From Candidatus Chisholmbacteria bacterium RIFCSPHIGHO2_01_FULL_52_32 (lineage in GTDB: Bacteria > Patescibacteriota > Microgenomatia > UBA1400 > Chisholmbacteraceae): a DNA stretch of 64,000 nt. This document shows positions 1-64,000 of this stretch, piece by piece (positions within the stretch are counted from its first letter, which is position 1; every line of letters starts with the position of its first letter). The stretch is taken from positions 11,013 through 75,012 of the forward strand of contig MHCJ01000003.1 of NCBI GenBank assembly GCA_001816585.1, in the 5' to 3' direction. A program made the translations under genes and the position numbers. The notes beneath the pieces are model-generated. The model was given only the letters and a program-made list of their open reading frames with translations. It did not search any database and was not told the origin of the DNA.

Positions 1-332
1 ACAAGGTACTTGACCCCACGTCGGCGTTCGCTTCGCAGTCCTTTTTCTCGCTTGATCTGGGTATTTATCGAGAGGTCCTGCGTTGGATTCAGGGTGCTTT
101 GGGGTTTGGCGATGAAGTCCTGCAGAGCATCTTGATGAAGTTGACCCGGAATACCCTCGCGGATGTTTTTATCCTCTCAAACGCCAAGATTACGGAGGCG
201 GTCTACATCGAACGGGGGGATGATGCCGATAGTTTCTTTGCGGGCGTTCTCCATGAGGCTTTGGCGGAACTTAAGGAACGAGAGGGACCGGTCCTTAGGA
301 TGATGGAAGAGCGGGCAGGGATGGGAGTGTAG
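1..332 (+). CDS. Hypothetical protein, 5'-truncated at window edge (C-terminal part only)
   Basis: The reading frame is open from base 3 to the stop at 330-332. The track shows only the 77-aa tail. No family recognised. Confidence 0.35.
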   Translation, partial: KVLDPTSAFASQSFFSLDLGIYREVLRWIQGALGFGDEVLQSILMKLTRNTLADVFILSNAKITEAVYIERGDDADSFFAGVLHEALAELKEREGPVLRMMEERAGMGV

Positions 333-341
333 GAAGCGCAA

Positions 342-1757
342 ATGGCACGGAACGCTTCTTTTTTTGTCTGTCAACAGTGTGGAACCACTTTTCCAAAATG
401 GTCGGGAAGGTGTAGTCAGTGTGGGGCGTGGAACAGTCTCGTCGAAACGATGGTTTCGACGAGAACGCAAAACGCAAAACGCCACGCCAACGGGCGGGCA
501 GGCAAAACGCAAAACTTGGCAGTCAAACCAATAAGGCTTTCGGAGGTCACAGGGGTTGCCGAAAAAAGGATTCCGACCGGCATTGGGGAACTGGATCGAG
601 TCTTGGGCGGAGGGATTGTTCCCGGGAGTGTGGTCTTGGTTGCGGGGGAACCGGGGATCGGGAAAAGCACACTCTTAACGCAGCTAGCGTTAAGAGTAGC
701 AAATAGCATATGGCATATGGCAAATAGCAAAAGGGGAGAAACGAAACCATCTGCTATACGCCATACGCCATCTGCCGTACTGTATGTCTGTGGGGAGGAG
801 AATCCGGGGCAGATAAAGCTTCGAGTCGGTAGACTCGAGGCAAGTTTAAAATTCAAAGTGCAAAGTGCAAAGTTGTTTTTACTGCCCGAGGTGGATGTGG
901 ATGCGGTGGTTTCTACCATTGAAAAAGAGAAGCCCGGATTGGTGATTGTTGACAGTATCCAGACGATGATGACTGGTGATTTAACATCTTCGGCAGGAAG
1001 CGTGGGGCAAGTGAGCGAATCCACCCGTCGGTTGATTTCGGTTGCCAAGGCCCTTGAGGTTCCGGTGTTCCTCGTTGGCCACGTGACCAAAGAGGGGGCG
1101 ATTGCCGGACCAAAGATTTTGGAACATATGGTTGATGTGGTTTTGGAGCTTTCTGGGGATATGCAGCATGAATTTCGCCTGCTTCGGACGACCAAGAACC
1201 GGTTTGGGACGACGGATGAAGTTGGGGTGTTCGTCATGGAGGAGGTGGGCCTTGAGGAAGTATTGAATCCGTCTGACCGTTTCCTTGAGGATCGACAGGA
1301 CAAAGTCTCGGGGAGCGCGGTGGTTTGCGTCCTTGAAGGGACACGCCCGATGCTGGTTGAGATCCAAGCCCTTGTGGTGCCCAGCCAACTCGCAATCCCG
1401 CGGCGCGTGGCAAGCGGGGTAGATTTACGGCGGGTCCAAATCCTGGTCGCGGTATTGACCAAGCGTTGCGGGCTTCGCTTGGGCGATGCTGACGTTTATG
1501 TGAATGTTGCAGGAGGTCTTACGATCCGGGAACCGGCTTCGGATTTTGGCATCGCCATGGCAATTGCCTCAAGTAATCGGAATCGGGCTCTTCCAACAAA
1601 GACCGCATTTATCGGAGAAGTCGGACTTTTAGGGGAGGTTCGGAAGGTTGGGCGACTGAACCAACGCCTCGCCGAAGCAAAGGCGCAGGGATTTTCTCGG
1701 GTAGTTTCAGCCTCCGAGTACCGTTCTTTAGCTGCGGCGGTTCGCGCACTTCTATAA
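342..1757 (+). CDS. radA: DNA repair protein RadA/Sms
   Basis: N-terminal C4 zinc finger (CQQCG...CSQCGAW), RecA-like P-loop GEPGIGKST, KNRFG motif, C-terminal Lon-protease-like domain. ATG at 342. Carries in-frame heptamer-repeat insertions. Confidence 0.9.
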   Translation: MARNASFFVCQQCGTTFPKWSGRCSQCGAWNSLVETMVSTRTQNAKRHANGRAGKTQNLAVKPIRLSEVTGVAEKRIPTGIGELDRVLGGGIVPGSVVLVAGEPGIGKSTLLTQLALRVANSIWHMANSKRGETKPSAIRHTPSAVLYVCGEENPGQIKLRVGRLEASLKFKVQSAKLFLLPEVDVDAVVSTIEKEKPGLVIVDSIQTMMTGDLTSSAGSVGQVSESTRRLISVAKALEVPVFLVGHVTKEGAIAGPKILEHMVDVVLELSGDMQHEFRLLRTTKNRFGTTDEVGVFVMEEVGLEEVLNPSDRFLEDRQDKVSGSAVVCVLEGTRPMLVEIQALVVPSQLAIPRRVASGVDLRRVQILVAVLTKRCGLRLGDADVYVNVAGGLTIREPASDFGIAMAIASSNRNRALPTKTAFIGEVGLLGEVRKVGRLNQRLAEAKAQGFSRVVSASEYRSLAAAVRALL

Positions 1758-2783
1758 CTGATTCCTCATTTCCCCCAGGTTTTCCACACCTCCATTTGAG
1801 TTTTCCACACTTACCTTTCTTGTTCTTTTTTCCGCGAGTGTGATCAGGTTTTGGTTTGTAATTATTGTTACAGGCCTTTTTGTTTTATCCAAGTTTATTC
1901 CTATAGGATTTGACAGCTGTTGACAAATGTGTTAAGTTTGGAATTGATGCGGAAAGTCCAAAGACAGATACGAACATTTTTCCGTGGCTTAAGAAGCAGA
2001 AAAGCCCGAAGAATCAACCGCGAGAAGGGAGCGGTTGCATTTGTGACGCATCAGTTGAAAGACCTTGTCCGTTTGGATCAAAAGCTGATCCTCATGGGGA
2101 AGTGAAGCAAGTTGAAAATTTAACGTTAAAAGTTTGAAGTTTTGCGAGATAAATAAGGCTCACTACCGCTTGTCTGATGGAAAAGAGCATTACTACCGCA
2201 GCACGGTGGGCTCGAATAGCAATGCTCTTTCTTAAGAGTCGGCTCGCGTTCGGACAGGTGACGCGAAACCTAAAAGACACCATAACACGGGCTTGGCACC
2301 TTGTCAATCTTTCGCATTTTGTTTGAGTACTATTAGTGGACAACATGGATATTTCAGGTTCGACTACTTGAGTGGTGGGTGATGATCGGGCCCAGCCTAC
2401 GCAACACTGCTTTTCGCAGTCCACCAGCTGGCGGACTCGTGGGCCGGTTGCTTCGGCGGGCAGGCATGCTTGGCACGTTGGCTTATTCGACCAAGTCAGA
2501 CTGGGTTCGATAGGGATTGAATTCGACTGCTTTAGTGGTGGGTGATGTGTAGGGCAGGCGCATCACCCGCCTCTTGAGTAGTTGAGTTCAAGCTGGCAGA
2601 GGCTCGCTCTTCTTTCGCTTATCGTTTCGTTCTTGACAGATCGCTGGGAACTTGAAACAATGGGGGTTGTCTTAGACCTCTAGGGTTTTTCCTCAATGTG
2701 CATGCGAAAAACGTCTTTACGATTTGATTGAACATTCCGTTTCATGGCTATTTGCTTTTTCCATTGACCTTTCTTGTTTGTCT

Positions 2784-4229
2784 ATGGCAGTTCGCTCAAC
2801 AGCCTCCCGTTCCAAAACTTATTCCAAAATTCAGAAGGTTCCGGAGCTTGCTCCTGAGGATTTCGTCGGTCGAGTAGAGGAGCCTCAGACGGAGGTACCC
2901 GCACCCGCTGAACAAGAGGTGAACAATGTTGTTCCTCCTGAAGATACACCTCCACCCGTTCAACCACCGATTCAGACCCCGGTTGGGCCCCCACAGTTTC
3001 CGGCTTCGCCCCCTCCCCAACCCCAAGCGGGCTTATCCTTTAGCGGAATGGTCGATGATCGAGTTATACCCGATGCCGGTCTTCCGACGGAAAATGTCTC
3101 CGGGATACTAGATAAGAAACAGGAAGGTCATGGGTTACTCCGCCCTCATTTTTCTCCGAGCAACATGGATGTCTATATCTCTTCTTCCCAGATACGTCGG
3201 TTTGCGCTCCGCCCGGGAGACTTGGTGGAAGGCCCGGCGCGACGGCCAAAGGAGAACGAGCGCTATTGGGGACTCCTGAAAGTGGAGATTGTGAACGGTC
3301 ATCCGATCGGAGAGTTGGGGAGGCGACCGCACTTCGACGAACTCACACCCATTTTTCCTGAGGAGCGGTTGGCACTTGAGACCGGGAAAGATCCGCTCTC
3401 GGCCCGTCTGATTGATTTGGTGGCTCCGATAGGAAAAGGTCAGCGGGGCATGATTGTGTCTCCGCCCAAGGCGGGGAAGACAACGATTCTCAAGGATATA
3501 GCCTTGGGGGTAGCGGTCAATTACCCCAAAGTCCACTTAATGGCTGTTTTGATCGGTGAGCGGCCGGAGGAAGTGACGGATATTCGTCGCCACATCGAAA
3601 AGGTAACCAAAGGAACCGGGGAAGTGGCCTCTTCCAATTTCGATGAGCCAGCCGACCAGCAGACGGAGATAGCGGAGATGGCTTTAGAGCGGGCAAAACG
3701 GCTGGTGGAGATGGGAATGGATGTGGTCATCTTGCTCGACTCCATCACCCGTTTGGCACGTGCCTACAACTTAGCCATACCCACATCCGGACGGACTCTT
3801 TCCGGAGGATTCGATCCCGCGGCGTTGTATCCACCTAAGCGATTTTTCGGCGCAGCCAGGAACTTTGAACCTTTCGAGACGTTCGAGGGTAAGGCGTCGG
3901 GGTCCTTGACGATACTGGGGACCGCCCTCATCGATACGGGGAGCCGGATGGACGATTTGATCTATGAAGAGTTTAAAGGAACGGGGAATATGGAACTTCA
4001 CTTGGACCGGCATTTGGCAGAACGGCGGATCTATCCTTCCATTGATGTCCAGCGCTCCGGAACCAGAAAAGAAGAACTGCTGTTTGACTCGACGTCTTAC
4101 CAGAGTGTGGTTGTCATGCGGCGGATGATCGATGTCCTCGGCAAGGATGAGCGGACCGAGCTTCTCTTGGATCGGTTACGGAAGACAAAAAACAACAAGG
4201 AGTTCCTCGCTTCTCTGAAAGAAGGATAA
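2784..4229 (+). CDS. rho: Transcription termination factor Rho (Pro-rich N-terminal extension)
   Basis: RNA-binding domain then ATPase core (PIGKGQRGMIVSPPKAGKTT, RecA-like), C-terminal ...RSGTRKEELL. The first ATG is at 2784; the track ORF begins at an upstream TTG (2724). Confidence 0.88.
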   Translation: MAVRSTASRSKTYSKIQKVPELAPEDFVGRVEEPQTEVPAPAEQEVNNVVPPEDTPPPVQPPIQTPVGPPQFPASPPPQPQAGLSFSGMVDDRVIPDAGLPTENVSGILDKKQEGHGLLRPHFSPSNMDVYISSSQIRRFALRPGDLVEGPARRPKENERYWGLLKVEIVNGHPIGELGRRPHFDELTPIFPEERLALETGKDPLSARLIDLVAPIGKGQRGMIVSPPKAGKTTILKDIALGVAVNYPKVHLMAVLIGERPEEVTDIRRHIEKVTKGTGEVASSNFDEPADQQTEIAEMALERAKRLVEMGMDVVILLDSITRLARAYNLAIPTSGRTLSGGFDPAALYPPKRFFGAARNFEPFETFEGKASGSLTILGTALIDTGSRMDDLIYEEFKGTGNMELHLDRHLAERRIYPSIDVQRSGTRKEELLFDSTSYQSVVVMRRMIDVLGKDERTELLLDRLRKTKNNKEFLASLKEG

Positions 4230-4230
4230 G

Positions 4231-4352
<122 letters not shown>

Positions 4353-4357
<5 letters not shown>

Positions 4358-5690
4358 CCTTCTGTGTTTTATACTTGTGTGCGTTTGATTGGAGAGTATT
4401 CGTTATCCAGGTTGTCGCCTGCTTCAGTCCTACGGAAGTTACCAGAATAAGGATGAGCAGGGTTGGAATGAGGTACCGTTCAAAACCTGGGAGCTTCACG
4501 CGGGCGTAGGCGATGTTGACGACAATCCAGAAGATGGAGAGGGAGAGCAGAGAATGGCTCTGTGGATCGTTTTTTGCTCTCCTTAAGAGGCTATACCATC
4601 CGAACAGGAGCAACAGTGTGAGGAGGCTTTGAACGATGCGATATTTTGAGATCGAGATAAATACTGTCAGGATGTAGAGCGGCATCTCGAGAAAGCTAAA
4701 CTGTCCGAACGCCCGATAGAAAAGTTCCTGCTGGAGGATTCGAGAGCCAAAGAGGGCTCCCGTGCCTCGGATGGGATCCGCCCAGATCTCCGGTTCCAAA
4801 AAGAAGAACGTGGCAAGGAAAGAAAGGGTATACCCCGCGCAGAAGAATAGGAATCTTTTCCATTGTTGTTTGGAAATTGTGCTTGGGTGGGTGAGACAAA
4901 GCAGGGAAAAGTATAACCAGGGGAAGAAGAGGAGGAAGACTCCGGGGAGTTTGATGCTCGTAGTACACGCAATGAGCATTCCCAGGACGAATGAGGAGAG
5001 AAAAATACGGCTGTTTGAAAGTCGGGGAAGCTGATGAAGTGTTGCGACAAGTGCAGTTCCACTGATGAGGAGGAAGAGGACAAAAAAGGCGTCGGCTGTG
5101 GCAATCCCAAAAGTATTCCTTATGAGCGGATGCCATGCGCTAAAGACAGCGATAGAAAAGCCGATTTTCCAGTCTCGGGTTATATTGGTAGCGATCCATG
5201 CGAGAAACAGGATGGCCAGCAAACCCGCCGCTACGGAGGCGTATCGGATGAGAAGGATCGCATCGGTCACCTCAGAACCGAGTATGATTGCGGCCTCCTC
5301 CAGCGTTTTCCCTGTCGGGAGTACGTCAGTGTGAACGATGGCGTAGAGCCGGGTGCTTGTTTCCTCATCGACCATTTTTCTCCCGGTGCTTTGCAAAAGG
5401 AAACCGATGAGGTATTTCCCGAATTGCGGCTGGTCGAGGAGGCGGCGCTTCTGTGTTTCCCACCGAAGATATTTGAAGTCTTTTGGCAGCGAAAACCGTT
5501 CCCAATTGTTGTTTCGGCGATGCGTATAGAATTGGGCATCCAAGATCCAGGGAACCTCGTCAATGGAGAGGGTTATTTTCGGGACTAGGGAAATCCACAA
5601 GCCGTAGATCCAATAAACCCCAAGCATAACCAAGGGAATTTGCCACAGAAGAGAGCGCCAATACCTCCTTTTTCGCATCGGCTTAATCAT
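4353..5690 (-). CDS. Polytopic integral membrane protein, possibly GT-C-type glycosyltransferase (PMT/ArnT-like)
   Basis: 445 aa with many predicted transmembrane helices. Weak resemblance to glycosyltransferase family 39/83 membrane enzymes; not a firm family call. Confidence 0.45.
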
Positions 5691-5724
5691 TGCACATGTA
5701 TATCTGCTGTGCTAGGATGCTTGC

Positions 5725-6852
5725 TTGTCCCTCAATTATGGGGGAAGTATGCAGAGATTGGTCCGTTTCTTCCTTGAACTCCGGGAGTTTTCCCTAGCTT
5801 TATTTTCCTTTGCCTCACACCGGCTGGGAGGCGCGTTTTGGCGGTTTGAGCGCGGGAAGGGATTTTTTGTTTCCGCGCTTTACCGAAGACGGGGGCGATA
5901 CGCTCAGCCGTTTATCCATTCGGCAATGGCTGGTTTGGTGTTTGTTGCGGTCACGTTCGGGCCGCTTTTTATTGCCCAAACCTTTCCCGGCCAGGCCTCG
6001 TCGTTTGAGGAAGCATTACCCTCCGCGATCATCTTGGGGACTACTGCTGATTATGACCCTCCGGTTACCACCCTCATTTCCGAAAAGCCAAGATCAGAAG
6101 TGATTGAATACCAGGTTCAGACAGGGGATACGGTCAGTTCGATTGCCACAAAGTTCGGGGTTTCCATTGATACGGTGCTTTGGGCGAACGGAATGACGGA
6201 AACGCAACGGATACAACCGGGACAGACTCTCAAGATCCCTCCGGTTACCGGTGTTGTTCATTCGGTGCGGAAAGGCGATACGATTTATTCGATTGCCAAG
6301 AAGTATGAGGCGGAGGCACAGGCCCTGGTTGACTTTCCTTTTAATACATTTACGAATGATGAGACGTTTGCTTTGGCTGTGGGACAGATTGTCATTGTTC
6401 CAGACGGCGTGTTACCGGAGGTGAAGCCGGTGTCACCGGAGTCGATGATTGCGAAGGTGTTGACGCCGAGCGCGGGTGCGGTTTCGGCAACCGGGAATTT
6501 CGTTTGGCCGGCGGCGGGGCGGATTACGCAGCGATACGTGTGGTACCACCGCGGCATCGACATCGCAAACAAGGATGGGGGGCCGATTTTGGCGGCTGAC
6601 AGCGGAACGGTGGTCGTTGCCGGATGGCCGGACGGTCAAGGGTATGCAAACCGGGTGATCATCGATCACGGAAACGGACTCACGACGCTGTATGCGCATA
6701 TGTCGCGGGTACGCGTGGTTGCGGGACAGACGGTCAGTCGCGGAGATGTGATCGGAGATATGGGATGTACCGGCCGCTGTACCGGGACTCACCTTCACTT
6801 TGAGATCCGGGGCGGGGGCGGTTTTATGAACCCATCGGAGTATTTGAAGTGA
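5725..6852 (+). CDS. LysM-domain M23 family metallopeptidase (peptidoglycan hydrolase)
   Basis: Two LysM repeats (YQVQTGDTVSSIATKFGVS; HSVRKGDTIYSIAKKY) followed by an M23 core (HRGIDIA ... GCTGRCTGTHLHFEIR). The start could be TTG at 5725 or ATG at 5749. Confidence 0.85.
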   Translation: MSLNYGGSMQRLVRFFLELREFSLALFSFASHRLGGAFWRFERGKGFFVSALYRRRGRYAQPFIHSAMAGLVFVAVTFGPLFIAQTFPGQASSFEEALPSAIILGTTADYDPPVTTLISEKPRSEVIEYQVQTGDTVSSIATKFGVSIDTVLWANGMTETQRIQPGQTLKIPPVTGVVHSVRKGDTIYSIAKKYEAEAQALVDFPFNTFTNDETFALAVGQIVIVPDGVLPEVKPVSPESMIAKVLTPSAGAVSATGNFVWPAAGRITQRYVWYHRGIDIANKDGGPILAADSGTVVVAGWPDGQGYANRVIIDHGNGLTTLYAHMSRVRVVAGQTVSRGDVIGDMGCTGRCTGTHLHFEIRGGGGFMNPSEYLK

Positions 6853-6920
6853 GAAATTAGCTTCTTCGCTTCTTGGCTGCGAAAATCTTGAGGGTTTAAC
6901 GAGAGAGTGCTGTCGGGGTT

Positions 6921-7166
6921 TTAGTTTCTGCAGGTAAAGATGCGGCAGCCATTTTCATCGCGGTCGATGGTCCACTCTGTCGAGCAAATTTTTCCGCGCG
7001 GGATGATTGGGGCTTCACAGTTCTTCGGGAAGTAGGCGCGCCCAAGGATGTTGGTTTGTTGGGTTAGTGCCCAGATGAGGAGAGGAATGGTTGCCAGCAT
7101 GAGAATGATGAGGAGGATGGCGAGTTTATGGTGGGAGAGAAGAATGGTTTTTGCCACTGAACTCAA
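6921..7166 (-). CDS. Small membrane protein with C-terminal Cys pairs (hypothetical)
   Basis: 81-aa track ORF with one TM helix (AILLIILMLATIPLLIW) and a CEAP...CRIFTC tail. Coordinates taken from the ORF track. Confidence 0.3.
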   Translation of the reverse strand: MSSVAKTILLSHHKLAILLIILMLATIPLLIWALTQQTNILGRAYFPKNCEAPIIPRGKICSTEWTIDRDENGCRIFTCRN

Positions 7167-7167
7167 G

Positions 7168-7277
7168 GGTAGGGAATTAGGGAAGGGAAGTCAAGAGAAA
7201 TAGCGTTTAGCGATAAGCGTCTAGCGTCTAGTTCCTCAACCCTCAACCCCCAACCCTCAACCCTCGACCCTCGACCC
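7168..7277. repeat. Heptamer repeat tract (TAGGGAA/TAGCGxx then CCTCAAC/CCTCGAC)
   Basis: gggtagggaattagggaagggaag ... agcgtttagcgataagcgtctagcgtctag ... cctcaac cctcaac ccccaac cctcaac cctcgac cctcgac. Confidence 0.75.
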
Positions 7278-7453
7278 TATTCCTTGTCTTTTCTGTACTT
7301 TGCAAACTGGCGCTCACGAGCCTGAAACTTGGCGCGGCAGATGAGGCAGAAACTCGGGGGTTTAAGACCCTTTTGGCGGTAAAAGTCCTGTTCGCCATCG
7401 GTCCAGATGAATTCGTTACCGCAGTTTTGGCAGATAAGGGTGAGGTCGGACAT
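7277..7453 (-). CDS. Small zinc-ribbon protein (58 aa); not in the ORF track because it is under 60 aa
   Basis: Reverse-complement translation gives MSDLTLICQNCGNEFIWTDGEQDFYRQKGLKPPSFCLICRAKFQAREQFAKYRKDKE*, with two CxxC pairs. ATG at 7453-7451, TAG at 7279-7277. This is more plausible than the overlapping 7243..7464 track ORF. Confidence 0.5.
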   Translation of the reverse strand: MSDLTLICQNCGNEFIWTDGEQDFYRQKGLKPPSFCLICRAKFQARERQFAKYRKDKE

Positions 7454-7531
7454 GGGTTAGGCAATAGGCACTAGGGTATAGGGTTTAGGGAAAAAGCAGT
7501 AATGGCTGATAGCGAATAGCCAGTAGCCAAT
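7454..7531. repeat. Heptamer repeat tract (TAGGCAA/TAGGGTT/TAGCGAA types)
   Basis: ggttagg caatagg cactagg gtatagg gtttagg ... gctgatagcgaatagccagtagccaa. Confidence 0.7.
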
Positions 7532-7533
7532 TG

Positions 7534-7605
7534 TGGACCGTAGCGGGATCGAACCGCTGACCTTTTGCATGCCATGCAAACGCTCTACCAGCTGAGCTAA
7601 CGGCC
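7534..7605 (-). tRNA. tRNA-Ala (anticodon GGC)
   Basis: The reverse complement GGGCCGTTAGCTCAGCTGGTAGAGCGTTTGCATGGCATGCAAAAGGTCAGCGGTTCGATCCCGCTACGGTCCA folds as a cloverleaf. It has the G3:U70 alanine identity pair and anticodon loop AT-GGC-AT. Confidence 0.8.
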
Positions 7606-7682
7606 CTGGTGGACCTAGCCGGACTCGAACCGGCCACCTCACCCATGCGAAGGGTGCGCTCTACCAGATGAGCTATAGGCCC
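7606..7682 (-). tRNA. tRNA-Ala (anticodon CGC), CCA encoded
   Basis: The reverse complement GGGCCTATAGCTCATCTGGTAGAGCGCACCCTTCGCATGGGTGAGGTGGCCGGTTCGAGTCCGGCTAGGTCCACCA has G3:U70 and anticodon loop TT-CGC-AT. Confidence 0.8.
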
Positions 7683-7765
7683 TCAGGCAGATATTTTAAC
7701 ATAGTAACTCTGTCTCTGTCCTTATTCATCTCGTAAAGGAGGAGATGGTTGGGGGAAAGAAGGTA

Positions 7766-8770
7766 TTAACGAAAATCTCTGAGTGCTGCCTCGACCTGGG
7801 GACTTCTATGGAAACTGACAAGCTCGATCGACGAGGATTGGGTTGGAATTTTTAGGATATCAAATAGGCTGATTTGATTGAGGATAGCGTTGCGTGTCTG
7901 TTCTTGAAGATCGAGCGGAGCTTGTACCTCTGCAAGTACGGAATCTGCGGTTTCCAGTGTGTATTTAGCAAAGTCGCGGATCTTTTGTTGTCTTTCACTC
8001 CGGTCTCGTAAGAGCGTTTCTGCCATGAACATATGGGCGTTTCCCATGACAATCGCTCCACTTGTTTGCCTGGGTTTTTGCAGGAGGTCGATTGCGTCCT
8101 GGGTTTTGGCGATTAACAGGGCGGTGCGGCCATCCACCCACCACAATGTTTTGGTCAAGATCGGTTTGGTGAGACGGGCAACACGCAGAAGAACGTCCCG
8201 TTGAGTTTCGCTTGGGGTAAAGGGAGCTGCGATCATTGAGGCTACCTGGCCAGCTCGACTGCCAAAGATAGCAAACGCAGCCGAGTATGCTAATGTCTTC
8301 TTGAGGAAGTCTCTGCGCGTGATTACAGGACGATTGGAGACCCCTAGTATTACACTTGAGAGTACAGATGCAGCGAATATTTCTGTTACTACACCTCCCC
8401 TCGCTTCCTTATCCAGTTGATTTGTGTCGGATAAGGCCTGTGCAACCTGTTCTTCGAGTGACCAGTTACTTTGCGTATAATCGAAGACGTCTCCCCTGAC
8501 AAGATAGATATACTCACTTTTTGTATTAATCTCATCAGGCCTGCCTGGAAAGCCTTCCGAGAGAGAAAGGGAGAATTGAAGATCGGAACCACCTTGCATG
8601 CCATCGATCGAGAGGAATTCTGGATTGTACTGCGAAAGTCTCCTGGCCATTTGTCTGTTCCAATCCGGACGGGGCGTATCCACCCTTTCATGCAATCCGG
8701 GTTCAAAGCGGAGATTGGGGTACTCTGAATTTTCCCTTTCATTCGCATGGTTCGGGCTTGATTCGATCAT
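7766..8770 (-). CDS. Hypothetical protein with an internal twin-arginine-like motif
   Basis: 334 aa. TRRDFLKKTLAYSAAFAIFGS sits at about residue 150, so the real start may be internal (the region may hold two genes or a mis-called start). No known catalytic motif. Confidence 0.35.
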   Translation of the reverse strand: MIESSPNHANERENSEYPNLRFEPGLHERVDTPRPDWNRQMARRLSQYNPEFLSIDGMQGGSDLQFSLSLSEGFPGRPDEINTKSEYIYLVRGDVFDYTQSNWSLEEQVAQALSDTNQLDKEARGGVVTEIFAASVLSSVILGVSNRPVITRRDFLKKTLAYSAAFAIFGSRAGQVASMIAAPFTPSETQRDVLLRVARLTKPILTKTLWWVDGRTALLIAKTQDAIDLLQKPRQTSGAIVMGNAHMFMAETLLRDRSERQQKIRDFAKYTLETADSVLAEVQAPLDLQEQTRNAILNQISLFDILKIPTQSSSIELVSFHRSPQVEAALRDFR

Positions 8771-8897
8771 GGGGCGGTATGGTACCAGTTTTGCGACCTT
8801 GCTGCAAGGCGTGTAGAATATTTAGGAGTAAGGAGTCATTCGGATCCTTCGACTACGCTCAGACAAGTTCGCTCAGAATAAATAAGGAGTAGGGAGA

Positions 8898-11513
8898 ATG
8901 GAGATATACGATCATCGAAAGATAGAACGTCGCTGGCAGAAGATGTGGAAAGAAGCGAGGATCTATCAGCCTGATCTTCGCAAGGCAAAGAAACCGTTCT
9001 ACAACCTGATGATGTTTCCGTATCTCTCGGCAGAAGGACTGCATGTCGGGAATATGTATGCCTTTACGGGGGCGGATATCTATGGGCGATTTAAGCGGAT
9101 GCAAGGCTATGATGTGTTCGAACCCATCGGGTTGGACGGGTTTGGGATCCACTCGGAAAATTATGCAATGAAGATCGGGAAGCATCCGGCGGAGCAGGCG
9201 AAGCTGTCTCAGAAGCGGTTCTACGCGCAACTCCATGACATCGGTAACAGTTTTTCTTGGGAGAATACCCTTGAGACTTTTGATCCTGTCTATTATCGGT
9301 GGACACAGTGGCTGTTTGTGCAGATGTTTAAACACGGACTCGCGGTGCGTAAAAAGGCGATGGTGAATTGGTGCCCTTCATGCAAGACCGTTTTGGCGGA
9401 TGAGCAGGTGGAGGGAGGGGTGTGTGAGCGGTGCGGGACACCCGTTGAGCGCCGAGAGATGGCGCAGTGGTTTTTCCGGATTACCGACTTTGCAGAGCGG
9501 TTACTTGGGAACCTTGAAACGCTCAATTGGCCGGAGAAGATCAAAATCGCACAGAGGAACTGGATTGGCAGGAGGGATGGCGCAGAGGTTGGATGGGTGG
9601 TCGATGGCACCAGAGAGGTTCTTTGGACCTTCACAACGCGTCTGGACACGATTTTTGGGGCGACGTTCCTTGTTATAGCTCCTGAGCATCCCACAGTAGC
9701 GGATCTGATGAGTTCAAAGTTTAAAGTGAAAAGTGAAAAGTTAGAAAATGTAAGAGTCTACGTCGAGGCGGCGCTCAAGAAAACGGAGCAGAAGCGGAAG
9801 ACGACAGAAAAAGAGAAGACGGGCGTTGATACCGGTTTGAGGGTGATCCATCCTCTGACCGGCGGGAAAATTCCAGTCTGGATTGCCGATTTTGTGTTGA
9901 TGGATGTGGGAACCGGTGTCGTCATGGGTGTGCCTGGACACGATCAGCGCGACGGGGACTTTGCCCGGAAGCACAATCTCCCGATTATCAAGGTCATCGA
10001 TGTTGGTGGGCGGGAGGTGCAGCAGGCAGCGGTTACGGAATTTGGCAGTTTGGTGACTTCCGGGGAATTTGACGGGCTTTCTTCTTTGGAGGCGATGGAG
10101 AGGATTCTTGAGCGTTTAGCGTCGCAAGGAACGGGAAAAAAGAAAGTTGCGTACCACCTCCGTGACTGGCTGATCTCAAGGCAGCGCTATTGGGGCCCGC
10201 CGATCCCGATGATTTTTTGTGAGCAATGTGCCAAGGAGGGAAGGGCCTTTAAAGGAGACTCCCTGAAAGGTACCCTGAAAGGTATGGCGGGGTGGTGGCC
10301 GGTTCCTGAAGGGGATTTACCGGTTGAACTTCCTTTTGTTTCAGACTACAAGCCGATTGGGGACGGAAGATCTCCTCTTGAGAGGGCGTCGGAATCCTGG
10401 CTCTACACCAAGTGCCCCAGGTGCGGGGGAAGGGCCAAAAGAGAGACGGATGTGTCGGATACCTTCCTGGACAGCTCGTGGTATTTTCTTGCCTACCCAA
10501 ATCTTGGAACGGAGGAGTGGACCCGAAAAAAAATTGCTAAATTGATCAATGGTCAAATTGCTCGTAACAATACAACAATGCAACCATTTAACAATACGGT
10601 AACCCGCCGGTGGTTGCCTGTCGATGCGTATATCGGTGGCGCGGAGCATGCGGTGTTACACCTTTTGTACAGCAGGTTCGTGACGATGGCGCTTCATGAC
10701 TGGGGTTACCTTTCCTTTGAAGAGCCTTTCCCGTTTTTGTTCAGCCACGGTTTGATCATCAAGGAAGGGGCGAAGATGAGCAAGAGCCGGGGGAATATCG
10801 TCACGCCCGATGATTATATTCGAAAGTTCGGTTCTGATACATTAAGATCTTATTTGATGTTTATAGGACCATATGATCAAGGAGGAGATTTTCGCGATAC
10901 GGGGACTCTAGGGATGTACCGCTTCCTGATGCGAGTCTGGCGACTCTATCAGGAAAGTTCGAAGTTGGGGGAGAAGACGGATCCGAACCTGGTCGGGCCG
11001 CTGCACCGTATGACCAAGCAGGTGACAGAGGATCTTGAAAAGTTCCGCTTCAATACGGCTCTGGCAAAATTGATGGAGTTTATCAATGCATGGGAGGACG
11101 GGAAAATGCTTTCTTGGGATGACGCAGGGATTTTCTTGAGACTATTGGCTCCGTTTGCGCCGCATATGAGCGAGGAATTGTGGCACAATTTGCCGAAAAA
11201 ACATACCTGCCTCGATTTGAATTGTATTCTTAAAGGGTTGCGGGGAAAGCCATTTTCTCTCTCGAGCATCCATGTGGCTCCTTGGCCGGCGTATGATGTA
11301 ACGCTGGCGGCATTTGGCGATCTCGAAATCGTGGTTGAGGTCAACGGAAGGGTGCGGGGGAAGATTTTGGTTGCGGCCGAGAAGGCGAACGATCGTTCGG
11401 AGACTATTCGTCTGGCTCAAAAGATACCAGGAGTGGCAGCTCATCTCTCGGGAAAACAGATAACAAAGACGATTTGGGTGGAGGGAAAACTGGTGAATTT
11501 CGTTGTCTCGTAG
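8898..11513 (+). CDS. leuS: Leucyl-tRNA synthetase
   Basis: HVGNMYAFTGADIYGRFKRMQGYDV (HIGH region), editing domain, KMSKS motif. SD aaggag lies upstream of the ATG at 8898. Contains an in-frame heptamer tract and a REP-like insert. Confidence 0.92.
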   Translation: MEIYDHRKIERRWQKMWKEARIYQPDLRKAKKPFYNLMMFPYLSAEGLHVGNMYAFTGADIYGRFKRMQGYDVFEPIGLDGFGIHSENYAMKIGKHPAEQAKLSQKRFYAQLHDIGNSFSWENTLETFDPVYYRWTQWLFVQMFKHGLAVRKKAMVNWCPSCKTVLADEQVEGGVCERCGTPVERREMAQWFFRITDFAERLLGNLETLNWPEKIKIAQRNWIGRRDGAEVGWVVDGTREVLWTFTTRLDTIFGATFLVIAPEHPTVADLMSSKFKVKSEKLENVRVYVEAALKKTEQKRKTTEKEKTGVDTGLRVIHPLTGGKIPVWIADFVLMDVGTGVVMGVPGHDQRDGDFARKHNLPIIKVIDVGGREVQQAAVTEFGSLVTSGEFDGLSSLEAMERILERLASQGTGKKKVAYHLRDWLISRQRYWGPPIPMIFCEQCAKEGRAFKGDSLKGTLKGMAGWWPVPEGDLPVELPFVSDYKPIGDGRSPLERASESWLYTKCPRCGGRAKRETDVSDTFLDSSWYFLAYPNLGTEEWTRKKIAKLINGQIARNNTTMQPFNNTVTRRWLPVDAYIGGAEHAVLHLLYSRFVTMALHDWGYLSFEEPFPFLFSHGLIIKEGAKMSKSRGNIVTPDDYIRKFGSDTLRSYLMFIGPYDQGGDFRDTGTLGMYRFLMRVWRLYQESSKLGEKTDPNLVGPLHRMTKQVTEDLEKFRFNTALAKLMEFINAWEDGKMLSWDDAGIFLRLLAPFAPHMSEELWHNLPKKHTCLDLNCILKGLRGKPFSLSSIHVAPWPAYDVTLAAFGDLEIVVEVNGRVRGKILVAAEKANDRSETIRLAQKIPGVAAHLSGKQITKTIWVEGKLVNFVVS

Positions 11514-11551
11514 GCGACCTTATCCGATTTGTTTGATCTTTGCTTGCCTCT

Positions 11552-12181
11552 ATGGACGCAACGTTTGACTTCCGACAGGCTTTCGAGGAGCATAAGGCGC
11601 GGTTTCTGCTGGTTTTCCTTGGCTTGTTCCTCATTGGTGTGGGAGCCCTCTCGCTGGTTGTTTTAACTTTTCAACGATCAGAACCTCAGATTGAGGTGAT
11701 TTCTTCTTCCCGGCCTTCGCCTGCGGAAGGAGGAGAAATTGTTGTCGATGTGGCTGGTGCGGTTGAGAAACCGGGGGTTTACCGGCTGGCTTCCGGGGCT
11801 CGTGTGAACGATGCGTTGCTGGTTGCCGGGGGTATATCCGCCGAGGCAGATCGGGAGTGGTTGACTAAATATATCAATCTTGCTCAAATACTTTCAGACG
11901 GTATTAAAGTGTATATTCCAAGGGTCGGAGAAATTTCCGAGGGAACGGCGCCTGTTTTGGGTAAAACCGATAGTGAAGTCATTGGACTTACGCAGGAGCA
12001 TAAAATCAATCTCAACACGGCTTCGGTTTCAGAACTCGATTCTCTTTGGGGGATCGGAGAGACGCGGGCTCAGACAATTATTGGCAATCGACCGTATTCC
12101 TCCGTTGAGGAGTTGTTGGAGAAACGGATTGTTCCCAGCAATGTCTTTGAGCGGATTAAAGATGAGGTCAGCGTTCAGTAG
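11552..12181 (+). CDS. comEA: Competence protein ComEA (SLBB + helix-hairpin-helix DNA-binding)
   Basis: N-terminal TM anchor, central SLBB-like region, C-terminal tandem HhH (INLNTASVSELDSLWGIGETRAQTIIGNRPYSSVEELL). ATG at 11552; the track starts at TTG 11540. Confidence 0.75.
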   Translation: MDATFDFRQAFEEHKARFLLVFLGLFLIGVGALSLVVLTFQRSEPQIEVISSSRPSPAEGGEIVVDVAGAVEKPGVYRLASGARVNDALLVAGGISAEADREWLTKYINLAQILSDGIKVYIPRVGEISEGTAPVLGKTDSEVIGLTQEHKINLNTASVSELDSLWGIGETRAQTIIGNRPYSSVEELLEKRIVPSNVFERIKDEVSVQ

Positions 12182-12287
12182 GAGTTTTTGGGAAGTTTGT
12201 CGAATATTACATAGCATTTCATACAAAAGCCCAAGAATTTTATTGTTTGCACGGTAAAGCTTTTTCTGTTCTTGTTGCATTATTTTG

Positions 12288-13571
12288 ATGTACTTTAATC
12301 GTTTATTATTGCTATTGATACCTCTTGTACTGGTTTGGGTTTTCCGCGTGTTTTTGATGACTCGGAACGCAGAGCGCTATCCCGATCGATCACCGGTCCG
12401 CGTTCGCGGGAGGGTGTCTTCCCAACCATATCAATATAAATCAAAGCAGATCATGGAGGTGGGGATGATTTTGGTCTATACTACGCCTTTTCCCCAGTAC
12501 TCCTATGGTGATTTCGTGGACTTGTCTGGCAGCCTCAGAAGGGAAGTGACAGGCTTCGGTAAACCAAAAATGAGTCTGATGTATCCAACAATTCGCGTTG
12601 TTGATAAAGAAGAGTTCGGGGGTGGTTTTGGTCTTATCTCCCTGCAGGCTTGGCTGAGCCGCTTGCGGAGTCGGATCCACCAGAATTTCTCAAGTTTTTT
12701 ACCGGAGCCCCAAGCCTCGCTCCTATCCGGAGTCGTGTTGGGCGCTAAAGGACGGATTCCGGATGATTTTCTGACTGCCCTTCGACGGACAGGGACGATC
12801 CATGTGGTGGTGGCCTCGGGGTATAACGTAACCATGGTTGCCGGACTTCTGTCTGCTCTTTTTTTACGGTTTCTTTCGCGTCGTTTGGCGATTCCCTGCG
12901 TGATTGTGGGGATCGCCCTCTACGCGATGCTGGCAGGCGCTGATTCACCCATTATCCGGGCCTCCATCATGGGAAGCTTGGCTTTTATCGCCCAGTATTT
13001 CGGGCGACAGTACTTGGCGGTCTGGGGGCTTGTTGCCGCATCCCTGTTGATGCTTGTGGTTTCCCCTTTCGCGTTGTTTGACGTCGGATTTGAACTTTCG
13101 GTTGCGGCGACGGCCGGAATTTTATTGGTTTCTCCGGCGATCTTGGGTTTACTAGGACGGGTCCGGTGGTTCGGTTATATTGCCGAGGAATTAGCGGTTA
13201 CCCTCGGAGCGCAACTGGCTGTTTTACCGATTCTCCTTATCTACTTCCGTCAAGCGAGTTGGCTTTCGTGGTTGGTCAACCTTTTGACGGTTCCGCTTAT
13301 CCCATTTCTCATGGTTCTTGGAGGTGTGGTGGCTGTCACAAGCTTGGTATGGCAGGAACTTGCCTTTGTGGGCGCTCTTTTATCCTGGGTGCCGTTGACC
13401 GTTTTTGTCAGTGTGGTTTCTTGGTTTGACCGGCTGCCTTTCGGGGTGTTTCAGATTTCTGCCCTCTCGTGGTGGTGGGCCATAGGTTACTATTTGGTGC
13501 TTGGCTATTTGGTTTGGCGTCAGTCTCAAAAAGGGAGGTTGACACGGGAAGACAGGCGTTTCGTCTCTTGA
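12288..13571 (+). CDS. comEC: ComEC/Rec2 DNA internalisation channel, N-terminal and transmembrane part (apparently split from the following ORF)
   Basis: Polytopic competence-domain TM region. Ends at 13571 and overlaps the next ORF, which is in another frame. Confidence 0.7.
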   Translation: MYFNRLLLLLIPLVLVWVFRVFLMTRNAERYPDRSPVRVRGRVSSQPYQYKSKQIMEVGMILVYTTPFPQYSYGDFVDLSGSLRREVTGFGKPKMSLMYPTIRVVDKEEFGGGFGLISLQAWLSRLRSRIHQNFSSFLPEPQASLLSGVVLGAKGRIPDDFLTALRRTGTIHVVVASGYNVTMVAGLLSALFLRFLSRRLAIPCVIVGIALYAMLAGADSPIIRASIMGSLAFIAQYFGRQYLAVWGLVAASLLMLVVSPFALFDVGFELSVAATAGILLVSPAILGLLGRVRWFGYIAEELAVTLGAQLAVLPILLIYFRQASWLSWLVNLLTVPLIPFLMVLGGVVAVTSLVWQELAFVGALLSWVPLTVFVSVVSWFDRLPFGVFQISALSWWWAIGYYLVLGYLVWRQSQKGRLTREDRRFVS

Positions 13572-14440
13572 GTTTGGGGTTTCTGATCGGTGTCGGACTC
13601 GTCCTTGGCGTTGGCGCTTCTCTTCCTGACGGGCGGCTGCATATGGTGGTTTGCGATGTCGGTCAGGGCGACGCTATTCTTCTGACTTTCCGATCGAGAC
13701 AGATTCTCGTGGATGGGGGGCCGGATGACCGGGTGGTTGATTGTCTGTCACGGCATATGCCGTTTTGGGACCGGGCGCTTGAAGTAATCGTCCTGACGCA
13801 CCCCCAGGCGGATCATATGAATGGCCTGGTGGATGTGTTGAGGCGATACGATGTTTCGGAAGTGTTCTTGACCGGTGCAACCAATACAACGGATGGTTTT
13901 ATGGCTTTCAAAGCGGCAGTTTTGCAGGAGGGGGCAAGCTTGCACTTTGCCCGAAGGGGAGATGAAATCCGGCTTGAACCCCTGGCCCTGACAGTGGTAT
14001 GGCCGAAAGCGGCGATCGGAACTCTTGCTTCTTTTAGGAAGGAAGCAATTGACGCAGCGGTCCTCGGTGAAACAACCGCAACGGACGTGAATGAGACATC
14101 GGTCGTTCTTCTGGCACAGTTTGGGACGTTTCGGGCTCTGATGACTGGTGATATCGGGATTGATACCGAGCAAGCACTACTCCGTTCGGGAGCGCTAAAT
14201 CGCGTGGACGTCCTAAAAGTTGCGCACCACGGGTCTAAATACGCTACTTCTTCGGATTTTCTTAGTGTCATTCGACCTCAATTGGCTTTGATTTCGGCCG
14301 GAAAGAAGAACCGTTACGGACATCCGACTAGTGATACTTTGATGCGGTTAGATAGTGTTGGGGCAGAAATTCTACGGACCGATGAGCGAGGAGATATTGA
14401 AATCATGTCGAATGGAGAGGATTATTGGGTTTTGGAGTGA
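13469..14440 (+). CDS. comEC: ComEC C-terminal part: TM helix plus metallo-beta-lactamase domain (frameshifted continuation)
   Basis: HMVVCDVGQGDAILL, VLTHPQADHMNGL, VAHHGS match the ComEC MBL nuclease-like domain. It is in a different frame and overlaps the previous ORF by about 100 bp. The junction is somewhere in 13470-13570. Confidence 0.7.
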   Translation: MVVGHRLLFGAWLFGLASVSKREVDTGRQAFRLLSLGFLIGVGLVLGVGASLPDGRLHMVVCDVGQGDAILLTFRSRQILVDGGPDDRVVDCLSRHMPFWDRALEVIVLTHPQADHMNGLVDVLRRYDVSEVFLTGATNTTDGFMAFKAAVLQEGASLHFARRGDEIRLEPLALTVVWPKAAIGTLASFRKEAIDAAVLGETTATDVNETSVVLLAQFGTFRALMTGDIGIDTEQALLRSGALNRVDVLKVAHHGSKYATSSDFLSVIRPQLALISAGKKNRYGHPTSDTLMRLDSVGAEILRTDERGDIEIMSNGEDYWVLE

Positions 14441-14610
14441 CCCGCCTATGTTCCAGATATTTCGTCTTGATCATTAGTCAAGACTCCATTCTGGGCACGA
14501 TTGCGGGCTAGTGGTGAGCGATACTGGGTAGTAAAGTAGCGTAAATATTTGCGACTGTATTTGAAGATTCATAGGCGGTTCCCGTTCTCTTAACCTGATA
14601 TACTGGGCAT

Positions 14611-16524
14611 ATGCTTGCAGAGGAGATCAAGGTTCAGGTTCAAAAGGCGCTCAAAGAGTTGGATTTTCCGGAGGTGCCGATTGTTATTGAGCATCCTAGT
14701 TCGGCAGAGCATGGGGACTATAGCTCGAATGTTGCGTTGCAACTTTTCGCTAAATCCGAAGCACGAAGCACGAAGCACGAAAAAACATCACAGCTCGCTA
14801 AGTATAAAACTCCTAGGGAAATCGCAAAGGCGATTGCTGACTATTTCGGATTTCGGATTTCGGATTTCGGATTTCTTCATAAAGTGGAGTTAGCGGGGCC
14901 GGGGTTTATCAATTTTTGGCTTTCCGAGCAGTTTTTGTCAGACACGCTTAAGCAGGCAATACATCTGGGAGACAGGTATGGGCAGAACGAAGCACTCAAA
15001 GGGAAAAAGATCATGGTGGAGTTTACCGATCCCAACCCGTTTAAAGAGTTTCACATTGGGCACCTGTACAGCAATGCGGTGGGGGAATCTTTGTCGCGAC
15101 TCTTGGATGCAAGTGGCGCCCAAGTAAAACGTGCGAACTACCAAGGAGATGTGGGGTTGCATGTCGCCAAGGCCCTTTATGGGCTCTTGGCGAAGTTAAA
15201 AGTTAAAAGTGAAAAGTTAAAAGTTAATGAGGAGAAGCTTAAGGAGCTTGAGAAGAAACAACTCGCAGAGCGGATCCGAATATTGGGTGAGGCGTATGCG
15301 GTGGGAGCTAAAGCCTATGAAGCGGATGAGAAAGCAAAAGCCCAGATCGAGGAGCTCAACCGAAAGATTTACGCACAGGAGCCGGATGTGATGGAGATAT
15401 ATGGGAAGGGCCGGGCCTGGAGTTTGGAGTACTTTGAGACGATTTACCGGCGGCTCGGAACCAAGTTTGATTTCTACTACTTCGAGTCGGAGGCGGGAAA
15501 AATCGGGCTTGAAGTGGTGAAGGGGGGCTTACGGAAAGGTGTTTTCGAAGAAAGCCAAGGGGCAATCGTTTTCTCCGGAGAAAAACACGGATTACATACG
15601 CGGGTCTTTGTCAACTCACAGGGTTTGCCAACCTATGAGGCAAAAGACTTGGGATTGGCGCCGACGAAATACAAGGATTTTCCCTATGACAAGTCCATCA
15701 TCATTACGGGTAATGAAGTTGATGCGTATTTCAGGGTGGTTTTGAAAGCACTGGCGCTTCTTTCCCCCGAGCTTGGGGAAAAGACGCAACATCTTTCCCA
15801 TGGGATGGTGCGGTTGCCAACAGGAAAGATGTCGAGCCGGACAGGTGAAGTGCTCACCGGCGAATGGCTCATCGATGAGGCGAAAAAGAGGATCTTGAGG
15901 ATAATGGAGCAGGGACCCTCCTTCGCAACTGCGACTTCGCGCAGACTGCCTGTTCGGCCGTTTCGCGAATCGGTTGCTTTGGAGGGTGATAAGCGCGATG
16001 GGGAAATTGTATCGCGCTTGTCAAAAGATGAGGTGGCGGAGATGGTTGGCATCGGGGCGGTCAAATATGCATTGCTTCGAGGGAGTATCGGACGGGATAT
16101 CATTTTTGACATTGATGAATCGGTGAACTTGGAAGGGAACAGCGGGCCGTACCTCCAATACACTTTTGCAAGATGCAAAAGTGTATTGGCAAAATCCGAA
16201 GCACGAAGCACGAAGCACGAAGCAGTTTCGAATTTCGATATTCGAGCTTCGAATTTGAATGCTGAGGATCTCAGCATTCTGCGTTGGTTGTATCGGTATC
16301 CGGAGGTGGTGGAGCAGGCAGTGAAGGGGTATGCACCATACTTGGTGTGTGCTTACCTCTATGGATTGGCGCAGCGATACAATGCCTTTTACAACAAACA
16401 CAGGATTGTTCAGACTAAGAAGGAAGAGGAGAGAAGGTTTCGTCTGATGATGACCAGTGCAATCGCCCAAATTCTTGAGAACGGACTTAAGCTCCTTGGT
16501 ATTGCAGCTCCGGAAACCATGTGA
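14611..16524 (+). CDS. argS: Arginyl-tRNA synthetase
   Basis: N-terminal Arg-tRNA-binding domain, HIGH-like FHIGHLYSNAVGESL, class I catalytic core, C-terminal DALR anticodon-binding domain. Four in-frame heptamer-repeat inserts. Confidence 0.92.
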   Translation: MLAEEIKVQVQKALKELDFPEVPIVIEHPSSAEHGDYSSNVALQLFAKSEARSTKHEKTSQLAKYKTPREIAKAIADYFGFRISDFGFLHKVELAGPGFINFWLSEQFLSDTLKQAIHLGDRYGQNEALKGKKIMVEFTDPNPFKEFHIGHLYSNAVGESLSRLLDASGAQVKRANYQGDVGLHVAKALYGLLAKLKVKSEKLKVNEEKLKELEKKQLAERIRILGEAYAVGAKAYEADEKAKAQIEELNRKIYAQEPDVMEIYGKGRAWSLEYFETIYRRLGTKFDFYYFESEAGKIGLEVVKGGLRKGVFEESQGAIVFSGEKHGLHTRVFVNSQGLPTYEAKDLGLAPTKYKDFPYDKSIIITGNEVDAYFRVVLKALALLSPELGEKTQHLSHGMVRLPTGKMSSRTGEVLTGEWLIDEAKKRILRIMEQGPSFATATSRRLPVRPFRESVALEGDKRDGEIVSRLSKDEVAEMVGIGAVKYALLRGSIGRDIIFDIDESVNLEGNSGPYLQYTFARCKSVLAKSEARSTKHEAVSNFDIRASNLNAEDLSILRWLYRYPEVVEQAVKGYAPYLVCAYLYGLAQRYNAFYNKHRIVQTKKEEERRFRLMMTSAIAQILENGLKLLGIAAPETM

Positions 16525-16695
16525 GGTTCTTTCTCTCTTTCCAGAATGCCCGTTGTCGGTATAATACGAATCATTCTATGCCAGAGTATCTTCGTGCTGG
16601 ATATGATCTGCAGAGGGGACTGACTCAAGAGCAGGTTGACTAACGGTCTCATTTCCCCTATAATAATTGGTTATAATACTTGATAGTCAGATACT

Positions 16696-17376
16696 ATGAC
16701 TGGTGAACGGCTGATTCCTGGGCTTAACGGCCAAGCGCAACTTTTACCGCAAGAAAGCGATACTTTCCTGGTGCCTGAGTTCAATACGATTGCTGAACGG
16801 TTATTGCCTTCGGAGAGTTCTGTTTTTACCTACCTTGCCCAGCGTTTTGAAGAGACCGTTGCATCAGCAGAGCTCTATCAATCGGGAATGGGATACTTTC
16901 TGATAGGAGACTGGCAGAATCATCTTCAGCAGAGTATCTTTCGGATTCGTCGTGTCCTTCCTGAAAAATTTTCCGTCTATGGACTTCATGGATTTGCTCG
17001 TTATTCCCTTGACTGGCGACGGGCGGATGGGAGCCGGTTTGTCCCAAAGGATTGGTCTCTCAGGGCGGAGGAGTTTCCGGAACCGGTACAACCGCTGATG
17101 CGTTTTTGTTACGAGGCTCGAGTCGATGATGATCGGCGACTGGCTCCGCGCTTAACGGGAATTCAACTCGGGATTATGGAAACGCTGGGAAGAGCTTATC
17201 CTAATGCCGTTGGCAACAGTGAACTTTTCCATATGGCATGGAATCATGACCCCGTTATCGTTGAATCTGAGAACGCATTACGAACACAGATTCACTACGT
17301 TCGAGGGAAAATTGGAGACTTTGACCAGGGAAGATTTGAAATCGTTTCAAGGCCAGGACAATATGCACTTGTCTGA
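16696..17376 (+). CDS. Hypothetical protein with OmpR/PhoB-type winged-helix DNA-binding C-terminus
   Basis: The C-terminal NSELFHMAWNHDPVIVESENALRTQIHYVRGKI resembles the trans_reg_C consensus (..VWG.. ..V.VHI.RLR.KL). A sigma70-like promoter TTGACT-17-TATAAT lies at about 16636-16664. Confidence 0.45.
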   Translation: MTGERLIPGLNGQAQLLPQESDTFLVPEFNTIAERLLPSESSVFTYLAQRFEETVASAELYQSGMGYFLIGDWQNHLQQSIFRIRRVLPEKFSVYGLHGFARYSLDWRRADGSRFVPKDWSLRAEEFPEPVQPLMRFCYEARVDDDRRLAPRLTGIQLGIMETLGRAYPNAVGNSELFHMAWNHDPVIVESENALRTQIHYVRGKIGDFDQGRFEIVSRPGQYALV

Positions 17377-17525
17377 GAGGAATGACCGCTACCTCTGTGG
17401 GGGTGTGTTACCGTCATAGCATGGATGAGCAGGATGGTTTTGTCTTTCTCTATGCAATGGGCCTTTGTTTTTAATACCTTGTTTGACACGGGTGGAAGGT
17501 TCGTTTATTATAAAAATTGAGTCGT

Positions 17526-18395
17526 ATGGGTACTTTATCTTCAAAGGCCGCTGTTTTTCTGTTTTCCCTTTTCGTGATTTTGACCGTTACAATCGCCATG
17601 CGGCGAAGTCAAACAACGGGAGCGAAGGCAGACGGCGTCCAGTACGAGGCGATCGTTGAACCAGACATTGCCTACGGTTCGCAAACAAAACAGCGTCTTG
17701 ATCTGTGTCGGCCCAAGAATGCGATCGGAAAGCATGGGGGTGTGATGATCATTCACGGCGGCGGCGGGGATAAATCACAGCACCGTGACCAGTGTAAGTC
17801 GTTTGCCGAGCGGGGGTTGGTGGCGATTGCCGTGAATTACCGCGAAGACCCTCCACCGACATGGAAGGTGATTTTAGGTGATAATGCCATGGCTATGGAT
17901 TGGTTATTGGCGCGGCCTGATGTCGATACCAATCGGATCGGCGCAATGGGTGCCAGCCTGGGAGGGTATGTGGCATCGTATTTTGGAACCTATGATGATC
18001 CGCGGAAGGTCGATTGTACGGAAAACAACTTCGGGCCGATGGACTTTACCGATACCAACTTTGAGGGCAGTCCGCTCTACGATGAGGCGGTTTCCAAGTT
18101 CTTCGGCGGGGTGACCTATGATGAGAATCCGCAGCTTTATGTCCGCTTATCTCCTATTTCCCATGTCACAGCGGATGATGCTCCCAAGTGGTTGTTCACC
18201 CGCAGCACGAATGATCATTTGGTGCCGCGGAGTCAATTTGAACGGATGATCGCAGCACTGAATGGTGTGGGTATTCAGACAGAATTATATGAGTACAACG
18301 GGAGCGGTGGTGGACATGCCAACAAGCTGCCGCCGCTTGAGGCTCTCAAGCTCTATCGAAAACGTATTAACTTCATGGAAACCTGTCTTCGGTAG
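17526..18395 (+). CDS. Secreted alpha/beta-hydrolase (esterase/lipase-like)
   Basis: N-terminal signal anchor, HGGGG oxyanion motif, nucleophile elbow GASLGG, C-terminal His. The -35 TTGACA and -10 TATTAT lie upstream. Confidence 0.7.
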   Translation: MGTLSSKAAVFLFSLFVILTVTIAMRRSQTTGAKADGVQYEAIVEPDIAYGSQTKQRLDLCRPKNAIGKHGGVMIIHGGGGDKSQHRDQCKSFAERGLVAIAVNYREDPPPTWKVILGDNAMAMDWLLARPDVDTNRIGAMGASLGGYVASYFGTYDDPRKVDCTENNFGPMDFTDTNFEGSPLYDEAVSKFFGGVTYDENPQLYVRLSPISHVTADDAPKWLFTRSTNDHLVPRSQFERMIAALNGVGIQTELYEYNGSGGGHANKLPPLEALKLYRKRINFMETCLR

Positions 18396-18451
18396 CGCAA
18401 ACCCCGCGCCTTTCAAGTATCACGGTTTTGCGGCCGTGTTACAATTGCGGC

Positions 18452-19777
18452 ATGGATGAACGGTACCGGAAATTCATTTTTCCTTCCGGTTTAACACTTC
18501 TGACGGTGCCGATGCCGGGGGTCGAGAGCGTGACCATTCTTGTGATGGTGCGGACCGGGAGCCGCGACGAACCTTCTGAGCTTTCGGGGATTTCCCATTT
18601 TCTCGAGCACATGGTCTTTAAGGGAACGGCGAAGTATCCTTCGGCCTTGGCGTTGACCTCGGCGATTGATTCAGTGGGAGGGGAATTCAATGCCTTTACA
18701 AGCAAGGAGTTCACCGGTTTTTACGTCAAGGTGGCAAGCGCCCATCTTGACAAAGGGATTGATGTTTTGTCTCAGATGCTCACAGCGCCGAAGCTTTTGG
18801 CGAGCGATATCGAGCGGGAGAAGGGGGTTGTGGTTGAGGAAATTAACCTTTATGAGGATTTACCAACGCACAAAGTTTCCGATGTGTTTGACCGGCTGAT
18901 GTACGGAGCCAATGGCTTGGGAAGAGAGACAGCGGGGAGCAAAGAAACAGTGAAGTCATTGTCGAGGGAAGACCTGCTCCGTTACCTTCGCGGGCGCTAC
19001 ACGGCGACGCGGACGGTGGTTGGTGTAGTCGGGGGGGTTGGTGGGATCGATGGAGAAAAGGAGATGCGAAGGATTCGGGAATCGGTCGGAAGAGCCTTTG
19101 CACCACTGGGCAAAGATCGTATATCTCGTTGGGGAAGTCCGGTTGAGCTGCCTCGTCGGTCTTCCGTTGCCCTCCATCCCAAGAAGACCAACCAGGCGCA
19201 TTTTATCTTGGGTGTTCCGGCGTTCCGGCGAGGGCATCGGGATCGGTTTGCCTTGGCGGTTTTGGCAACAATCCTTGGGGGAAACATGAGCTCGAGGCTG
19301 TTTTCGGAAGTCCGCGAGAAGCGAGGCCTGGCCTACTACGTCAAGTCCGATGTCGATATTTTCTTTGATACGGGAAGCATTTCGGTCCATACCGGGGTAG
19401 AGGTGGGTAAAATCGACGAGGCGATTCGGGTTACGCTTTTGCAACTTCGGCTTGCGGCAAACGGGAGCCGGGGACAAGGGATTTCTGCAACGGAAGTGGT
19501 TGCGGCAAAAGATTATCTCAAGGGCCAGTTTATTCTTGATCTTGAAGACAGCCATGAGGTGGCGGATCACTTTGTCCGTCGCTACCTTTTGGAGCAACGG
19601 ATTCTTACCCCAGGTGAGTTTTTGGCAATGATTGACCGGGTGCGACCCACGGATGTGGTACGGGTAGCTAAAACGCTTTTTAATGGGGATGGGCTGCGGT
19701 TGGCGGTGGTGGGACCGTACTCGGAAAAGGATAGACAGCGATGGGAGAGGATGATACAGTTAAAAGTGAAAAGTTAA
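18452..19777 (+). CDS. M16 family zinc peptidase (insulinase/pitrilysin-like)
   Basis: Inverted zinc motif HFLEH plus downstream E. Two-domain M16 architecture. The C-terminal tail ...QLKVKS is encoded by a GTGAAAA/GTTAAAA heptamer tract. Confidence 0.8.
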   Translation: MDERYRKFIFPSGLTLLTVPMPGVESVTILVMVRTGSRDEPSELSGISHFLEHMVFKGTAKYPSALALTSAIDSVGGEFNAFTSKEFTGFYVKVASAHLDKGIDVLSQMLTAPKLLASDIEREKGVVVEEINLYEDLPTHKVSDVFDRLMYGANGLGRETAGSKETVKSLSREDLLRYLRGRYTATRTVVGVVGGVGGIDGEKEMRRIRESVGRAFAPLGKDRISRWGSPVELPRRSSVALHPKKTNQAHFILGVPAFRRGHRDRFALAVLATILGGNMSSRLFSEVREKRGLAYYVKSDVDIFFDTGSISVHTGVEVGKIDEAIRVTLLQLRLAANGSRGQGISATEVVAAKDYLKGQFILDLEDSHEVADHFVRRYLLEQRILTPGEFLAMIDRVRPTDVVRVAKTLFNGDGLRLAVVGPYSEKDRQRWERMIQLKVKS

Positions 19778-19799
19778 AAGTGAAAAGTTGGGAGAAGGG

Positions 19800-20264
19800 A
19801 TGGAGCAAACGGTGGTACTCGTCAAGCCGGATGCGATGCAGCGAGGGCTTGTCGGGCAGATTATCAGTCGGTTTGAGCAAAAAGGATTGAAGCTGGTCGC
19901 CATCAAAATGATGGAGCTTTCCGATGAGGTTTTGGACGAGTGGTATGCACACCACAAGGGGAAGCCGTTTTTTGAGAATCTGAAGATCTTCATGAGGAGT
20001 GCTCCGATTATTGCCATGCTCTGGGAGGGATTGGAGGCAGTTGAGGCGGTGCGAAAGCTTTGTGGCGTTACCAAAGCCAGGGCGGCCGAGGCGGGGAGCA
20101 TCCGTGGGGACTTCGGGATGAGCCAGCAGCTTAATTTAGTCCATGCGTCTGATTCACTTGAGATGGCCAAGAAGGAGAAGGATCTCATTTTCTCCCCTGG
20201 GGAGATTTTCAGTTATGAACACGGTGCGCACCCGTTGATTTACTCCGAAGAGGAGAGGGAGTAG
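19800..20264 (+). CDS. ndk: Nucleoside diphosphate kinase
   Basis: VVLVKPDAMQRGLVGQIISRFEQKGLKLVAIKMM and the active-site region NLVHASDS. ATG at 19800. Confidence 0.9.
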   Translation: MEQTVVLVKPDAMQRGLVGQIISRFEQKGLKLVAIKMMELSDEVLDEWYAHHKGKPFFENLKIFMRSAPIIAMLWEGLEAVEAVRKLCGVTKARAAEAGSIRGDFGMSQQLNLVHASDSLEMAKKEKDLIFSPGEIFSYEHGAHPLIYSEEERE

Positions 20265-20350
20265 AGATAGGCATTAGGCACTAGGCAATAGGGTAGAGGG
20301 TAAAGGGAGAAGTCTTCGGTTTTCAGTCTTCAGTTTTTTAAGCCGAGTGA
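20265..20350. repeat. Heptamer repeat tract (TAGGCAx/TAGGGTA then TTCAGTC types)
   Basis: agatagg cattagg cactagg caatagg gtagagg gtaaagg ... cttcggt tttcagt cttcagt ttt. Confidence 0.75.
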
Positions 20351-20431
20351 GACAGACCTTTAAAGGAGGCTCCCTGCAAGGTAAGGCCTATACTTGAGTT
20401 TCCAAGAGGAAGTAGTATACTTCCTGGAATT

Positions 20432-20926
20432 ATGAGTAGAAGTGGGCCTGAAGCGCCAGGAAAAGAAGAGAAGCTAAGCTCCGCTGAGGTGTTTGTTGAG
20501 GCGAAGCGATTACTCGGGGCATTTAAAGAAAACCTGAGAACGACACCCGAGTTCTCGAACGCTGTTGTGGATGGTTATTTCAGCGAGGAGCCCTACGACA
20601 GGAGTAACTTTGGTCACGTACCGGTTGAGATCACAAGGGGTGGTTTTCGTTATTCCATTAGCTACGTCGCAGTCAAGAACATTATCGGCCGTACGGAACA
20701 TGAATTACAGATTATCCGGGAACGATCGGGAGAGAAACAGCCAGGAGATTTGACAGAGGAAATGGATTTGTTAGTGGAACCTAATTCAGCCCGTATCCGA
20801 TTTATGAGGGGAACACGAGATAGCGATGAAATTTGGAATGAAGAAGGTTTGGAGCTCCATATTTCGACGCCGACTGCGGTTGAGAATGCTGAGGCATTTC
20901 TTCGAGATCTTCAGGGAACCACTTAA
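20432..20926 (+). CDS. Hypothetical protein
   Basis: 164-aa ORF with an ATG start. No recognisable motifs. Flanked by REP palindromes. Confidence 0.35.
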   Translation: MSRSGPEAPGKEEKLSSAEVFVEAKRLLGAFKENLRTTPEFSNAVVDGYFSEEPYDRSNFGHVPVEITRGGFRYSISYVAVKNIIGRTEHELQIIRERSGEKQPGDLTEEMDLLVEPNSARIRFMRGTRDSDEIWNEEGLELHISTPTAVENAEAFLRDLQGTT

Positions 20927-20930
20927 GGAG

Positions 20931-20965
20931 ATTTAAAGACCTTGAAAGGTCTGACCTTTCAAGGT
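20931..20965. repeat. REP palindrome doublet (ACCTTGAAAGGTCTGACCTTTCAAGGT)
   Basis: Perfect inverted 12-mers ACCTTGAAAGGT / ACCTTTCAAGGT. The same element recurs at about 21447-21475, 21660-21695, 29668-29703, 39463-39493 and 51815-51852. A variant CCTTTAAAGGAGNCTCCCTGCAAGG occurs at 10252-10285, 20355-20385, 36690-36720 and 51146-51180. Confidence 0.8.
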
Positions 20966-21651
20966 CGGTCGATGGTGAGACCTGGAAGGAATGGGTCCGG
21001 CGTTTCATCCTTGGTTTCCACGAACGATTCGTAGGAGGTAAAGTCGATACTCCCGATTCTTCTTCTCGATTTGAAAAAGGCGAGGATTTCTTTCGGCTGA
21101 ATCCATGCGGTCGTTCGCAGCCCAAGATACTCCGCGTAACTTGAGTAGGGATAGTCTTTGAGCGGTTTTTCCCAAAATTTCATTGGATTTTTGTGGATGT
21201 AGCGACTGAGGTGGAGGAACTGCTCGTTGGTTTCCACAAGTACGGCTTTATACACACTCTCAAATAATGATCCTAATCTTCCGTGTGTCTTGTTGAAGTG
21301 AACAGCATACCGAGTTGCTAGGGACTGCATGAATTGTTTCATCATATTTTTTGTCTGTTGCATTACCAGGAGATGGAAGTGATTTGGCATCAGGCAGTAC
21401 GCGAGCAGCTTGAGTTTCCCGGAACAATTCTTGGGTTGATGCGGTATACCTTGAAAGGTCGAACCTTTCAAGGTGAAGGATTGGACGAGGGCTTGTGGGT
21501 TTGGCGGGGGTGAGAGCGCTGTTTTTAGGATATTTAGGAAGACCTGATAATCTTTTTTGCCGACAAAAATAGATCGTTTCTCAACACCCCGATTGTAAAT
21601 ATGGTAGTACCCACCTTCGACATTGATCTTGCGGGTGTGCTTTCGAGGCAT
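20959..21651 (-). CDS. IS200/IS605-family Y1 (HUH) transposase homolog; REP-associated tyrosine transposase (RAYT)
   Basis: MPRKHTRKINVEGGYYHIYNRG ... LLAYCLMPNHFHLLVMQ (HuH motif) ... catalytic Tyr region. REP copies lie immediately upstream (21660-21695), inside the gene (21447-21475) and downstream (20931-20965). Confidence 0.8.
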   Translation of the reverse strand: MPRKHTRKINVEGGYYHIYNRGVEKRSIFVGKKDYQVFLNILKTALSPPPNPQALVQSFTLKGSTFQGIPHQPKNCSGKLKLLAYCLMPNHFHLLVMQQTKNMMKQFMQSLATRYAVHFNKTHGRLGSLFESVYKAVLVETNEQFLHLSRYIHKNPMKFWEKPLKDYPYSSYAEYLGLRTTAWIQPKEILAFFKSRRRIGSIDFTSYESFVETKDETPDPFLPGLTIDRP

Positions 21652-21699
21652 AATATTTATCCTACCTTGAAAGGTCTGACCTTTCAAGGTTGGTGTTTG

Positions 21700-23874
21700 T
21701 TACGCTTCTTTTATTGTTCTTGAGTATCTTTCGCGGGAGACGCGCAGGACTTTTTCCCGGTTTTGGTTCTTGGAGCGGGGTAAAGGCAGGGTAATGGCAG
21801 GGAAGGGAGCGGAGGTGGCGTTATCGATCGAGAGTTTGATGACGATTTGGTACTTACCGAGGCTCACCAGCTCTTCCTGGGTGTAAACCCCGCCAAATTC
21901 CTTCATCAGGTGCTCGGCGTCTTCGGCACCGACGAGGAAGCCTACCAAGGTTCCTGCATTGCCGAAGATTGCCTTTTCGAGCTCCTCGTTAAGCTGGGCG
22001 ATGTATTGGTTGGCAAGGATGAGGTCCAGGCGGTATTTGCGTGCTTCGGAGAGGATTTTAATGAAGCTCGTTGTCGCAAAGTTCTGGAACTCGTCCACGT
22101 AGAGGTAGAAGTCGCGGCGCTGTGCCTCCGGGATGTTTATCCGGTTCATCGCGGCAAGCTGCATCTTGGTGATGAACATGGCGCCAAGTAGGGCGGCATT
22201 GTCTTCGCCGAGTTTCCCTTGGGCGAGGTTGACGATCAAGATCTTTCCGCTGTTCATGAGTTCCTCTAGGTTCAACGAAGAATGCGGATGGCTGATGATT
22301 TCTCTGATGGTCGGGCTGGTGACGAATTGGCCGACTTTGTTGAGGATGGGCGAGATGGCTTCCGAGCGAAGCTTGGGGTTCATCTGCGCGTACTCCTTGG
22401 TCCAGAACGTTTTGAGGGCATCTTCAGGGAGCCGGTCCACGATTGACTGGCGGAAGCTGTCATCGGTGAGGATCCGTGGCACGTCGACTAGGGTTGAACC
22501 GGGCCGCTGGACTAAGGTGAGGATCGAGTTTCGCAGGATATACTCAAGGCGCGGCCCCCAGGAGTAGTAGTAGAGCTTATAGAAGATGGCAACGATCCCG
22601 GAGGCGACCAGCTCGGCGTGGGCGGGATCGTCGACCTCCAAGGGATTCATCCGGATGACGTGCTTTGTGTCTGAGGGATCAAAGTAGACGACGTCGTTTA
22701 ACCGTTTTGCGGGAATATAGTCAAGCAGTATGTCACAGAGGTCGCCGTGGGGGTCGATGATGGCCAGGCCCTCGTCGTTTCGCATGTCGGCGATTGCGAG
22801 GTTTGCAATCAGGGTTGATTTTCCGGTACCGGTTTTTCCGATGATGTAAATGTGCTTTCTTCGGTCAAGCCGCTTGATGCCGAAGATTTGCATGCGGTTT
22901 TTAAACTCGGTGCGGGCGATGAAGTTGATCTCCCGCTTTTCCTCGTCGGTAAGGTCAATGGCAATCGGTAAGTTCTCCGGCGGTTCGCCGAGGAGGTTTG
23001 AGCCCCAAGCGATGTTGCGGATTTTGGCGAGGGTTAGGTTGGGAAGGTGATATAGTGTGGCTAGTTCTGATATATTCAGATAGTGTTTTGCCGGTGTATT
23101 TGCAAATGTACGGGTGGTGATTGACCTTAGAAATTCCCGTCTGAAAAGGGTGGGGGTTTTGAGCCGGAGGCTGTTTCCCTCGCCGATGGTGAAACTGCCA
23201 TACGAGCCGGCGATGTGCTTCAGGAGCTCTTGGGAGCGGGTTTTGCTGTCGGAATCAGTTACGAGCTTGATGCCTACCCGGAAACCAACCTCCGAGATTT
23301 TTCTTTCAATCAGCTCTTTTTGGGGATGGGCCTTGGTTTCTCCGGGTTGGCCGCCGACGGCTGGCACTCCTTTTTCAACGGCGCTTGCTCCTTTTGATTG
23401 CCAATTTCCAGAGGCAGGAGCCACCAAATACTGGACAAGCATCAGGTCATCGGGCTGGGCTTTTGCCATGGTTCCGAGGATGGCTGCCAACGGATCCACG
23501 TCCGTGAATTCTTTATAGGTTTTGAGGGGAAAATACGATGCTTGCGAGAGTGTGAGCAGGCCGACTGAGGGATTTTTCCACTCGTTCGGAGGCGGTAGGT
23601 ATTCTTTTACGGGGGTGATGATGATTTTCGGAAAGGAAGCGGAGAGTTGGGATTCGAGGTAACCTTGGACGTCCTTCGGGGCAACGACATAAAAGTGGGT
23701 GACTTGATTGATGGTGGCGATTTCGAGTGAGATGGGCTCCGGAATACCGAGGAGCTGTTTTAGAAAGGGCGTACGAAGGTGGGGAAGGGCGGCGAGGAAT
23801 TGGGCGGCGGCTTCGGGGGTTTCTTCGCTGTCGCGGGGAGTACGCAGTTCAAGGATGACGCGATCGGCAGTCAT
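21700..23874 (-). CDS. TraD/VirD4/TrwB-like coupling-protein-type P-loop ATPase with an unknown ~350-aa N-terminal region
   Basis: Walker A IIGKTGTGKST, IDPHGD, Walker B-like FYLYVDEFQNF, C-terminal LILANQYIAQL, consistent with the TrwB_AAD_bind / FtsK-HerA superfamily. The start could be as far upstream as 23976. Confidence 0.6.
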   Translation of the reverse strand: MTADRVILELRTPRDSEETPEAAAQFLAALPHLRTPFLKQLLGIPEPISLEIATINQVTHFYVVAPKDVQGYLESQLSASFPKIIITPVKEYLPPPNEWKNPSVGLLTLSQASYFPLKTYKEFTDVDPLAAILGTMAKAQPDDLMLVQYLVAPASGNWQSKGASAVEKGVPAVGGQPGETKAHPQKELIERKISEVGFRVGIKLVTDSDSKTRSQELLKHIAGSYGSFTIGEGNSLRLKTPTLFRREFLRSITTRTFANTPAKHYLNISELATLYHLPNLTLAKIRNIAWGSNLLGEPPENLPIAIDLTDEEKREINFIARTEFKNRMQIFGIKRLDRRKHIYIIGKTGTGKSTLIANLAIADMRNDEGLAIIDPHGDLCDILLDYIPAKRLNDVVYFDPSDTKHVIRMNPLEVDDPAHAELVASGIVAIFYKLYYYSWGPRLEYILRNSILTLVQRPGSTLVDVPRILTDDSFRQSIVDRLPEDALKTFWTKEYAQMNPKLRSEAISPILNKVGQFVTSPTIREIISHPHSSLNLEELMNSGKILIVNLAQGKLGEDNAALLGAMFITKMQLAAMNRINIPEAQRRDFYLYVDEFQNFATTSFIKILSEARKYRLDLILANQYIAQLNEELEKAIFGNAGTLVGFLVGAEDAEHLMKEFGGVYTQEELVSLGKYQIVIKLSIDNATSAPFPAITLPLPRSKNQNREKVLRVSRERYSRTIKEA

Positions 23875-23884
23875 GAGGAAATCA

Positions 23885-24100
23885 TAGCATATTCGCCCCT
23901 TTCTTTGCTTGTCCAAAGAAAGGGGCGAAAGAAAGGACACCCCAGTGAACGATCTCTCGGGAACTCGTTCGCTCATCCTTCGTCATCAAACTCCTCGGGA
24001 TAAACCCTTCGTCGAACAGTCGATGACATTTCAGCGGTATTCGCTCACTTCGTTCTCGAGTAGCTCCGTTCAAAGGGGGGGAGCATTTTATGCTTGAAGA
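23885..24100. repeat. Approximately 200-bp repeat element, copy A (second copy at 60925-61140)
   Basis: Shared blocks with copy B: CTTGTCCAAAGARRGGGG, CCCCAGTGARCGWTCTYTCGRGA, CTCGARTAGCTCCGYTCAAAGGGG. Contains the hairpin CCCCTTTCTTTG-cttgtc-CAAAGAAAGGGG. Confidence 0.5.
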
Positions 24101-24127
24101 TACGGGTATGGTACAATTTTGGCAACA

Positions 24128-24199
24128 CGGAGCGTAGTTCACCGGTAGAACGCTCGGTTCGGGACCGAGAGGTACTGGGTTCAATTCCCAGCGCTCCGA
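24128..24199 (+). tRNA. tRNA-Pro (anticodon CGG)
   Basis: CGGAGCGTAGTTCACCGGTAGAACGCTCGGTTCGGGACCGAGAGGTACTGGGTTCAATTCCCAGCGCTCCGA. Cloverleaf with anticodon loop TT-CGG-GA. Confidence 0.8.
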
Positions 24200-24209
24200 C
24201 TCTTTCCAT

Positions 24210-24281
24210 GTCCCTGTAGCTCAACGGATAGAGCAGAGGTTTCCTAAACCTCCGATAGAGGTTCAATTCCTCTCAGGGACA
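24210..24281 (+). tRNA. tRNA-Arg (anticodon CCT)
   Basis: GTCCCTGTAGCTCAACGGATAGAGCAGAGGTTTCCTAAACCTCCGATAGAGGTTCAATTCCTCTCAGGGACA. Anticodon loop TT-CCT-AA. Confidence 0.8.
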
Positions 24282-24720
24282 CTGCTTGGATAGGGAAAAT
24301 ATCTCCTCGTGAACCTTCGGAATAGGGTTTGTGTTCATCGGCACGCTTCTCCTCTTTCGCTTTTTCGGTCTGGGCATGATGATAGACGTTCCAATCCTGC
24401 TCGCTCATATCTGCGTATCCCGGAGCCGAGGCGATGTTGGCCATGGTTCCCAGGGTCCTATCGCCGATCGGGCGGTAGAAGGCGCCGACAACGATCTCCA
24501 CTTCGCGCTCGAAAACGACGATTGTGGCGTTTAACTCATCGAACGTTTGCTCAATGCCTGGCACAATGAGGAGACCGAAGACGCCATATCCTTCGGTGTC
24601 TTCCCGAGCGTGGTCGCCTTCATGGCTCACCGGTTCGTCAATAACGTGGGAAGGAGTGTCCCTTTCTGCCGCAGCTCTGGCGAGGTCGCCTAAGTTTGAA
24701 CCGACAACTTCCGTGTGCAT
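24244..24720 (-). CDS. Hypothetical acidic protein; 3' end overlaps tRNA-Arg on the opposite strand
   Basis: 158-aa ORF with an ATG at 24720. No family recognised. The 37-bp antisense overlap with the tRNA argues for caution. Confidence 0.35.
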   Translation of the reverse strand: MHTEVVGSNLGDLARAAAERDTPSHVIDEPVSHEGDHAREDTEGYGVFGLLIVPGIEQTFDELNATIVVFEREVEIVVGAFYRPIGDRTLGTMANIASAPGYADMSEQDWNVYHHAQTEKAKEEKRADEHKPYSEGSRGDIFPIQAVSLRGIEPLSEV

Positions 24721-24853
24721 TTGGTCTCTTTTCTCACACCGTGTAAAGTCGGCAGGCAGCGTTGAAAATATAAATTGAGGTTCCTGCTGGGATTACGAAT
24801 CTAAAGATTGAGGATAGTCAGGAGCCAATCCGATAGATCACCTACAATTTAGG

Positions 24854-25288
24854 TTACGGTTGTGACAATGTTTCATCTTCAGCTGCGTTCGGCTTGAGCC
24901 TCTTGTCAATCTCGGAAATCAATTCATGAATTGCTGCAGTTTCGAGTTGACGTGTCTCTAGCAATTGTTGCAAGGTGAGTCCTTGGCTCTCTAGATTAGC
25001 TAGAGTCATCTTTAAGCGTTCTCCGTACTCCGAAGTTCTGTTTGATATCTTATCTGCAACAAGCGTTACCGCGAGTAACCTGATAACTGTACGTCTGTGT
25101 TCATCAGGGACACTTTCATTGAGCCACTCAAGCCTCTTGTCTTGGTCGATACGATCAAAAGCCATTTGTGCATAGGTTGTTACGAGACCCATGTCAGCCT
25201 CGTCCAGGCTGATATCTCCGACGACGCCAAGTATATCTTGAGCTATCTGAGAGAATTTGTCTTTCCTCAACGTTTCTTTATCTGGCAT
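24854..25288 (-). CDS. Hypothetical small acidic helical protein
   Basis: 144-aa ORF, ATG start, first of three tandem small acidic proteins on the minus strand. Confidence 0.4.
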   Translation of the reverse strand: MPDKETLRKDKFSQIAQDILGVVGDISLDEADMGLVTTYAQMAFDRIDQDKRLEWLNESVPDEHRRTVIRLLAVTLVADKISNRTSEYGERLKMTLANLESQGLTLQQLLETRQLETAAIHELISEIDKRLKPNAAEDETLSQP

Positions 25289-25407
25289 ATCGTTACATTT
25301 TCAATCTTTCTCAGCGATGGACATATTGTACCGCAAGAGTCAATGTTTTGTTCGGGATTGAGAGTTGGGGCTTACTGCACGTTGAGCTTTTATGTGGACT
25401 TTGCTTA

Positions 25408-25716
25408 TTATGGGCGTGCGTTTAAGTCTTTCGATCTCTGTTTTCGTTCCTCAAGCTCACTTTGCATTCCGTTCATCGCGGTGTCGAACTCTTGCATAAA
25501 CTGATCGAATTCATCTTGGGTTGCATACTCCGCAAGGAGGTGGATAACTGGGGGAAGTATAGATTGTAGTTTCGTGAGTAATTTGTCTGCTGCCGCAGTG
25601 TCAGAAGAAATGCCGAGTATCTCTCGTAATGTTTCATCTGGTTCAGCGCTGAGCGCGCGTTGCCGCTCGTGCCAGATCGAAGCTATTGGAACCGACTTCA
25701 ACTGCCCGCATGCCAC
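25408..25716 (-). CDS. Hypothetical small acidic protein (paralogous to 25818..26135)
   Basis: 102 aa with a GTG start. Shares the IWHERQRAL / EKWQAEARQRL-type segment and a conserved 5' leader motif with neighbouring genes. Confidence 0.4.
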   Translation of the reverse strand: MACGQLKSVPIASIWHERQRALSAEPDETLREILGISSDTAAADKLLTKLQSILPPVIHLLAEYATQDEFDQFMQEFDTAMNGMQSELEERKQRSKDLNARP

Positions 25717-25817
25717 TATTCTCTCACATCGTGTAAAGTGAGAAACTGCGTATCGTAGTCAGACTCAATGAAGCTTTGTACGGGTGGAGAGTTTCACGAA
25801 TGGGCAGAATGTAGCGC

Positions 25818-26135
25818 TTAGTGTTCTTGACCAAGATATGCATTGATTTCATCTAATCGTTGTCGTGCTTCTGCCTGCCATTTTTCAATCAAATCAAGAT
25901 CCTCAGTTTCCAGTTTACCCGCAGCATCCATTTGGGGAAGTATATTGTTTAATGCCGTCGTTATTGCGTTTATTGTGATCAAATACCGTTGGATCTCGTC
26001 CGGTATGTTGATTTGTAACCACCGCTCGACTTCGGCCTCATCTCTACCTTCCGCAAACATCTGGAGCAGTGTTGAGGCGAGCCTGTCTAATTCCTGAGGA
26101 TCGGAGATGATTCTTCCTGATTCCACGGTTGGCAT
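25818..26135 (-). CDS. Hypothetical small acidic protein
   Basis: 105 aa, ATG start. Confidence 0.4.
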   Translation of the reverse strand: MPTVESGRIISDPQELDRLASTLLQMFAEGRDEAEVERWLQINIPDEIQRYLITINAITTALNNILPQMDAAGKLETEDLDLIEKWQAEARQRLDEINAYLGQEH

Positions 26136-26531
26136 AAATGGTTAGCGCTAATACGTTCAAACAAACGCTCAGCTTAGTGGAATATTTTGTGGGGGAGGGG
26201 GTTCTAGGGACTGAGGGGACTCTTCTGATTGGTGTTGTCTCGTATCTGGAACATGTCCGGGGGCAGTGAGCATCCAAAGTAAGGTATGACCGAAGCCGCG
26301 CAAGGTTCTTCCGAGCTCCTGGTGGAAGTACATCCCGAGCGGTTCTTGTTTCTGATTCGAGCTTATATCCGACTGCGGTACTTCCTGGTGGTAATTAGGT
26401 TTCGGTTCCATGATCTGATCACTCGAGCGGAAAGCCCTTGAGGGGATTCCTCTGAGTATGAGATATACAGGGGAAGTATACCAGAGCGGTCAATTTAATT
26501 ATCTTGGAAGGAGGGGCCTTGGACGGGGGGG

Positions 26532-27491
26532 CTAATTCTTCCTTCCCTTCGGAGTGAGGGAGAAGTCGAGATCGACGGTGATATTCGAATCAATAGTCGT
26601 GGTTTTGCGAATTTTCGTGAATCCTTGCGCATCAGCCTCCACATCATAACTTCCCGGATCGAGGCTGAATGTATAGTTTCCTGAAGCGTCGGTAGATGTC
26701 GTCGCAATGACTCTGGGTTTCCCTTTTGCGCCCGGAAGCATGACGGACATATTCGTTCCCGGGAGAGGATTGCCGGTTGTGGCATGGATGACGGTGCCTG
26801 TCAGCGTCCCTTTGGCTGTTGGGGGGACAGTAGGTGTTGGAGAGACAGTGGGCGTCGGGGTTGGTGGAACAGGATTGACGACTATCGTCGCAGTTTCTCC
26901 GGTAAAGCTTAAGTTTGCAGAGGTCATGTCAACCAGCTGGGTACCGACGGTGTCGAGATTAACTGTGGTTGTCTGGTTTTGCTCTTGGGTTTTCGGTCCG
27001 AATGCAACTTCGGCAAACTCAAATATGCCTGTCGGCGGGGTGGCTCTGTTTGCCGGGGAAAGACCGAGAACGATGAGAATTCTTCCGGTTGTGTTTGCAT
27101 CCGTCAGGGAGGTTTTAGTAACGACGGTACTCATAAGGTTCGTGGGGGCGATTTCTTGGGTGAGTGCAATTTTTGTTTGATCAAAGGCCAGCTCAACACG
27201 GGCAAACCCTAGTTGATTCGATTGCGCATCGAACATGAGTTTCAACGCGGTGTTCGGGGGGATGGTAGCTTGCGATGGGGTGAAATACATTTTTACCACT
27301 TGCTCCTGCGCCTTCGAGCGAAGCTCAGTTTTTCTCTGGACGAGGGAAATACTCAGCGGCATTGCCAATAACACGATTGCCAACAGTATCAATTTTTGGA
27401 AAGTCGAAGGCGGTAATTTGTACCTAAACGGCATTGACTGCGTTCCTTTGTCTGCGAAACCGCTTCCAAGTTGATTCATCCATTCGGGCAT
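26532..27491 (-). CDS. Secreted/anchored protein with a C-terminal carboxypeptidase-regulatory-like (CarboxypepD_reg) domain
   Basis: N-terminal TM anchor, PTPTPT linker, C-terminal GTLTGTVIHATTGNPLPGTNMSV...DASGNYTFSLDPGSYDVEA. The start is ambiguous (27479, 27491 or 27503). Confidence 0.5.
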   Translation of the reverse strand: MPEWMNQLGSGFADKGTQSMPFRYKLPPSTFQKLILLAIVLLAMPLSISLVQRKTELRSKAQEQVVKMYFTPSQATIPPNTALKLMFDAQSNQLGFARVELAFDQTKIALTQEIAPTNLMSTVVTKTSLTDANTTGRILIVLGLSPANRATPPTGIFEFAEVAFGPKTQEQNQTTTVNLDTVGTQLVDMTSANLSFTGETATIVVNPVPPTPTPTVSPTPTVPPTAKGTLTGTVIHATTGNPLPGTNMSVMLPGAKGKPRVIATTSTDASGNYTFSLDPGSYDVEADAQGFTKIRKTTTIDSNITVDLDFSLTPKGRKN

Positions 27492-27506
27492 AGACTTTAC
27501 CACTTT

Positions 27507-29186
27507 TTAGGTTCCGTAATGGGTTAACCAAATAACGTAGTCCATACCGTCCACCATACTGTCTCTATTGAAGTCGCCGTCTGCGGGGCCGTTTGCGGTC
27601 GTGAGGTTATAATGGGCAAACCAGATGGTATAGTCGCTCGTATCCACTTTTCCGTCACCATTGGCATCTCCCGGGATAGGCGCTGGAGTCGGAACAGCGG
27701 TAGGGGTTGGGGTTGGAGTCGGCGTTGTTCCCGTGTTGTTCGTCACAGTCACCGTATATCCGGAAGGGGTCTGGGTATTAACGGTTACTGAGATGCCGAT
27801 CGGGTCGGAGAAGGTTTCTCCAACGGTCCACATCGCACCGGCGTCTCCGGTATTTCCGTTTCCATCCGGATCCACGACATGCGCTGGGTTCATTCTGGTG
27901 GTATCCACCTTGTGAATAATAACCGCCTCTCCGGGAAGTTTGATATCGTAGCCGGCCCAACGTCTCACCTCGACTGTAAAGAAGACGGTGGAAGATCCGG
28001 CGACCGGCAGGATAATCATCTTTACGTTCGTGGTTTGCGGAAGTGTAAGTTGCTCAAGGGTTGCAGTTTGCGTGCCGGAAGAAACCGTTAGCTTTTGGGC
28101 AGCGGGAATCCACTGCAACCTGTCTTTATGGAAGGAAATCGTATGCTGACCCAAACAGCCGTAGGTAGGATCCGTGGAGCGGGAACAGTTTGACCAGGTG
28201 TCACTCATGACGTCCCATCTATTGTCGTAGGTATAACCGTAATCACCGGACGAGTGCGGCAAGCCGAAGCCATGGCCCATCTCGTGAGCCAAGACGGTTT
28301 GGTTTCCATACCCCCAAGGCGGTTCCCAGGTTGAATACCAGAATCGGCTGGCTCCATCAAGCGTTGTCCAGCGGCTTCCACCCCATGCAGAACCATCCAA
28401 CTCGCCATTCAACATGATGTTGACCCCAAGATAATTTGGAAAGAAGACGTCGGGATCGGCAGCTGCCACACAGTCATTGAATATTGTGGTTAACATCTGT
28501 GAAGTGCCCAGGGAAGTATAGTAGGCTCTGGTATTTGGGAGGATATACCAGCCGACGGCTGTGGTTCCGTCGATATTGACTAAATCGTATGAGGATTCTT
28601 TCCAATAATGATTCAGGCCAGGTTTAGTTGATGAGAACAACCCCTGGAAATACGAAGGGCTTTTCGGTTCGGTGGCAATGTCCTGATATTTACAAAGGAT
28701 ATTGATCCACGGCTGAGATCCGGTGATGGCCGCCGCTACTTCTCCTAAGACCGGAGAGCCACCAGGGTTATTGACAGGCTGAATTTGGCTGGCTTCCAGG
28801 ACCTCAGTTATTTTTCCCTGTAAGGAGAGCCGTTTCAGCTGTCCCTTGACTGAGAGGCGGCGTCTATCCAGTGCCAGAATGCCACCGCTTTGCTGCTGCA
28901 GTGCATCGTTGATCACTATTTGTGTCGGTTTTCCTGCCTCATCAGACAACGAAAATATCAGTGCCGAGCGGCCTGTTCCCGGCGGTCCGTCGCCCCAAAG
29001 CAGTGACATTTGTCCAGACTGGGATACTTCCACGCTGGCTGGTTCACCGGGAAATTGCGAGAAGACCGGATCGACGCGGGACATCAAGAAGATACCGATA
29101 ATGGGGAGCAACAAGAGGGCCGTACTTTTCCACAGCCTTTGGGCAAATAGCAGGTAGGCAGCTTTGCTTAGATTTGGCAGGTTCAC
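27507..29186 (-). CDS. Secreted metzincin-type zinc metalloprotease with a C-terminal dockerin-like repeat pair
   Basis: Signal/TM at the N-terminus, HEMGHGFGLPHS (HExxHxxGxxH), TPTPTPT linker, then GDANGDGKVDTSDY...DGDFNRDSMVDGMDY (dockerin type I-like Ca-binding repeats). Confidence 0.65.
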   Translation of the reverse strand: MNLPNLSKAAYLLFAQRLWKSTALLLLPIIGIFLMSRVDPVFSQFPGEPASVEVSQSGQMSLLWGDGPPGTGRSALIFSLSDEAGKPTQIVINDALQQQSGGILALDRRRLSVKGQLKRLSLQGKITEVLEASQIQPVNNPGGSPVLGEVAAAITGSQPWINILCKYQDIATEPKSPSYFQGLFSSTKPGLNHYWKESSYDLVNIDGTTAVGWYILPNTRAYYTSLGTSQMLTTIFNDCVAAADPDVFFPNYLGVNIMLNGELDGSAWGGSRWTTLDGASRFWYSTWEPPWGYGNQTVLAHEMGHGFGLPHSSGDYGYTYDNRWDVMSDTWSNCSRSTDPTYGCLGQHTISFHKDRLQWIPAAQKLTVSSGTQTATLEQLTLPQTTNVKMIILPVAGSSTVFFTVEVRRWAGYDIKLPGEAVIIHKVDTTRMNPAHVVDPDGNGNTGDAGAMWTVGETFSDPIGISVTVNTQTPSGYTVTVTNNTGTTPTPTPTPTAVPTPAPIPGDANGDGKVDTSDYTIWFAHYNLTTANGPADGDFNRDSMVDGMDYVIWLTHYGT

Positions 29187-29187
29187 G

Positions 29188-29580
29188 TTACTCTTCCATT
29201 AAGTCATCTGCCAACTTCAATGTCAAGACGATGATTTTATCCTGGTTTGCGGAGAGCGACGTTCCAACCACGGTGACTCTGGTGCGGTCGAGGGAAAGAG
29301 GACCACCCAGCTTTTTTATCAATATGTCATTGATGAGGAGTTCGGTTGTTCGTCCTTCGTCATCCGTAAGCAAGTATTGTGGTTCTCCGTTCCAGATTAT
29401 GGTTAACCAACCCGTCAGGGAAATTCTATCTAGATCCATGAGTAATGACGGTTCTGGCTTTGTTGGCGGAGGAACACTAGCCGTTCTATTTTGTCTCACT
29501 AATGCGATTGCTACGGTCAGAGTCAGAAAGACCAAACCGAGCAGCCATGCTTTTTTGTTTTGGTTTGCCCTTGAACTCAT
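29188..29580 (-). CDS. Hypothetical membrane-anchored protein
   Basis: The track ORF 29188..29616 starts at TTG; the ATG is at 29580. Has a signal anchor (AWLLGLVFLTLTVAIAL). Confidence 0.35.
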   Translation of the reverse strand: MSSRANQNKKAWLLGLVFLTLTVAIALVRQNRTASVPPPTKPEPSLLMDLDRISLTGWLTIIWNGEPQYLLTDDEGRTTELLINDILIKKLGGPLSLDRTRVTVVGTSLSANQDKIIVLTLKLADDLMEE

Positions 29581-29735
29581 CGTTTTGATTCTGGCAAGAA
29601 GTGTTGTGGCTGTCAAGCATATCCGGATGAATCTTCGAGCGGAATCCTGAAAAGAAGCAGGATTACCAACCTTGAAAGGTCAAACCTTGCAAGGTTGGGT
29701 GGACAGAGGGTTTGGATGGTCTGTACAATGAAGCT

Positions 29736-30392
29736 ATGGAATCTGCCCGAGGCTGGCGGCTGGCGGCTGTTTTTATCGCTCTTCTTGTCCTTATTGTCGG
29801 TGTTTGGATGGCGACCCGTTCTCGACAGCAAAAACCCCAGACGAAGGTGAATGAGGTGACCCTGACCCGTGGAGATGTGTCCATTACCGTGACTCGGGAA
29901 GGGGCGATGACGGTACGGACCCCTGAAGGGTTGTTTGAGCAGCAGTGGGATGAACAGCGCGTGCGGGCGTTTTTTGCCCAGTTTGAAAGCGAGGATTTTT
30001 CCCGTTTCCGCCGATTCGATGAAACAACAGAAGGGTATATGTTAACCCTTGTTTCTGATGGTGGGCAACGGACTACTTTTGTCGTGCCTTTTTTGGATAT
30101 ACCAATCCCTCCATCTGTTGAGGAATTGATCAAGGTTCTTGAAGAAGTGACGAGCGGGGGAGGTTTGCCGTCCCCGACGCCATTTCCTACGGTTGGCTTC
30201 TGGCCGACCCAGCCGCCTTTTCCGACCCCAACCCAAATGCCGTTTTATCAGCCCTTACCGACTCCGACCCCAACCCCGACGCAGGGCGGAAGTAGTGGAG
30301 GTACAGATCCCCGGCAACCCTTTACGTGCTCCTTTTCCGATCCGACGATTCGCCCCGACGTGCTCTCTGAGACGGTGTGCACGCCGGAGTAA
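29736..30392 (+). CDS. Hypothetical membrane-anchored protein with a Pro/Thr-rich C-terminus
   Basis: ATG at 29736. TM anchor RLAAVFIALLVLIVGVWMA and PTPTPTPTQ low-complexity tail. Confidence 0.4.
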   Translation: MESARGWRLAAVFIALLVLIVGVWMATRSRQQKPQTKVNEVTLTRGDVSITVTREGAMTVRTPEGLFEQQWDEQRVRAFFAQFESEDFSRFRRFDETTEGYMLTLVSDGGQRTTFVVPFLDIPIPPSVEELIKVLEEVTSGGGLPSPTPFPTVGFWPTQPPFPTPTQMPFYQPLPTPTPTPTQGGSSGGTDPRQPFTCSFSDPTIRPDVLSETVCTPE

Positions 30393-30396
30393 CCCA

Positions 30397-30480
30397 GGGT
30401 ATAGGTTTTAGGGTATAGGGTCTAGGGTTTAGGATAGGGACCTCAGTTTTCAGCCTTCAGTCTTCAGTTTTCAGTTTGTA
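30397..30480. repeat. Heptamer repeat tract (TAGGGTx then TTCAGTC types)
   Basis: gtatagg ttttagg gtatagg gtctagg gtttagg ... tcagttt tcagcct tcagtct tcagttt tcagttt. Confidence 0.75.
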
Positions 30481-30503
30481 GCCTGGGTATGGAAGTTCGC
30501 TTC

Positions 30504-31916
30504 CTAGAGTTCGGTCCAGGAGATGAGGTCGTAGGTCCCGAAAGAGGGGTAATAGGGCGGGGGGTTGATGGCAATGTTGGGATCGAAGGTGATGGTTCGG
30601 GTTCGGAAGCCTGAAATCGGCTCGGTGCCGAAATTCCAGTAGGATTTTTCGTATGAGATGAGGGAGCCGTAGATAGAGAGGCTGTTTCTCACGGCGCTGG
30701 GGTGGTCGCCGCAATACGAAAGATACCCGTGCCGGATGACGGCGCCTTGCTGGGCCAGGAGGGCAGCGTCGACCTCAAAATCGTCGGGAACATCACGGAC
30801 AAAGTAGATGTCATTGTTGGCGATCAGTCCCAACGCGTGGTTCCCATCTTTGGCGAGGTACTTGAGATTGTCAGTAATCCAGACGTCGGTCTTTGCGGTT
30901 TGGATGGGGAATTTGGCAGCGACGACCGTAGTTCTGCCGTTGACTGTCCCGCTTATCCAGGTGAAATCTTCGAGGAAGATGACCGGGGCATCCGAGAGGC
31001 TGTAGGTGGCAAGTAAGGTTTGGTTCTGGATGGTCTGGCGGCGGTTGGCGCAACCGTCGTTCACGGCCCAGCCGTGCTCGCGTTTGGCCGAGATCACCTG
31101 GTAGATGTCCACGGTTCCGTTGTCCTTAAAGATCAAATTATATCCGTAGTAGCCAGACGGACCATAGTAGACCCCATTGGCTTGGGCTTCACTTTTGAGT
31201 TTTCCAAAATCGTAAGAAATTGCATTAAAGTCAATGAGCGTGACAGGAAATTTCCACAGACTCTGGTCCACTCCCGTTCCCCACACTCCCGGTTTATCTT
31301 CCGGAGGGCTACAGCCCGTTTCCTTGCCGCAGACGTAGGTTTCCTGGGCGCTGGTGATGAGGGAGGTGTTGACCCCATCCTGGCGAATGCCGGTGTTCGT
31401 ATGGGCTCTGCCGTTGACCGTCATACCTGAACCTAACCAGAGGCTGGCGTTCGAGAGGAAGGCGAAACTCGCGTAGGAGGTTTGTCCGAGGCGCACGGTT
31501 ATCGACCGCTGAATGGTCGGATAGCGGAGGGTCCGGCCTGTGGATTTGATGGTGACGATGGTCGAACCCTCTCCCGGAGGTGTGATTTCCAGGCTGAAGT
31601 TTCCTATCGGAGCACCTTGGGGGTCACGGTACTCATGTTCATACGGCCCCGGACCTCCGGTGCCGTCGGAAAAGTCGGTCGGAGCTTGGAAGAGGTGCCA
31701 GCGGTAGTAGTTGATGCCTGCCTCCGCGATATGGTATGCCTGATCGCCGGCGACTTGGCGGAAGGTGAAGTCAAATTGAGTGGCGATAACCGCCAAAAGC
31801 GAGTAAATGACGATGGAGAAGATCGCCGCGGTGATGAGAAGGGAGATGAGAATAGAACCGTTCTGGGCGTAGAGCGTAGAGCGTAGAGCGTAGAGTTTAG
31901 AGCTGTGTAGTTTCAT
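30504..31916 (-). CDS. Pilin/pseudopilin-like protein (type IV pilus or T2SS minor pilin-like) with a repeat-encoded leader
   Basis: Leader MKLHSSKLYALRSTLYAQNG then a hydrophobic SILISLLITAAIFSIVIYSL (class III signal-like, Ser at +5). The leader is encoded by CGTAGAG x4 (31867-31905). Confidence 0.5.
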   Translation of the reverse strand: MKLHSSKLYALRSTLYAQNGSILISLLITAAIFSIVIYSLLAVIATQFDFTFRQVAGDQAYHIAEAGINYYRWHLFQAPTDFSDGTGGPGPYEHEYRDPQGAPIGNFSLEITPPGEGSTIVTIKSTGRTLRYPTIQRSITVRLGQTSYASFAFLSNASLWLGSGMTVNGRAHTNTGIRQDGVNTSLITSAQETYVCGKETGCSPPEDKPGVWGTGVDQSLWKFPVTLIDFNAISYDFGKLKSEAQANGVYYGPSGYYGYNLIFKDNGTVDIYQVISAKREHGWAVNDGCANRRQTIQNQTLLATYSLSDAPVIFLEDFTWISGTVNGRTTVVAAKFPIQTAKTDVWITDNLKYLAKDGNHALGLIANNDIYFVRDVPDDFEVDAALLAQQGAVIRHGYLSYCGDHPSAVRNSLSIYGSLISYEKSYWNFGTEPISGFRTRTITFDPNIAINPPPYYPSFGTYDLISWTEL

Positions 31917-32608
31917 AGATTGGTTTTAAGCGATCGGATTTGGACGAAGGGTTCCAGGCTAAACTCCGACTCCGGATGGGTAGGGTCGGCATTGACGCGA
32001 ACGGAAACTTTCACGAGCGTTACCGCATTGAGGGGGGCCGGTGTAGACAGCGGATTGGTGGTGGTTTCCACCGGCCAATCTTGGTTGTAGTAGGAGAAGA
32101 CGGGCGATGCTCCGTTTCTGATGTCCTCGGCAACGGTTTTTACCTGTTCGTTCTCCGAGGGATAGGAGACGGGAAAGCCGGTCGGTTGGACCGTTCCCTT
32201 CTTTAGCTCCGTTCCGTCAAGGTAATAGCGGACGTGCTCGATTTGCGGATCCGAGTCGACGTTGGCATAAAAAATAATTTCCTGCGCATCGGCCTTTTCA
32301 AGCGGAAAGGAGCCTGCCTCGGATGGGCGACTGCTTCGAAGCTCGTCGGTGAGCGTTCGCAGGGAAGCATTGGCGTTCTCAATCGTAAAGATCGTCCGGA
32401 GGGAAAAATTCTCGCTCGTTCCTAAGGATGACTGGAGGGCAACCACCGTGCCAAGGAGAGCGACGAAAATCGACATACCGATAAGAATTTCGATCATGGT
32501 AAACCCGGCTCGCCCTTGGCGAGAGTTAAAAGTTAAAAGTGCAAAGTTAAAAGTTGAAGATCGGGTTATACTGTCTTGGAGTTTTGTACTCAATTTTGAA
32601 TTTTTCAT
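31913..32608 (-). CDS. Type IV prepilin-like protein (canonical N-methylation motif)
   Basis: ...QGRAG|FTMIEILIGMSIFVALLG (G-F-T-x-I-E consensus). Best start is ATG at 32608 (MKNSKLSTKLQDSITRSSTFNFALLTFNSR...), not the track's 32863. The leader contains a GTTAAAA heptamer tract. Confidence 0.65.
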   Translation of the reverse strand: MKNSKLSTKLQDSITRSSTFNFALLTFNSRQGRAGFTMIEILIGMSIFVALLGTVVALQSSLGTSENFSLRTIFTIENANASLRTLTDELRSSRPSEAGSFPLEKADAQEIIFYANVDSDPQIEHVRYYLDGTELKKGTVQPTGFPVSYPSENEQVKTVAEDIRNGASPVFSYYNQDWPVETTTNPLSTPAPLNAVTLVKVSVRVNADPTHPESEFSLEPFVQIRSLKTNL

Positions 32609-32627
32609 TTTGACTTTTGTACTTAAT

Positions 32628-33965
32628 TTACAGCGAATCGAGTTGGATGGTGCTTTCGGTTTGGCCGGAGACTTCGATCGTATCGGATTTCGGCATGAAG
32701 CCTTCCTTAGTGATCTGGGCGGTGAAGTTTCCGGAGGAGAGGGGGCTGAAAAAGGCCTGGCCGAAATCCGGAACATTCGCTTCGCCGGTGAATATGGTTT
32801 CATCGAAGTTTCCCGGACCCGTGAGATGGGCGCTGGCGCTGGCGATGGCCGATCCCGAGGCATCGGTCACGGCCAGGAGCAGGGAATCGGGGCTATGGAC
32901 TGCGGAGGCAAATGCCAAATCCAGAGAAGTATTCGGATAGAGGACGACGGGTCGGAGCGGGTTGGTTCCTGCAAGGTCCCAGGCACCGGGAGGGATAGTC
33001 AGTTGGTAGCTATCCCACTCCATGCCGGAAAGGCTGAGCGTGCCAGTCGGAGCAGTCTGGAGCTGTTTGTTGTACTTCGGAACGGGATCACCCAGACTGT
33101 CGAAACCTATGGTTTTTCCGCCCCTGAGGGTGAAGATTTGGTTCGGGAGGGTTCCGTAGCTGAAGTCCCGATCCCTCTTTGAGAAAATTATGAGGGTCGA
33201 GGTGTGATCGATTGCAAAGCTTACTTCCGTTACCTGGCCTTCGATCAGGGTGGCATGGGGCTTTGCCGGATTTGTCACTTCGAGGCTTGAGTACGTGCGG
33301 TCGGTCGAAAAGTCGGTTTTGGTTGCGGTAATCTGGTAACAATTGGTACATGTTGGGGCTCCGGGGAGGATGATGCGGCCATCATCGGCGGTCTGAAGGG
33401 TGAGGTTTACTGGCGGGGAAACCTCGTTATTGACGATTGTTACATCGGCTTGTGAAACAGGCTGGGCGCTTGAGTCGAACACGAGGATTGCGAGCGTGCC
33501 CCCTCCTGCCGCGGCATTCGAGGCAATGTCGGTCACGAGGGTGACCGACTCTCCGGCAACAAATCTCCCTGTCCAGGAAACATCTACCCGGATGCGTTTG
33601 TAGTCGGCAGGACTAAGGTCGGACGGAGCTACCTGATCAAAGGGGTCATCGATGTAGATCACTGCGGTTCGCACTGTGTACGTCAGCCCGTTTCTGTCGA
33701 CACTTTCTTGTTGGGGAATTACTCCTTGGGGGATTCCGCCGACCACACCGAGTGAAGCATAGGGAAGGTTGTGCAGTTGTTCAATTTTTTCATTTCCCAA
33801 CTGCCTTGCGGTGATGCGGGTTCGAGAATTTCCGAGAAGATCGTAGGCGGCGATAATGAGGCTTCCGAACGCATGAAAGAGGATGATGAGGATCCCAAGA
33901 CCAACGAGGGCTTCGATGAGGCTTTGACCATGCTCTGAATATCGGTGGGGCAGAGCGGACTTCAT
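32628..33965 (-). CDS. Pilin/pseudopilin-like large protein
   Basis: N-terminal ...EHGQSLIEALVGLGILIILF (prepilin-like G-x-x-L-I-E plus a hydrophobic helix), then a 400-aa beta-rich extracellular region. Confidence 0.5.
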   Translation of the reverse strand: MKSALPHRYSEHGQSLIEALVGLGILIILFHAFGSLIIAAYDLLGNSRTRITARQLGNEKIEQLHNLPYASLGVVGGIPQGVIPQQESVDRNGLTYTVRTAVIYIDDPFDQVAPSDLSPADYKRIRVDVSWTGRFVAGESVTLVTDIASNAAAGGGTLAILVFDSSAQPVSQADVTIVNNEVSPPVNLTLQTADDGRIILPGAPTCTNCYQITATKTDFSTDRTYSSLEVTNPAKPHATLIEGQVTEVSFAIDHTSTLIIFSKRDRDFSYGTLPNQIFTLRGGKTIGFDSLGDPVPKYNKQLQTAPTGTLSLSGMEWDSYQLTIPPGAWDLAGTNPLRPVVLYPNTSLDLAFASAVHSPDSLLLAVTDASGSAIASASAHLTGPGNFDETIFTGEANVPDFGQAFFSPLSSGNFTAQITKEGFMPKSDTIEVSGQTESTIQLDSL

Positions 33966-34078
33966 TGCTGTTTTCAGTATAGCAAATGGCCGATGGCTGA
34001 TGGCAAATGGCTGATGGCTAATGGCAGATAGCAGAGACCTAAACCCTAACCCTAAACCCTAGACCCTAGACCCTTCTT
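33966..34078. repeat. Heptamer repeat tract (ATGGCTG/ATGGCAA then CCTAAAC/CCTAGAC types)
   Basis: aatggcc gatggct gatggca aatggct gatggct aatggca gatagca ... cctaaac cctaacc ctaaacc ctagacc ctagacc. Confidence 0.75.
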
Positions 34079-35164
34079 TCACCTTGGGAGGTCGACCTTG
34101 CTCATGTCGGAGACGGTGAGGCGATATGCGGGATTCACCGAGCGTGTTCCCTGGATCGTGGCATCTTTCCCGATCATTGAGGCCTCGATTCTTACCGGGA
34201 CATCGGCAATATCTGCGTCTTCCATTACGATTGAGTACTCAATGGCGGTGTTGGTCACCTCGCACCCTGAGCCAATTGAGGTGTAGGGACCGATGTGGCT
34301 GTCTTTGATGCGGACATGATCGCCGATTGAAATGGGGCCGACCAGACGGCTGTTTTGGATGGTTGAATGGAGGCCGACTGTGACGTTGCCGCTTAATTTT
34401 GATTGCTTGTCAACTTTTCCTTTGACGTCGAGCTTGCAGTTGAGTTCCAGAAGGAGGCGATTTGCCTCGAGTGAGTCGTCAAACTTTCCCGGGTCGAGCC
34501 ACTTCCCTTCAATTTTCTTGAATTCAACCTTATATCCGTTTTTAAGCATGTAGTTGTAGATCTCGGTTATTTCATATTCGCCGCGGGCGGATGGCTTGAT
34601 TGCCCCTTTCCCGCTGAAGGCTTTATGGACTTCGCGGGTGAAGAAGTACAGACCCGGCATACCGAGTTTATTGGGAGGATTTTTCGGTTTTTCTACCACC
34701 TTCACCAGCTTACCGTCCTTGAAGAAGGGTACGCCAAGACGGAAATTCTCTTCGTGTTCGACCATCGTCAGGAGGGCGTTGGCTTTGGTTTTGAGAAAGT
34801 GCTCGAACGGGCCCTTAATTCCTCTGGTGAAGATGTTGTCTCCCAGGATGTAGACAAACGGCTCGTTTCCGAGGAATTGGCGGGCTACTCTGATGACATG
34901 GCCGACGCCCAGGGGCTCAGCTTGGTTTATGTAGGTGAATTTTACTCCCCACTTCGAACCATCCCCGAGGACGCTTTCGACGGCAGATCGACTTTCGTTG
35001 ACCACAACCCCAATGTCTTTGATGCCGAGTGAAATCAATGACCCGAGGGGATACAGAAGGAGGGGTTTGTTCGCAATCGGGATGAGATGTTTGTTTGAGG
35101 TAAAGGTGAGCGGCCGGAGCCTGGTCCCTTTTCCCCCTGCAGCGATGAGGCCTTTGATTTGCAT
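34079..35164 (-). CDS. Sugar-phosphate nucleotidyltransferase (glucose-1-phosphate thymidylyl/uridylyltransferase-like) with a C-terminal left-handed beta-helix
   Basis: MQIKGLIAAGGKGTRLRPLTFTSNKHLIPIANKPLL (G-x-G-T-R-L NTP-transferase motif). Hexapeptide repeats in the C-terminal 120 aa. ATG at 35164. Confidence 0.75.
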   Translation of the reverse strand: MQIKGLIAAGGKGTRLRPLTFTSNKHLIPIANKPLLLYPLGSLISLGIKDIGVVVNESRSAVESVLGDGSKWGVKFTYINQAEPLGVGHVIRVARQFLGNEPFVYILGDNIFTRGIKGPFEHFLKTKANALLTMVEHEENFRLGVPFFKDGKLVKVVEKPKNPPNKLGMPGLYFFTREVHKAFSGKGAIKPSARGEYEITEIYNYMLKNGYKVEFKKIEGKWLDPGKFDDSLEANRLLLELNCKLDVKGKVDKQSKLSGNVTVGLHSTIQNSRLVGPISIGDHVRIKDSHIGPYTSIGSGCEVTNTAIEYSIVMEDADIADVPVRIEASMIGKDATIQGTRSVNPAYRLTVSDMSKVDLPR

Positions 35165-35384
35165 AGGACGTTGTCGCAGATTTCTATTGTAACACACACG
35201 AGTTTCGCGTTCTTTTTGAGATCGCGGAACAGAAATTTACTTGATCGCAAAAGGTTTGAAACGAGAATGAGAAATAGATTGCTTATCTAGCCAGACGAAT
35301 AGTCTGGCCTAGCGACCAGCGTAAATTTGTTCCGCGCTCTCATCGGGAAATGCTTGAGTGCGAAACTCGTGTTAGACTAAAGAT

Positions 35385-36695
35385 ATGGAGACACTTTTGA
35401 CCGAGAGTTTGTGGGGGGATGAGAGCTTTTCTGCGATGGCGGTGAAGCTGCCGTTTGGGGAAACGATGGGGGTGGTGATGCGGGACACCGCGCCGCCTTT
35501 ATTCTATTTTGTCGGTTGGATCTGGGGAAGGGTGTTTGGTTTTTCTGAAGTGGCGCTGAGGAGCTCGTCTCTGCTTCTCATGATAGGAGCTGCCGTCTTT
35601 GCCTACGCAATCGTCAAACGGATTGGGAAGGACAGGTTTGCGGCAATCGGAGCGGGTTTCCTCTCACTGTTGAGTCCATTTCTCGTTCCGTTTGCTTTTG
35701 AGTTTCGAATGTACGCGCTGTTTGCCTTTCTGGTCGTCGGATCGGTGTACTTTTTTATCGCGAGGAAATGGCGAAGCTATGTCGTGTTTACGGTGGCTGC
35801 GCTTTACAGCCACCATTACGCATTGTTTACCGTTTTCGGGCAGTTTGTCTGGTTTTTGGTGACGGAGTTTCATTGGAAAAGTTGGCGGACCTTCCCTCGA
35901 CAGCTCTGGCCGTTCGTTTTGATCGGCGCGCTTTACATCCCTTGGCTTTATCCGTTTTACCTGCAGATTGCCCGGGTGAAGGGAGCGGGTTTTTGGCTTC
36001 AGGCGCCCGGAGTGTGGGAAATCTTAGGGACCTTGGGTCGTTTTGCAACGGGGGGGGTTCCCGCCGGCTTTGTGTTGCCGACGGCTTTTTTGGTGGGAGG
36101 GCTTCTTCTTGGTAAAGATTGGAAGCGGATCGGCAAACGGTGGCTCGAGCTGTTTGTGATTTTCCTGATGCCGGTTGCGGTAGCGGTTGGGATTTCCCAT
36201 GTTCTGACGCCAATTTTCTACGACCGTTACCTGTTGTCGGTGGCGATCGGGACGGTTATCTTAACCACTCTGGGTATCCGGGGACGGTTTCGGGCGGGTC
36301 TCTTTATGCTTCTGGTTCTGTATGGCTATGTCAGTTTTACGCTCTTTACGCATCCGACGAAGCGACCGTTCCGGGAATTGGCGGCGTACGTTCATTCGGA
36401 ACAACTCGAGGGTGATTTCTTCATTAATTACAACGGGCGGGCCCATCATTTATGGGAATCGAAGTATTACGGGATTTCCGCACCGATCTACACTCCTGCC
36501 GGACCGCTGCCTTTATATGTCGGCACCGCCCAAATGACAGCGGAGGATACCGTGGCGAAATTGCCGGAACAGGCTTTGCGACTTGGGGTCATCACCAGCG
36601 ACCCGGCAGAGACAATTGTTTTGCCCGGAGGCTTCAGGCGCGCCGGTATAAAGGAGTTTGGGGAGTTGAAGGTAGTGTGGTTCTCACACCTTTAA
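35385..36695 (+). CDS. Polytopic membrane protein, GT-C-like glycosyltransferase candidate (ArnT/PMT-like)
   Basis: 12 or more predicted TM helices and a first-loop WGDE acidic motif, typical of the GT-C fold. The family call is tentative. Confidence 0.45.
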   Translation: METLLTESLWGDESFSAMAVKLPFGETMGVVMRDTAPPLFYFVGWIWGRVFGFSEVALRSSSLLLMIGAAVFAYAIVKRIGKDRFAAIGAGFLSLLSPFLVPFAFEFRMYALFAFLVVGSVYFFIARKWRSYVVFTVAALYSHHYALFTVFGQFVWFLVTEFHWKSWRTFPRQLWPFVLIGALYIPWLYPFYLQIARVKGAGFWLQAPGVWEILGTLGRFATGGVPAGFVLPTAFLVGGLLLGKDWKRIGKRWLELFVIFLMPVAVAVGISHVLTPIFYDRYLLSVAIGTVILTTLGIRGRFRAGLFMLLVLYGYVSFTLFTHPTKRPFRELAAYVHSEQLEGDFFINYNGRAHHLWESKYYGISAPIYTPAGPLPLYVGTAQMTAEDTVAKLPEQALRLGVITSDPAETIVLPGGFRRAGIKEFGELKVVWFSHL

Positions 36696-36719
36696 AGGAG
36701 ACTCCCTGCAAGGTTGGTG

Positions 36720-38093
36720 TTACTTCAGGTTGATGGCGTAGAGGTTGGCGGGAAGCTCTGACTGGGGGTTGAGGTTTGTAAGAATCAATAGCTTTGACCC
36801 ATCCGGCCAGGAGTAGGCGAATCGGTCCAAGAGGGAGCCGGCATAGACCGCCGCCCGATTGGTGCCATCGTATTCAAGAATGGTGATTTTGTCTTCTTCG
36901 GTTTGGATGAGGTGGTTTGAATCGGGGAACCACTGGAGTTGTCCCGCAGAGATCGGTGCGTACTGGGCAGCGAATTCGCTTATGGTGCTTTGGGTTGTTT
37001 CTTTCTGAAGTTTTGTGTAGGCACTCGGCGATGCTTCCTCAATAAACGGAAGGTTTTGCGTGATTCGATCGACGAGAAGGATTTTCTGACGGAGCGTCCC
37101 CAGTTCAGCGGGCGGTTCTTGTCTTTGGGCAATCAGGAAGTTCCTATCTTCCTTGAGGTCATAGACGTAAACGTTTCCGGGCTCGAGAAGACGCTGTTCC
37201 TGTTGTGTGCTTGAGGCAGGGAGAGGAGGGATGAGTTTTTCGGGAATCTCCGCTTCATTGGTGGCTGTTAAGAGAAGCTTCTCTTCGTCCGGAGAAAAGT
37301 AGAGATTTGTCGCGGAGCCGGTCGCGATGTTTTGCATTTCACTTGGCAAGGTGAGCAGCTGATCGTTTAACTTATGCGCAAGTTGCTCTTCCCATTGGGA
37401 GAAGATTACCGGGAGTCTTGCCGTTGCATCACGAAGTGCCTCCTCCCGGTTTAAGCCGCCGGCATCAAGGAGGATGTTGGTTTCGGATACCACGGTTTTC
37501 TCTCCTTCCGGAAAGTGGGCAAGGAGTTGGGCGGAGTCCGGCGACCACAAGAGTGTTGCGTTGCCGAAATCGAGATTTTCCGTGTTACGGACAATCTGGA
37601 TGGGGTCTTTGGAGAGCGAGAACGGCCTGGTAACCATGTCGAGGACCCAAACGCCTTTTTTTACGTCTTCACTTGAGGCGGTTACCACATAGGCGATTTT
37701 TTGGCCATCGGGACTCGGGGTAAGATTCTCGGCTCCGGTGAAGGTAAGCGGGCGAAGATCCGTGACGGATGGAAAGAGGCGGGCAATGGCTTGGGTGACG
37801 AGTTCCTCTTCAATTTTCAGGGTCTTTTTCCAGGAAATGTAGCCATCTTTCTTGATCTCTACCTCGTACTCTCCCGGAGGAAGGTTGGTCGTGTCGTTGG
37901 TGGCTGTCGTGAGTTTTCCATTGAGAAAGACTTGGGCACCGATAGGGACGGAGTTTGTCACCAAGAGGCCGGTGCCGCGGATTTCTCGTTTCCGAAGATC
38001 CGGGCGGTAACCTTTCGCGAACTGGATGGCGATGTAGGTACCCGCAACCAGAATAACCGCGGTGGCGATGGCGACGATGAGTTTACGATTCAT
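36720..38093 (-). CDS. Membrane-anchored protein with a PEGA-like domain and beta-propeller-like repeats
   Basis: N-terminal TM (LIVAIATAVILVAGTYIAI), a PEGA-like segment (GAQVFLNGKLTTATNDTTNLPPGEYEVEIKKDGY), then a long beta-rich region. Confidence 0.4.
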   Translation of the reverse strand: MNRKLIVAIATAVILVAGTYIAIQFAKGYRPDLRKREIRGTGLLVTNSVPIGAQVFLNGKLTTATNDTTNLPPGEYEVEIKKDGYISWKKTLKIEEELVTQAIARLFPSVTDLRPLTFTGAENLTPSPDGQKIAYVVTASSEDVKKGVWVLDMVTRPFSLSKDPIQIVRNTENLDFGNATLLWSPDSAQLLAHFPEGEKTVVSETNILLDAGGLNREEALRDATARLPVIFSQWEEQLAHKLNDQLLTLPSEMQNIATGSATNLYFSPDEEKLLLTATNEAEIPEKLIPPLPASSTQQEQRLLEPGNVYVYDLKEDRNFLIAQRQEPPAELGTLRQKILLVDRITQNLPFIEEASPSAYTKLQKETTQSTISEFAAQYAPISAGQLQWFPDSNHLIQTEEDKITILEYDGTNRAAVYAGSLLDRFAYSWPDGSKLLILTNLNPQSELPANLYAINLK

Positions 38094-38183
38094 TCGGAAG
38101 TGAAGTCATTATAGCAGAAGGCAGAGAGCGGAGGGCGGAGAGGGTGTGATATACTTTTGCCGCCTCAAAGGAGAATCTTTACA

Positions 38184-39188
38184 ATGTTTGCGAAAAGACT
38201 TGGCATAGACTTAGGGACGGCCAATTCCGTTGTCTGGCTTGCAGGAAAGGGTATCGTTCTTAACGAGCCGACGGTGGTCGCGGTATCGATTGAAGATAAC
38301 CGGGTGGTAGCAGTTGGGAACGAGGCGCGCGAGATGCTGGGACGGACTCCCGGCAACATCGTTGCCAGCCGGCCGCTTCGGGATGGGGTGATTGCAGACT
38401 ATGCGGTCACCGAGGCGATGCTTCGGTTTTTCATCCAGCGCGTGGTGGGGAGGGCTTTCCTGTTTAAACCCGAGGTAATGATCTGTGTTCCCGCAGGATG
38501 CACCCAGGTTGAACGGCGGGCGGTTTTGGATGCGACCCTTTCCGCGGGAGCGCGGCATGCGTATCTCATCGATGAGCCGCTGGTCGCCGCAATCGGAGCC
38601 CAAGTCCCGATTGCACAAGCTTCGGGAAACATGATTGTGGATATCGGGGGAGGAGCGGCTGAAGCTGCGGTCATCTCACTTGGAGGTGTCGTGGTCCACA
38701 AGAGTGTTCGGATCGCGGGGAACAAAATTGATGAGGCGATTGCTTCGTTTATCCGTCGCAGCCACAACCTTATCGTCGGTGATCAGACCGCGGAGATGAT
38801 AAAGATTAAGATCGGATCTGCGACCCGGCTTGCGGAGGAAGAGAAGCTTGCGGTGAAGGGGAGGGATTCCATTGCCGGGCTTCCGAGAACCGTCACTATC
38901 ACGAGTACTGAGGTAACCGAGGCAATCCACCGGCCGCTTATGGCGATCATCGGAGCGGTGAAGGGCGTTTTGGAGCAGGTGCCGCCGGAATTGGCCTCGG
39001 ATATTATTGATAAGGGGATTGTGATGGCCGGTGGAACCAGTTTGCTCCGGAATTTGGATCTCCTGATGACCGAGGAAACGGGCGTGCCTTGCCATGTGTG
39101 TGAAGAACCCATGCTTGCGGTGGCGAAAGGGACGGGGATTGCCTTGGAGAATTTGGATTTGTACAAACGAAGCATTACGAGGAGATAA
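38184..39188 (+). CDS. mreB: Rod shape-determining actin homolog MreB
   Basis: MFAKRLGIDLGTANSVVW...EPTVVAV...IVDIGGGAAEAAVISLGG (actin fold phosphate 1/2 motifs). SD aaaggaga lies upstream of the ATG at 38184. Confidence 0.9.
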   Translation: MFAKRLGIDLGTANSVVWLAGKGIVLNEPTVVAVSIEDNRVVAVGNEAREMLGRTPGNIVASRPLRDGVIADYAVTEAMLRFFIQRVVGRAFLFKPEVMICVPAGCTQVERRAVLDATLSAGARHAYLIDEPLVAAIGAQVPIAQASGNMIVDIGGGAAEAAVISLGGVVVHKSVRIAGNKIDEAIASFIRRSHNLIVGDQTAEMIKIKIGSATRLAEEEKLAVKGRDSIAGLPRTVTITSTEVTEAIHRPLMAIIGAVKGVLEQVPPELASDIIDKGIVMAGGTSLLRNLDLLMTEETGVPCHVCEEPMLAVAKGTGIALENLDLYKRSITRR

Positions 39189-39328
39189 GAGTAGGGTATA
39201 GGGCTTAGGATTTAGCTTATTGGCTTGTAGCTTCTTAGTTTAATTAGCCTCTAAGCACCTCGTTTTTCCTGACTACTGAATACTGAATACCCTGCCTGCA
39301 ATTTGCAGACTCCTGCTATCATAGCCTC

Positions 39329-40477
39329 ATGAATGTTGGCATTGACGCCTCAAGGGCATTTGTTTCAGAGCGAACCGGGACGGAGAAATACTCCTTAAAG
39401 CTTCTTGAGGCGTTGGGGAAGGTAGACGATAGGAATCGGTATATCATGTATACTCGTACCTTGAAAGGTCTGACCTTGCAAGGTGGGTCTGGTGGGCGGT
39501 TTGCTGTGCGGGAGATCGGGTGGCCGAGGCTGTGGACCCAAGGAGGCCTGGCCGCCCGCACGTGGGTTGACCGCTTAGATGTTCTTTTTATTCCGGCGCA
39601 CACCCTGCCGGTTCTGCGGCGGCCACGGCTTAAGACGGTCGTCACTATTCATGGGCTCGAGTATGAATATCTGCCGCAGTATTACCAGTTTCCCCAAAAA
39701 GTGTACCTCACGTGGTCCACACGCTATGCCGTGCGGTCTGCTACGCGACTGATTGCGGTTTCCCGCTTCACCGCTTCGGAGCTGGTTTCTCGGATGGGAG
39801 CTGATTCTTCAAAAATCCGTGTGATTCATGAAGGTGTTGATGCACTAGGTTATAGTAAATCATATAGCGATAATGTAAAGCATAGTGTTTTGGAGGGCTT
39901 TGGCGTTCGGAAACCCTACGTTCTGTTTGTCGGAGTGGTTCAGCCGAGGAAGAACCTTGTGCGGCTGGTTGAGGCGTTTTCGCTTACTGTGAACAGACTT
40001 TTGGGAGAAAGAAAGGGGTTTCCGGATCTTACCTTGGTCATTGCCGGAAAGCTTGGGTGGATGGTTGAGGAGACACTAAAGGCCCCGCAAAAGTTCGGGG
40101 TGGCGGATCGGGTGAAGTTTTTGGGCTTTGTGGAGGATAAGCATTTACCTTTTCTTATGCAGGAAGCGGAGCTTTTAGTGCAACCAAGCCTCACCGAGGG
40201 CTTTGGGTTACCGGTTTTAGAGGCAATGGCCGCCGGCACGCCGGTTGTGGCTGCTCGGGCGGGGGCATTGCCTGAGGTCTGCGGGGATGCAGCAATTCTC
40301 GTCGATCCTGTTGACGTTGTTAATATTGCAGATGGTCTGTTTCAAGGGCTGACTCACAAGGAGATGAGAAGAAGGCTGACGAAACTGGGTCTCGAGAGGG
40401 TGAAACAGTTTACTTGGGAAAAGGCGGCACAAAAGACACTTGAAGTGTTGGAAGAAGCGGTGGGGGAATCGAGGTAA
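39329..40477 (+). CDS. Glycosyltransferase family 1 (GT4-type, GT-B fold)
   Basis: The C-terminal EGFGLPVLEAMAAGTPVVA is the signature E-x7-E region of retaining GT4 enzymes. An in-frame REP palindrome at 39463-39493 encodes TLKGLTLQGG. Confidence 0.8.
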   Translation: MNVGIDASRAFVSERTGTEKYSLKLLEALGKVDDRNRYIMYTRTLKGLTLQGGSGGRFAVREIGWPRLWTQGGLAARTWVDRLDVLFIPAHTLPVLRRPRLKTVVTIHGLEYEYLPQYYQFPQKVYLTWSTRYAVRSATRLIAVSRFTASELVSRMGADSSKIRVIHEGVDALGYSKSYSDNVKHSVLEGFGVRKPYVLFVGVVQPRKNLVRLVEAFSLTVNRLLGERKGFPDLTLVIAGKLGWMVEETLKAPQKFGVADRVKFLGFVEDKHLPFLMQEAELLVQPSLTEGFGLPVLEAMAAGTPVVAARAGALPEVCGDAAILVDPVDVVNIADGLFQGLTHKEMRRRLTKLGLERVKQFTWEKAAQKTLEVLEEAVGESR

Positions 40478-40600
40478 TAGGCATTAGGGTATAGGGTTTA
40501 GGCTAAGGCAGAAAGATTCATGATTTACGATTGATGAATCATGAACTGCTGAAAACTGAATACTGAATACTGAATTCTGAATTCATAATACTGTCCTGAA
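40478..40600. repeat. Heptamer repeat tract (TAGGGTA/TAGGCTA and CTGAATA types)
   Basis: taggcat tagggta tagggtt taggcta agg ... ctgaaaa ctgaata ctgaata ctgaatt ctgaatt. Confidence 0.7.
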
Positions 40601-41103
40601 GAACAATGCTATATTTTCAACGATTTACGAGTGTTTTTCCAGATGTTCAATGGGGAAAGTTACCAGAGTAATACTGAGTATAGAAGCTGTGCAATGTGGG
40701 CGATTATTGCTATGATTTTGGAAATGAATAGTCTTATAGTATCATCCTCTTTGTCTTATTGAGGCGGACGATAGAGCAGCAACGACACAAAACTTAGATA
40801 CCCTCAACCACTATTCTTGGCGTTCGTGTTTCGCGGGTGTCCAAGCGGGAGACTCTGACCTGGATCACGGGGGAATCACGAAAGGGGAGAGAAAACTGGT
40901 GCTAACACCTAACCCGGAGCAGGTAATGATGGCTCAAAAGGATTGGTCCTTCCGACAAATCCTGAGTAAGGCCGACTTAGCACTCTCCGACGGGGTTGGC
41001 TCGCTGTAGTAGGAGTACTGTTTTCACGATTGACTGTTACGGTACAATGAGGGTTGTATTTAGATTGGTGAATCGATTACTTTCTCAACGCTGAAAGGGT
41101 GGG

Positions 41104-42759
41104 ATGAGTCCAAGATACGGCGGCAGGGAATTGTCTCCGGAATACCGGGCGGCAGGTGGTTTGGTGGTGTTGGGGTTGGCTTTGTCAGCCTGTACCACTG
41201 AGGCGCAAGCGACCATCACACCAGAACAATTCCCCACGCAGCCAAGATCGACCGAGGTATTACCGAGCCCGACACCTGAATTCAGTGTGGGGCGGACGCA
41301 GAGTCAAGAGGATATTCGGGTTGGTTTGGGGCGGGCAGTGGGAGCAGGTGGACCGGAGAGTTTTCAACGATTCGAGCAGATACACAACAACTCCTTACTT
41401 CAAGATGCGCTAAACCGTGTGGGGTTAAACCCTTGGATTGGCGAACTATTGAATGGGCGGAGCATTTTGACCCAAGTCGGGACTCACTCCGATGGGAGAC
41501 GGACCTGTTTCCCAACGATGCCTGAGCTCATCTATAATCCCGATGTTCCTGCGCGCCCCGGGCAGGAGTCCGGCCAAGATGATTGGCTATCCACAAACAA
41601 CTTTGTGGTTTCTTACGGGGATGGGGTGACTCGGTCAGAGAGACTTAAGGCAATTTCAGCTGTGACGCTGCGGAATACAACGGAAGATGTTATTTGTGTG
41701 AATACTTATGTCAGCAGGGATAGACCGAACCCATATGGGAAAAAACCCGGGACGCTCCTCAATGTCCTTATCAACCGGCAAACGGGGAGGATCTACGGGA
41801 CACTCCGAGCGGCATATGCCCAAACTGATCAAGTCGAGTTTGATGCGCGGACTGGTTCCGTCTTTGTCAACGGGGTAGAGACTTGGTATGAGGGGGAGGG
41901 GATGGCGGATCTGGTTATTCCCCCTGATCCCATGGAGCTCGGCAGACAGCTTCCCGGGGTTACCGAAGTCCTCAAACTTGGGGATGAGACGTTGGCCTAT
42001 GGGCGCCCCGGCCAGATGCCTTTGTTTAAGTTCAATACCGACACCGGAGAATGGGCGACGTTTGTGAGGGACACGGGATTTGCGCTAGTAAAGGAGTGGA
42101 TGAATATTCCGGAGAGCATGCTCAAGCCGCTGTCCGTGGAACGCACCCAGTCCATGCGGTTTGTGGACGGACAGGGAGATCCGCTGCCCTACGGCTATAT
42201 TGGGTACATGAGGCAGGGTATGTTGGCTTTGGATGGGATCCATAAAACGTGGTACCTCAGTGATCCGGTTGTTTCGGGCGATGAGGGTGTTAATGTTCTG
42301 CTCCATGGTAGATTACGTGGTGTTCTTGCTGATCTTCATCAGCTACCTCCGGGATTTAACCCCGACTATACAACTCGATGGGCTATCCTTGAGTTTCCCA
42401 TCGAGCGGGTTGACCCGGCTACCGGGGATTTGCGCTGGACCGGTGATTCGCAGTTTGCAGCCGTCGGGCTCCAGTACGGTCCAGGAAATGATATTATCCG
42501 CATTCCCGTCCGTTTCCTTGAGGGGAGAAACATCGAAAACCAGAAGGTTCTTGGGAGAACGCCCACTACCATTACGGACATCATTCAACAGATGCCCGAG
42601 GGTGCATCGGTCATCCTTGGGGTTCCGACTAGTTTCCGTAGTCGGGGGAGCGATCATGCCGCAAGTGTGTTTGATGCCTTCAGGAGAGGCGAGCTTATCA
42701 CCGATTCAATCCCATTTGATACTCTTGTTCAGATAATAGATTCTTCGTTTTCTGACTAG
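41104..42759 (+). CDS. Predicted lipoprotein, large hypothetical
   Basis: Lipobox-like LALSAC at residues 23-28. No enzymatic motif recognised. Confidence 0.4.
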   Translation: MSPRYGGRELSPEYRAAGGLVVLGLALSACTTEAQATITPEQFPTQPRSTEVLPSPTPEFSVGRTQSQEDIRVGLGRAVGAGGPESFQRFEQIHNNSLLQDALNRVGLNPWIGELLNGRSILTQVGTHSDGRRTCFPTMPELIYNPDVPARPGQESGQDDWLSTNNFVVSYGDGVTRSERLKAISAVTLRNTTEDVICVNTYVSRDRPNPYGKKPGTLLNVLINRQTGRIYGTLRAAYAQTDQVEFDARTGSVFVNGVETWYEGEGMADLVIPPDPMELGRQLPGVTEVLKLGDETLAYGRPGQMPLFKFNTDTGEWATFVRDTGFALVKEWMNIPESMLKPLSVERTQSMRFVDGQGDPLPYGYIGYMRQGMLALDGIHKTWYLSDPVVSGDEGVNVLLHGRLRGVLADLHQLPPGFNPDYTTRWAILEFPIERVDPATGDLRWTGDSQFAAVGLQYGPGNDIIRIPVRFLEGRNIENQKVLGRTPTTITDIIQQMPEGASVILGVPTSFRSRGSDHAASVFDAFRRGELITDSIPFDTLVQIIDSSFSD

Positions 42760-42852
42760 CCTTGGAATTTCTCAACCCCCCCCGTTTAGGGTATTGTTCG
42801 TCTTGCATCCATTGCATCTTTTCGGTAGTCTGGTTCTTAGGATGTTTTTGGT

Positions 42853-43491
42853 ATGAATAGAATGCTGTCCTTCTTGAGAGAGCGATCTTCGGCAATCGCC
42901 GGTGTTTTGTTGCTGGTTCTGCTGGTGGGGCTTGCAGTTTTTTTGTACTTTCGCACCCGCGTACTTGAGGTTCCGCCTCCGGAACCGTCAGCTGAACCGG
43001 CAGTCACGAGTATCCTAAACCAGCCAAATAATCCAATTCAGAAGTATCCCGGTGCAGATAAGCGGAGCTTTCTCTATAAGCTCGAGGGGAGCTTCGTCGG
43101 AACAATTGCGCAGGATCAGTTCCGTGAGGATAAAGCATGGGTTGGGAAATTCGTCCTGCGTGGTGACTCCTTGAAACGAGAAATTCCCCTTCTTATTGGA
43201 ATACCGGAAGACACCGTGTTATTCGGTATTTTTGAGGGCACATTATCCGGCGACTCAACCTGGAAGATTCGGGGGATGGCTGATGTAGCAATCGAGCTCA
43301 AGCCCGGAGAACTGGTATTGATCCAATCCGAGCAGAAGCTCCCGCCTGACCTTGCCGTTGTTCCTGACTATTTCAGGTCAAATCAGCAAGTGTTAGATAC
43401 ACTGGCCGGAGAGTTTAATACCAAGGAATTTGGGTACACTATTCCGTCTGATTATACATTGATTGTTACCGGCATTGGTGTCGCGCGATGA
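42853..43491 (+). CDS. Hypothetical membrane-anchored protein
   Basis: N-terminal TM (IAGVLLLVLLVGLAVFLYF). The stop overlaps the next start (ATGA), suggesting translational coupling. Confidence 0.35.
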   Translation: MNRMLSFLRERSSAIAGVLLLVLLVGLAVFLYFRTRVLEVPPPEPSAEPAVTSILNQPNNPIQKYPGADKRSFLYKLEGSFVGTIAQDQFREDKAWVGKFVLRGDSLKREIPLLIGIPEDTVLFGIFEGTLSGDSTWKIRGMADVAIELKPGELVLIQSEQKLPPDLAVVPDYFRSNQQVLDTLAGEFNTKEFGYTIPSDYTLIVTGIGVAR

Positions 43492-45908
43492 GACAGAAAT
43501 TCTTACTGCTCTCAATATCTATTTTGATCCTGGTTGGCGGAATGTTCTTTCTACTTCGAGAACAGAAAGCCTACGGTCAAATCATTGACGGCCATCCGGC
43601 GTGTGGAGGTTCGAAGCCCGCTTGTTGGTCGACAAGAACAGCTGAACGATGGGCCTGTTCCGCTTGTCCTTCCACTGCATTACGTTGTCAGGGCCATATT
43701 TCCTGGGGATGTGCGAGATGCTCAAACTTCCCTGATGCTGCTTGTAGCTCTGACGCTGACTGTGACTTCGGACCCTATTATCCAGCTGGGACATGTGGGG
43801 CATCAAATGCCGCTTGTGCTGGACAAGGTCCGTGTATCTACGTGTGTGTGAATTCACCCTACCCAACGTCCCAGTGTGAAAACTTTTCCGATAATCTGGC
43901 ATGTAATAACGTTTCTGGGTCATCTTGTAATTGGCAGGGATATCTTGAGAATTGTACTTCTTCAGTTGATTCGTGCGATCTTGACCTGACTTGGACTACA
44001 TTGAGCTGTTGTGGTCCGGGTTCGAGCTCGCCGACTCCGACACCGGTTCCACCCACCCCTGCTCCAACTCCCATACCGACTCCGACACCGATTCCCGGGT
44101 GTACAGCAACTGCACCAACCAATTTGACCACCCCTGGGATAACAGGCAGCGGGGCTACCCTACAGTGGACACCCGGAACAGGAGGGACCAAGCAGCAGGT
44201 GATGCTCGGAACCGTACTCTCTGAAGTGTCCGCGGGGTGTCCTTCCGGGTTCGGAGGTACTTGTCTTATAATTGCCGACAATCTGTCTACCACGAAGAAC
44301 TTCTTTAGCACTGACCTTGATGACCGAGGGGATGGCAGCGGTCCTGCGGTGCTTTCACCCAATACCCTTTACTATTGGAGAGTGGTGAACTACCTGGATG
44401 CAGCTTGTTCCGCCTCGGCCGTCTCTTCCTTTACGACGGCGATTCCGGTTTGTTCCGCACCCTTGAATCTCACGGGAACCACCGCTTGCGATGCCAGCGA
44501 CAGCCTTTTAGATATCACCTGGAGGTGGAATGTGGTAACTGGGGCGACGCAATACCTTTTCCAGGCAGATAACACCTCAAATCTCTTCCCGAGCCCTGAA
44601 GTGAGTAATGGTCTTGATGCCAGCGCTGTCTGCAGCGGGGCAACCTGTACCTATATCACTAATAACATCACGCCGGGTACCTGGTACGGCCGCGTCAAGG
44701 TGTTGGTATCGGATGGGAGCTGTGACTATTCTAATCCGCCTTGGAGCTTGGTAACTTCCGTCACGAATACGTGTACGGCGGCGTTCACGGGAACGGTGTA
44801 TAACGATCTTGCGCTTGATGCCTATCTGTCGGGAGGCGTCTGCGTCAATCCTACCCCAGACAGCGGAACACAGCCAGGGGCGAGTTCGCGGGTTCGGGTG
44901 AATGACAGCCTGGGTGGGCTGGAGACCGGGCCTGTCGGAGGCGGCGGTGCGTATACGGTTTCCGGGGTTCCGATCAGCCTGACGGGGAACCAACCTCTGC
45001 TTGAGAATATGGATGCGGGGTGGGTCTGCAAGTGTCCGGCCGGCTGTGCCTATGGGGCAAACTTTGCCTCGCCTGCTTCCGGGGTCAATTTCTTTGTGAC
45101 GCAGCGCCAAGGCGGGTGGGCCCAGACCGTAGGCGGAGATGTCATGGTAGGGGCGGATCCTTTAGCCTCTGGCGATATCAGCATTCCGATTCCCGGAACA
45201 TGTTCTTCTTTCCCGACCTGTACACCGCAATTCTCGCTTGCCGGTACGGATTCCGTGGGTGTTGTCCAAGCCACAGGGACGGTCAGCTTTGACCCGAGTG
45301 GTGCGGTTTCTTCAACGGGCTGGCAGGCAGCTAGCGGGTACTCCGGCCCCCAGTTCCGCCATGCCTTTTGGCGGAAGGAAGCCAGAACCGTGGTTCCGAT
45401 TGCGAATCTGACCACTCGTCCTGCTGCCGGTGGCCCCACCTTTGAAGTCCAAAGCGCAACAGACATCACCCTGACAGGGGCGAATTGGCAAAATATTCCA
45501 CAGCCTTTAACCATCTTTGTCACCTTCACGGACCCGAATCCCTTGAACCGAACCCTGACGATCAACCCCGATCAGCACGAAATCACCATGAATCCTCTTG
45601 GGATGCTGACCATCATCACCAACGGGAATATCCAGGCGGCTGATACACTCACCCGGCTTGAAGGTGTCTATCTTACCGATGGTCAGTTTCGCACCTGCGC
45701 TTCGGCGACCTGCGGAACTACCCTTGCGGATCAATTCAGGTTCCGCGGATCGGTTATTGCCTGGGGTGGAGTTGAGCTCGCCCGTGATTTGGATCTGGAC
45801 AATCGAATGGCCCCGGCGGAGCTGTTTACCTACGAACCGGAGTTTTTATCACGGCTTCCCGATTTCATCCAACGTTCCATCTTCTCCTGGCATGAAGTAG
45901 CTCCGTAG
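43488..45908 (+). CDS. Large Cys-rich extracellular protein with a Pro/Thr linker and FN3-like segments
   Basis: Signal anchor, about 30 Cys in the first 200 aa (CGGSKPACW...CSACP...CARC...), PTPTPVPPTPAPTPIPTPTPIP linker, then a beta-rich region to the C-terminus. Confidence 0.45.
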   Translation: MRQKFLLLSISILILVGGMFFLLREQKAYGQIIDGHPACGGSKPACWSTRTAERWACSACPSTALRCQGHISWGCARCSNFPDAACSSDADCDFGPYYPAGTCGASNAACAGQGPCIYVCVNSPYPTSQCENFSDNLACNNVSGSSCNWQGYLENCTSSVDSCDLDLTWTTLSCCGPGSSSPTPTPVPPTPAPTPIPTPTPIPGCTATAPTNLTTPGITGSGATLQWTPGTGGTKQQVMLGTVLSEVSAGCPSGFGGTCLIIADNLSTTKNFFSTDLDDRGDGSGPAVLSPNTLYYWRVVNYLDAACSASAVSSFTTAIPVCSAPLNLTGTTACDASDSLLDITWRWNVVTGATQYLFQADNTSNLFPSPEVSNGLDASAVCSGATCTYITNNITPGTWYGRVKVLVSDGSCDYSNPPWSLVTSVTNTCTAAFTGTVYNDLALDAYLSGGVCVNPTPDSGTQPGASSRVRVNDSLGGLETGPVGGGGAYTVSGVPISLTGNQPLLENMDAGWVCKCPAGCAYGANFASPASGVNFFVTQRQGGWAQTVGGDVMVGADPLASGDISIPIPGTCSSFPTCTPQFSLAGTDSVGVVQATGTVSFDPSGAVSSTGWQAASGYSGPQFRHAFWRKEARTVVPIANLTTRPAAGGPTFEVQSATDITLTGANWQNIPQPLTIFVTFTDPNPLNRTLTINPDQHEITMNPLGMLTIITNGNIQAADTLTRLEGVYLTDGQFRTCASATCGTTLADQFRFRGSVIAWGGVELARDLDLDNRMAPAELFTYEPEFLSRLPDFIQRSIFSWHEVAP

Positions 45909-46030
45909 AGATAGGGGATAGGGTTTAGGGTTTAGGGTTTAGCATTCATTTTCAATCATCAGTCTTCAGTTCTCAGTCATCAGCCATTAGCTATTGGCCA
46001 TCTACTATCTGCCATACGCCATTTGCACTC
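45909..46030. repeat. Heptamer repeat tract (TAGGGTT x3 then CAGTCTT/CAGCCAT/CTGCCAT types)
   Basis: gatagggtttagggtttagggtttagc ... cagtctt cagttct cagtcat cagccat tagctat tggccat ctactat ctgccat acgccat ttgcact. Confidence 0.8.
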
Positions 46031-46091
46031 ATAACCCCTTACAGCATACTTCTTACTCCATACTTCTCCCTGTGTTATACTCGACCGTAGC

Positions 46092-47615
46092 ATGCCGAAA
46101 CGGAGACTTAGGATTTTTATTGTTGCGGCGGAGGTGGCGCCGTTTTCTTCGGTCGGAGGACTTTCGCAGGTCATGTACTTTCTCCCGAAAGCCTTGGCAA
46201 ACTTAGGCCATGAGGTACGCGTCCTGACTCCGAAATACGGAACCTTGGACGAGAAACGTTATCCGCTCTCCGTGGTGTATAAAGGCCTGCGCGTCCCGAC
46301 CGGGGAACGGGAGGGAACCACGGAGCTGGTGTGCAACATCAAAGCTTCCCGAAAAGGGGCCCGGGATCCTCAAGTGCTTTTTCTTGAGAACATGGAGTAT
46401 TACGAACAGCGGAGTAACGTCTACGGCTACAACGATGACCACATTCGCTTTGCCCTCCTTTCCAGGGGGGCAGTTGCGTTTTTACTGAAGGACAAGTGGA
46501 TCCCCGATATCATCCATACGAACGACTGGCATACCGCTTATCTTGTCAACGATCTCCGAACACGTTATGCAGGAGACCCTAAGCTTTCGAAGGTGGCAAC
46601 GCTTCTCTCCATGCACAACCTCCACCAAGGCTGGTTTGATTTTTCCAATGCCTCCGATCTGGATTTTGACGACGGCAAGGGGCCGCTGGCTAGTTTTTTT
46701 TCCGATCGCCTGTTTAAGCAAAATTCCCTCAAAAGAGGGATCATCTACTCCGATGCAGTCAATACGGTTTCGGAGACCTATGCCCGCGAAATCATGACGG
46801 AGGAGTTCGGAGCCGGCCTTGAGAACCTCATTAAAGAGGTGAGAACCAAGGTTTTCGGGATCCTCAACGGGATTGATTACACGGATTTCAATCCCTCAAC
46901 CGATCCGCTCATCAAGAAGAACTTTTCTTTGTCAACCCTTGCGGATCGGGTGGAGAACAAGGTTGACCTCCAGAAAGAGTTTGATTTGACCGTTGATCCT
47001 TCGATTCCGATCCTTTCCATTATGGGGAGGCTTGATACCCAGAAGGGATTGAACTTGGTCATGGATGTGCTTCCGTTTGTCCTTGATGAATACAATGTGC
47101 AGTTCATCGCCATGGGGGGTGGAGACCCCCAGTATCGGGATTTTTTCCTTGACCTTGAGAAGCGGTACCCGAAGCGCGTCGGAACTCACCTGATGCCGAA
47201 TTTCACGCTTCCGAGAAAGATTTTTGCCGGGACCGACTTACTCCTCCTGCCAAGCCGGTGGGAGCCGGGCGGAATCGTGGCGATTGAGGGTATGCGGTAT
47301 GGGGCGGTTCCGCTCGTTAGGACAACCGGGGGCTTGGCGGATTCCGTTTCGGAGTTCGATCTTGTCAGCGGGAAGGGGACCGGGTTTACCTTCGAGCATT
47401 TCCATTCGTTGGCGTTCATGGGGGCGTTGACGCGAGCCCTGGTGCTTTTTTCGCAAGCGAAGCTTTGGAAGAAGCTGGTCCGAAACTGCATGCTGGCGGA
47501 TTTCTCCTGGAAGAAGGCGGCAAAGCGGTACGAGGAGATGTATTTTCGGGCGATTGATTTTCGATCAAAGCAGCTGAAGAAAAACCCGGGCGAAGCGTAT
47601 CAGGTGGAATATTAA
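46092..47615 (+). CDS. glgA: Glycogen/starch synthase (GT5, ADP-glucose type), paralog 1
   Basis: MPKRRLRIFIVAAEVAPFSSVGGLSQVMYFLPKALANLGHEV (K-x-G-G-L motif region). GT-B C-terminal domain. Confidence 0.85.
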   Translation: MPKRRLRIFIVAAEVAPFSSVGGLSQVMYFLPKALANLGHEVRVLTPKYGTLDEKRYPLSVVYKGLRVPTGEREGTTELVCNIKASRKGARDPQVLFLENMEYYEQRSNVYGYNDDHIRFALLSRGAVAFLLKDKWIPDIIHTNDWHTAYLVNDLRTRYAGDPKLSKVATLLSMHNLHQGWFDFSNASDLDFDDGKGPLASFFSDRLFKQNSLKRGIIYSDAVNTVSETYAREIMTEEFGAGLENLIKEVRTKVFGILNGIDYTDFNPSTDPLIKKNFSLSTLADRVENKVDLQKEFDLTVDPSIPILSIMGRLDTQKGLNLVMDVLPFVLDEYNVQFIAMGGGDPQYRDFFLDLEKRYPKRVGTHLMPNFTLPRKIFAGTDLLLLPSRWEPGGIVAIEGMRYGAVPLVRTTGGLADSVSEFDLVSGKGTGFTFEHFHSLAFMGALTRALVLFSQAKLWKKLVRNCMLADFSWKKAAKRYEEMYFRAIDFRSKQLKKNPGEAYQVEY

Positions 47616-47714
47616 AACATAGGGTATAGGGTTTAGGGTATAGGGTTTAAGTGGCATGTGACGTTTTCGTTTTCACTTTTGACTTTTGAGATTTGACTTT
47701 TGCGTATATTACCC

Positions 47715-48863
47715 ATGTATCTAGCTTTGGTTCTTCACATCTATCAGCCGCCGACGCAGTACCCGGAGATGGTGCGGCGGATTACCGAGCAGTCGTATAC
47801 GAAGATTGTTGATTTGCTGGAACGGTTTCCAAAGGCTAAGATTACCCTGAATATTCCCGGTTCGCTGTCAGGACAGTTACTTGAAATGGATTATGAGGCG
47901 CTTTTGGGACGGATCCGGCGTCTTAGTGAGCGTGGGCAAGTGGAGCTGACCGGGACTGCGGCCTATCATCCCATTCTTCCTCATCTTCCCAAGACGGAGA
48001 TCGTCCGCCAAATCAAGATCAACACGAGCATCAATACCTCTTTCTTTGGCAGTTCGTATCAGCCGAGGGGATTCTTTCCTCCTGAGCTTGGGTATAGCAA
48101 GGGTGTTGGGGAGGTGTTGGAAGAGCTTGGTTTTCAGTGGGTTTTGGTTGACGGGACGGCTCTGGCGGACTGGCAGAAGTTTTTAGCGTTTGTTTACGTG
48201 CGGAAGGGGGGAAGGCTTTTTGCATTTCCCCGTGAAGATACCTTGAGTTGGCGGATCGCCTTCGGCAGGCTGAGAACTTTGGTTGGTCTGCGGCGGGCGA
48301 TTGGGAGAGGGGAACTTGCCAAACAACAATACGCGGTAGTGGCAATGGACGGAGAGACGTTCGGACATCATCAGCCTCGGCAGCTTGAATTACTCGAACA
48401 ACTGTTTTCCCGATCGGATACTGACGGCGGAGTTCCGCTGGTTTCCGTTTCGGAGCTGGTTACGCTTTTCTCAAGAAGGAAGGAGGTCGATGTGGCTCTG
48501 TCCACTTGGGGGTACACGGAGTGGGTTGACGGAGAACGGGTGTGGGTTCGTTGGCGGAATCCCCAAAATCCCCTTCACACGCTTCTTAAGAAGTTTCAGG
48601 AGCTTTCCTTTCGGTCCGTCACCGAGAATGATGCCAAATCCAGGCAGATTCTTGACCGGGCGCTGTGTTCGGATACCTTCTGGTGGGCTTCCGGCCGTCC
48701 GTATAAGCATCCCGGGATGGTAGAGCGCGGATCACGCCTTTTTCTGGATGCCATTCTTTCGAGCGAGAGCGCGACCACCTTTCAGAAGCAGGAGGCGAGG
48801 GAGCTTCACCATACAATTTCGCGGATGGGGTATCGGGTACCCGGGAAACGCAAGAGAGGATGA
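47715..48863 (+). CDS. Glycoside hydrolase family 57 protein (alpha-glucan branching/transferase-like), paralog 1
   Basis: N-terminal HIYQPP, AAYHPILPHLP, and the nucleophile region AMDGETFGHHQ match GH57 conserved regions. ATG at 47715. Confidence 0.7.
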   Translation: MYLALVLHIYQPPTQYPEMVRRITEQSYTKIVDLLERFPKAKITLNIPGSLSGQLLEMDYEALLGRIRRLSERGQVELTGTAAYHPILPHLPKTEIVRQIKINTSINTSFFGSSYQPRGFFPPELGYSKGVGEVLEELGFQWVLVDGTALADWQKFLAFVYVRKGGRLFAFPREDTLSWRIAFGRLRTLVGLRRAIGRGELAKQQYAVVAMDGETFGHHQPRQLELLEQLFSRSDTDGGVPLVSVSELVTLFSRRKEVDVALSTWGYTEWVDGERVWVRWRNPQNPLHTLLKKFQELSFRSVTENDAKSRQILDRALCSDTFWWASGRPYKHPGMVERGSRLFLDAILSSESATTFQKQEARELHHTISRMGYRVPGKRKRG

Positions 48864-49046
48864 GGGAGGAAAATATGAATTACGAATTATGAGTTATGAA
48901 TTATGAATTATGAATAAAGCACTAAAGGAATAGAGAGAGGGAAGAGGGCGATTTGGAATTTACGATTCAACATTGATAATTGATGAATTTTTGGCTAACG
49001 GATGCTATATGCTTAATTCTTGATTCATTATTCTTGATTCTCTCCT

Positions 49047-50384
49047 ATGCTTTGGGCAAACTTCATGCACATCTACCAGCCTCCGGATCAAAAGCGGTTC
49101 ATCATAGATGCAGTGGTGCGCGAAGCCTATCGGCCGATTATCTCCATTTTGATGGATAATCCTCAGGCGCGGATAACGATGTCGATCGTCGGTTTATTGC
49201 TTAAGAAGCTTGATACCGAGGGGTATCGGGATGTGATTGATGGATTGAAAACTCTGGTTTCGCGTGGGCAGATCGAACTTACCGCAGGAACGATGTACCA
49301 TCCCTTTCTGCCGAAACTACCTGATAGTGAAATAGTCCGTCAAATCAATCTGAATAACGAGAGTCAGCACTTTTACTTCGGGAGTGCTTATCAGCCGCAG
49401 GGATTCTATAGCCCAGAGGCGGGGTACAGTTACCGGGTGATGGAGATTGCGCATTCGTTCGGATACCGATGGACGATTGTCGATGAGATTGCGTACTCCG
49501 GATTCTTAAGCCGGAGAGGGTATGATTTCCAGCACACTCCGGGGTTTTACAGCGGCGGATTGGACCTCGAGCGGATCGTCGGAACAGTCAGCGGAGCGGG
49601 GAAGGGGAAAACGGAGAAGCGGCGGTTTGTCGATTACAGCAAGCTCTATAGCATTCGGGGACTTCATGGCTTTTTGGTCAATTTCCGGGAACGGGTGATC
49701 TCCGATGCTTTAGCTTCAGGGCAAATCACGACTCCGGAACAATTTCTTGAGGTGCTTAAACCCGAAATGACAAAAAAGCGGTATCTTTTAACCGGCACGG
49801 ATGGGGAAGCGTACGGGCATCACCAGAAGGGATTGGATCATGTTTTAGGACAGCTCTACTGGCGGAAAGCTTTGGAGACGGTCACGATTTCCGAGCTTCC
49901 GCAGCATTTCCCGGTTGCTGAGGAGGTGGAGCCGATACCCTCGACTTGGGGGACGAGTGAGGAGGAGGTTGCGGCTCGCAACTACTATGCCCGATGGCAC
50001 CACATTGACAACGAACTTCACGATAAGCAGTGGGCGCTCACCGATTTGGCGATCCATGCAGTCACTTCTGGTACGGCGAAGCGGAAGACGGTTTCAGCCG
50101 AGGCACGGAAGATGCTTGATGAGGCGCTGTACTCATGTCACTACTGGTGGGCGTCGGCGCGGCCTTGGTGGTCGATAGAGCTTATCGAGCGGGGGGCACG
50201 AAGCCTAGCGGACGTCGTTGCGGTCGCAGAGGGGTACACGGGAGGGATTCGGGAGGTGGAAAAAAAGAAGGAAGACAAAGGGCGAGCGGGAAAGGCCCTA
50301 CGGCTGTATCAGGACATCGTCTTCACCGCGTTTGATTGGCTGAGGACGGAGAAGGTGTGGGACCTCTCCCATCTCCACAAGTGA
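49047..50384 (+). CDS. Glycoside hydrolase family 57 protein, paralog 2
   Basis: MHIYQPP, TMYHPFLPKLP, GTDGEAYGHHQ. Collinear with 47715..48863. Confidence 0.7.
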   Translation: MLWANFMHIYQPPDQKRFIIDAVVREAYRPIISILMDNPQARITMSIVGLLLKKLDTEGYRDVIDGLKTLVSRGQIELTAGTMYHPFLPKLPDSEIVRQINLNNESQHFYFGSAYQPQGFYSPEAGYSYRVMEIAHSFGYRWTIVDEIAYSGFLSRRGYDFQHTPGFYSGGLDLERIVGTVSGAGKGKTEKRRFVDYSKLYSIRGLHGFLVNFRERVISDALASGQITTPEQFLEVLKPEMTKKRYLLTGTDGEAYGHHQKGLDHVLGQLYWRKALETVTISELPQHFPVAEEVEPIPSTWGTSEEEVAARNYYARWHHIDNELHDKQWALTDLAIHAVTSGTAKRKTVSAEARKMLDEALYSCHYWWASARPWWSIELIERGARSLADVVAVAEGYTGGIREVEKKKEDKGRAGKALRLYQDIVFTAFDWLRTEKVWDLSHLHK

Positions 50385-50404
50385 GCTTGAGGTTCTTTTT
50401 CCTA

Positions 50405-51145
50405 TCAGTCAACCGAGATTAATCCACGTGCTTGTGAGATCAAACGGGCGACGCTCGCATATTGAGACAGCTTATCATCGGGAATCAACTGACGAAGAGT
50501 CACGGCTTCTTGGGCTAACTGTTGGAGAGGGGGGTCTTCTCTTTTCTGCTTTGATCCTTGATTAAAGTATGTGTTGAGAAGATTCAGCGGAACGATACGA
50601 AGGAGACGTGGGACGTGTTGTATTCCGGTTTGGAAGCTATGTTCAAGTTCATCGATGAGTGTGACGCTCATTCCCTGAGTGATTTCTTTTTTTATGGTCG
50701 ACAATTGGGGGTTTTCGGCGGAAGTTTGTGTCGTTGAGAATTCGTTGGCCGTGCCTCTAGACGGAAAGAGCAAGCTGAAAACAGCTACAGTGTCTGGATG
50801 AATTACGATATGGTTGTTGATCGTGTCGTAGTGACCGCTCTGGAAGCCAAATTTTCTGAGTATCGAATTGTCGGAAACAGCCACTATATCTTCGAGTACT
50901 CCCTCATCGCTATCGAGATTGTAGGCCAGGGGAAGAAAACGGCGAGATACATATTCCCTTTCGCCAAGAACCAAGCCACCACGAATGATAATCCGATCGA
51001 GTCTCGACTGTCGACCCTGACCTAGCTCTGACATGAGCTGCGCCATAGCCTGGGGCTGAAATTCAAGGTCGAACCACTGGGGCGGATATTTCTCGTCGTG
51101 AAGCACTTCCGGAATCGTGAATGGAGTTGGGGCTTCAGGAGTCAT
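50405..51145 (-). CDS. Hypothetical protein (first gene of the REP-flanked cassette)
   Basis: 246 aa, ATG start, no recognisable motif. Confidence 0.35.
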   Translation of the reverse strand: MTPEAPTPFTIPEVLHDEKYPPQWFDLEFQPQAMAQLMSELGQGRQSRLDRIIIRGGLVLGEREYVSRRFLPLAYNLDSDEGVLEDIVAVSDNSILRKFGFQSGHYDTINNHIVIHPDTVAVFSLLFPSRGTANEFSTTQTSAENPQLSTIKKEITQGMSVTLIDELEHSFQTGIQHVPRLLRIVPLNLLNTYFNQGSKQKREDPPLQQLAQEAVTLRQLIPDDKLSQYASVARLISQARGLISVD

Positions 51146-51180
51146 AGATTACCTTTAAGGGAGTCTCCTTTAAAGGTGGG
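51146..51180. repeat. REP variant with a shared GGTGGGTTAGCCGC tail (left copy flanking gene 51181..51810)
   Basis: cctttaagggagtctcctttaaaggtgggttagccgc. The same tail follows the REP at 51815-51858. Confidence 0.7.
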
Positions 51181-51810
51181 TTAGCCGCTGATGTAGCGGG
51201 CGTGGTTTCTGACATTGGGTTCCAGAAGCGCATTGGCCTTTCGAATCTCTTGGCAGACGGTCTCTACAGGTTTATTCTCTGCGTCGATGAGGATTTGTGT
51301 ACGGAAGCGGTTCCATCCGCCATCGCCAACATAAACAAAGAAACGAGGGAGAGTAAGCGACTCAAGTTTGAACTGTGGCTCTCCCCAGGCTTGAATGTAG
51401 ATGTCTGGCCGGAGTGACCCGGTGAATCGTTGGACAGTTTGGTCGTATCTCTTGACGAGGTAGACCGCAAATTGAAGGGCGACATTTGGTGTCCAGTCGC
51501 GGCGGGTAATTTTCCCAGGTCTGGCAAAAGACATGTCATAATCATAAGATCTACTGACCGGGTAAACTGATTCTTCTGAATGAAGTACGTTGAGAAGGTA
51601 GGCATATGCCATGTCGGGCGGTCCTGGGTTGGGACGCATATTCTCAGGATATTCGATTTTTTTGGAGACTAGAGCGAGTGGCTCGGATCCGAAACGGGCG
51701 TAGAAATCCTGGGCAAAGCAAGAGAACACACTTTTAAGGAATGGGTCGTATTCAGCCCGTGAGCGTTCAATGGTGTTGCGGAGTTGGTTTCGTTCGGCGG
51801 GAGTAGTCAT
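51181..51810 (-). CDS. Hypothetical protein bracketed by direct REP copies
   Basis: 209 aa, ATG start. Direct repeats ...AAGGTGGGTTAGCCGC sit immediately at both ends. Confidence 0.35.
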   Translation of the reverse strand: MTTPAERNQLRNTIERSRAEYDPFLKSVFSCFAQDFYARFGSEPLALVSKKIEYPENMRPNPGPPDMAYAYLLNVLHSEESVYPVSRSYDYDMSFARPGKITRRDWTPNVALQFAVYLVKRYDQTVQRFTGSLRPDIYIQAWGEPQFKLESLTLPRFFVYVGDGGWNRFRTQILIDAENKPVETVCQEIRKANALLEPNVRNHARYISG

Positions 51811-51814
51811 GTCA

Positions 51815-51858
51815 GAGTTATCGACCTTGAAAGGTTCGACCTTACAAGGTGGGTTAGC
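51815..51858. repeat. REP palindrome with the GGTGGGTTAGCCGC tail (right copy)
   Basis: gaccttgaaaggttcgaccttacaaggtgggttagccgcggg. Confidence 0.7.
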
Positions 51859-51998
51859 CGCGGGCGCGGGTGATGGCCGCCCCGCACAACTCCTGCCTGA
51901 TCTACGGCGTACCGCCTGTACTCTAAGGCACGTCGTATGCGGGGCAGGCTCGAGAATTTGTCAGATCTTGCCATCGCGAATCCTGCGCGGTAATCGGA

Positions 51999-52625
51999 TT
52001 ATCCTCGAGCTCTTGTAATTGCCGCGATGATGAGGATGATGACGAAGAGGACGACAGCCACAATGACGCCGGCTCGGCGTACTCCGGAGAAGAACCCGCC
52101 TGTTTGGGGAGCGATGGTTGGGCTGGCTTCCGGCTGTTCGACAATCTCTCCGAAGCTTTGGGCTGGGGTAGTTCTGGCTGTCGGCGCGGTCGGTTGGGGA
52201 GTTCCCTCGAGGAAACGGATGGATTGGACTGCCCCTTGCATGACGATATCAGCAGAAGGGGTCCTGGCCCGGTTGCCGCGTTCCCTGGTGACAAGGAGGC
52301 TTGAGAAAGCGGTCTTCGTCTTGAACTGCGCTTTTCCGACCCCAAGGTCACCGAGTTTGGCTGCATTTCCGCCGGTGGTCGGATTAGTCCAGAGCGTATA
52401 GGTGAATTCCTCTGGAGTCGCAGGGTAGATCAGGTCACGACAGCTGACGACGACCTGGTAGTTGTAGTCGGGCATGAGTACCGAGGCGGCAAAGCAGCGG
52501 GCGGCTTGGCCCGTGGTCGAACGAAGCTCGGCGGTACCTTCAGAGGCATGCACGGCACGCGCTCCAGAAAGGAACAGCGCTGCGGCTACAAAAAAAGCGG
52601 CGGACAGAAGCCGTAATGATTTCAT
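51999..52625 (-). CDS. Secreted protein with a C-terminal TM anchor (hypothetical)
   Basis: Signal peptide MKSLRLLSAAFFVAAALFLSGARAVHA. C-terminal AGVIVAVVLFVIILIIAAIT. Confidence 0.4.
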   Translation of the reverse strand: MKSLRLLSAAFFVAAALFLSGARAVHASEGTAELRSTTGQAARCFAASVLMPDYNYQVVVSCRDLIYPATPEEFTYTLWTNPTTGGNAAKLGDLGVGKAQFKTKTAFSSLLVTRERGNRARTPSADIVMQGAVQSIRFLEGTPQPTAPTARTTPAQSFGEIVEQPEASPTIAPQTGGFFSGVRRAGVIVAVVLFVIILIIAAITRARG

Positions 52626-52734
52626 ACAAGAGTATTATAGGGTATATTTTAAAAAATGCAAGTACCAGAGCGATGTCTGACTTCTAATGGTGAGTGGGAA
52701 TGGTTCTTATCGAAGGCAGTTTACGGTCGGACCA

Positions 52735-53208
52735 TCATTGGAGGATCCTTAGCCTGCCTTTTGCCCACTGCTGAACTTGGGCAAGTGAATCTTCTGGTCG
52801 GATACCGACGATTGAGAAGAGGATGACAACTTCCTTCCCTTCGCTTTCGGATTCGCCAAAGCCGAGGACAATCTTGGGTAAAGACTGTTTAACGACATGG
52901 GCTTCCATCATGGTTCGTAGCTCAAGATCTTTCTCTACCGGTAACAACTTTACCCTCTCGGGGACATCCAAACTGAGGATTTTTTCGTAGATCGTTCGGA
53001 TCTCTTGGGTTTTATGCAACTGTATCAAAGCATAGAATTCTCCCAGAGGACTCGTTGCGGGAAAGACGCCGACAAGTGTATTAATCTCTGAGGGAACATC
53101 GATCAGACCTCTGAGTACGAAGTTATTCACTCCCTGTTCGGGTGTAAGGCGGGAGAATCGATCGATACTTTCATAGAGAAGGTGGGGAAAGGGTACTTCG
53201 GCTGGCAT
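52735..53208 (-). CDS. Hypothetical protein
   Basis: 157 aa, ATG start. Confidence 0.35.
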   Translation of the reverse strand: MPAEVPFPHLLYESIDRFSRLTPEQGVNNFVLRGLIDVPSEINTLVGVFPATSPLGEFYALIQLHKTQEIRTIYEKILSLDVPERVKLLPVEKDLELRTMMEAHVVKQSLPKIVLGFGESESEGKEVVILFSIVGIRPEDSLAQVQQWAKGRLRILQ

Positions 53209-53345
53209 ACGATCATATTATAGGCTTTCCTGCCGAGGAGTCAAATGCGGTTCTTGGGTAGTATAGGGAATATGATCTATCTTATCCTTGAGACCAAGAT
53301 TTTAGGGCGGCTCAGCGCGCAGGTCCTGAAGTATTGACGGAGGGA

Positions 53346-53768
53346 TTAGGTCGGCTGAACTTCGGTTGGTGCGCTTTCCCGGGAGGCGAAGTAGGCTTGG
53401 ATGCCAGACAGAATTTGGTCCCCGATAATTTCAAGTGGTTTAAGGCCCCTTTCGTGTTGGCCGATGAGGTTAATGGTTGTGTTCTGGAGTTCCTGTCCGC
53501 GCTTTCTTTTTTCCTGGGCTTTGCGGTGGGAAGAGGTGATGCCAAAGGGAACGATCCCCGCGGCGGTTTCCACCAGATAATGGATGCCTTTGCTACGTTC
53601 TTCGGGTGACGCGGTTTCCCACCAGAGGATTTGTCCAAAATCTTCAAGGAGTGCCAGGGCTGACTCGAATTGACGCTCGTATTGGGTCCTTTTTCTCCTA
53701 TCCTGAATTGCTTCTCGGTTTACTTGACTTAGCCTATCAGTCTGGTGGTTCGGCGCTTCTGCTGACAT
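53346..53768 (-). CDS. Hypothetical protein
   Basis: 140 aa, ATG start. Confidence 0.35.
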   Translation of the reverse strand: MSAEAPNHQTDRLSQVNREAIQDRRKRTQYERQFESALALLEDFGQILWWETASPEERSKGIHYLVETAAGIVPFGITSSHRKAQEKRKRGQELQNTTINLIGQHERGLKPLEIIGDQILSGIQAYFASRESAPTEVQPT

Positions 53769-53817
53769 CGATCAGCGTGATTGTATCATAGAGGATTTTT
53801 CGGAGTCCATGAGGAGG

Positions 53818-53859
53818 TTTCTTGATTTTGGTTGGGAAAATTGTAGAATTGCGGGCAAG
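53818..53859 (+). promoter_or_regulatory. Conserved promoter/5' region, copy 1 (TTGATT-17-TAGAAT then TGCGGGCAAG ATG)
   Basis: cttgattttggttgggaaaattgtagaattgcgggcaagATG. Near-identical blocks precede the ATGs at 54755 and 55953. Confidence 0.5.
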
Positions 53860-54636
53860 ATGGGTGATCTTGAGGAGGCTAAACAAAGATATCTTGCAAG
53901 GAAGCAGGCCGAAGAAGCTGAGCAGCGAGCTGTGGAGACAGAGAGGAAAGCGGCTCTGGATTTGAAGTCCACGCAAGTGGCTGAGGAGTGGCGTCACCAT
54001 GAAGCAACATTCAAGGATCAGATTCTTCCAGCTCTTGTAGGTATTGAAGATGATTTCTGGAAGAATCATCTTTCTCCTCAAGTATTGGGTCTCTTTGATG
54101 ATGCGGCTAAAGAAATTGCAAGGAGAGAGCAAATAGCAATGAATAGGAGGATATATTTTGATCATGGAGTTGATCTCAGGGTGGAGCGAGCTCCTGATGT
54201 TACAACTGCTTACCAACGATATAAGCGTGACATGACATTGTTAGGACATTACTTGTACGGAAATTATGAGTTCAAAGAAAGACTTGATCTGAAGCATTTG
54301 ATCTCACTTTGGGAAAGTGGTGAGCTTATGCATCTCCCGGTTACCATGCTGGTTAGCTTTGGGAAAGTAGGGAGGCCGATACCCCCAACTATCGATATAG
54401 TCGGTGGGGGCTCAACATTTGAGGTAAGTTTTAGGGTTGAAAGGGATGGGGTTGTTCGTTGGGGTTGGGGAGATCTTTCTGATGAGTTAGGGGAGAGGAA
54501 GTTTCAGGAGTATAACGGAGATTTCCATACGCTCGCCGACCAATTGTGGGCTGGTATTGAAAAACGGATTTATATGAAAACATATAATATTCGAGGAGGA
54601 GTAGCACGTGATGGTGATGAGCAGGGATGGGCATGA
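53860..54636 (+). CDS. Hypothetical protein, paralog A of a three-member tandem family
   Basis: Starts MGDLEEAKQRYLARKQAEEAEQRA (charged coiled-coil-like) and shares the motif IEDDFWKNHLSP with paralogs B and C. The track ORF begins at an upstream TTG (53809), before the promoter. Confidence 0.45.
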   Translation: MGDLEEAKQRYLARKQAEEAEQRAVETERKAALDLKSTQVAEEWRHHEATFKDQILPALVGIEDDFWKNHLSPQVLGLFDDAAKEIARREQIAMNRRIYFDHGVDLRVERAPDVTTAYQRYKRDMTLLGHYLYGNYEFKERLDLKHLISLWESGELMHLPVTMLVSFGKVGRPIPPTIDIVGGGSTFEVSFRVERDGVVRWGWGDLSDELGERKFQEYNGDFHTLADQLWAGIEKRIYMKTYNIRGGVARDGDEQGWA

Positions 54637-54699
54637 GTGCGGGTTATGGGTCCCAAGGTGACCACGGTTCAGGAGCGGATAAGGGATGATGAAGATTGT

Positions 54700-54754
54700 C
54701 TAAAGATAGAGGTTTGTTGATTTTAGTGCAGAAAATTGTAGAATTGCGGGCAAA
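54700..54754 (+). promoter_or_regulatory. Conserved promoter/5' region, copy 2
   Basis: ttgattttagtgcagaaaattgtagaattgcgggcaaaATG, preceded by the conserved ggataagggatgatgaagattgtctaaagatag. Confidence 0.5.
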
Positions 54755-55888
54755 ATGGCTTGGAATCAAGAATCAGAGAGAATGAGGGTCAGGGAGAGAG
54801 AGGTTGATGAGGTCTTAATTACTCACACCGTCGAGCACGTAGTCCGGCTGACTACAGGAGCTGAGTCTGTTGATCCAATATCACGATGGGATGTTCTTCA
54901 GGAACTTGTGATTCCTATCCTAGAGCTTGATTATTGGAGAAGAAACATCACTCCAGAGATTGAAGTCTTACTTCGAAATAATGCGCTTGATCTTCAGGCC
55001 AGAGAGCGCCGTAAGTATGGAGAGACGCTGGAACTCTTGCCTCGATATTTTTCAGCAACAGCGACGGTCCTAGATGAGAGAGACAAAGTAACACTTTTAT
55101 CACGGCTTCAAAATCCCTACCGAGATATGAACCCCTCACAAATAGTTGATTTGTTATCACGAAAGAGAGGATGGGTAATGGAACAATTGGATGAGATGTT
55201 TACTGTCGGGAGAGGGTTTGTTTTTTCTCATGAGAGGTTGCTGGAAGGATTACCGCCCGAAGAATTGCCAGGAACAAGGAGGGTTTGGTGTGTAGGAGTT
55301 CAAGCTGTTGGCGACAGGATGAAAGCCTTTATAGGAAGTGAGGAGACTGACTTTAACCGTCACGTTGCGGCAAATAAAAAATGGGATAGCGCTGGTCTTT
55401 CACGGTGGTTTTCGGAGCATATTCAATCTGGAAAAAAGGGGCATACTTTTTTCCCACTTCAGTGGGATGAAATATATCGAGGAGGCTGGTATTGGAATAT
55501 TGATCAGCCCTCTATTAATAAACCAGTCGAGTTCATAGCAGCGATCTCCCATATAGGATCGTTTTCAGAACTTCTTGTACTTCTTGCAGAGAAAGACAGG
55601 TTTATCACCAAGCCAAAGGTGGTTGTTGTCAAGCCTGAAGAGCAAGAAGCGAAGCAGACACTCACGCAAACTATCTATACCCCAGAATTTGGTCTATCGG
55701 AACCGCCACTCATTTCAGATCCAAGGTTGGCTTTAAATCCTCGAGCACAGATGTTGGCGGCACAAGGGTTTCCGGAATGGAAGATACGGGCAATGTTTGA
55801 TGAGGAGGAGATGGAAATGCGTAAGCGTTCTAGTGGAGATCGCTATCTCCGAGGAGGAGATCACGCGTCGGGAGCGGATAGGGGATGA
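54755..55888 (+). CDS. Hypothetical protein, paralog B
   Basis: 377 aa. Shares LELDYWRRNITP with A and C. Ends ...GADRG, followed by the conserved GATAGGGGATGATGAAGATT block. Confidence 0.45.
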   Translation: MAWNQESERMRVREREVDEVLITHTVEHVVRLTTGAESVDPISRWDVLQELVIPILELDYWRRNITPEIEVLLRNNALDLQARERRKYGETLELLPRYFSATATVLDERDKVTLLSRLQNPYRDMNPSQIVDLLSRKRGWVMEQLDEMFTVGRGFVFSHERLLEGLPPEELPGTRRVWCVGVQAVGDRMKAFIGSEETDFNRHVAANKKWDSAGLSRWFSEHIQSGKKGHTFFPLQWDEIYRGGWYWNIDQPSINKPVEFIAAISHIGSFSELLVLLAEKDRFITKPKVVVVKPEEQEAKQTLTQTIYTPEFGLSEPPLISDPRLALNPRAQMLAAQGFPEWKIRAMFDEEEMEMRKRSSGDRYLRGGDHASGADRG

Positions 55889-55899
55889 TGAAGATTCTT

Positions 55900-55952
55900 T
55901 AAGATAGGGATCTCTTGACTTTAAACAAAGGAAATGTAGAATTGCGGGCAAT
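55900..55952 (+). promoter_or_regulatory. Conserved promoter/5' region, copy 3 (TTGACT-17-TAGAAT)
   Basis: cttgactttaaacaaaggaaatgtagaattgcgggcaatATG. Confidence 0.5.
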
Positions 55953-56681
55953 ATGAGTAGACTTGAGGAAGCGAGAGCTAGAATTGCAGCTCAAGAACAT
56001 GCGGCACAGGAAGCCAGGGAGAAATGGGAGCAAGAGGAAGAGCTACGTAAAAGAGACTTTGAGTCTCTCAAGCCTGAGCTGGAAAGAATTGAGCTCGAAT
56101 TCTGGCGGGCACATGTCCCAGTCCAACTTACTGATCTCTATTCGGAAGTGCGAAGAACAATTGAAGAGAAAGAAGGATTTCAGATGGATGAAGTCATCAG
56201 ATTTTACTATGGGGAGTATTCACTGCATCATGAGGTTGTACGTTACTCTTCTGGTAAACAAGAGAATCGATGGGATAAAATGTATGGTCTCCGAGATGAT
56301 GCGGTTGGATTATGGAGGGAAGGGAAATTAGCCCAGATTCCTTTGCGGAGCGTGTCACTTGAATATATTCATAGCAAGAGAGCTGGCGACTCTGAAACTG
56401 TCAACAGAATACACTTTGAAGTTGGTCAGGATGATAAAGCCACTTGGACTGTGGGTGACGGAAAAAAATATTTCTTTGATCCAGAAAGGGGAATACATGG
56501 GAACTTTGACAGAGATGGACATGGTAAATGTGGAACTTCCAATTCTGATATAGATTTACTCGCGGAGCTTATGATCCCGTTTATTAATGGAAGACAATAC
56601 CATTACGGGATTGATCATTCTCCTGGTCCAAAAGACCGAGCTGGTGATGATGGGAGCTCTGGTGGTCCTGGCGGGCATTAG
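55953..56681 (+). CDS. Hypothetical protein, paralog C
   Basis: MSRLEEARARIAAQEHAAQEAREKWEQEEELRKRDFESLKPELERIELEFWRAHVPVQL; Gly/Asp-rich C-terminus. Confidence 0.45.
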   Translation: MSRLEEARARIAAQEHAAQEAREKWEQEEELRKRDFESLKPELERIELEFWRAHVPVQLTDLYSEVRRTIEEKEGFQMDEVIRFYYGEYSLHHEVVRYSSGKQENRWDKMYGLRDDAVGLWREGKLAQIPLRSVSLEYIHSKRAGDSETVNRIHFEVGQDDKATWTVGDGKKYFFDPERGIHGNFDRDGHGKCGTSNSDIDLLAELMIPFINGRQYHYGIDHSPGPKDRAGDDGSSGGPGGH

Positions 56682-56786
56682 GTAACTTGAGGATCAGCCA
56701 TAGGCTTGATCTGAGCAGAGGATGTCTTCCTTGTTAGATTCCCCTTATCGTTGTCTTCTTTCTCCATCTCGCATATAGTTAATTTT

Positions 56787-56855
56787 ATGCGTGTGCTTTT
56801 TGTTGCCGCGGAGGCGGCGCCTTTAGTCAAGGTCGGGGGTTTGTCGCAGTCTTAA
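56787..56855 (+). pseudogene. Truncated remnant of a glycogen synthase (glgA) 5' end
   Basis: atgcgtgtgctttttgttgccgcggaggcggcgcctttagtcaaggtcgggggtttgtcgcagtcttaa encodes MRVLFVAAEAAPLVKVGGLSQS*. The 5' part matches glgA-2 (57831) and the GGLSQ part matches glgA-1 (46092). Confidence 0.55.
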
Positions 56856-56897
56856 GGAAATGATCAGGAGTTTATTCCAAGCGCTGGTTTACTATCG

Positions 56898-57539
56898 TTA
56901 AACAGCTCGTACTACTTCCGGATCTCCTTGACTAAACCGAGAAAGCTCTTGTTTTATGGCTTCGGGGTTGCTATTCGCCCTTATTAGAGGACCCATCGTT
57001 TCGGATAGCCATTTACCGTCGATTGTTTGCTGGGAATCACGCAAGATTCTCCTGCCGTCACTGGCCAGTAAAGACCAGGCTACCCCGCTTGATAATGCGT
57101 GCTGTCGTTCGTTGGGTCCTCTGGAGGTGTTGAGAAGCTCACGGATATAGGTTGCAAGCAGCCAGCGCTGGGCTCCTGCCGCTCTTTCGGATCCCAACTC
57201 CCTATAGTGTGAATAGTTGGGTAGATTTCTTATTCTTTCTACAAGAGCTTCTCTTGTCCGATCGAAGAAAGAATCCGCAACGCCGCTATTGCCGGAAAGA
57301 TACAGACGCATTGAAGATACTTCAAGTTTCACCTGTTGTCGTAATAAGCCTTTTATGATTTTGTCCGCAGCCTCCAGTCCACTTTTTGTTGAATCAAACT
57401 CGGCAAACCTTTCTAGTGCATCAAAGACGCTGCGTATTCCATCCTCAGTCTTCCTCTTTACTTCTGCGAGGAGGGTTTCTTTTTTCTCGGTTGGCGTTTG
57501 TTCTTGAGGGATTCCTTCTTCCTCGGGAGGTTGTTCCAT
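56898..57539 (-). CDS. Hypothetical protein
   Basis: 213 aa, ATG start, acidic N-terminus. Confidence 0.35.
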   Translation of the reverse strand: MEQPPEEEGIPQEQTPTEKKETLLAEVKRKTEDGIRSVFDALERFAEFDSTKSGLEAADKIIKGLLRQQVKLEVSSMRLYLSGNSGVADSFFDRTREALVERIRNLPNYSHYRELGSERAAGAQRWLLATYIRELLNTSRGPNERQHALSSGVAWSLLASDGRRILRDSQQTIDGKWLSETMGPLIRANSNPEAIKQELSRFSQGDPEVVRAV

Positions 57540-57738
57540 AGCCTTCTTGTTGTAGAGGACTGAAGATAGTGTACTACAAAAAGGACAGTATAAACATTCC
57601 TTGCGAGGTAGTCTTGAGAAGTCATTGGGGAACCAGAGCGGTTCCTTCGTGGACGCTCTTCTTGAAACGAAAGGCGTGCGAGGAGAATTATCTGAAGGTG
57701 GGACATAATTCCTAGGTTCTTTGACAACTTGTCACGTA

Positions 57739-57772
57739 GAGGTCGGACCTCTGCACAGAGGTCCGACCTCTT
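57739..57772. promoter_or_regulatory. Perfect 15-bp inverted repeat (AGAGGTCGGACCTCT gcac AGAGGTCCGACCTCT) in a divergent intergenic region
   Basis: Read directly in sequence. Lies between the minus-strand gene 56898..57539 and glgA-2. A related GGTCCGACG-tta-CGTCGGACC hairpin occurs at about 61041-61065. Confidence 0.45.
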
Positions 57773-57830
57773 AAGGCTCCTATTTTTCATGAGTCTTTGC
57801 CATAAGAAGAATTCATAGTACACTTAAGCA

Positions 57831-59159
57831 ATGCGCGTCTTATATGTTGCTGCGGAGGCGGCGCCGATTGTCAAGGTCGGGGGTCTTGGGGATGTAGCGG
57901 GAAGCCTTCCTTTGGCTTTGAAGCGGCTAGGGGTGGATGTGCGGGTGGCTATCCCCTGGTATCCGGAGATCGATGCTTTGCGATGGCAAGTTCAGGAGAA
58001 CGGTGGGGTGGGGGTGACGAGGCTTGGCGAGAGCGAGGTGCCAGTCTATCTTCTGGCTCGGGATGTGTTTGCCGATGCCGGGCCTCATAAGGCGATCGCG
58101 GGGACGAAGGCAGAGGAAACCTGGTTCTCCGGTTTCTGCGATGCGGTCGTAACGTTTCTGAAAGACTCCGAATGGAAGCCGGAAGTCTTGCACGGGAACG
58201 ATTGGCATGTGGCACGGGCCTTGTCCTTTGTTGAGAGAACCTCTCGTGAGACCTTCAGCCAGTGGGGATTTACCCATAAGAACCTGGCGACCATCCTCAC
58301 CATTCATAACCTCAGCTACCACCCAAAAATGATGAAAGAGGCTATTCTTGCTGCGGATGTGATCAACGCGGTTTCACCGACCTATGCGAAAGAAATTCTT
58401 ACTTCAGATTATTGCGAGGGACTCTGTGAAGAGCTCAATGCACGGAAAGCAGATCTTTACGGGATCTTAAACGGGATTGATTACGGAGTTTGGAGTCCGG
58501 AGACGGATGCGCGTGTCTCGACTAAGTACAGCACGGTAACTTGGAAGACGGGAAAAGCGGGAAACAAGATGGCTTTGCGGCAGAAGCTCGGTCTTGCAAA
58601 AGAGGGGGGAATGCTTCTCGGGTTTGTCGGCAGGATCGACGCCAACCAGAAGGGCATCGGGATTTTGGCTGAGGCCATGGACCGGTTGGTGGCGTTGGGT
58701 AGCCAGGTGGTCGTACTGGGGACCGGTGACCCGAAATATGAGAAACGACTGGCCTTGGTGGCTGCCCGTTATCCGAAGAACGTCGCATGTATTTTGCGCT
58801 ACGATGAAGATTTGGCGCACCTTATCTATGCGGGGGCGGATGCGCTGCTTATTCCGAGCAAATTTGAACCCTGCGGATTGATCCAATTGATCGGCATGCG
58901 GTATGGAACTCTCCCAATTGCGCGGGCAACCGGGGGACTTTCCGATACTATTCGGGACGGTGAAACCGGGTTTCTGTTTACCGCATATTCTTCTCAAGGG
59001 TTGGTCGGGGCCGTTGAGCGGGCCCGGGACATGTTCGCGGCCGAACCGGTTTCATGGGAAGTGTTGGTCGGAACCGGCATGCGCGAGGATTTTTCCTGGG
59101 ACCGTTCGGCTGAAGAATATCTTAGGCTGTATGAGCGCGCGCTTGCAAAAAGTGGGTAG
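57831..59159 (+). CDS. glgA: Glycogen/starch synthase (GT5), paralog 2
   Basis: MRVLYVAAEAAPIVKVGGLGDVAGSLPLAL (canonical K-V-G-G-L-G-D-V). GT-B C-terminal domain. Confidence 0.85.
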   Translation: MRVLYVAAEAAPIVKVGGLGDVAGSLPLALKRLGVDVRVAIPWYPEIDALRWQVQENGGVGVTRLGESEVPVYLLARDVFADAGPHKAIAGTKAEETWFSGFCDAVVTFLKDSEWKPEVLHGNDWHVARALSFVERTSRETFSQWGFTHKNLATILTIHNLSYHPKMMKEAILAADVINAVSPTYAKEILTSDYCEGLCEELNARKADLYGILNGIDYGVWSPETDARVSTKYSTVTWKTGKAGNKMALRQKLGLAKEGGMLLGFVGRIDANQKGIGILAEAMDRLVALGSQVVVLGTGDPKYEKRLALVAARYPKNVACILRYDEDLAHLIYAGADALLIPSKFEPCGLIQLIGMRYGTLPIARATGGLSDTIRDGETGFLFTAYSSQGLVGAVERARDMFAAEPVSWEVLVGTGMREDFSWDRSAEEYLRLYERALAKSG

Positions 59160-59355
59160 CTTTTCTCCTGTTTATCCTCCTTTCTTGTTCTTGATCAAGG
59201 TTATTCCTCTTGTGACTTGTGTGCCGCTATGTTTTTATTGAATCGATTCATTGAAATAACTGTGGAGGATCTGGGAAAGGAGGTGAGAGTTTCTGACCCA
59301 AGTTTCAAAGCGCATTCTTTCTGATGGAGAATGGAGAGTCCTCTGGGAGCGATTT

Positions 59356-59712
59356 TTGGACGTCATCGGAAAAACACAAGGTCGTTCAACGCTTTCGATG
59401 GTGTTCCGCGGCTTCCTAACGCCTACCGAGCAGGTAATGCTTTCAAAGCGTGTTATGGCGGGGTTTTTGATCCTGTCCGATTGGGACGCGTATGCGATAT
59501 CCAGTGTGCTTAAGCTTTCGGTTTCAACCGTCTATAAGTTGAAGCATTATCTTGAGTTGAGCAAAGACTACCGGAAGTTTTTGGAAAAACTTTTACCTAA
59601 GAAAATTCCCTTCCAACCGCAAAAAGGTCCGTCGGCCATACCGCCATTGGTCAAGTTACTTGAGAACATCTTTGAGGGCTACAGGCATCGGTCAAGACTG
59701 CTCTACAGCTAA
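59356..59712 (+). CDS. Hypothetical protein
   Basis: TTG start in the track. The frame stays open upstream to about 59287 without an ATG. No motif recognised. Confidence 0.3.
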   Translation: MDVIGKTQGRSTLSMVFRGFLTPTEQVMLSKRVMAGFLILSDWDAYAISSVLKLSVSTVYKLKHYLELSKDYRKFLEKLLPKKIPFQPQKGPSAIPPLVKLLENIFEGYRHRSRLLYS

Positions 59713-60000
59713 CATGAGTAGCATGGTAGTGAGGTAGTAAGGTAGTAAGAATCTCTTTTACCTGCCTTATCACAAATGAATGAATCGATTGATCGATTCA
59801 TTGTAATGAACAAGAGGGTTGCAATTGAAATATTGAAGGTCGAGTTAGGCAAGCGGGGTGAGATTAGATAAAGAGATGGGTGGCTTCTTTCAGGTATTAG
59901 GGTTGGTTGATTAAGGTGAGAGGCTAGTGAACTGGAGTGTAGATGGACTTCTGATTTCGCAATAGGTTATAGTAGAAATGAAAGATACGGAGGATTTTGC

Positions 60001-60912
60001 ATGGCAAAGTTTGTTCCTGATGTGAATACGAGACGGTGGGTGGTGATTGCCCCTTCCCGCAGCAGCAGGCCGAAGGATAAGGATCATGACATCAATCACG
60101 GAGCGACGCCCGCGCCTGAGCCTCAAGTGGAACTTCCCAAGCGGAACGGCTACAGCTTTAATGAAACCTGCCCGTTTTGCTATGGAAACGAGAAGAGCAC
60201 GCCCCCGGAAATATACCGATGGGGGAGGAAAGATCCCCACGACCCGGATTGGGTGGTTCGGGTGGTTCCCAACAAGTATCCGATTACCGATATCCACGAA
60301 GTGATCATCCATTCTCCGGATCATCTGACCGATATTGACGATTTCCCTCAGGAACATGTGGAAATTATCCTGCGCGTTTACCGCGAGCGGTACAATGCCC
60401 TGCGGAAAAGGGGCCAGGTCATTATTTTTGTAAATGTCGGACCGCAAAGCGGTGCCTCGCTGCAGCATCCACACTCCCAAGTTGTCGTGGTGCCGCATCA
60501 GATCAATTTGGATGTGCTCGCGATTGAGCCTGTCGGTAATGTCATTGAGGAAGGGGAACACTTCATCGCCTGGTCGCCCGATTTTTCCCAATGGCCGTGG
60601 GAGGTGTGGATCGCTCCAAAAATCTGTTGTCAGCGGGAGCACGAGAAGGGAGAGCAGTGCTTTTTTGGCGGTATCCGTGACGAGCAGATTCCGGAGCTTT
60701 CCAGGCTTCTTCAGGCTATGCTGCAACGGCTGCTCGTTCGTTTTCCTGAGATGAGCTACAATTTCTATATTTTTCCGGGAGAATGTTGGTATCTCCGCTT
60801 GATCCCCAGGCTCGTCCACCGTGCGGGTTTTGAGCTCGGAACCGGGCTTTCGGTGAACATCGCCGATCCGACGACGGTAGCAGGGGAGCTGAAGAAGAAC
60901 GGCTCGGCTTAG
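60001..60912 (+). CDS. galT: Galactose-1-phosphate uridylyltransferase-like (HIT superfamily, GalT family)
   Basis: Zn-binding CPFCYGNE near the N-terminus and active-site GASLQHPHSQVV (H-P-H-x-Q). SD acggagg lies upstream. Confidence 0.75.
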   Translation: MAKFVPDVNTRRWVVIAPSRSSRPKDKDHDINHGATPAPEPQVELPKRNGYSFNETCPFCYGNEKSTPPEIYRWGRKDPHDPDWVVRVVPNKYPITDIHEVIIHSPDHLTDIDDFPQEHVEIILRVYRERYNALRKRGQVIIFVNVGPQSGASLQHPHSQVVVVPHQINLDVLAIEPVGNVIEEGEHFIAWSPDFSQWPWEVWIAPKICCQREHEKGEQCFFGGIRDEQIPELSRLLQAMLQRLLVRFPEMSYNFYIFPGECWYLRLIPRLVHRAGFELGTGLSVNIADPTTVAGELKKNGSA

Positions 60913-60924
60913 ATATTCTTCTTT

Positions 60925-61140
60925 ACTTGTCCAAAGAGGGGGTTACTTTCTTACTCGTCTAAGAAAGTAACCAAAGAATGACGCCCCAGTGAGCGTTCTT
61001 TCGAGAGCTTGCTTGCTTATTTTATGCGACCAAAGGTCCGACGTTACGTCGGACCGCTGGAACGCGCTCTGGTCGCATCCTATAGGTATTCGCGCGCTAC
61101 GCTCTCGAATAGCTCCGCTCAAAGGGGATATTTAGGAGAG
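60925..61140. repeat. Approximately 200-bp repeat element, copy B (direct orientation relative to copy A at 23885-24100)
   Basis: ACTTGTCCAAAGAGGGGG, CCCCAGTGAGCGTTCTTTCGAGA, CTCGAATAGCTCCGCTCAAAGGGGA; internal hairpins GGTTACTTTCTTA-ctcgtc-TAAGAAAGTAACC and GGTCCGACG-tta-CGTCGGACC. Confidence 0.5.
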
Positions 61141-61223
61141 TGTCTTTTTTGGGCTATTCTTGAATTGTTGCGTTCAAAGGGGAACTAGAGAGTAAAGATG
61201 CTACAAGCTAGAAAGCTATGAAG

Positions 61224-61481
61224 CTATGTTGATGGGGATTCTTTCGGAGTCATACCGAGAACCCAGAGGACGGATTCTTTCCGGTAGCGGCGGTCGCCGC
61301 GGGAATTGATGCGGATTGCCGGAAGCTTGCCCCGTTTCCCCCAGCGCTTGATGGTGAGGGGGGAGACTCTCAAGAGTTCTGCAACTTCTCGTACCGTCAG
61401 AAGATCGGGAAGATTGTCCAACGAGAGGTATCGTTTTCCGCTCAGGCTCTTCGCCGCGCTTCCTACATCACTCAATTCCAT
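61224..61481 (-). CDS. Small helix-turn-helix DNA-binding protein, excisionase/MerR-like (Xis/AlpA-type HTH)
   Basis: LLTVREVAELLRVSPLTIKRWGKRGKLPAIRI matches the excisionase-family HTH_17 pattern. ATG at 61481 (MELSDVG...); the track starts at GTG 61493. Confidence 0.55.
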   Translation of the reverse strand: MELSDVGSAAKSLSGKRYLSLDNLPDLLTVREVAELLRVSPLTIKRWGKRGKLPAIRINSRGDRRYRKESVLWVLGMTPKESPST

Positions 61482-61671
61482 ACCACTACGCACTATATCA
61501 GAGCGTTTCGCTTCGTGTCAACAGGAGATTTTCCGTATCAGTTTCCGACGGCTCAGGTTTCACTTCAGCTCAACTTGCGCTTCCCGAAAAAATTCCAGTT
61601 TGCTCGCTCGATCATACTGTCGTGCTTCGCATTCTGGAATTTAACGGGACGGCTCAGGTGGAGTTTCAGAG

Positions 61672-62100
61672 TTACTTCAACTCCACTTGAGCGCCTGCTT
61701 CTTCTAATTTTTTCTTAGCCTCTTGGGCCTCTTCCTTTTTGGCTCGCTCAAGGAGTTTTTGCGGAGTCTTTTCGACGAGTTCTTTGGCTTCCTTGAGACC
61801 CAGATCCTGTCTGATTTCGCGGACAGCCTTGATGACACCGATTTTGTTTGCACCCGAAGAGGCGAGGATGACATCGAACTCGCTTTGTTCCGGTACTGCT
61901 GGTTGGCCTGCAGCGGGAGCTCCGGGAGCTTGGGCCGCCGGCGCTTGAGCCATTGCCATCGGTTGAGCGGATACTCCGAACTTCTCTTCCAAAACCTTTA
62001 CCAGGTCTGAAAGATCGACGACGGTAAGCTTCTCAATTTCCTCGACGATCTTCTGAACGCTTCCGGCAAGTTTTTTCACTGCTTTTGGTTTGTCTGCCAT
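61672..62100 (-). CDS. rplL: 50S ribosomal protein L7/L12
   Basis: N-terminal dimerisation helix, Ala/Pro-rich hinge, C-terminal ...[24 protein letters not shown]. Confidence 0.92.
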
Positions 62101-62149
62101 AATTAACTCACCCCCTTTATGATTAGCGTCTAGCGTTTAGTGTCTCTGT

Positions 62150-62689
62150 TTAGTTTGCGGGTTTAGCTTCTTTTATTGCTTTAAGAACAAAGACGAGTTT
62201 TTTGTAGTTTCCCGAAAGGACATGGACAAGGCGTGATATCGGTGTGTTCAGCGAGCCGATGAGCTGGGATCGGAGTTGGTCTTTGGTCGGAAGCTCGGCG
62301 AGCTCGTTAATCTCTTCTTCGGACAGCAGTCTCTCCGACGGTTTTAGCCAGATACCAAGCTTGGATTTTGGCAACTCATGTTCCTTGGAAAATTCAATGA
62401 GTGCCTTGATCGGAGCGATCTCGTCCTCAAAGGCAAAAAGGAAGGCTGTTGGACCCCGCAAAACGTCTTCGACGTCGCGGGGCAAGCCCTTTCTCTTCTC
62501 TTGAAATGCGAGCTTAAAGAGCGTGTTCTTGGCAACGAGGAATTGGCCACCGGTTTGGGTTATTTTTTCCCTGAGATCCCGTTGGAGATTCACCGGAAGG
62601 CCCGAATAATCTGAAAGGATGACCAGCTTTGCACGGGAGAGCTTGTCTGAAAGGTCCCGGACGGCAGTGATGTTTTGTTGGGAAGGCAT
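62150..62689 (-). CDS. rplJ: 50S ribosomal protein L10
   Basis: MPSQQNITAVRDLSDKLSRAKLVILSDYSGLPVNLQRDLREKI, located immediately upstream of rplL. ATG at 62689; the track ORF extends to 62779 through the repeat tract. Confidence 0.88.
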   Translation of the reverse strand: MPSQQNITAVRDLSDKLSRAKLVILSDYSGLPVNLQRDLREKITQTGGQFLVAKNTLFKLAFQEKRKGLPRDVEDVLRGPTAFLFAFEDEIAPIKALIEFSKEHELPKSKLGIWLKPSERLLSEEEINELAELPTKDQLRSQLIGSLNTPISRLVHVLSGNYKKLVFVLKAIKEAKPAN

Positions 62690-62745
62690 ACAGATAGGGT
62701 TTAGGGTATAGGGTCTAGGGTTTAGTGTCTCGAATAAAAGAAAGC
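62690..62745. repeat. Heptamer repeat tract (TAGGGTx) in the rplJ leader
   Basis: cagatagggtttagggtatagggtctagggtttagtgtctcg. Confidence 0.75.
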
Positions 62746-62916
62746 AGAAATAAAAAACTTCTCCGCGGGGAGAAGTCACAAAAAAAAGACTTTTTCTCCT
62801 CGGCAGGACTTACGTTATGCCTGCTGTCTTCGGACGAATCAGATTGTAGGGGTTTGGGGAAGGCTTGTCAAGCCTTGTCATTGTTTGTTCGTTTGGAAAA
62901 CCGCAAACTTGTAGGC

Positions 62917-63723
62917 TTAGGCGATCGGGAAGCGTTGCGGGCTTGAGTCTGGGCTGTCCGGAGGGAGGGGCAGAGTCTGCTCGAGCGGAACGGCGGAGAG
63001 AATCTCAACCCATTCCGGGATAAATACTGTACCGAGTTGCGTGGGGAAGGTAGCTCGAATTTCTCTTCCGTCTTGACCGCTTACTGTGTACGAGAGGGTG
63101 TCGGGTGCACCGTCGGCTTGGTCGGTCCATATTTTTGTCAGTCCGATCCAGTTGACCTTGCAGGAAGCGTTGACCTGGTCAAAAATTTGTTCCGTTGTAA
63201 CGAGACGAATGACTTCTTGTTTTCTGAACGATTGGTCAAGGATTATGGCGGAAGGGTCGTCCGGATACGGGCCAGTGGTTTCGCTGGGGAAAGGCGGGAG
63301 AACGACCGCGGCGGTCAGAATAGGCAGCTGTCTGGGTAGGCGGAGATCTTGCTTCCGGACAGCCTCGGCTGCTTCAGGGGAAAAGGAGGAACGCGCCTTT
63401 TTGGCATCGCTCGATGACCAAGGAAGCGCGATTGCGATCTTTCTATCCAAAGGGGAATCGAGTCGGGGGAGATAGGACACTTCTCTGGCAATCTCTGGGT
63501 TGCGATAAAGCTGAGCGAAGCGATAGTCTTTTTCGGGATTGAACATGTCGCGGTAGAGGTCAAGGAGTTCTGTTTCAGAAATGCTGACAGGAGCATTTGA
63601 TTCGGTTCCCATCCGCTCGCCTGCAATGTCGGAGAGTGCGATAACGGTTCCTCCCACGATTCCGAATCCTACGCCTGCACCCAGAAACTTTCCGGAAAGC
63701 TCAAGAAATTCGCGACGGGTCAT
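62917..63723 (-). CDS. Twin-arginine signal-bearing hypothetical protein
   Basis: MTRREFLELSGKFLGAGVGFGIVGG (Tat motif T-R-R-x-F-L-x). ATG at 63723; the track begins 12 codons upstream. Confidence 0.4.
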   Translation of the reverse strand: MTRREFLELSGKFLGAGVGFGIVGGTVIALSDIAGERMGTESNAPVSISETELLDLYRDMFNPEKDYRFAQLYRNPEIAREVSYLPRLDSPLDRKIAIALPWSSSDAKKARSSFSPEAAEAVRKQDLRLPRQLPILTAAVVLPPFPSETTGPYPDDPSAIILDQSFRKQEVIRLVTTEQIFDQVNASCKVNWIGLTKIWTDQADGAPDTLSYTVSGQDGREIRATFPTQLGTVFIPEWVEILSAVPLEQTLPLPPDSPDSSPQRFPIA

Positions 63724-63880
63724 TCCTTTGGGATGTCGGGCGGTTTCACTTACTGCCATTGGCCCATATTACCCTATAGCGCATGGCCTGTCAATGGTAT
63801 ACAGGCTATGTTTTTTTACCACAACTGCCGCAGTAGGAATCTCCACTGAGATTTCTGTATACTGTTCATGAAAGGAGTAT

Positions 63881-64000
63881 ATGCCTGATACAAACACACA
63901 GGAAACCAAAGAGCAGGATCCGGTTGAAGGCATCCGTAGCGCCTTAAACCAGGCCATGGGATTCTTAAAGAGGCTATTGGGTCAAGAGGAGGGTGAACTT
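63881..64000 (+). CDS. Hypothetical protein, 3'-truncated at window edge
   Basis: A strong SD (aaaggagtat) lies 7 nt upstream of the ATG at 63881. MPDTNTQETKEQDPVEGIRSALNQAMGFLKRLLGQEEGEL... Confidence 0.4.
   Translation, partial: MPDTNTQETKEQDPVEGIRSALNQAMGFLKRLLGQEEGEL

Follow-up and report, generated by a model that had tools for sequence, protein, structure and literature searches.

Several classes of small structured repeats have been described in bacterial genomes. The BOX, ERIC/IRU and RUP types of Streptococcus and enterobacteria lack open reading frames (ORFs), are modular and 100-200 nt long, fold stably and occupy intergenic regions. They often lie just past genes and are co-transcribed with them, their presence or absence differs between strains, and no mobilising enzyme has been identified for them. 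Elements of the IS200/IS605 group are known for a replication-strand bias. Among non-coding RNAs, 6S RNA may be encoded by more than one gene in a bacterium, and sRNAs from 3' untranslated regions (3'-UTRs) are typically located directly after a stop codon. SINE-like and non-LTR retroelements are copied from their 3' ends; we know of no report of SINE-like 3'-copied retroelements in bacteria.

The window, by which we mean the whole 64,000-nucleotide stretch of a Candidatus Chisholmbacteria genome analysed here, contains two copies (A and B) of an element of about 200 bases, belonging to an apparently undescribed family in the small genomes of Chisholmbacteria. Like BOX, ERIC and RUP repeats, it is ORF-less and scattered between genes, differs in presence and absence, and has a repeatable module, the 5' hairpin that copy B carries twice. 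Unlike them, it is restricted to a CPR lineage, shares no sequence similarity with those repeats, and keeps a multi-helix fold, a covarying pseudoknot and conserved unpaired bases in old copies that are 58-60% identical. In these features it has more in common with functional RNAs than with plain palindromic repeats. Our preferred reading, held tentatively and at somewhat less than even confidence, is that copies A and B are dispersed, promoter-less, insertion-prone structured repeats of about 200-230 nt in these Microgenomates (CPR), acting as folded RNA. We treat the element as non-autonomous, selfish or domesticated, and not as a classical independently transcribed sRNA gene.

Two copies and a strongly conserved fold

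A sequence-only reading of the window had described two repeats in the same orientation, about 37 kb apart, with three shared blocks and stable hairpins. Both copies are indeed present on the + strand: a covariance model built from seven family members finds exactly two full copies in the window, also with filters off, at 178.5 and 175.9 bits. Each block occurs exactly twice, against 0.00-0.19 occurrences expected from shuffles, and the copies fold far more stably than shuffled sequence (z = -5.5 and -6.9). The blocks are conserved, but not as three separate units: block 1 covers the loop of the 5' hairpin together with its 3' strand, and blocks 2 and 3 pair with each other to form a single long closing stem. 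The proposed extents also needed adjustment: the start of copy A at 23885 stands and its end is refined to 24094, and the interval given for copy B (60925-61140) is too short.

Copy A (23885..24094, + strand; covariance model match 23892-24094, 178.5 bits; nhmmer match 23882-24087) consists of a leader, a 5' pseudoknot domain and a long-stem domain, and metagenome contig L005 carries an identical sequence. As read from the + strand sequence, pseudoknot stem S1 (23894..23927) pairs CGCCCCTTTCTTTG with CAAAGAAAGGGGCG around the loop CTTGTC (23908-23913). Stem S2 (23910..23939) joins TGTCC of the loop (23910-23914) to the linker GGACA (23935-23939), and an A-rich strand (23928-23934) lies between the S2 partners. 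The long-stem domain (23940..24078), drawn from the RNAalifold consensus and pair counts, comprises P1 (CCCC 23940-43 with GGGG 24075-78, bordered by an AG/AA internal loop), P2 (TGAACG 23946-51 with CGTTCA 24067-72), P3 (23954-64 with 24052-63), bubble strands at 23965-82 and 24028-51 with TCGCTCA in each, and P4 (GTCATC 23983-88 with GATGAC 24022-27), which has a variable tip.

Copy B (60913..61150, + strand; covariance model match 60938-61137, 175.9 bits) begins right after the TAG stop codon (60910-60912) of a GalT-like gene. Its extra 5' hairpin, CTTCTTT-aCTTGTCc-AAAGAGG (60918..60939), looks like S1 of copy A, although it lacks a partner for a pseudoknot; two tandem 5' hairpins are likewise present in the L038 copy, which occupies the same locus. 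The pseudoknot domain of copy B (60941..60983) has an S1 formed by GGTTACTTTCTTA (60941-53) and TAAGAAAGTAACC (60960-72) and an S2 formed by the loop bases CGTC (60956-59) and the linker GACG (60980-83). In the long-stem domain (60984..61127), which is supported by the minimum free energy fold, the alifold consensus and 13 compensatory pairs relative to copy A, P1 (60984-87 with 61124-27) is followed by P2 (TGAGCG 60990-95 with CGCTCA 61116-21), P3 (60998-61008 with 61101-12) and P4 (GCGACC 61026-31 with GGTCGC 61071-76), where the tip hairpin is enlarged. The copy closes with the tail ATATTTAGGAGAGTGTCTTTTTT (61128-61150), which has a final T6.

The fold, pseudoknot included, is strongly conserved across the family. 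Over its 44 pairs, 94.8-96.1% of cells are paired (A3, A5), and double changes occur in 20 of the 44 pairs (A3) or 26 of the 44 (A5), against 1-7 in slid controls. Compensatory changes between copies A and B, for which the sequence-only reading had proposed a check, are present: 13 of 44 pairs have changed on both sides and still pair, 27 are identical, one is a wobble and three are broken, and the copies differ by 45% at unpaired columns. Both-side changes affect 8 of 12 pairs of S1 (7 of 11 in A5). In S2, covariation across 10 sequences extends to all four pairs, and the share of paired cells is 97.5%, compared with 37-45% in slid controls; the pairings seen are UGUC/GACA, CGUC/GACG, CACC/GGUG, CACU/AGUG and CACA/UGUG. 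The loop of the 5' hairpin pairs with the linker 3' of that hairpin, giving a covariation-supported H-type pseudoknot with a U/A-rich 12-bp S1, a 4-6-bp loop-to-linker S2 and an A-rich crossing strand. The long-stem domain has a bulged closing stem of about 20 bp that encloses a conserved bubble, with TCGCTCA in both of its strands, and an apical arm that varies. Unpaired nucleotides are conserved in the family and variation is limited to helix tips, where the length variation also falls (39 nt in S1 of the Chis and L011 copies, 89 nt in P4 of L038).

Such strong conservation of a fold with a pseudoknot and a long bulged stem shows that the element functions in single-stranded form, as the folded + strand and most likely as RNA. 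In P3, a G.U conserved in seven of nine sequences marks the + strand as the folded one. On this strand G.U cells outnumber A.C cells by 20 to 2, an excess that, together with the strand bias described below, is partly confounded by a strong leading-strand G+T skew. The 5' domain recalls the H-type pseudoknots with an A-rich third strand that occur in recoding signals, SAM-II/preQ1-type aptamers, exonuclease-resistant RNAs and the telomerase RNA core: S1 is 12 bp and S2 4-6 bp, L1 is 2 nt, L3 is an A-rich strand of 10-12 nt facing the U/A-rich S1, and the structure is located at or just 3' of a stop codon. Unlike recoding pseudoknots and riboswitches, it has no downstream frame and no riboswitch-like gene association, and the likeness is architectural only.

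Distribution, insertion sites and end fragments

Thirteen distinct relatives were found, in Candidatus Chisholmbacteria (genomes, one of them a MAG) and several aquifer metagenomes. One of them is a third copy of this genome, about 2.7 kb left of the window; the roughly 74 kb read from this genome hold three full copies, and a single 253-kb contig carries three as well. The mutual identity of this genome's three copies is only 58-60%, which argues against a recent burst. There is also mosaicism: the 5' domain (about 52 nt) of the L010 copy is identical to that of copy B, in another genome, and its body matches copy A. Subfamilies are common to several species, and the L003 and L027 copies, at the same locus in different species, keep the fold with three compensatory, three wobble and three broken pairs. 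Shared subfamilies and this retention of the fold fit host selection as well as they fit selfish propagation. At gathering thresholds, a scan of the window with Rfam 15 returned only tRNAs and the L10 leader, and permissive scans (E <= 10 for copies A and B, L011, L007 and L006; E <= 1 for the L010 region) gave only chance matches of the miRNA type. None of the Rfam 15 families, including 6S, ωRNA/HEARO/IS605-orfB, riboswitches, ribozymes and STAXI, matches the element.

Copy B had been described as lying beside an Xis/AlpA-type HTH gene. The neighbour is there (an HTH_17/MerR ORF, 61224-61481), but the excisionase-like association does not hold. GalT-like and HTH_17 genes are convergent and only 5-38 nt apart, without the element, in L034, L035/36, L037 and L039, five related contigs that amount to four distinct relatives because L035 and L036 share the same protein; in the window, the spacer is 311 nt (60913-61223). 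This adjacency in element-free relatives identifies HTH_17 as a conserved core neighbour and not an excisionase, and copy B is, on this comparison, inserted into the intergenic spacer beside it. At the same site, L038 has a copy-A-like element and not a copy-B-like one. A second site, next to a CoA-binding gene, is occupied in L003 and L027 and empty in L028-30, and in L037 a copy sits between the rplJ ATG and the L10 leader of rplJ. Presence/absence differences at the GalT, CoA-binding and rplJ-leader loci are those of a dispersed repeat; contigs, moreover, end within or shortly past element copies. At these loci, shared intergenic sites of related genomes have gained, lost or exchanged the element, which in this respect resembles a small mobile element.

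No target-site duplication is visible at the GalT/HTH_17 and rplJ insertions, where the empty-site species are so diverged (69-79% protein identity) that the junctions are blurred. Terminal inverted repeats are absent from the true ends of the element; its sole long inverted repeat (P1-P3) is internal, and every copy has a leader and pseudoknot domain (about 55 nt) beyond the 5' border of that repeat. In this the element departs from a MITE in the sense of a DNA-transposon derivative, which would be recognized by terminal inverted repeats. No transposase, reverse transcriptase or integrase occurs consistently near the copies, and Pfam scans of about 30 window ORFs (about 74 kb of genome read) detected no reverse transcriptase.

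Truncated end fragments adjoin full copies. One of them, TATTCTTGAATTGTTGCGTTCAAAGGGG... (61154..61186, + strand), found by repeat search and at nhmmer profile positions 171-205, corresponds to the last 33 or so nt of an L003-like copy, is 79% identical to the L003 3' end plus flank, and has an AAGCTAN-type array (61196-61228) downstream. There are five such 3'-anchored fragments (window 61154-86, L003 3558-82 and three in L040), all downstream of full copies. Four were mapped by nhmmer, with profile starts at 171, 182, 182 and 186 and ends at 202-212, and the fifth (L040, about 885-921) was identified solely by visual inspection. Pieces of the 5' end also occur, namely hairpin 1 of copy B, hairpin 1 of L038, the L010 flank and L034 7957-7872, and they weaken the signal for SINE-like 3'-end copying. 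Short duplicates of the element's 3' end (GCGTTCAAAGGGG) are found beside copies, tens of bases apart.

Transcription context and rival explanations

Copy A was correctly placed upstream of tRNA-Pro, which starts at 24128. A tRNA neighbourhood recurs only once, at the L010 copy, and is not general. The tRNA-Pro gene has an extended -10 promoter, TGGTACAAT (24109..24117, + strand), outside the element, so its expression would be independent of copy A. The TGNTAMAAT box typical of this lineage lies upstream of all four control tRNA loci and of none of 12 element copies; by this measure a promoter of its own is lacking in every copy, and no consistent terminator was found for the copies. The sequence-only reading had offered a non-coding RNA family, a regulatory element or a degraded att/MITE-like footprint. 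Of these, the RNA family and the MITE-like option are supported in combination, as a structured family with many more copies, strong covariation and the behaviour of an insertion-prone repeat; a discrete RNA gene with a tRNA-type promoter is not. The element usually starts 0-100 nt past the stop codon of an upstream gene with the same orientation, and the ORF ahead of the L003 and L027 copies has its stop within S1. The orientation of the element is biased, being that of the upstream gene in 10 of 12 copies, and 10 of 12 copies also have the fold on the G-rich (leading-sequence) strand, compared with 29 (+) and 26 (-) genes in the window. Copies A and L037 are divergent against the neighbouring start codon, and read-through transcription is not obvious there. 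Genes downstream of the copies encode tRNAs, an aldolase (Chis copy) or a membrane protein, or are convergent, as in copy B, L003 and L027.

These contexts bear directly on several alternatives. A cis-regulatory leader or riboswitch for the downstream gene, such as tRNA-Pro for copy A, is suggested by a 5' H-type pseudoknot in the size range of small riboswitch aptamers and by the tRNA genes after copy A and the L010 copy and the aldolase gene after the Chis copy. The genomic contexts contradict this and bring it close to refuted, leaving it very unlikely: downstream genes are unrelated, form no consistent same-strand class and are convergent in three copies, the tRNAs are served by promoters of their own that lie past the element, and no Rfam riboswitch matches. 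Even less probable are attL/attR-type repeats left by a 37-kb integrated element at the tRNA-Pro region, with HTH_17 as its excisionase, a footprint the sequence-only reading had also entertained. Direct repeats 37 kb apart, one by tRNA genes and one by an HTH_17 gene, would suit it, as would the GCGTTCAAAGGGG duplicates, which adjoin an RNA-like element much as short 3'-end duplicates do at tRNA/tmRNA-gene att sites. Unlike at those sites, the duplicates are only tens of bases apart, with no island and no integrase. Within the 37-kb interval lie glgC and genes for MreB, glycogen synthases, GH57 enzymes and glycosyltransferases, and no integrase was found there; with such housekeeping content it is core genome and not an island. 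The copies are about 59% identical overall and lack tRNA sequence, further copies lie outside the interval, and HTH_17 neighbours the GalT-like gene in element-free relatives, so this reading was rejected on the interval and the empty sites. That the copies are duplicated spacer DNA that has drifted, or a small protein-coding gene, is scarcely credible. A 62-codon ORF does run through copy A, but stops vary by copy in every frame and indels are not multiples of three, and covariation far above controls speaks against drift; both were rejected on the covariation and the lack of a conserved ORF.

A more serious alternative, possible though on the whole doubtful, is a trans-acting non-coding RNA family of the host, either sibling sRNAs or 3'-UTR-derived sRNAs. 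Copies would then be paralogous genes kept by the host, presence/absence would reflect ordinary sRNA gene turnover, and the RNAs might act by Shine-Dalgarno binding via the conserved CAAACUCCU, by protein titration or by 6S-like open-promoter mimicry through the stem-bubble-stem domain. The conserved multi-helix fold and unpaired bases with variation only at helix tips, the folding of all within-genome paralogues despite their age (58-60% identity), the same-locus persistence between L003 and L027, and the position just past stop codons, as in 3'-UTR sRNAs, all suit such a family. So does the long-stem domain, whose closing stem (about 20 bp), large two-sided bubble (19/24 nt) and terminal stem (a 7-bp P4 plus tip) may be comparable to the layout of 6S RNA (RF00013), although it is shorter. 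The element differs from 6S in its extra 5' pseudoknot domain, the lack of a promoter, a rod of about 140 nt versus about 180, insertion polymorphism and tens of copies; with three copies in about 74 kb and a promoter in none of 12, it does not behave like 6S, which has one or two independently transcribed genes per genome. Against any host sRNA family stand the missing promoters and consistent terminator, the truncated fragments beside full copies, the insertion separating the L10 leader from rplJ, the occupation of one shared site by another subfamily in L038 and the lack of a 6S or other Rfam match at E <= 10. Extrapolated, the copies would number about one per 25 kb, or tens per 1.16-Mb genome, to our knowledge far more than in known sRNA families. 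Alternatively, the element might fold as single-stranded DNA on the lagging-strand template and be moved by HUH/Y1 enzymes in the manner of PATEs or REP/RAYT systems, with RNA irrelevant, which we consider improbable. Presence/absence differences and the lack of a promoter are compatible with this too, copy A has a Y1_Tnp gene at a distance of 2.2 kb, and the folding of the G-rich strand in 10 of 12 copies is the orientation of IS200/IS605 elements, though compatible with other models too. The element shares with PATEs and TnpB/IscB ωRNAs a replication-strand bias, selection on a single-stranded fold, multiple copies, overlap with an ORF 3' end and a pseudoknotted RNA of about 150-250 nt. Unlike in those systems, the upstream ORFs are unrelated housekeeping genes, with no tnpB or iscB beside any copy, and there is no LE/RE hairpin pair: the single 5' hairpin lacks a matching 3' subterminal one. 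The Y1_Tnp ORF (20959-21687) is flanked by its own REP-like palindromes, ACCTTGAAAGGT...ACCTTTCAAGGT units unrelated to the element, which recur at four more intergenic window sites (29659, 36678, 39448 and 51814) and inside the ORF itself; the kinship with RAYT-flanking repeats that marks a REP/BIME is therefore lacking. HUH enzymes are not known to need a pseudoknot that covaries and has an A-rich crossing strand, or a conserved G.U, and no ωRNA or IS605 family of Rfam matches.

A proposed mode of spread

If copies A and B are instead structured repeats acting as folded RNA, as we prefer, the element would be a DNA-borne cassette that lands at gene boundaries, usually just 3' of a stop codon. 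By taking the orientation of the upstream gene, it would come to be transcribed as the 3' end of the upstream mRNA. Its fold may be kept for its own propagation via a single-stranded intermediate, for an effect on the host transcript, or both, and the 5' pseudoknot is probably a block or stabiliser that would leave a stable RNA with the conserved long-stem domain. Transcription, the RNA ends and a nature as RNA and not single-stranded DNA are what we infer for the element.

A further, unlikely possibility is that the family is non-autonomous and spreads via an RNA intermediate, in the form of a SINE-like retro-repeat of bacteria or of a catalytic or guide RNA. SINE-like elements share with it selection on an RNA-level fold, the lack of their own promoter in most contexts, and fragments that have a common 3' end and variable 5' truncation, placed head-to-tail with full copies; the five fragments described above are 5'-truncated copies with a shared 3' terminus, and heptamer repeats follow some 3' ends. 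Unlike them, it has fragments of the 5' end as well, and neither a reverse transcriptase nor target-site duplications were found for it. Were spread via an RNA intermediate the case, the pseudoknot-plus-rod fold would serve as the recognition feature for a reverse transcriptase or another enzyme, the 3'-anchored fragments with heptamer tails would be footprints of 3'-end copying, and copying from the 3' end would go into single-stranded DNA at the replication fork.

The two copies and their relatives

Reading of the sequence confirms the pair of stretches that the sequence-only reading had described, copy A (23885-24094, plus strand, upstream of tRNA-Pro) and copy B (60913-61150, plus strand, after a GalT-like gene). 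Each of the three reported blocks occurs twice in the 64 kb, with a chance expectation of essentially none, and a covariance model search with filters off recovers only these two full copies in the window. Both fold far better than shuffled sequence (z = -5.5 for copy A and -6.9 for copy B). In the folds, block 2 (CCCCAGTGARCGWTCTYTCGRGA) pairs with block 3 (CTCGARTAGCTCCGYTCAAAGGGG) to form a single long stem, and block 1 comprises the loop and 3' strand of the 5' hairpin. The long stem contains compensatory changes between copies A and B, TGAACG/CGTTCA versus TGAGCG/CGCTCA, along with a second set, CTCGGGAAC/GTTCTCGAG versus TTCGAGAGC/GCTCTCGAA. The suggestion that the copies are duplicated spacer is not borne out; the observation holds up and is of greater interest than that.

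One genome per species was scanned with a gapped pattern, which returned one true relative, in a Candidatus Chisholmbacteria MAG (L001), and one chance match. A scan of metagenome contigs added four more distinct copies (L003, L009, L010 and L011), and a further metagenome contig, L005, carries an exact copy of copy A. One neighbouring protein is 100% identical to a Chisholmbacteria MAG protein from the Rifle aquifer, assigning the window to the Microgenomates within the CPR. A covariance model built from seven sequences was then used to search for further members, and identified a truncated third copy on the 253-kb contig that also holds L010 and L008, a copy in a related genome (L038), at its GalT locus, and diverged members in contigs L034 and L037. 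The window's own genome has a third full copy at 600-793 of contig L040, ~2.7 kb left of the window start, and the family may fill tens of intergenic sites in this 1.16-Mb genome. Matches in a Yoonia genome (L002) and in metagenome sequences L013 and L014 share neither flanks nor model score with the element and are attributed to chance, as are two block-3 matches in a viral-contig scan, which the model rejects. BLAST searches with copies A and B found nothing similar in phage and plasmid records, six stretches searched at gathering and permissive thresholds gave no Rfam family matching any variant, and literature on non-coding RNAs of CPR bacteria and Chisholmbacteria and on the conserved blocks yielded nothing relevant and no description of the element. 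Absent from Rfam 15 and from the literature searched, the family appears to be undescribed.

The three copies in the window's genome are only 58-60% identical to one another, and each is nearer to copies in other genomes. The L010 copy is a mosaic, with a 5' domain identical to that of copy B and a body nearest copy A (87% by BLAST, 78% by global alignment). Pieces consisting of the 3' end only are located downstream of full copies in the window (61154-61186) and in L003 (3558-3582), and three more in L040 (853-884, ~885-921 and 973-993), likewise downstream of a full copy, are interleaved with heptamer arrays. Pieces of the 5' end only include hairpin 1 of copy B and L038, 33 nt following the L010 copy, and L034 7957-7872. 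Contig breaks often occur at copies.

Fold, covariation and pseudoknot

RNAalifold analysis of seven sequences gives six helices with 44 pairs, 20 of which show compensatory changes. In this alignment 94.8% of cells are paired, compared with 36-46% in a control with slid partners; the 20 double-change pairs compare with 1-5 in the control, and 0 of 500 shuffles match the observed score. For 13 distinct sequences the values are 96.1% and 26 of 44, in an alignment that was fitted to the covariance model and is thus biased toward structure. The fold, two domains with a pseudoknot, is kept across copies that are only ~60% identical.

From the 5' end, a short leader (consensus AAGCAGAT) precedes stem S1 (11-14 bp), which has a U-rich 5' strand and an A-rich 3' strand, and an A-rich linker (CCAAAGAAG) leads into the long-stem domain. 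There, P1 (CCCC/GGGG) is followed by a conserved AG/AA internal loop, P2 (UGARCG/CGYUCA) by a 2x3 loop with UAGCU, and P3 (11 bp, with a conserved G.U) by a bubble of ~19 and 24 nt carrying UCGCUCA on each side. P4 comes last, with conserved CAAACUCC and GUCGGACAGU and a variable tip. Length variation is confined to the tips, namely those of S1 (39 nt in the Chisholmbacteria MAG copy and L011), of P4 (89 nt in L038) and of copy B, where the tip is enlarged. Because G.U cells number 20 and A.C cells 2 on the given strand, this strand is taken to be the one that folds, although the same strand is also the richer in G+T.

The S1 loop is complementary to the linker segment that immediately precedes P1, and the two sides change together: copy A has UGUCC/GGACA, copy B and L010 have CGUC/GACG, L038 has CGUCC/GGACG, L003 has GCACCC/GGGUGC, the third L008 copy has GCACUC/GAGUGC and L034 has CACA/UGUG. 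Across ten aligned 5' domains, each of the four pairs counted in this stem (S2) changes on both sides, and 97.5% of its cells are paired versus 37-45% with slid partners. The pairing constitutes an H-type pseudoknot. Since copies A and B differ here within one genome, it is the pairing itself that is conserved and not a protein-binding dyad.

Several further structures were considered and set aside. The consensus of the AG/AA loop does not fit a K-turn, and a leader-tail helix can be drawn in copies A and B but not in L010 or L003. Pairing of a tail GGAG with a loop CUCC has a single suggestive covariation (CUUC/GAAG in L010), but was dropped, as the motif is missing from the tail of the third copy. 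A coding gene is rejected as well, no conserved reading frame having been found among the copies.

Sites, orientation and neighbouring features

The HTH gene near copy B, called excisionase-like in the sequence-only reading, is an HTH_17/MerR gene that neighbours GalT convergently even in relatives without the element, and so offers no link to excision. Five related contigs, from four distinct relatives whose GalT is 69-79% identical, show it convergent with the GalT-like gene; the two stop codons there are 5-38 nt apart, with no element in between. The stop-to-stop distance in the window is 311 nt, which, given the relatives' arrangement, represents an insertion. In L038 (GalT 84% identical) the same site holds an element of copy-A type, with 16 pairs the same and 2 compensatory relative to copy A, versus 8 and 10 relative to copy B, so that this site was either filled repeatedly or converted. 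The suspected att sites fare no better: the 37 kb between the copies encode MreB, glgC, two glycogen synthases, GH57 enzymes and glycosyltransferases, and are core genome, not an island. The element also lies 3' of a CoA-binding-protein gene in two species (L003 and L027/L011), where the stop codon of the ORF is inside S1, and is absent after this gene in a third (L028-30). In L037, a diverged copy on the opposite strand separates the rplJ start codon from the L10 leader; in the window and L034 the leader abuts that codon.

The extended -10 box TGNTAMAAT is present in 0 of 12 element copies versus 4 of 4 control tRNA loci, and no promoter of the element's own was found on its plus strand. A promoter-like TGGACA...TATGCT on the minus strand of the copy A loop is not maintained among copies, since that loop varies in step with the linker. 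A search of the copies for intrinsic terminators found a T-run only at the end of copy B. A co-oriented gene occurs 0-460 nt upstream of 10 of the 12 copies. In 10 of 12 the folded strand is the G-rich one, GC skew being very strong in this lineage (0.14-0.21); genes in the window number 29 on the plus and 26 on the minus strand.

Other features of these regions were observed in passing. Skew in the window averages +0.14 and is strongly positive along nearly its whole length, while gene strands are about even. The TGNTAMAAT box lies ~10 nt before the mature 5' end of tRNA genes (window 24109-24117 and 7683-7725; L010 9330-9345 and 9680-9700), and seems to be the lineage's strong-promoter form. 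An ORF for a TrwB/HerA/TraG-type ATPase (21700-23875, minus strand, ~725-758 aa) is divergent from copy A and abuts its 5' end; its longest reading runs through the pseudoknot domain to an ATG at 23976. Just 3' of the L010 copy, a group I intron (9429-9641, minus strand; Rfam, 82.7 bits) splits a tRNA gene, and a T-box-like leader precedes trpS at ~8950-9200. A bAvd/23S-rRNA-IVP family gene (L028 2640-3023) fills the CoA-binding-gene site where the element is absent. At rplJ (window 62742-62851, minus strand; L017 12917-14506), an L10 leader was detected 5' of the gene. The rplJ-rplA interval is a hot spot in the lineage, with extra unannotated ORFs of 280, 67 and 149 aa in the window and up to 6 kb in L034.

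The window also contains ~35 intergenic tandem arrays of 7-nt units of many sequences (TAGGGTA, AAAAGTT, TAGCAAA, CCCTCAA, ATGGCTG, CTGAATA and others), for example at 697-731, 4231-4354, 7201-7278, 7458-7532, 15193-15227, 30396-30477, 33982-34074, 45919-45987, 47619-47702 and 62694-62730. Two different arrays are often adjacent, unit types recur in L003, L028 and L040, and some arrays are directly 3' of the element's 3' end. The idea that UAGCU templates AAGCTAN heptamers was rejected, as a 5-nt palindrome-containing match is expected by chance; most of the window's arrays, moreover, have no copy nearby. A REP-like family, ACCTTGAAAGGT-CTG-ACCTTTCAAGGT, forms a perfect 12-bp hairpin unrelated in sequence to the 200-nt element (20929-20969, 21438-21478, 21654-21694, 29659-29699, 36678-36718, 39448-39488 and 51814-51854). 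Two units bracket an IS200-like Y1_Tnp ORF (20959-21687, minus strand), a layout resembling that of RAYT/REP systems. In L040 300-450, ~3 kb left of the window, five short, perfect hairpins follow one another, four of them xxxAGT-CNN-ACTxxx; a similar hairpin is present at 2480-2530 of the window. Two short segments are shared with other Chisholmbacteria contigs, window 2396-2466 with L003 774-844 (83% over 71 nt) and 14441-14494 with L010 11857-11910 (93% over 54 nt). Three consecutive ORFs, starting at 53809, 54755 and 55953, each have a 50-nt repeat, GAGGTTTCTTGATTTT...TGTAGAATTGCGGGCAA (53814-53863, 54709-54758 and 55907-55956), at their start or just 5' of it; the repeat may be a promoter or leader common to three paralogous genes.

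Interpretation of the element

These comparisons establish that a pseudoknotted, strand-specific fold is conserved and its pairing under selection, in a many-copy element that lacks its own promoter and has been gained, lost and exchanged at fixed intergenic sites. The earlier proposal of a structured non-coding RNA or MITE-like family was right in outline. The reading we favour, tentatively, is a promoter-less, insertion-prone structured repeat. The folded molecule would then be RNA from read-through of the upstream gene, and the fold could serve propagation, a transcript-level effect, or both. Its lifestyle is comparable to that of BOX/ERIC-type elements, although its architecture is far more elaborate and RNA-like.

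A less likely explanation is a family of host RNAs, either trans-acting or derived from 3' UTRs; it would account for deep divergence with the fold retained, but poorly for the copy density, the fragments and the missing promoters. The strand bias would suit an element mobilised as single-stranded DNA by a Y1/HUH enzyme, but such an element is improbable, fitting neither the pseudoknot nor the single hairpin. Equally improbable is the retro-mobile or catalytic RNA suggested by the 3'-anchored truncated fragments, for which Pfam scans of ~30 window ORFs identified no reverse transcriptase. A cis-regulatory leader, att remnants, and coding or drifted DNA are close to excluded.

CPR bacteria have tiny genomes, and to our knowledge almost no non-coding RNAs have been described in them. 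If the element is mobile at the RNA level, it would represent a new route by which structured RNA spreads in bacteria. As a host RNA, it would rank among the first RNA families specific to a CPR lineage. Under either reading it is a covariation-supported target for structure probing and metatranscriptomics, and one to be masked or modelled in the annotation of these genomes.

Follow-up and report, generated by a model that had tools for sequence, protein, structure and literature searches.

Heptanucleotide units make up the commonest class of long simple-sequence repeats (LSSRs) in most surveyed prokaryotic genomes, and polymerase slippage is their proposed cause, according to the account of Mrazek 2007 given in PMC4679880. 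The described families include the STRR of cyanobacteria, TAACTGA of Beggiatoaceae, cyanobacteria and Bacteroidetes, and GGGNATC of Xanthomonas and Nostoc (PMC4679880, PMC4692102; Mrazek 2007 as cited there), and heptamer repeats inside ORFs sit at protein ends (PMC4679880). Repeats of non-triplet units are also linked to the expression of surface proteins. In Neisseria opa, CTCTT repeats occupy the leader-peptide region (PMC3960869; bioRxiv 10.1101/2020.09.16.300947), in-frame and out-of-frame repeat numbers are documented, and switching proceeds at about 1e-3 per cell per generation (PMC3960869). In Haemophilus influenzae hmw1A/hmw2A, a heptamer repeat is linked to adhesin expression (PMC8262952, PMC12721329). 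[quoted passage not shown] Literature searches found no earlier description of heptamer repeats in CPR, Patescibacteria or Microgenomates.

The locus described here lies in a window of 64 kb, the whole stretch of DNA that was analysed, from Candidatus Chisholmbacteria (CPR), which is uncultured and lives in groundwater, and consists of three genes on the minus strand in the order C-B-A, which is also found in relatives. Gene C (32628..33965), which heads the row, was recognised from its ORF and Pfam and encodes 445 aa with a prepilin-like N-terminus (MKSALPHRYSEHG followed by QSLIEAL) and a CarboxypepD_reg domain; its leader carries no array. Gene B (31913..32608) encodes a type IV prepilin-like minor pilin of 231 aa, named GspJ-like by UniRef. 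Gene A (30504..31916) encodes a large protein of 470 aa that was classified from its ORF, homologues and fold. The preliminary description had placed a heptamer tract in the leader of each of the adjacent pilin-type genes A and B, and TRF recovered both tracts at the positions given.

The leader of gene A comprises residues 1-20 (MKLHSSKLYALRSTLYAQNG); behind it come a long helix, still N-terminal, and a domain rich in beta structure. Homologues (n=856) occur in Microgenomates and other CPR bacteria, and Gly20 is invariant across 30 of them. In the AlphaFold model (mean pLDDT 83), residues 1-20 are disordered and residues 22-77 form the helix; the best Foldseek match was Thermus ComZ (6qvi, E 1.8e-10), at a TM-score of only about 0.26. 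Matches to the NCBIfam models GspK and ComGG were weak and far below cut-off, and the match to Pfam N_methyl reached only E 0.47. Compared with a class III signal peptide (Gly at -1, a hydrophobic N-terminal helix, Glu at +5), gene A has the invariant Gly20 and the helix 22-77, but Ser in place of Glu at +5. Because Glu is missing at this position, gene A is probably a minor pilin of the ComZ/GspK/PilX type and not a canonical prepilin. Minor pilins of the GspK and PilX types typically have no Glu5.

The gene A tract (31867..31903, minus strand) was reported by TRF as a period-7 array of 5.3 copies with 90% matches and a score of 60 (plus-strand unit GCGTAGA), and by the strict period scan at 31867-31895. 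Its coding-strand sequence is AGCTCTA, AACTCTA, three copies of CGCTCTA and CG; CTCTACG is repeated perfectly four times over 28 bases (31868-31895), with about one further degenerate copy, and is flanked by AGCTCTA and AACTCTA. The array encodes residues 5-17 and is placed between the sole usable start codon and Gly20. This start codon, at 31916, is the only ATG, GTG or TTG upstream of the hydrophobic segment and overlaps the gene B stop codon as ATGA; no ATG, GTG or TTG occurs between the tract and Gly20 or the helix.

Gene B scored 21.3 against Pfam PF07963 N_methyl (cut-off 21.2, E 2e-4) and 18.2 against TIGR02532 (cut-off 16.3, residues 33-54), and by these two models and its class III pattern, with a charged leader that ends in Gly, F or M at +1, Glu at +5 and some 20 hydrophobic residues, it is, as judged from its sequence, a genuine prepilin. 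The prepilin status that had been given to both genes was thus upheld for gene B, and gene A probably falls outside the canonical class. The gene B leader, at 35 residues, is unusually long; the cleavage region reads ...SRQGRAG/FTMIEILIGMSIFVALLG (the slash marks the predicted cleavage site), and the mature N-terminus would be FTMIEILIG. Upstream of ...RAG/FTMIE the only start codons are the ATG at 32608 and a TTG at 32593. The tract (32524..32555, minus strand; TRF period 7, 4.6 copies, 84% matches, plus-strand unit AGTTAAA) reads AACTTTT, AACTTTG, CACTTTT, AACTTTT and AAC on the coding strand (AACTTTT x4.6) and encodes ..TFNFALLTFN... Restoring the consensus in the deviant copy in silico produced an in-frame TAA. 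The interruption falls in the very copy where this TAA would have stood, a mark of selection to keep the frame stably open. A second, degenerate array (32592..32619, minus strand; TRF period 7, 4.0 copies, 76% matches) lies in the 19-nt gap between gene C and gene B; it reads CAAAAGT, CAAAATG, AAAAATT and CAAAATT and holds the gene B ATG (32606-32608).

Were the true starts downstream of the tracts, these would be untranslated 5' sequence. Such a reading would be in keeping with the upstream ATGs, which have no Shine-Dalgarno support, and with some gene callers, which begin gene B at Met38 (MIEIL...) and so give proteins of 194 aa (P0125, P0126). A start at Met38, however, deletes the G/FTMIE motif recognised by the Pfam and TIGR models, and the DNA behind the 194-aa calls matches the window exactly; they were rejected as frameshift alleles, and this identity makes them start choices of the gene callers. 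Since pilin leaders evolve like non-coding DNA, gene callers often misplace their start codons. With no start codon available to gene A beyond its tract, frames that the arrays leave open in every species examined, and the exact substitution in gene B that avoids a stop, downstream starts are extremely improbable. The upstream starts assumed in the preliminary description are therefore retained, and both tracts are translated parts of N-terminal leaders within the only plausible reading frames.

Arrays also flank the row. Upstream of gene C, a pair of intergenic arrays (33982..34074, TRF) comprises, on the minus strand, AGGGTNT x5, beginning 6 nt past the stop of the preceding gene, and then TGCCATN x7. 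A TATACT at 33976-33981 follows the TGCCATN array 10 nt before the gene C ATG and might be a promoter; the sigma-70 scan made no call there. A second pair (30396..30477) lies between the convergent ends of gene A and ORF 29712..30392, with an AGGGTAT-type array at 30396-30433 and a TCAGTTT-type array at 30443-30477, and no hairpin terminator was found in this interval. In a sister species (L019), an array pair (TATAGCT, CCCTATA) likewise lies downstream of gene A. A mobile-element origin of the arrays was considered on account of a Y1 transposase gene near the orthologous locus of a sister species, and was set aside, as no link between this gene and the arrays was seen.

Rfam gave no match at the pilin locus, and the sigma-70 promoter and terminator scans of the locus were not above shuffles. 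Folding of 32480-32640, which covers the partly complementary arrays around the gene B start, was no better than that of shuffled sequence (z -0.10), nor was folding of the gene A leader (z +0.34), and a hairpin switch at the two leaders was therefore rejected. A Pfam scan of 18 window ORFs detected no pilus-machinery protein; in the search near the locus for a prepilin peptidase or pilus machinery, the ORFs at 39-52 kb were glycosyl enzymes or had no matches.

The preliminary description had gone on to propose that slippage in the leader tracts is a plausible phase-variation mechanism for surface pili. In such an opa-like scheme, slipped-strand mispairing of 7-nt units would switch genes A and B on or off in a subpopulation. 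The arithmetic of this proposal holds, in that a change of one or two units in silico truncated the products at 29-108 residues and a change of three units restored the frame. The distribution of arrays speaks against it. Approximately 36 period-7 arrays occur in the window, or about one per 1.8 kb, with copy numbers from 2.3 to 9.3 (TRF). At a TRF score of at least 40, 22 arrays had period 7 and 4 had other periods from 4 to 12; the strict scan returned 12 period-7 arrays and nothing at all at periods 4-6 and 8-12 or in shuffles of first-order Markov type, so that neither pilin tract is due to chance. Twenty of the 36 arrays fall between genes, and RadA, ArgS and LeuS, in which switching would be harmful, carry another 10 in frame (five in ArgS, one in LeuS). 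The array positions include 14757-14875 in ArgS and 697-731 in RadA. The RadA arrays fill insertions that are missing from Streptococcus pneumoniae RadA and basal Microgenomates RadA; ArgS contains one complementary array pair, and its CGAAGCA unit (peptide STKHEAR) is also found in RadA of other species. Genes of every kind adjoin arrays, including those for glycosyl enzymes, tRNAs and ribosomal protein L10, and no association with surface genes was seen in the window, where repeats do not show the concentration in surface genes that characterises contingency loci. Both traits of the heptanucleotide array class were found, namely a genome-wide period-7 excess and a mostly non-coding position near gene ends with low copy numbers.

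[quoted passage not shown] Arrays of this type placed after stop codons have G-quadruplex-forming potential.

The comparison was extended to 139 distinct CPR loci, in which 250 arrays of period 7 were found, against 110 of period 6 and 116 of period 8. Leaders of gene A homologues range from 3 to about 40 residues, most having 3-10 residues and no array. A heptamer array occupies the leader position of gene A in 20 of the 139 loci (14%); the unit differs from one of these loci to the next, and the frame is open in each. Arrays are also carried by 24 of 174 leaders of canonical prepilins; in one relative (L097), a prepilin leader holds 9.3 heptamer copies. This recurrence of non-triplet arrays of different units at the same position, together with the high copy number in L097, argues for phase variation. 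In the 14 other species with arrays between the start codon and Gly20, the frame is open in all, and with the wide range of leader lengths this bears out the earlier suggestion that leaders tolerate repeat insertion. Array density was 1.12 per kb in the gene A leader window and 1.33 per kb in canonical prepilin leaders, compared with 0.585 per kb for the non-coding sequence of the same loci and 0.052 per kb for their coding sequence. The gene A leader value is 20 times that of coding sequence and of the same order as generic non-coding sequence (about twice); if the target is limited to the 30-45 nt or so between the gene B stop and Gly20, the leader excess over non-coding sequence is estimated at 3- to 8-fold.

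Variation was assessed among assemblies and close relatives. The gene A tract is identical in 12 independent assemblies and the gene B tract in 11 complete ones (all those carrying the allele), and 10 of these assembly contigs were retrieved with a query that excluded both tracts. No tract-length variant was present in a further 15 groups of near-identical loci, whose members share the 300 bases that follow Gly20. The length polymorphism within or between close strains that is typical of contingency loci was thus not found at consensus level; minority length variants would be invisible at this level, because assemblies give a consensus sequence only and most samples come from one aquifer population. 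An exact-pattern scan of a metagenome collection for the gene A tract with a variable gap gave no match, the best relative there being 65% identical; as the collection does not hold this species, the scan is uninformative and not negative. Four related lineages with CAAAATG arrays in the leader of another prepilin differ in length by 0, 6 and 9 nt and not by 7. In strain clusters (at least 90% identity) with array-bearing leaders, the whole leader is replaced while the mature protein is nearly identical, as also in the L017 allele of gene B; in clusters without arrays, leader length is constant. Leader replacement between strains is rapid.

An inactive allele of gene A occurs in the population, created by a GGA-to-TGA nonsense mutation at codon 87. 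It favours phase variation in so far as gene A is dispensable in part of the population, and weighs against it in that the observed off state is a point mutation and not a tract change. With arrays of only 3-6 copies that are often interrupted, no length variant in the assemblies, and differences between relatives in multiples of three, an opa-like switch is unlikely. The proposal of phase variation of surface pili accordingly found no support, although its premises on the position and frame effect of the tracts did.

A further possibility is that selection maintains the arrays at the boundaries of genes as cis-acting elements, being unstructured and G-poor or bound by protein, which would aid initiation or re-initiation without a Shine-Dalgarno sequence, the translation of the leader being incidental. 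The sense strand contains 8.6% G in leader arrays, whereas leaders free of arrays have 14.6% and gene bodies 22.8%, and the leader regions are no more structured than shuffles. Genes A and B have no Shine-Dalgarno sequence, and in many genes of the window a TATACT/TATAAT box precedes the ATG by 6-10 nt, an arrangement known from leaderless mRNAs. The setting of the two start codons would also suit such a role, that of gene B inside an A-rich array 19 nt past the gene C stop and that of gene A overlapping the gene B stop. The same idea has been proposed for the TAACTGA repeats upstream of start codons in Beggiatoaceae (PMC4679880). Units are, however, wholly different between species and even strains, so that no specific binding motif is conserved; most homologues do with leaders of 3-10 residues and no array, and the role is inapplicable to the many arrays downstream of genes or within coding sequence. 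Selected cis-acting elements are thus considered quite unlikely.

The two tracts are probably ordinary members of a genome-wide population of heptanucleotide arrays, tolerated in the leader, and not a dedicated switch. Such arrays would be LSSRs comparable to the heptamers of cyanobacteria, Beggiatoaceae and Xanthomonas, presumably generated by slippage, which arise and turn over quickly at weakly constrained sequence in Chisholmbacteria and, more sparsely, in many other CPR genomes. Those of the pilin row may have arisen where gene C adjoins gene B and gene B adjoins gene A. As start codons are available only upstream of them, they are translated, and they would persist because a pilin-type leader needs only a start codon, an open frame and a ...G cleavage context. 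The leader would then presumably be removed by prepilin peptidase. Purifying selection would keep the arrays in frame and free of stops, and their effect would be to lengthen and diversify the leader, probably with no on/off role. Besides the blindness of consensus assemblies to minority variants, three observations count against the ordinary-array reading: the excess in gene A leaders could reflect selection, for example on mutability or translation initiation; the perfect 4-copy heptamer of gene A is long enough to slip at some rate; and unit families that recur across genes and species are not obviously explained by purely local slippage.

The shared unit families, the complementary pairs and the replacement of whole leaders between strains would also fit an active, possibly dedicated CPR process by which heptamer arrays are placed at the junctions of genes and at coding sites that tolerate them. 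Pilin leaders would then be interchangeable cassettes in which unit number and identity switch or tune a ComZ-like tip pilin. This is considered very unlikely; if true, it would constitute a contingency system in obligate episymbionts. CPR pili are thought to mediate host attachment and DNA uptake, and were the tracts switches, they would form the first phase-variation system described in CPR, acting on pili. On the preferred reading, as ordinary arrays, they indicate that essential enzymes can take up arrays of 7-nt units without loss of the frame; the arrays mark hypervariable sites that might be used to tell strains apart. The pattern across the genome, with its arrays of G-quadruplex-forming potential behind stop codons, the complementary pair in ArgS and the unit families common to several genes, may merit more attention than the two pilin tracts.

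Among known systems, the in-ORF repeat units of Borgs are multiples of 3, whereas the units here are of 7 nt, so that the constraint bears on total length alone. The palindromic elements found within ORFs of Rickettsia measure about 100-150 bp and are not tandem arrays. The present arrays nevertheless resemble both in being inserted in frame at tolerant sites, in evolving rapidly and in differing between close relatives; the Borg repeats, according to PMC9879509, create disordered regions. Gene A resembles ComZ, a competence-associated minor pilin of Thermus thermophilus, in that each is a large pilin combining a beta-rich domain with a long helix at the N-terminus and is encoded beside small minor pilins, at only 13% identity and a low TM-score (0.26). 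By extrapolation from ComZ, it might bind DNA at the pilus tip. To our knowledge, no repeat-encoded leader is known in ComZ.

The hmw1A/hmw2A repeat shares the heptamer unit, but its tract is intergenic (promoter or 5' UTR) and not coding. It is also longer, and grades expression instead of shifting the frame. With opa, the locus shares a non-triplet repeat between the start codon and the mature surface protein, in which a unit change shifts the frame (PMC3960869); it differs in having 4-5 copies, one interrupted tract, tracts that do not vary in any of the assemblies, a leader of the prepilin (class III) kind in place of a Sec signal peptide, and repeats that extend beyond surface genes. Like the heptanucleotide LSSRs, the arrays show a period-7 excess, have 2-6 copies each, are numerous in the genome, are mostly non-coding and close to start or stop codons, sometimes lie in ORFs at protein ends or tolerant sites, and include G-rich GGGN4 arrays shortly after stop codons on the sense strand (PMC4692102). 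Unlike those LSSRs, they occur in a reduced CPR genome (contig 1.16 Mb), comprise many unrelated units with no dominant one and a single complementary pair, and are translated in a quarter of cases, including in ArgS, LeuS, RadA and the pilin leaders. The evidence thus places the two tracts in the known heptanucleotide array class, here in a new phylum.

The minus strand of the window carries three genes in head-to-tail order. Gene C (32628..33965) combines a prepilin-like N-terminus (MKSALPHRYSEHG/QSLIEAL, where the slash marks the prepilin cleavage site) with a CarboxypepD_reg domain; gene B (31913..32608) encodes a prepilin that passed the N_methyl and TIGR02532 models and has a leader ending in SRQGRAG/FTMIEIL; and the start ATG of gene A (30504..31916) shares bases with the stop codon of B as ATGA. 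Hairpin terminators were not seen near these genes. A total of 856 relatives of gene A were detected in Microgenomates and beyond, and Gly20 was invariant. The predicted structure (mean pLDDT 83) contains a disordered segment (residues 1-20), an N-terminal helix of 55 residues, and a beta-rich domain, and its sole strong match among solved structures was the Thermus competence pilin ComZ (E 1.8e-10). On this basis, gene A is predicted to encode a large ComZ/GspK/PilX-type minor pilin; Glu5 is absent, and the protein is no textbook prepilin.

The two heptamer tracts reported in the preliminary description were recovered with Tandem Repeats Finder as minus-strand period-7 arrays in the leaders of A (31867-31903; 5.3 copies, coding strand CTCTACG with four perfect copies) and B (32524-32555; 4.6 copies, coding strand AACTTTT). 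A third, degenerate array (32592-32619) includes the ATG of B. Because neither tract is separated from the conserved Gly by an ATG, GTG, or TTG codon, both tracts must, as read from the DNA, be translated if the proteins keep their conserved N-termini, and starts downstream of them are very unlikely. The sole deviant copy in the B tract reads AACTTTG CAC and not AACTTTT AAC, and the consensus at that point would produce an in-frame TAA.

It had been proposed that changes in unit number within these leaders switch the pilins, as in the Opa model, where CTCTT repeats occupy the leader-peptide region (PMC3960869); in A and B, heptamers occupy the leader-coding region. The frame-shift mechanics stood, since in silico changes of 1 or 2 units truncated the product and a change of 3 units restored it, but a switching device is considered unlikely, because the tests that were run were all either neutral or unfavourable to it. 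Fifteen assemblies representing different samples yielded the locus; ten of the contigs were found using B from Met38 to the stop as the query, which contains neither tract and thus gives an unbiased subset. The tract was readable in 12 assemblies for A and 11 for B, and all copies were identical to the window at the level of consensus sequences, mostly from one aquifer. No tract-length differences were found in 15 other near-identical locus groups from other species. Variants of B with 194 residues were rejected as alleles, as the DNA was identical and gene callers had chosen a different start codon. The inactive gene A that was observed in two independent assemblies (L008 and L011) was due not to the repeat but to a GGA to TGA change converting Gly87 to a stop (codon 87, approximately window 31656-31658), so the ComZ-like pilin appears to have been lost in part of the population via point mutation. 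Four related lineages had a prepilin leader with an array of the CAAAATG type, and the length differences among them (0, 6, and 9 bases) were multiples of 3 and not of 7.

Many genes in the window have TATACT, TATAAT, or TATCAT 6-10 nt ahead of the ATG and no Shine-Dalgarno sequence (e.g., 14590-14613, 33976-33981, and the region of 36720), which suggests that leaderless or near-leaderless mRNAs are widespread. The leader arrays contain 8.6% G on the sense strand, and neither A nor B has a Shine-Dalgarno sequence; G-poor, unstructured arrays might aid initiation on mRNAs that have no Shine-Dalgarno sequence. We regard this role as quite improbable, and a specific binding site is disfavoured by the lack of any conserved unit. 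Across most of the 64-kb window, the plus strand had a strong, uniform GC skew of approximately +0.1 to +0.2, recalling the strand composition disparity reported in another Microgenomates genome (PMC7143001).

Nor are the tracts specific to pili, as approximately 36 period-7 arrays were present in the 64-kb window. A strict scan of periods 4 to 12 returned 12 arrays at period 7, none at other periods, and none in shuffled sequences. Twenty arrays were intergenic, often with two different units paired, right after stop codons or ahead of start codons. Ten were translated in frame within housekeeping genes: four in RadA (gene 342-1757; 464-482, 697-731, 756-771, and 854-873), one in LeuS (gene 8898-11513; 9711-9743), and five in ArgS (gene 14611-16524; listed at 14757-14781, 14843-14875, 15193-15227, and 16197-16260). 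The repeat class as a whole cannot be an on/off device, because its members sit inside aminoacyl-tRNA synthetases. The RadA arrays occupy insertions missing in RadA of Streptococcus pneumoniae and basal Microgenomates, and alignment placed a hypervariable insertion site behind Walker A that is empty in basal Microgenomates and reaches about 60 residues in Chisholmbacteria relatives.

Within ArgS, a CGAAGCA array and an ATTTCGG/TTTCGAA array (14750-14882) flank both sides of a conserved segment, are complementary, and fold to a periodic hairpin (-39.7 vs -24.2 kcal/mol for shuffles; z -4.55; none of 200 shuffles equally stable). The second ArgS pair (16190-16268) had z -2.81, and four other array pairs tested lacked complementarity (z +1.1 to +1.8). 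[quoted passage not shown] G-rich (GGGN4)n arrays (TAGGGTT, AGGGTTG, and AGGGTCT; 3-6 G-tracts) begin 0-27 nt past the stop of a same-strand gene (4316-4353, 20291-20307, 30411-30427, 34050-34073, 45914-45937, and 47622-47645). They are G-quadruplex candidates located at 3' ends, a pattern already described for the GGGNATC repeats of Xanthomonas and Nostoc (PMC4692102). Between 62694 and 62851, Rfam matched an L10_leader on the minus strand (62742-62851), after which a heptamer array (62694-62730) lies between this leader and the L10 domain (Pfam) of ORF 62150..62779.

Homologues of A were collected from 139 distinct loci, of which 20 (14%) had a heptamer array in the 130-base window that ends with the invariant Gly; the unit differed in nearly every one, and the frame was open from an upstream ATG in all 20. 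Canonical G/FTLIE prepilins of the same loci had an array within the 100 bases preceding the cleavage site in 24 of 174 cases (14%). Array density was 1.12-1.33 per kb in leader windows, compared with 0.585 in generic non-coding and 0.052 in coding DNA of these loci; leaders thus resemble non-coding DNA in this respect, with arrays perhaps twice as frequent, or more so if the target is only the short stretch from the previous stop to the Gly. In clusters with at least 90% identity, the entire leader was exchanged while the mature protein remained almost constant (MRILKISICHQPFAISHQNG vs MRKPSQGLHNNSLHERG; MKTINNQQLTINNQSG vs MKYQILNISCQKG plus three more versions), and in array-free clusters leader length was constant. 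Gene junctions are therefore hot spots at which arrays arise and disappear, and only those that preserve the frame are retained. Gene B shows this exchange too: its allele L017 (1-130, corresponding to window 32500-32630), seen in one assembly, has a wholly different C-B junction and leader (MNQKTNKRISYKLQAQAG) composed of other heptamer arrays (AAAGTKN x5 ahead of the ATG and a TACAAGC-like array in the leader). The initial 30 bases encoding the mature part have synonymous changes, with identity thereafter; the allele is the product of either recombination or chimeric assembly at the end of a contig. At the B-A junction of two distantly related lineages (L181 330-480 and L182 1460-1500), where others have heptamer arrays, a 9-mer (TAATTGACC) that includes TTGACC, resembling a -35 box, is repeated. 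The longest leader array seen was CGTTATG x9.3 in a Falkowbacteria prepilin (G/FSLIEVL; L097 7021-7085), and as 9 period-7 arrays fall within 21 kb at this locus, heptamer-rich genomes occur sporadically across the CPR.

The tracts are best accounted for as heptanucleotide long simple-sequence repeats, a known repeat class with members in a new phylum; the observation is confirmed and its initial interpretation partly supported. Pilin genes would tolerate arrays because the leader is unconstrained and presumably cleaved. The more interesting result is that pilin leaders repeatedly capture arrays and that essential enzymes hold them in frame. According to the account of Mrazek (2007) given in PMC4679880, heptamers are the commonest long simple-sequence repeats in most of the surveyed prokaryotic genomes, and polymerase slippage with a footprint of 7 nt was put forward as the cause. 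Abundant heptamer arrays lie close to start and stop codons in cyanobacteria and Beggiatoaceae (PMC4679880), and they have also been described in Xanthomonas and Nostoc (PMC4692102).

What the first reader, a model, noticed from the sequence alone, without database searches (positions are those of the whole stretch)
50405..51858. Two-gene cassette of unknown function bracketed by direct REP copies sharing a GGTGGGTTAGCCGC tail
Gene 51181..51810 (209 aa) is flanked on both sides by REP elements that both end in ...AAGGTGGGTTAGCCGC (51146-51184 and 51815-51858). The upstream partner 50405..51145 (246 aa) abuts it. Both proteins are motif-less to my eye. REPIN-like doublets around a gene suggest a mobilisable or regulated cassette. 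Two-gene hypothetical cassettes near transposase systems are classic locations for toxin-antitoxin or defence modules.
Basis: inference. Interest (0 to 1): 0.55.

Follow-up and report, generated by a model that had tools for sequence, protein, structure and literature searches.

The report
Two unrelated orphan genes separated by REPs
The repeats around this gene are ordinary worn copies of a small palindromic repeat scattered through this Candidatus Chisholmbacteria genome, and the two genes beside them are unrelated hypothetical genes, not a toxin-antitoxin or defence cassette.

Summary
The 38-nt direct repeat and both ORFs are real, on the minus strand. Each repeat has two parts.

- **Hairpin.** A 27-nt hairpin, ACCTT..AAGG-N5-CCTT..AAGGT, belongs to a dispersed family with 10 copies in the 64-kb window. 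A single-location Y1 (RAYT-like) transposase gene at 20959..21651 is bracketed by perfect copies. Calling these elements REPs is therefore justified.
- **Tail.** The shared tail is not part of the REP. On the coding strand it reads GC-GGC-TAA-CCCA, which is the last codons, a stop and the usual REP flank. The copy upstream of gene B is a 27-nt relic (AAITRARG*) of the 3' end of the neighbouring 208-aa gene, so it is a rearrangement scar.

The two-gene cassette reading fails.

- **Gene A** belongs to a family found only in Chisholmbacteria-like genomes. It sits convergent to a GH57 gene in three species, and its paralogues carry HExxH.
- **Gene B** belongs to a Patescibacteria family of stand-alone genes in housekeeping neighbourhoods, never next to an A-like gene. 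B is absent from the same slot in two relatives.

Neither protein matches Pfam, NCBIfam, PADLOC or PHROGs. With about 7 of about 62 intergenic regions occupied, two REPs bracketing some gene is expected about half the time. Verdict: ordinary REP singlets plus a local gene-turnover scar. Interest is low to moderate.

The parts
50405..51145 (-). Gene A, 246 aa. It belongs to a family found only in Chisholmbacteria-like genomes. A carries DELEH where its paralogues carry HExxH.
   Evidence: ORF. Identical protein named as a Candidatus Chisholmbacteria hypothetical, plus a 44% orthologue. Family alignment with HEIAH and HELEH in P0034 and P0035. Convergent to GH57 in three species. The AF2 model is unusable (pLDDT 34).
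51151..51177 (-). REP1, a 27-nt palindromic hairpin of the GGAGACTCC-loop subfamily. It starts 3 nt after B's stop codon and ends 5 nt before A's ATG.
   Evidence: Inverted repeat I9, 13-nt arms, 92% complementary. Folding energy -10.5 kcal/mol. Family members at 10246, 20357 and 36689. A related hairpin sits at the equivalent junction in L034.
51175..51188 (-). Tail copy 1. On the coding strand it reads GC GGC TAA CCCA CC, that is B's last codons (S, G), the stop codon and the REP 5' flank.
51181..51810 (-). Gene B, 209 aa. It belongs to a small Patescibacteria family of stand-alone genes encoding alpha+beta proteins of about 215-230 aa.
51824..51850 (-). REP2, a 27-nt palindromic hairpin of the GGTCGAACC-loop subfamily. 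It ends 13 nt upstream of B's ATG.
   Evidence: Its closest copy is at 21448-21474, inside the Y1 gene.
51848..51861 (-). Tail copy 2, reading GC GGC TAA CCCA CC on the coding strand. It is the end of the relic below.
51854..51880 (-). Relic 3' end of the 208-aa gene. GCGGCCATCACCCGCGCCCGCGGCTAA translates to AAITRARG*, identical to that gene's real C-terminus but with different codons.
   Evidence: Translation: frame 1. By direct comparison of the sequences, the relic matches the orthologue end in L034 at 24 of 27 bases, L001 at 22 of 27, and the present end at 18 of 27. GC3 of the relic read from its sequence is 8 of 8 coding codons; the present end is 0.11 and the whole gene 0.62.
51881..51998 (-). 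A 118-nt spacer between the present stop of the 208-aa gene and the relic. It contains a long GC-rich hairpin and its origin is unexplained.
   Evidence: Inverted repeat I2. Fold z-score -2.0. No Rfam match at E up to 1. No promoter-like site on the minus strand.
51999..52625 (-). Upstream 208-aa gene. The product shows apparent hydrophobic stretches at both ends (judged by eye, no prediction run) and is conserved in both related species.
   Evidence: 47-50% identity to the L001 and L034 orthologues.
20959..21651 (-). RAYT-like Y1 (HUH) transposase gene, the probable mobilising enzyme of the REP family. It is not part of the cassette.
   Evidence: PF01797, E 4.8e-10, 40.1 bits against a cut-off of 23. 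Motifs YHIYNRG, HFHLLV and RYIHKNP. Every place inspected, across many samples, shows the same neighbours. Perfect REP copies at 20939-20965 and 21664-21690, each about -20 kcal/mol with z -6 to -7.

Best explanation
**What the locus is**
- It is a stretch of a Candidatus Chisholmbacteria (Patescibacteria/CPR) chromosome.
- Four same-strand genes (157 aa, 208 aa, B, A) run towards a convergent GH57 glycogen gene.
- The two intergenic gaps around B each hold a decayed singlet of the genome's REP family.
- That family is a 27-nt palindrome, presumably spread by the single-location RAYT-like Y1 transposase at 20959..21651.

**What the shared tail is**
- The extra shared 14 nt are not part of the REP.
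- They are a gene end (Arg/Ser-Gly-TAA) followed by the CCCA flank that several REP copies share.
- The copy upstream of B is the displaced original 3' end of the 208-aa gene.
- The 'stop-CCCA-REP' junction therefore exists twice because of a past local event, either insertion or replacement of B at a REP-marked junction, or gene conversion between the two junctions. It is not a functional cassette boundary.

**What the genes are**
- A and B are functionally independent genes.
- A is a lineage-specific, zincin-derived protein that has lost the first His of HExxH.
- B is a Patescibacteria alpha+beta protein of unknown role.

**What the hairpins probably do**
- As RNA they most plausibly act like intercistronic REPs elsewhere, as 3'-exonuclease barriers or modulators of translation at the B/A junction.

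**Shown and inferred**
- Shown: the repeat family, the Y1 gene, the relic, the synteny and the lack of A-B co-occurrence.
- Inferred: that the RAYT mobilises these REPs, how B arrived, and any effect on RNA.
For: **REP family**
- Ten hairpin copies lie in 64 kb against 0 in shuffles. The hairpin is the top 12-mer in the window.
- The Y1_Tnp gene has HUH and Tyr motifs and is bracketed by perfect copies. It is found at one location only, across 23 contigs.
- These are the RAYT criteria of PMC5581495.
- The copies around B are weaker hairpins (-10.5 and -14.8 kcal/mol) than the copies flanking the Y1 gene (about -20).

**Tail and relic**
- The tail is unique to this pair.
- REP copies at 36689 and 21665 also follow TAA stops, with CACCAA-type flanks.
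- The relic reads AAITRARG*.

**Comparison with relatives**
- In L034 the 205-aa gene's stop is followed directly by a window-type hairpin and then an A-family gene, with no B.
- In L001 a 369-aa gene plus an A paralogue occupy B's slot.

**Gene B elsewhere**
- B homologues are single genes next to fpg, recG, L32, a pseudouridine synthase or a methyltransferase.

**Chance of bracketing**
- With 7 of about 62 intergenic regions occupied, two adjacent occupied regions occur in 53% of simulations.
Against: - Whole-genome REP copy number could not be measured, because the organism is absent from both scanned collections.
- The two hairpins belong to different subfamilies yet share an identical 16-nt end. 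A simple recent duplication does not explain this.
- Both copies lie just 5' of a start codon on the coding strand, at 5 and 13 nt. A cis-regulatory role would also predict this.
- The 145-nt segment carrying a recoded copy of the gene end is unexplained.
- Three genes in the window are bracketed by REPs against 0.68 expected. Two of the three adjoin the RAYT.
- No expression data are available.
Confidence: 0.7

Rival explanations
1. B is the passenger of a REP-bounded mobile unit. A hairpin lies at each end, as in IS200/IS605-type single-strand 'peel and paste' elements. The unit would be moved in trans by the Y1 transposase, or inserted as a circle by recombination at the 16-bp core GCGGCTAACCCACCTT.
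For: - B's layout resembles that of the Y1 gene: hairpin, then 12-13 nt, then ATG, the ORF, a stop, and a second hairpin.
- The junction sequences are formally what a Campbell-type insertion at a 16-nt core would give.
- B is missing from the same slot in two relatives.
- In another Patescibacterium (L029) the B homologue lies directly downstream of a Y1_Tnp gene flanked by its own palindromes. A similar palindrome follows the B homologue's stop.
Against: - There is only one copy of B in the window, and no presence/absence variation in the six contigs of the A-B locus that were fetched and compared.
- Four other B-homologue loci show no shared flanking palindromes and no transposase.
- To my knowledge, Y1 transposases are not known to make 12-16 nt duplications.
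- REP density alone gives bracketing about half the time.
Confidence: 0.12
2. The 38-nt repeat is a shared cis-regulatory leader, a hairpin that hides a weak ribosome-binding AAGG or acts as an operator. It would co-regulate translation or transcription of A and B.
For: - Both copies sit on the coding strand just upstream of the two start codons. The AAGG(T) of the 3' arm lies 5-13 nt before the ATG.
- Both fold as hairpins, and the inner stem differs between the copies while pairing is kept.
- No separate promoter is detected for B or A.
Against: - The same hairpin occurs at gene 3' ends, between convergent genes, and in frame inside three ORFs. It is therefore not specific to these leaders.
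- The part unique to the pair is coding sequence plus a stop codon, and in the upstream copy it is a gene relic.
- The orthologous A gene in L001 has a different hairpin.
Confidence: 0.12
3. This is the first reader's view: a two-gene toxin-antitoxin or anti-phage defence cassette made mobile by REPIN-like doublets.
For: - Two adjacent genes of unknown function lie on the same strand, 35 nt apart.
- REP-family repeats sit on both sides of B.
- The slot is variable between species.
Against: - A and B do not co-occur in any other locus examined.
- PADLOC, Pfam, NCBIfam and PHROGs give no match above threshold.
- B homologues are solitary genes in housekeeping contexts.
- A is syntenic with GH57 in three species.
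- The repeats bracket only B, not the pair. They are not an inverted doublet as REPINs are defined in PMC3337134.
Confidence: 0.04

Closest known systems
REP sequences with a REP-associated tyrosine transposase (RAYT), as in Pseudomonas and E. coli (Nunvar 2010; Bertels and Rainey 2011; PMC5581495; PMC3337134)
   Same: - Short palindromes are dispersed mainly between genes.
- A Y1/HUH gene at a single location is flanked by the best-preserved copies.
- Decayed singlets occur elsewhere.
- Copies sit close to stop codons.
   Different: - The host is a CPR/Patescibacteria bacterium with a genome of about 1.16 Mb.
- The unit is only 27 nt and is itself built from two 12-nt mini-palindromes.
- No classical REPIN doublets with a spacer of about 70 bp were seen in the window.
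- Three copies lie in frame inside genes.
- The copies flanking the Y1 gene are direct rather than inverted, judged by loop sequence.
Rickettsia palindromic elements (RPEs) inserted in frame in protein-coding genes (own knowledge: Ogata et al. 2000)
   Same: Palindromic repeats whose length is a multiple of three are found in frame inside essential genes. Here they lie in LeuRS, a GT4 glycosyltransferase and the Y1 gene itself.
   Different: - RPEs are about 100-150 nt.
- No RAYT association has been described for RPEs.
- This concerns other copies of the family, not the two around gene B.
IS200/IS605-family elements and their non-autonomous palindrome-associated derivatives
   Same: The transposase is of the Y1 HUH type. 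A gene is bounded by similar hairpins in the same orientation.
   Different: - The B unit and the Y1 gene are each single-copy in the data available.
- The shared 16-nt junction resembles a duplication, which these elements do not make.
- No mobility was observed.
Zincin-like HExxH metallopeptidases (comparison for gene A only)
   Same: Paralogues P0034 (HEIAH) and P0035 (HELEH) carry HExxH in a predicted long helix.
   Different: - A and its orthologue have DELEH and EELEH, so the first His is lost.
- No third metal ligand was identified.
- There is no Pfam or PDB sequence match.
- There is no usable structure model.

Membership tests
REP / RAYT system | Short imperfect palindrome able to form a stem-loop | tested here: met
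   27-nt elements with 12-13 bp stems.
REP / RAYT system | Many dispersed, over-represented copies, mostly extragenic | tested here: met
   Within the window only: 10 copies in 64 kb against 0 in shuffles, and the most abundant 12-mer. Seven copies are intergenic and three lie in frame inside ORFs. The whole genome could not be tested.
REP / RAYT system | A Y1 (HUH) transposase gene flanked by the repeats | tested here: met
   PF01797 at 40.1 bits against a cut-off of 23, with HUH and Tyr motifs. Perfect copies lie on both sides.
REP / RAYT system | The transposase gene is single-copy per genome | tested here: inconclusive
   Every place inspected for the exact protein, in many samples, shows the same neighbours. 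This argues for one location, but diverged paralogues elsewhere in the 1.16-Mb genome were not excluded.
REPIN (REP doublet) | Two REPs in inverted orientation separated by a short spacer and moving as one unit (PMC3337134) | tested here: not met
   The two copies around B are 673 bp apart, share the same 5' flank orientation, and enclose a whole gene.
Toxin-antitoxin module | The two genes co-occur as a pair across genomes | tested here: not met
   Five B-homologue loci lack an A-like gene, and two A-family loci lack B.
Toxin-antitoxin module | A recognisable toxin or antitoxin domain | tested here: not met
   No Pfam or NCBIfam match for either protein. B's fold matches are weak and generic.
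Anti-phage defence system | Match to a known defence protein model, or location in a defence island | tested here: not met
   PADLOC gives only E 0.053 for A and nothing for B. The neighbours are GT5 and GH57 glycogen genes and hypothetical genes.
Integron gene cassette | An attC site with paired R''/R' core sites and a nearby IntI integrase | tested here: not met
   By direct reading, the inverse of the GTTAGCC-like core is absent on the other side of the hairpin. No integrase family appears among the precomputed Pfam hits for genes called between about 4.6 and 56.7 kb, though several of those genes have no Pfam hit on record.
Zincin metallopeptidase (gene A) | An HExxH metal-binding motif | tested here: not met
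   A has DELEH. The motif is present only in paralogues P0034 and P0035.

The most novel reading that the evidence does not exclude
The REP-bounded unit 'hairpin - B - stop - hairpin' is a gene captured and moved by the genome's REP/RAYT machinery, or inserted at a REP-marked 16-bp core. REP junctions in these tiny CPR genomes would then act as gene-exchange slots. This would explain three observations:
- the same slot holds different genes in three related species;
- each variable block is bracketed by that genome's own hairpin (seen in the window and in L001; the third species, L034, has no block and a single hairpin);
- a distant B homologue sits beside another RAYT.
Probability: 0.1. Interest if true: 0.6.

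Novelty: new member of a known kind. Interest (0 to 1): 0.25.

Why it matters
- For the finding as posed, it matters little. The cassette idea dissolves into two unrelated hypothetical genes separated by ordinary REP singlets.
- The by-products are of modest value. One is a REP family with a RAYT-like gene in a Patescibacteria genome. A full-text search linking REP sequences with the candidate phyla radiation found a single paper that merely mentions both terms.
- A clear gene-end relic shows that REP-marked junctions in this reduced genome are sites of gene turnover.
- B now has a confident structure model and defines a small Patescibacteria-specific protein family with no solved close relative.

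Tried and rejected
**Genome-wide copy number**
- I scanned genome contigs and metagenome contigs for TTNNAAGGTGGGTTAGCCGC. Only single, unrelated chance hits came back, so genome-wide copy number stays unknown.

**Origin of the repeat**
- I tested whether A and B are paralogues, which would make the repeat a tandem-duplication remnant. BLASTP gave E 18.
- I tested whether the repeat extends further upstream. An ungapped or gapped local alignment stops at GCGGC.

**Regulatory RNA**
- Rfam gave nothing for 51100-52050 at E up to 1.
- The promoter and terminator scan gave no site explaining the repeat.

**Structures and folds**
- The structure prediction for A failed, with pLDDT 34 from a 4-sequence alignment. 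No fold search for A was therefore possible.
- The afdb50 fold library was unavailable.
- PDB profile searches for both families found nothing meaningful.

**Other checks**
- The weak HMMER hit of B to the 2652-aa protein P0025 is spurious. That protein is a repetitive fn3 and purple-acid-phosphatase-N protein.
- Strain comparison showed no presence/absence variation of B.
- I considered an integron attC reading of GTTAGCC and dropped it, because there is no paired core site and no integrase.

Full report
**Observation**

The two ORFs exist as described, but on the minus strand. A is 50405..51145 (246 aa) and B is 51181..51810 (209 aa).

A 38-nt direct repeat lies at 51151-51188 and 51824-51861. 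It is 76% identical overall, and its last 16 nt (AAGGTGGGTTAGCCGC) are identical. The 14-mer tail occurs nowhere else in the 64 kb.

Read on the coding strand, each copy is GCGGCTAACCCA followed by a 12-13 bp hairpin. One ends 13 nt before B's ATG and the other 5 nt before A's ATG.

**The hairpin is a genuine dispersed repeat**

A self-comparison of the window and pattern searches found ten copies of (A)CCTT..AAGG-N5-CCTT..AAGG(T). They start at 10246, 20357, 20940, 21449, 21665, 29670, 36689, 39459, 51152 and 51825. None were found in shuffled sequence.

Its half-site is the most frequent 12-mer in the window. There are two loop subfamilies, and the copies on either side of B belong to different ones.

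**A RAYT-like gene lies in the same window**

Gene calls for the same contig show a Y1_Tnp gene at window 20959..21651.
- Pfam PF01797 scores 40.1 bits against a cut-off of 23.
- The protein has the YHIYNRG, HFHLLV (HUH) and RYIHKNP (Tyr) motifs.
- Perfect hairpin copies bracket it, each about -20 kcal/mol with z -6 to -7. The copies around B are weaker, at -10.5 and -14.8 kcal/mol.
- The exact protein is carried by at least 23 contigs from many samples, and every place inspected shows the same neighbours.

These are the criteria used to separate RAYTs from IS200 in PMC5581495. Calling the elements REPs is therefore justified.

Calling the pair REPIN-like is not justified. REPINs are inverted doublets with a short spacer (PMC3337134). 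These two copies are 673 bp apart, share the same flank orientation, and enclose a gene.

**The tail is coding sequence, not REP**

On the minus strand the tail reads GC GGC TAA CCCA.
- CCCA, or CACCAA, is the usual 5' flank of several copies. Two other copies also follow a TAA stop directly.
- Downstream of B, the tail supplies B's last codons (Ser-Gly-stop).
- Upstream of B, it is the end of a 27-nt stretch, 51880..51854, that translates to AAITRARG*. This is exactly the C-terminus of the neighbouring 208-aa gene, whose present stop lies 118 nt further upstream.

The relic looks like the original gene end.
- By direct comparison of the sequences, it matches the orthologue ends in two related species better than the present end does: 24 of 27 and 22 of 27 bases, against 18 of 27.
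- All eight of its coding codons end in G or C. GC3 of the present terminal codons is 0.11, and of the whole gene 0.62.

The 'stop-CCCA-REP' junction is thus present twice because of a past rearrangement. How the 145-nt segment carrying a recoded gene end arose is not explained. It has no Rfam match and only a moderately stable fold.

**Comparative context**

The organism is a Candidatus Chisholmbacteria bacterium, according to the names sources give the identical A protein.

A has one 44% orthologue (P0003), a 25% paralogue next to it (P0034), and one further relative (P0035). In all three species the A-family gene is convergent to a GH57 gene of the glycogen cluster. The segment between the 205/208-aa gene and the A-family gene differs between them.

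| Species | Content of the slot |
|---|---|
| L034 | One window-type hairpin only |
| L001 | A 369-aa gene plus the A paralogue, bracketed by that genome's own hairpin (GACAGG..CCTGTC) |
| This window | The relic, REP2, B and REP1 |

B is therefore specific to this lineage at this locus.

**Gene B**

The word-indexed search found only B itself. Exhaustive HMMER found 24 proteins at E up to 0.001.
- One of the 24 is a fragment of B itself (P0001) and one is spurious (P0025).
- The other 22, mostly 215-230 aa, were aligned with B.
- Conserved motifs are DW.PNVALQF, WG and TPNVLNH.
- One cluster carries the name Patescibacteria group bacterium.

Five independent loci show these homologues as single genes. 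Their neighbours are a methyltransferase, fpg and uridylate kinase, a pseudouridine synthase, recG, and L32 or nusB. None has an A-like neighbour. Several have promoter-like sequences by eye and no shared palindromes.

The exception is L029, where a Y1_Tnp gene with its own flanking palindromes lies just upstream.

The AF2 model of B is confident, with pLDDT 89.8 and pTM 0.87. It has no close structural relative.
- Foldseek gave nothing significant against PDB or BFVD.

**Gene A**

There are no Pfam, NCBIfam, PADLOC or PHROGs matches and no PDB sequence match. The model is unusable.

The only clue is an HExxH motif in the paralogues (HEIAH, HELEH). A and its orthologue have DELEH and EELEH at that position. 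This suggests a zincin-derived protein that may be inactive. That is an inference only.

**Is bracketing remarkable?**

About 7 of about 62 intergenic regions hold a REP. At that density, at least one pair of adjacent occupied regions arises in 53% of random placements.

The bracket around B is therefore not informative on its own. The informative feature is the duplicated junction. No presence/absence variation of B was seen in the population contigs available.

**Conclusion**

- The repeats are REP singlets of a REP/RAYT-type system in a CPR genome.
- The shared tail marks a duplicated gene-end junction left by gene turnover at this slot.
- A and B are unrelated hypothetical genes, not a toxin-antitoxin or defence pair.
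- Functional effects of the hairpins on the transcript, such as stabilisation or altered translation near B's stop and A's start, are inferred by analogy with enterobacterial REPs. This rests on my own knowledge and was not tested here.
- A mobile-unit reading of 'hairpin-B-hairpin' remains possible but weakly supported, at about 0.1.

Noticed in passing
window 10246-10270 (LeuRS gene 8898..11513 +): A REP copy lies in frame inside the leucyl-tRNA synthetase gene. It is part of a 20-aa insertion (KEGRAFKGDSLKGTLKGMA) between the CxxC motif and GxxPVPE, relative to T. thermophilus LeuRS. This resembles Rickettsia palindromic elements in coding genes.
   Followed up: partly
window 39459-39483 (GT4 gene 39329..40477 +) and 21449-21473 (Y1 gene): Two more in-frame REP copies translate to TLKGLTLQG and TLKGSTFQG. 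One of them lies inside the RAYT-like gene itself, upstream of the HUH motif.
   Followed up: partly
window 20939-21690: A RAYT-like Y1 transposase gene is bracketed by identical 27-nt palindromes, and its TGA stop lies inside the downstream copy. The next gene, 21700..23874 (-), is a VirD4/TraG-like coupling protein.
   Followed up: yes
window 4316-4355, 7234-7279, 14752-14781, 16192-16224, 15186-15226, 19758-19789, 32515-32555, 30396-30433, 45911-45941, 47619-47649, 62694-62725 and others: Many intergenic regions carry short tandem heptamer arrays: CCCTCAA, GCACGAA, AAAGTTA/AAAGTGA and TAGGGTT/TAGGGTA. The last resembles a plant telomere repeat. The related species L001 has TAGGTTT arrays at 8122-8191.
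   Followed up: no
window 51881-52025: A 145-nt segment lies between the body of the 208-aa gene and its relic end. It begins with a synonymously recoded copy of the last 8 codons (GC3 0.11) and contains a long GC-rich hairpin (51879-51945). Its origin is unexplained.
   Followed up: partly
window 53814-53863 / 54709-54758 and 54672-54697 / 55871-55896: The plus-strand hypothetical genes at 53809..54636, 54755..55888 and 55953..56681 share 26-50 nt repeats at or just upstream of their starts. This suggests shared leaders or N-termini in a small local gene family.
   Followed up: no
L029 2219-2252 / 2959-2992 and 3724-3737: In another Patescibacterium, a Y1_Tnp gene is flanked by 34-nt inverted repeats containing CACCTGGGAGGTG-type palindromes. 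It sits directly upstream of the B homologue P0011. A similar palindrome follows that gene's stop.
   Followed up: partly
L001 4066-4084 and 5972-5990: The related Chisholmbacteria species has its own hairpin (GACAGGGTCCGGCCTTGTC and GACAGGACCCGGCCCTGTC) at the two junctions that correspond to REP2 and REP1. It brackets the variable block (369-aa gene plus A paralogue).
   Followed up: partly
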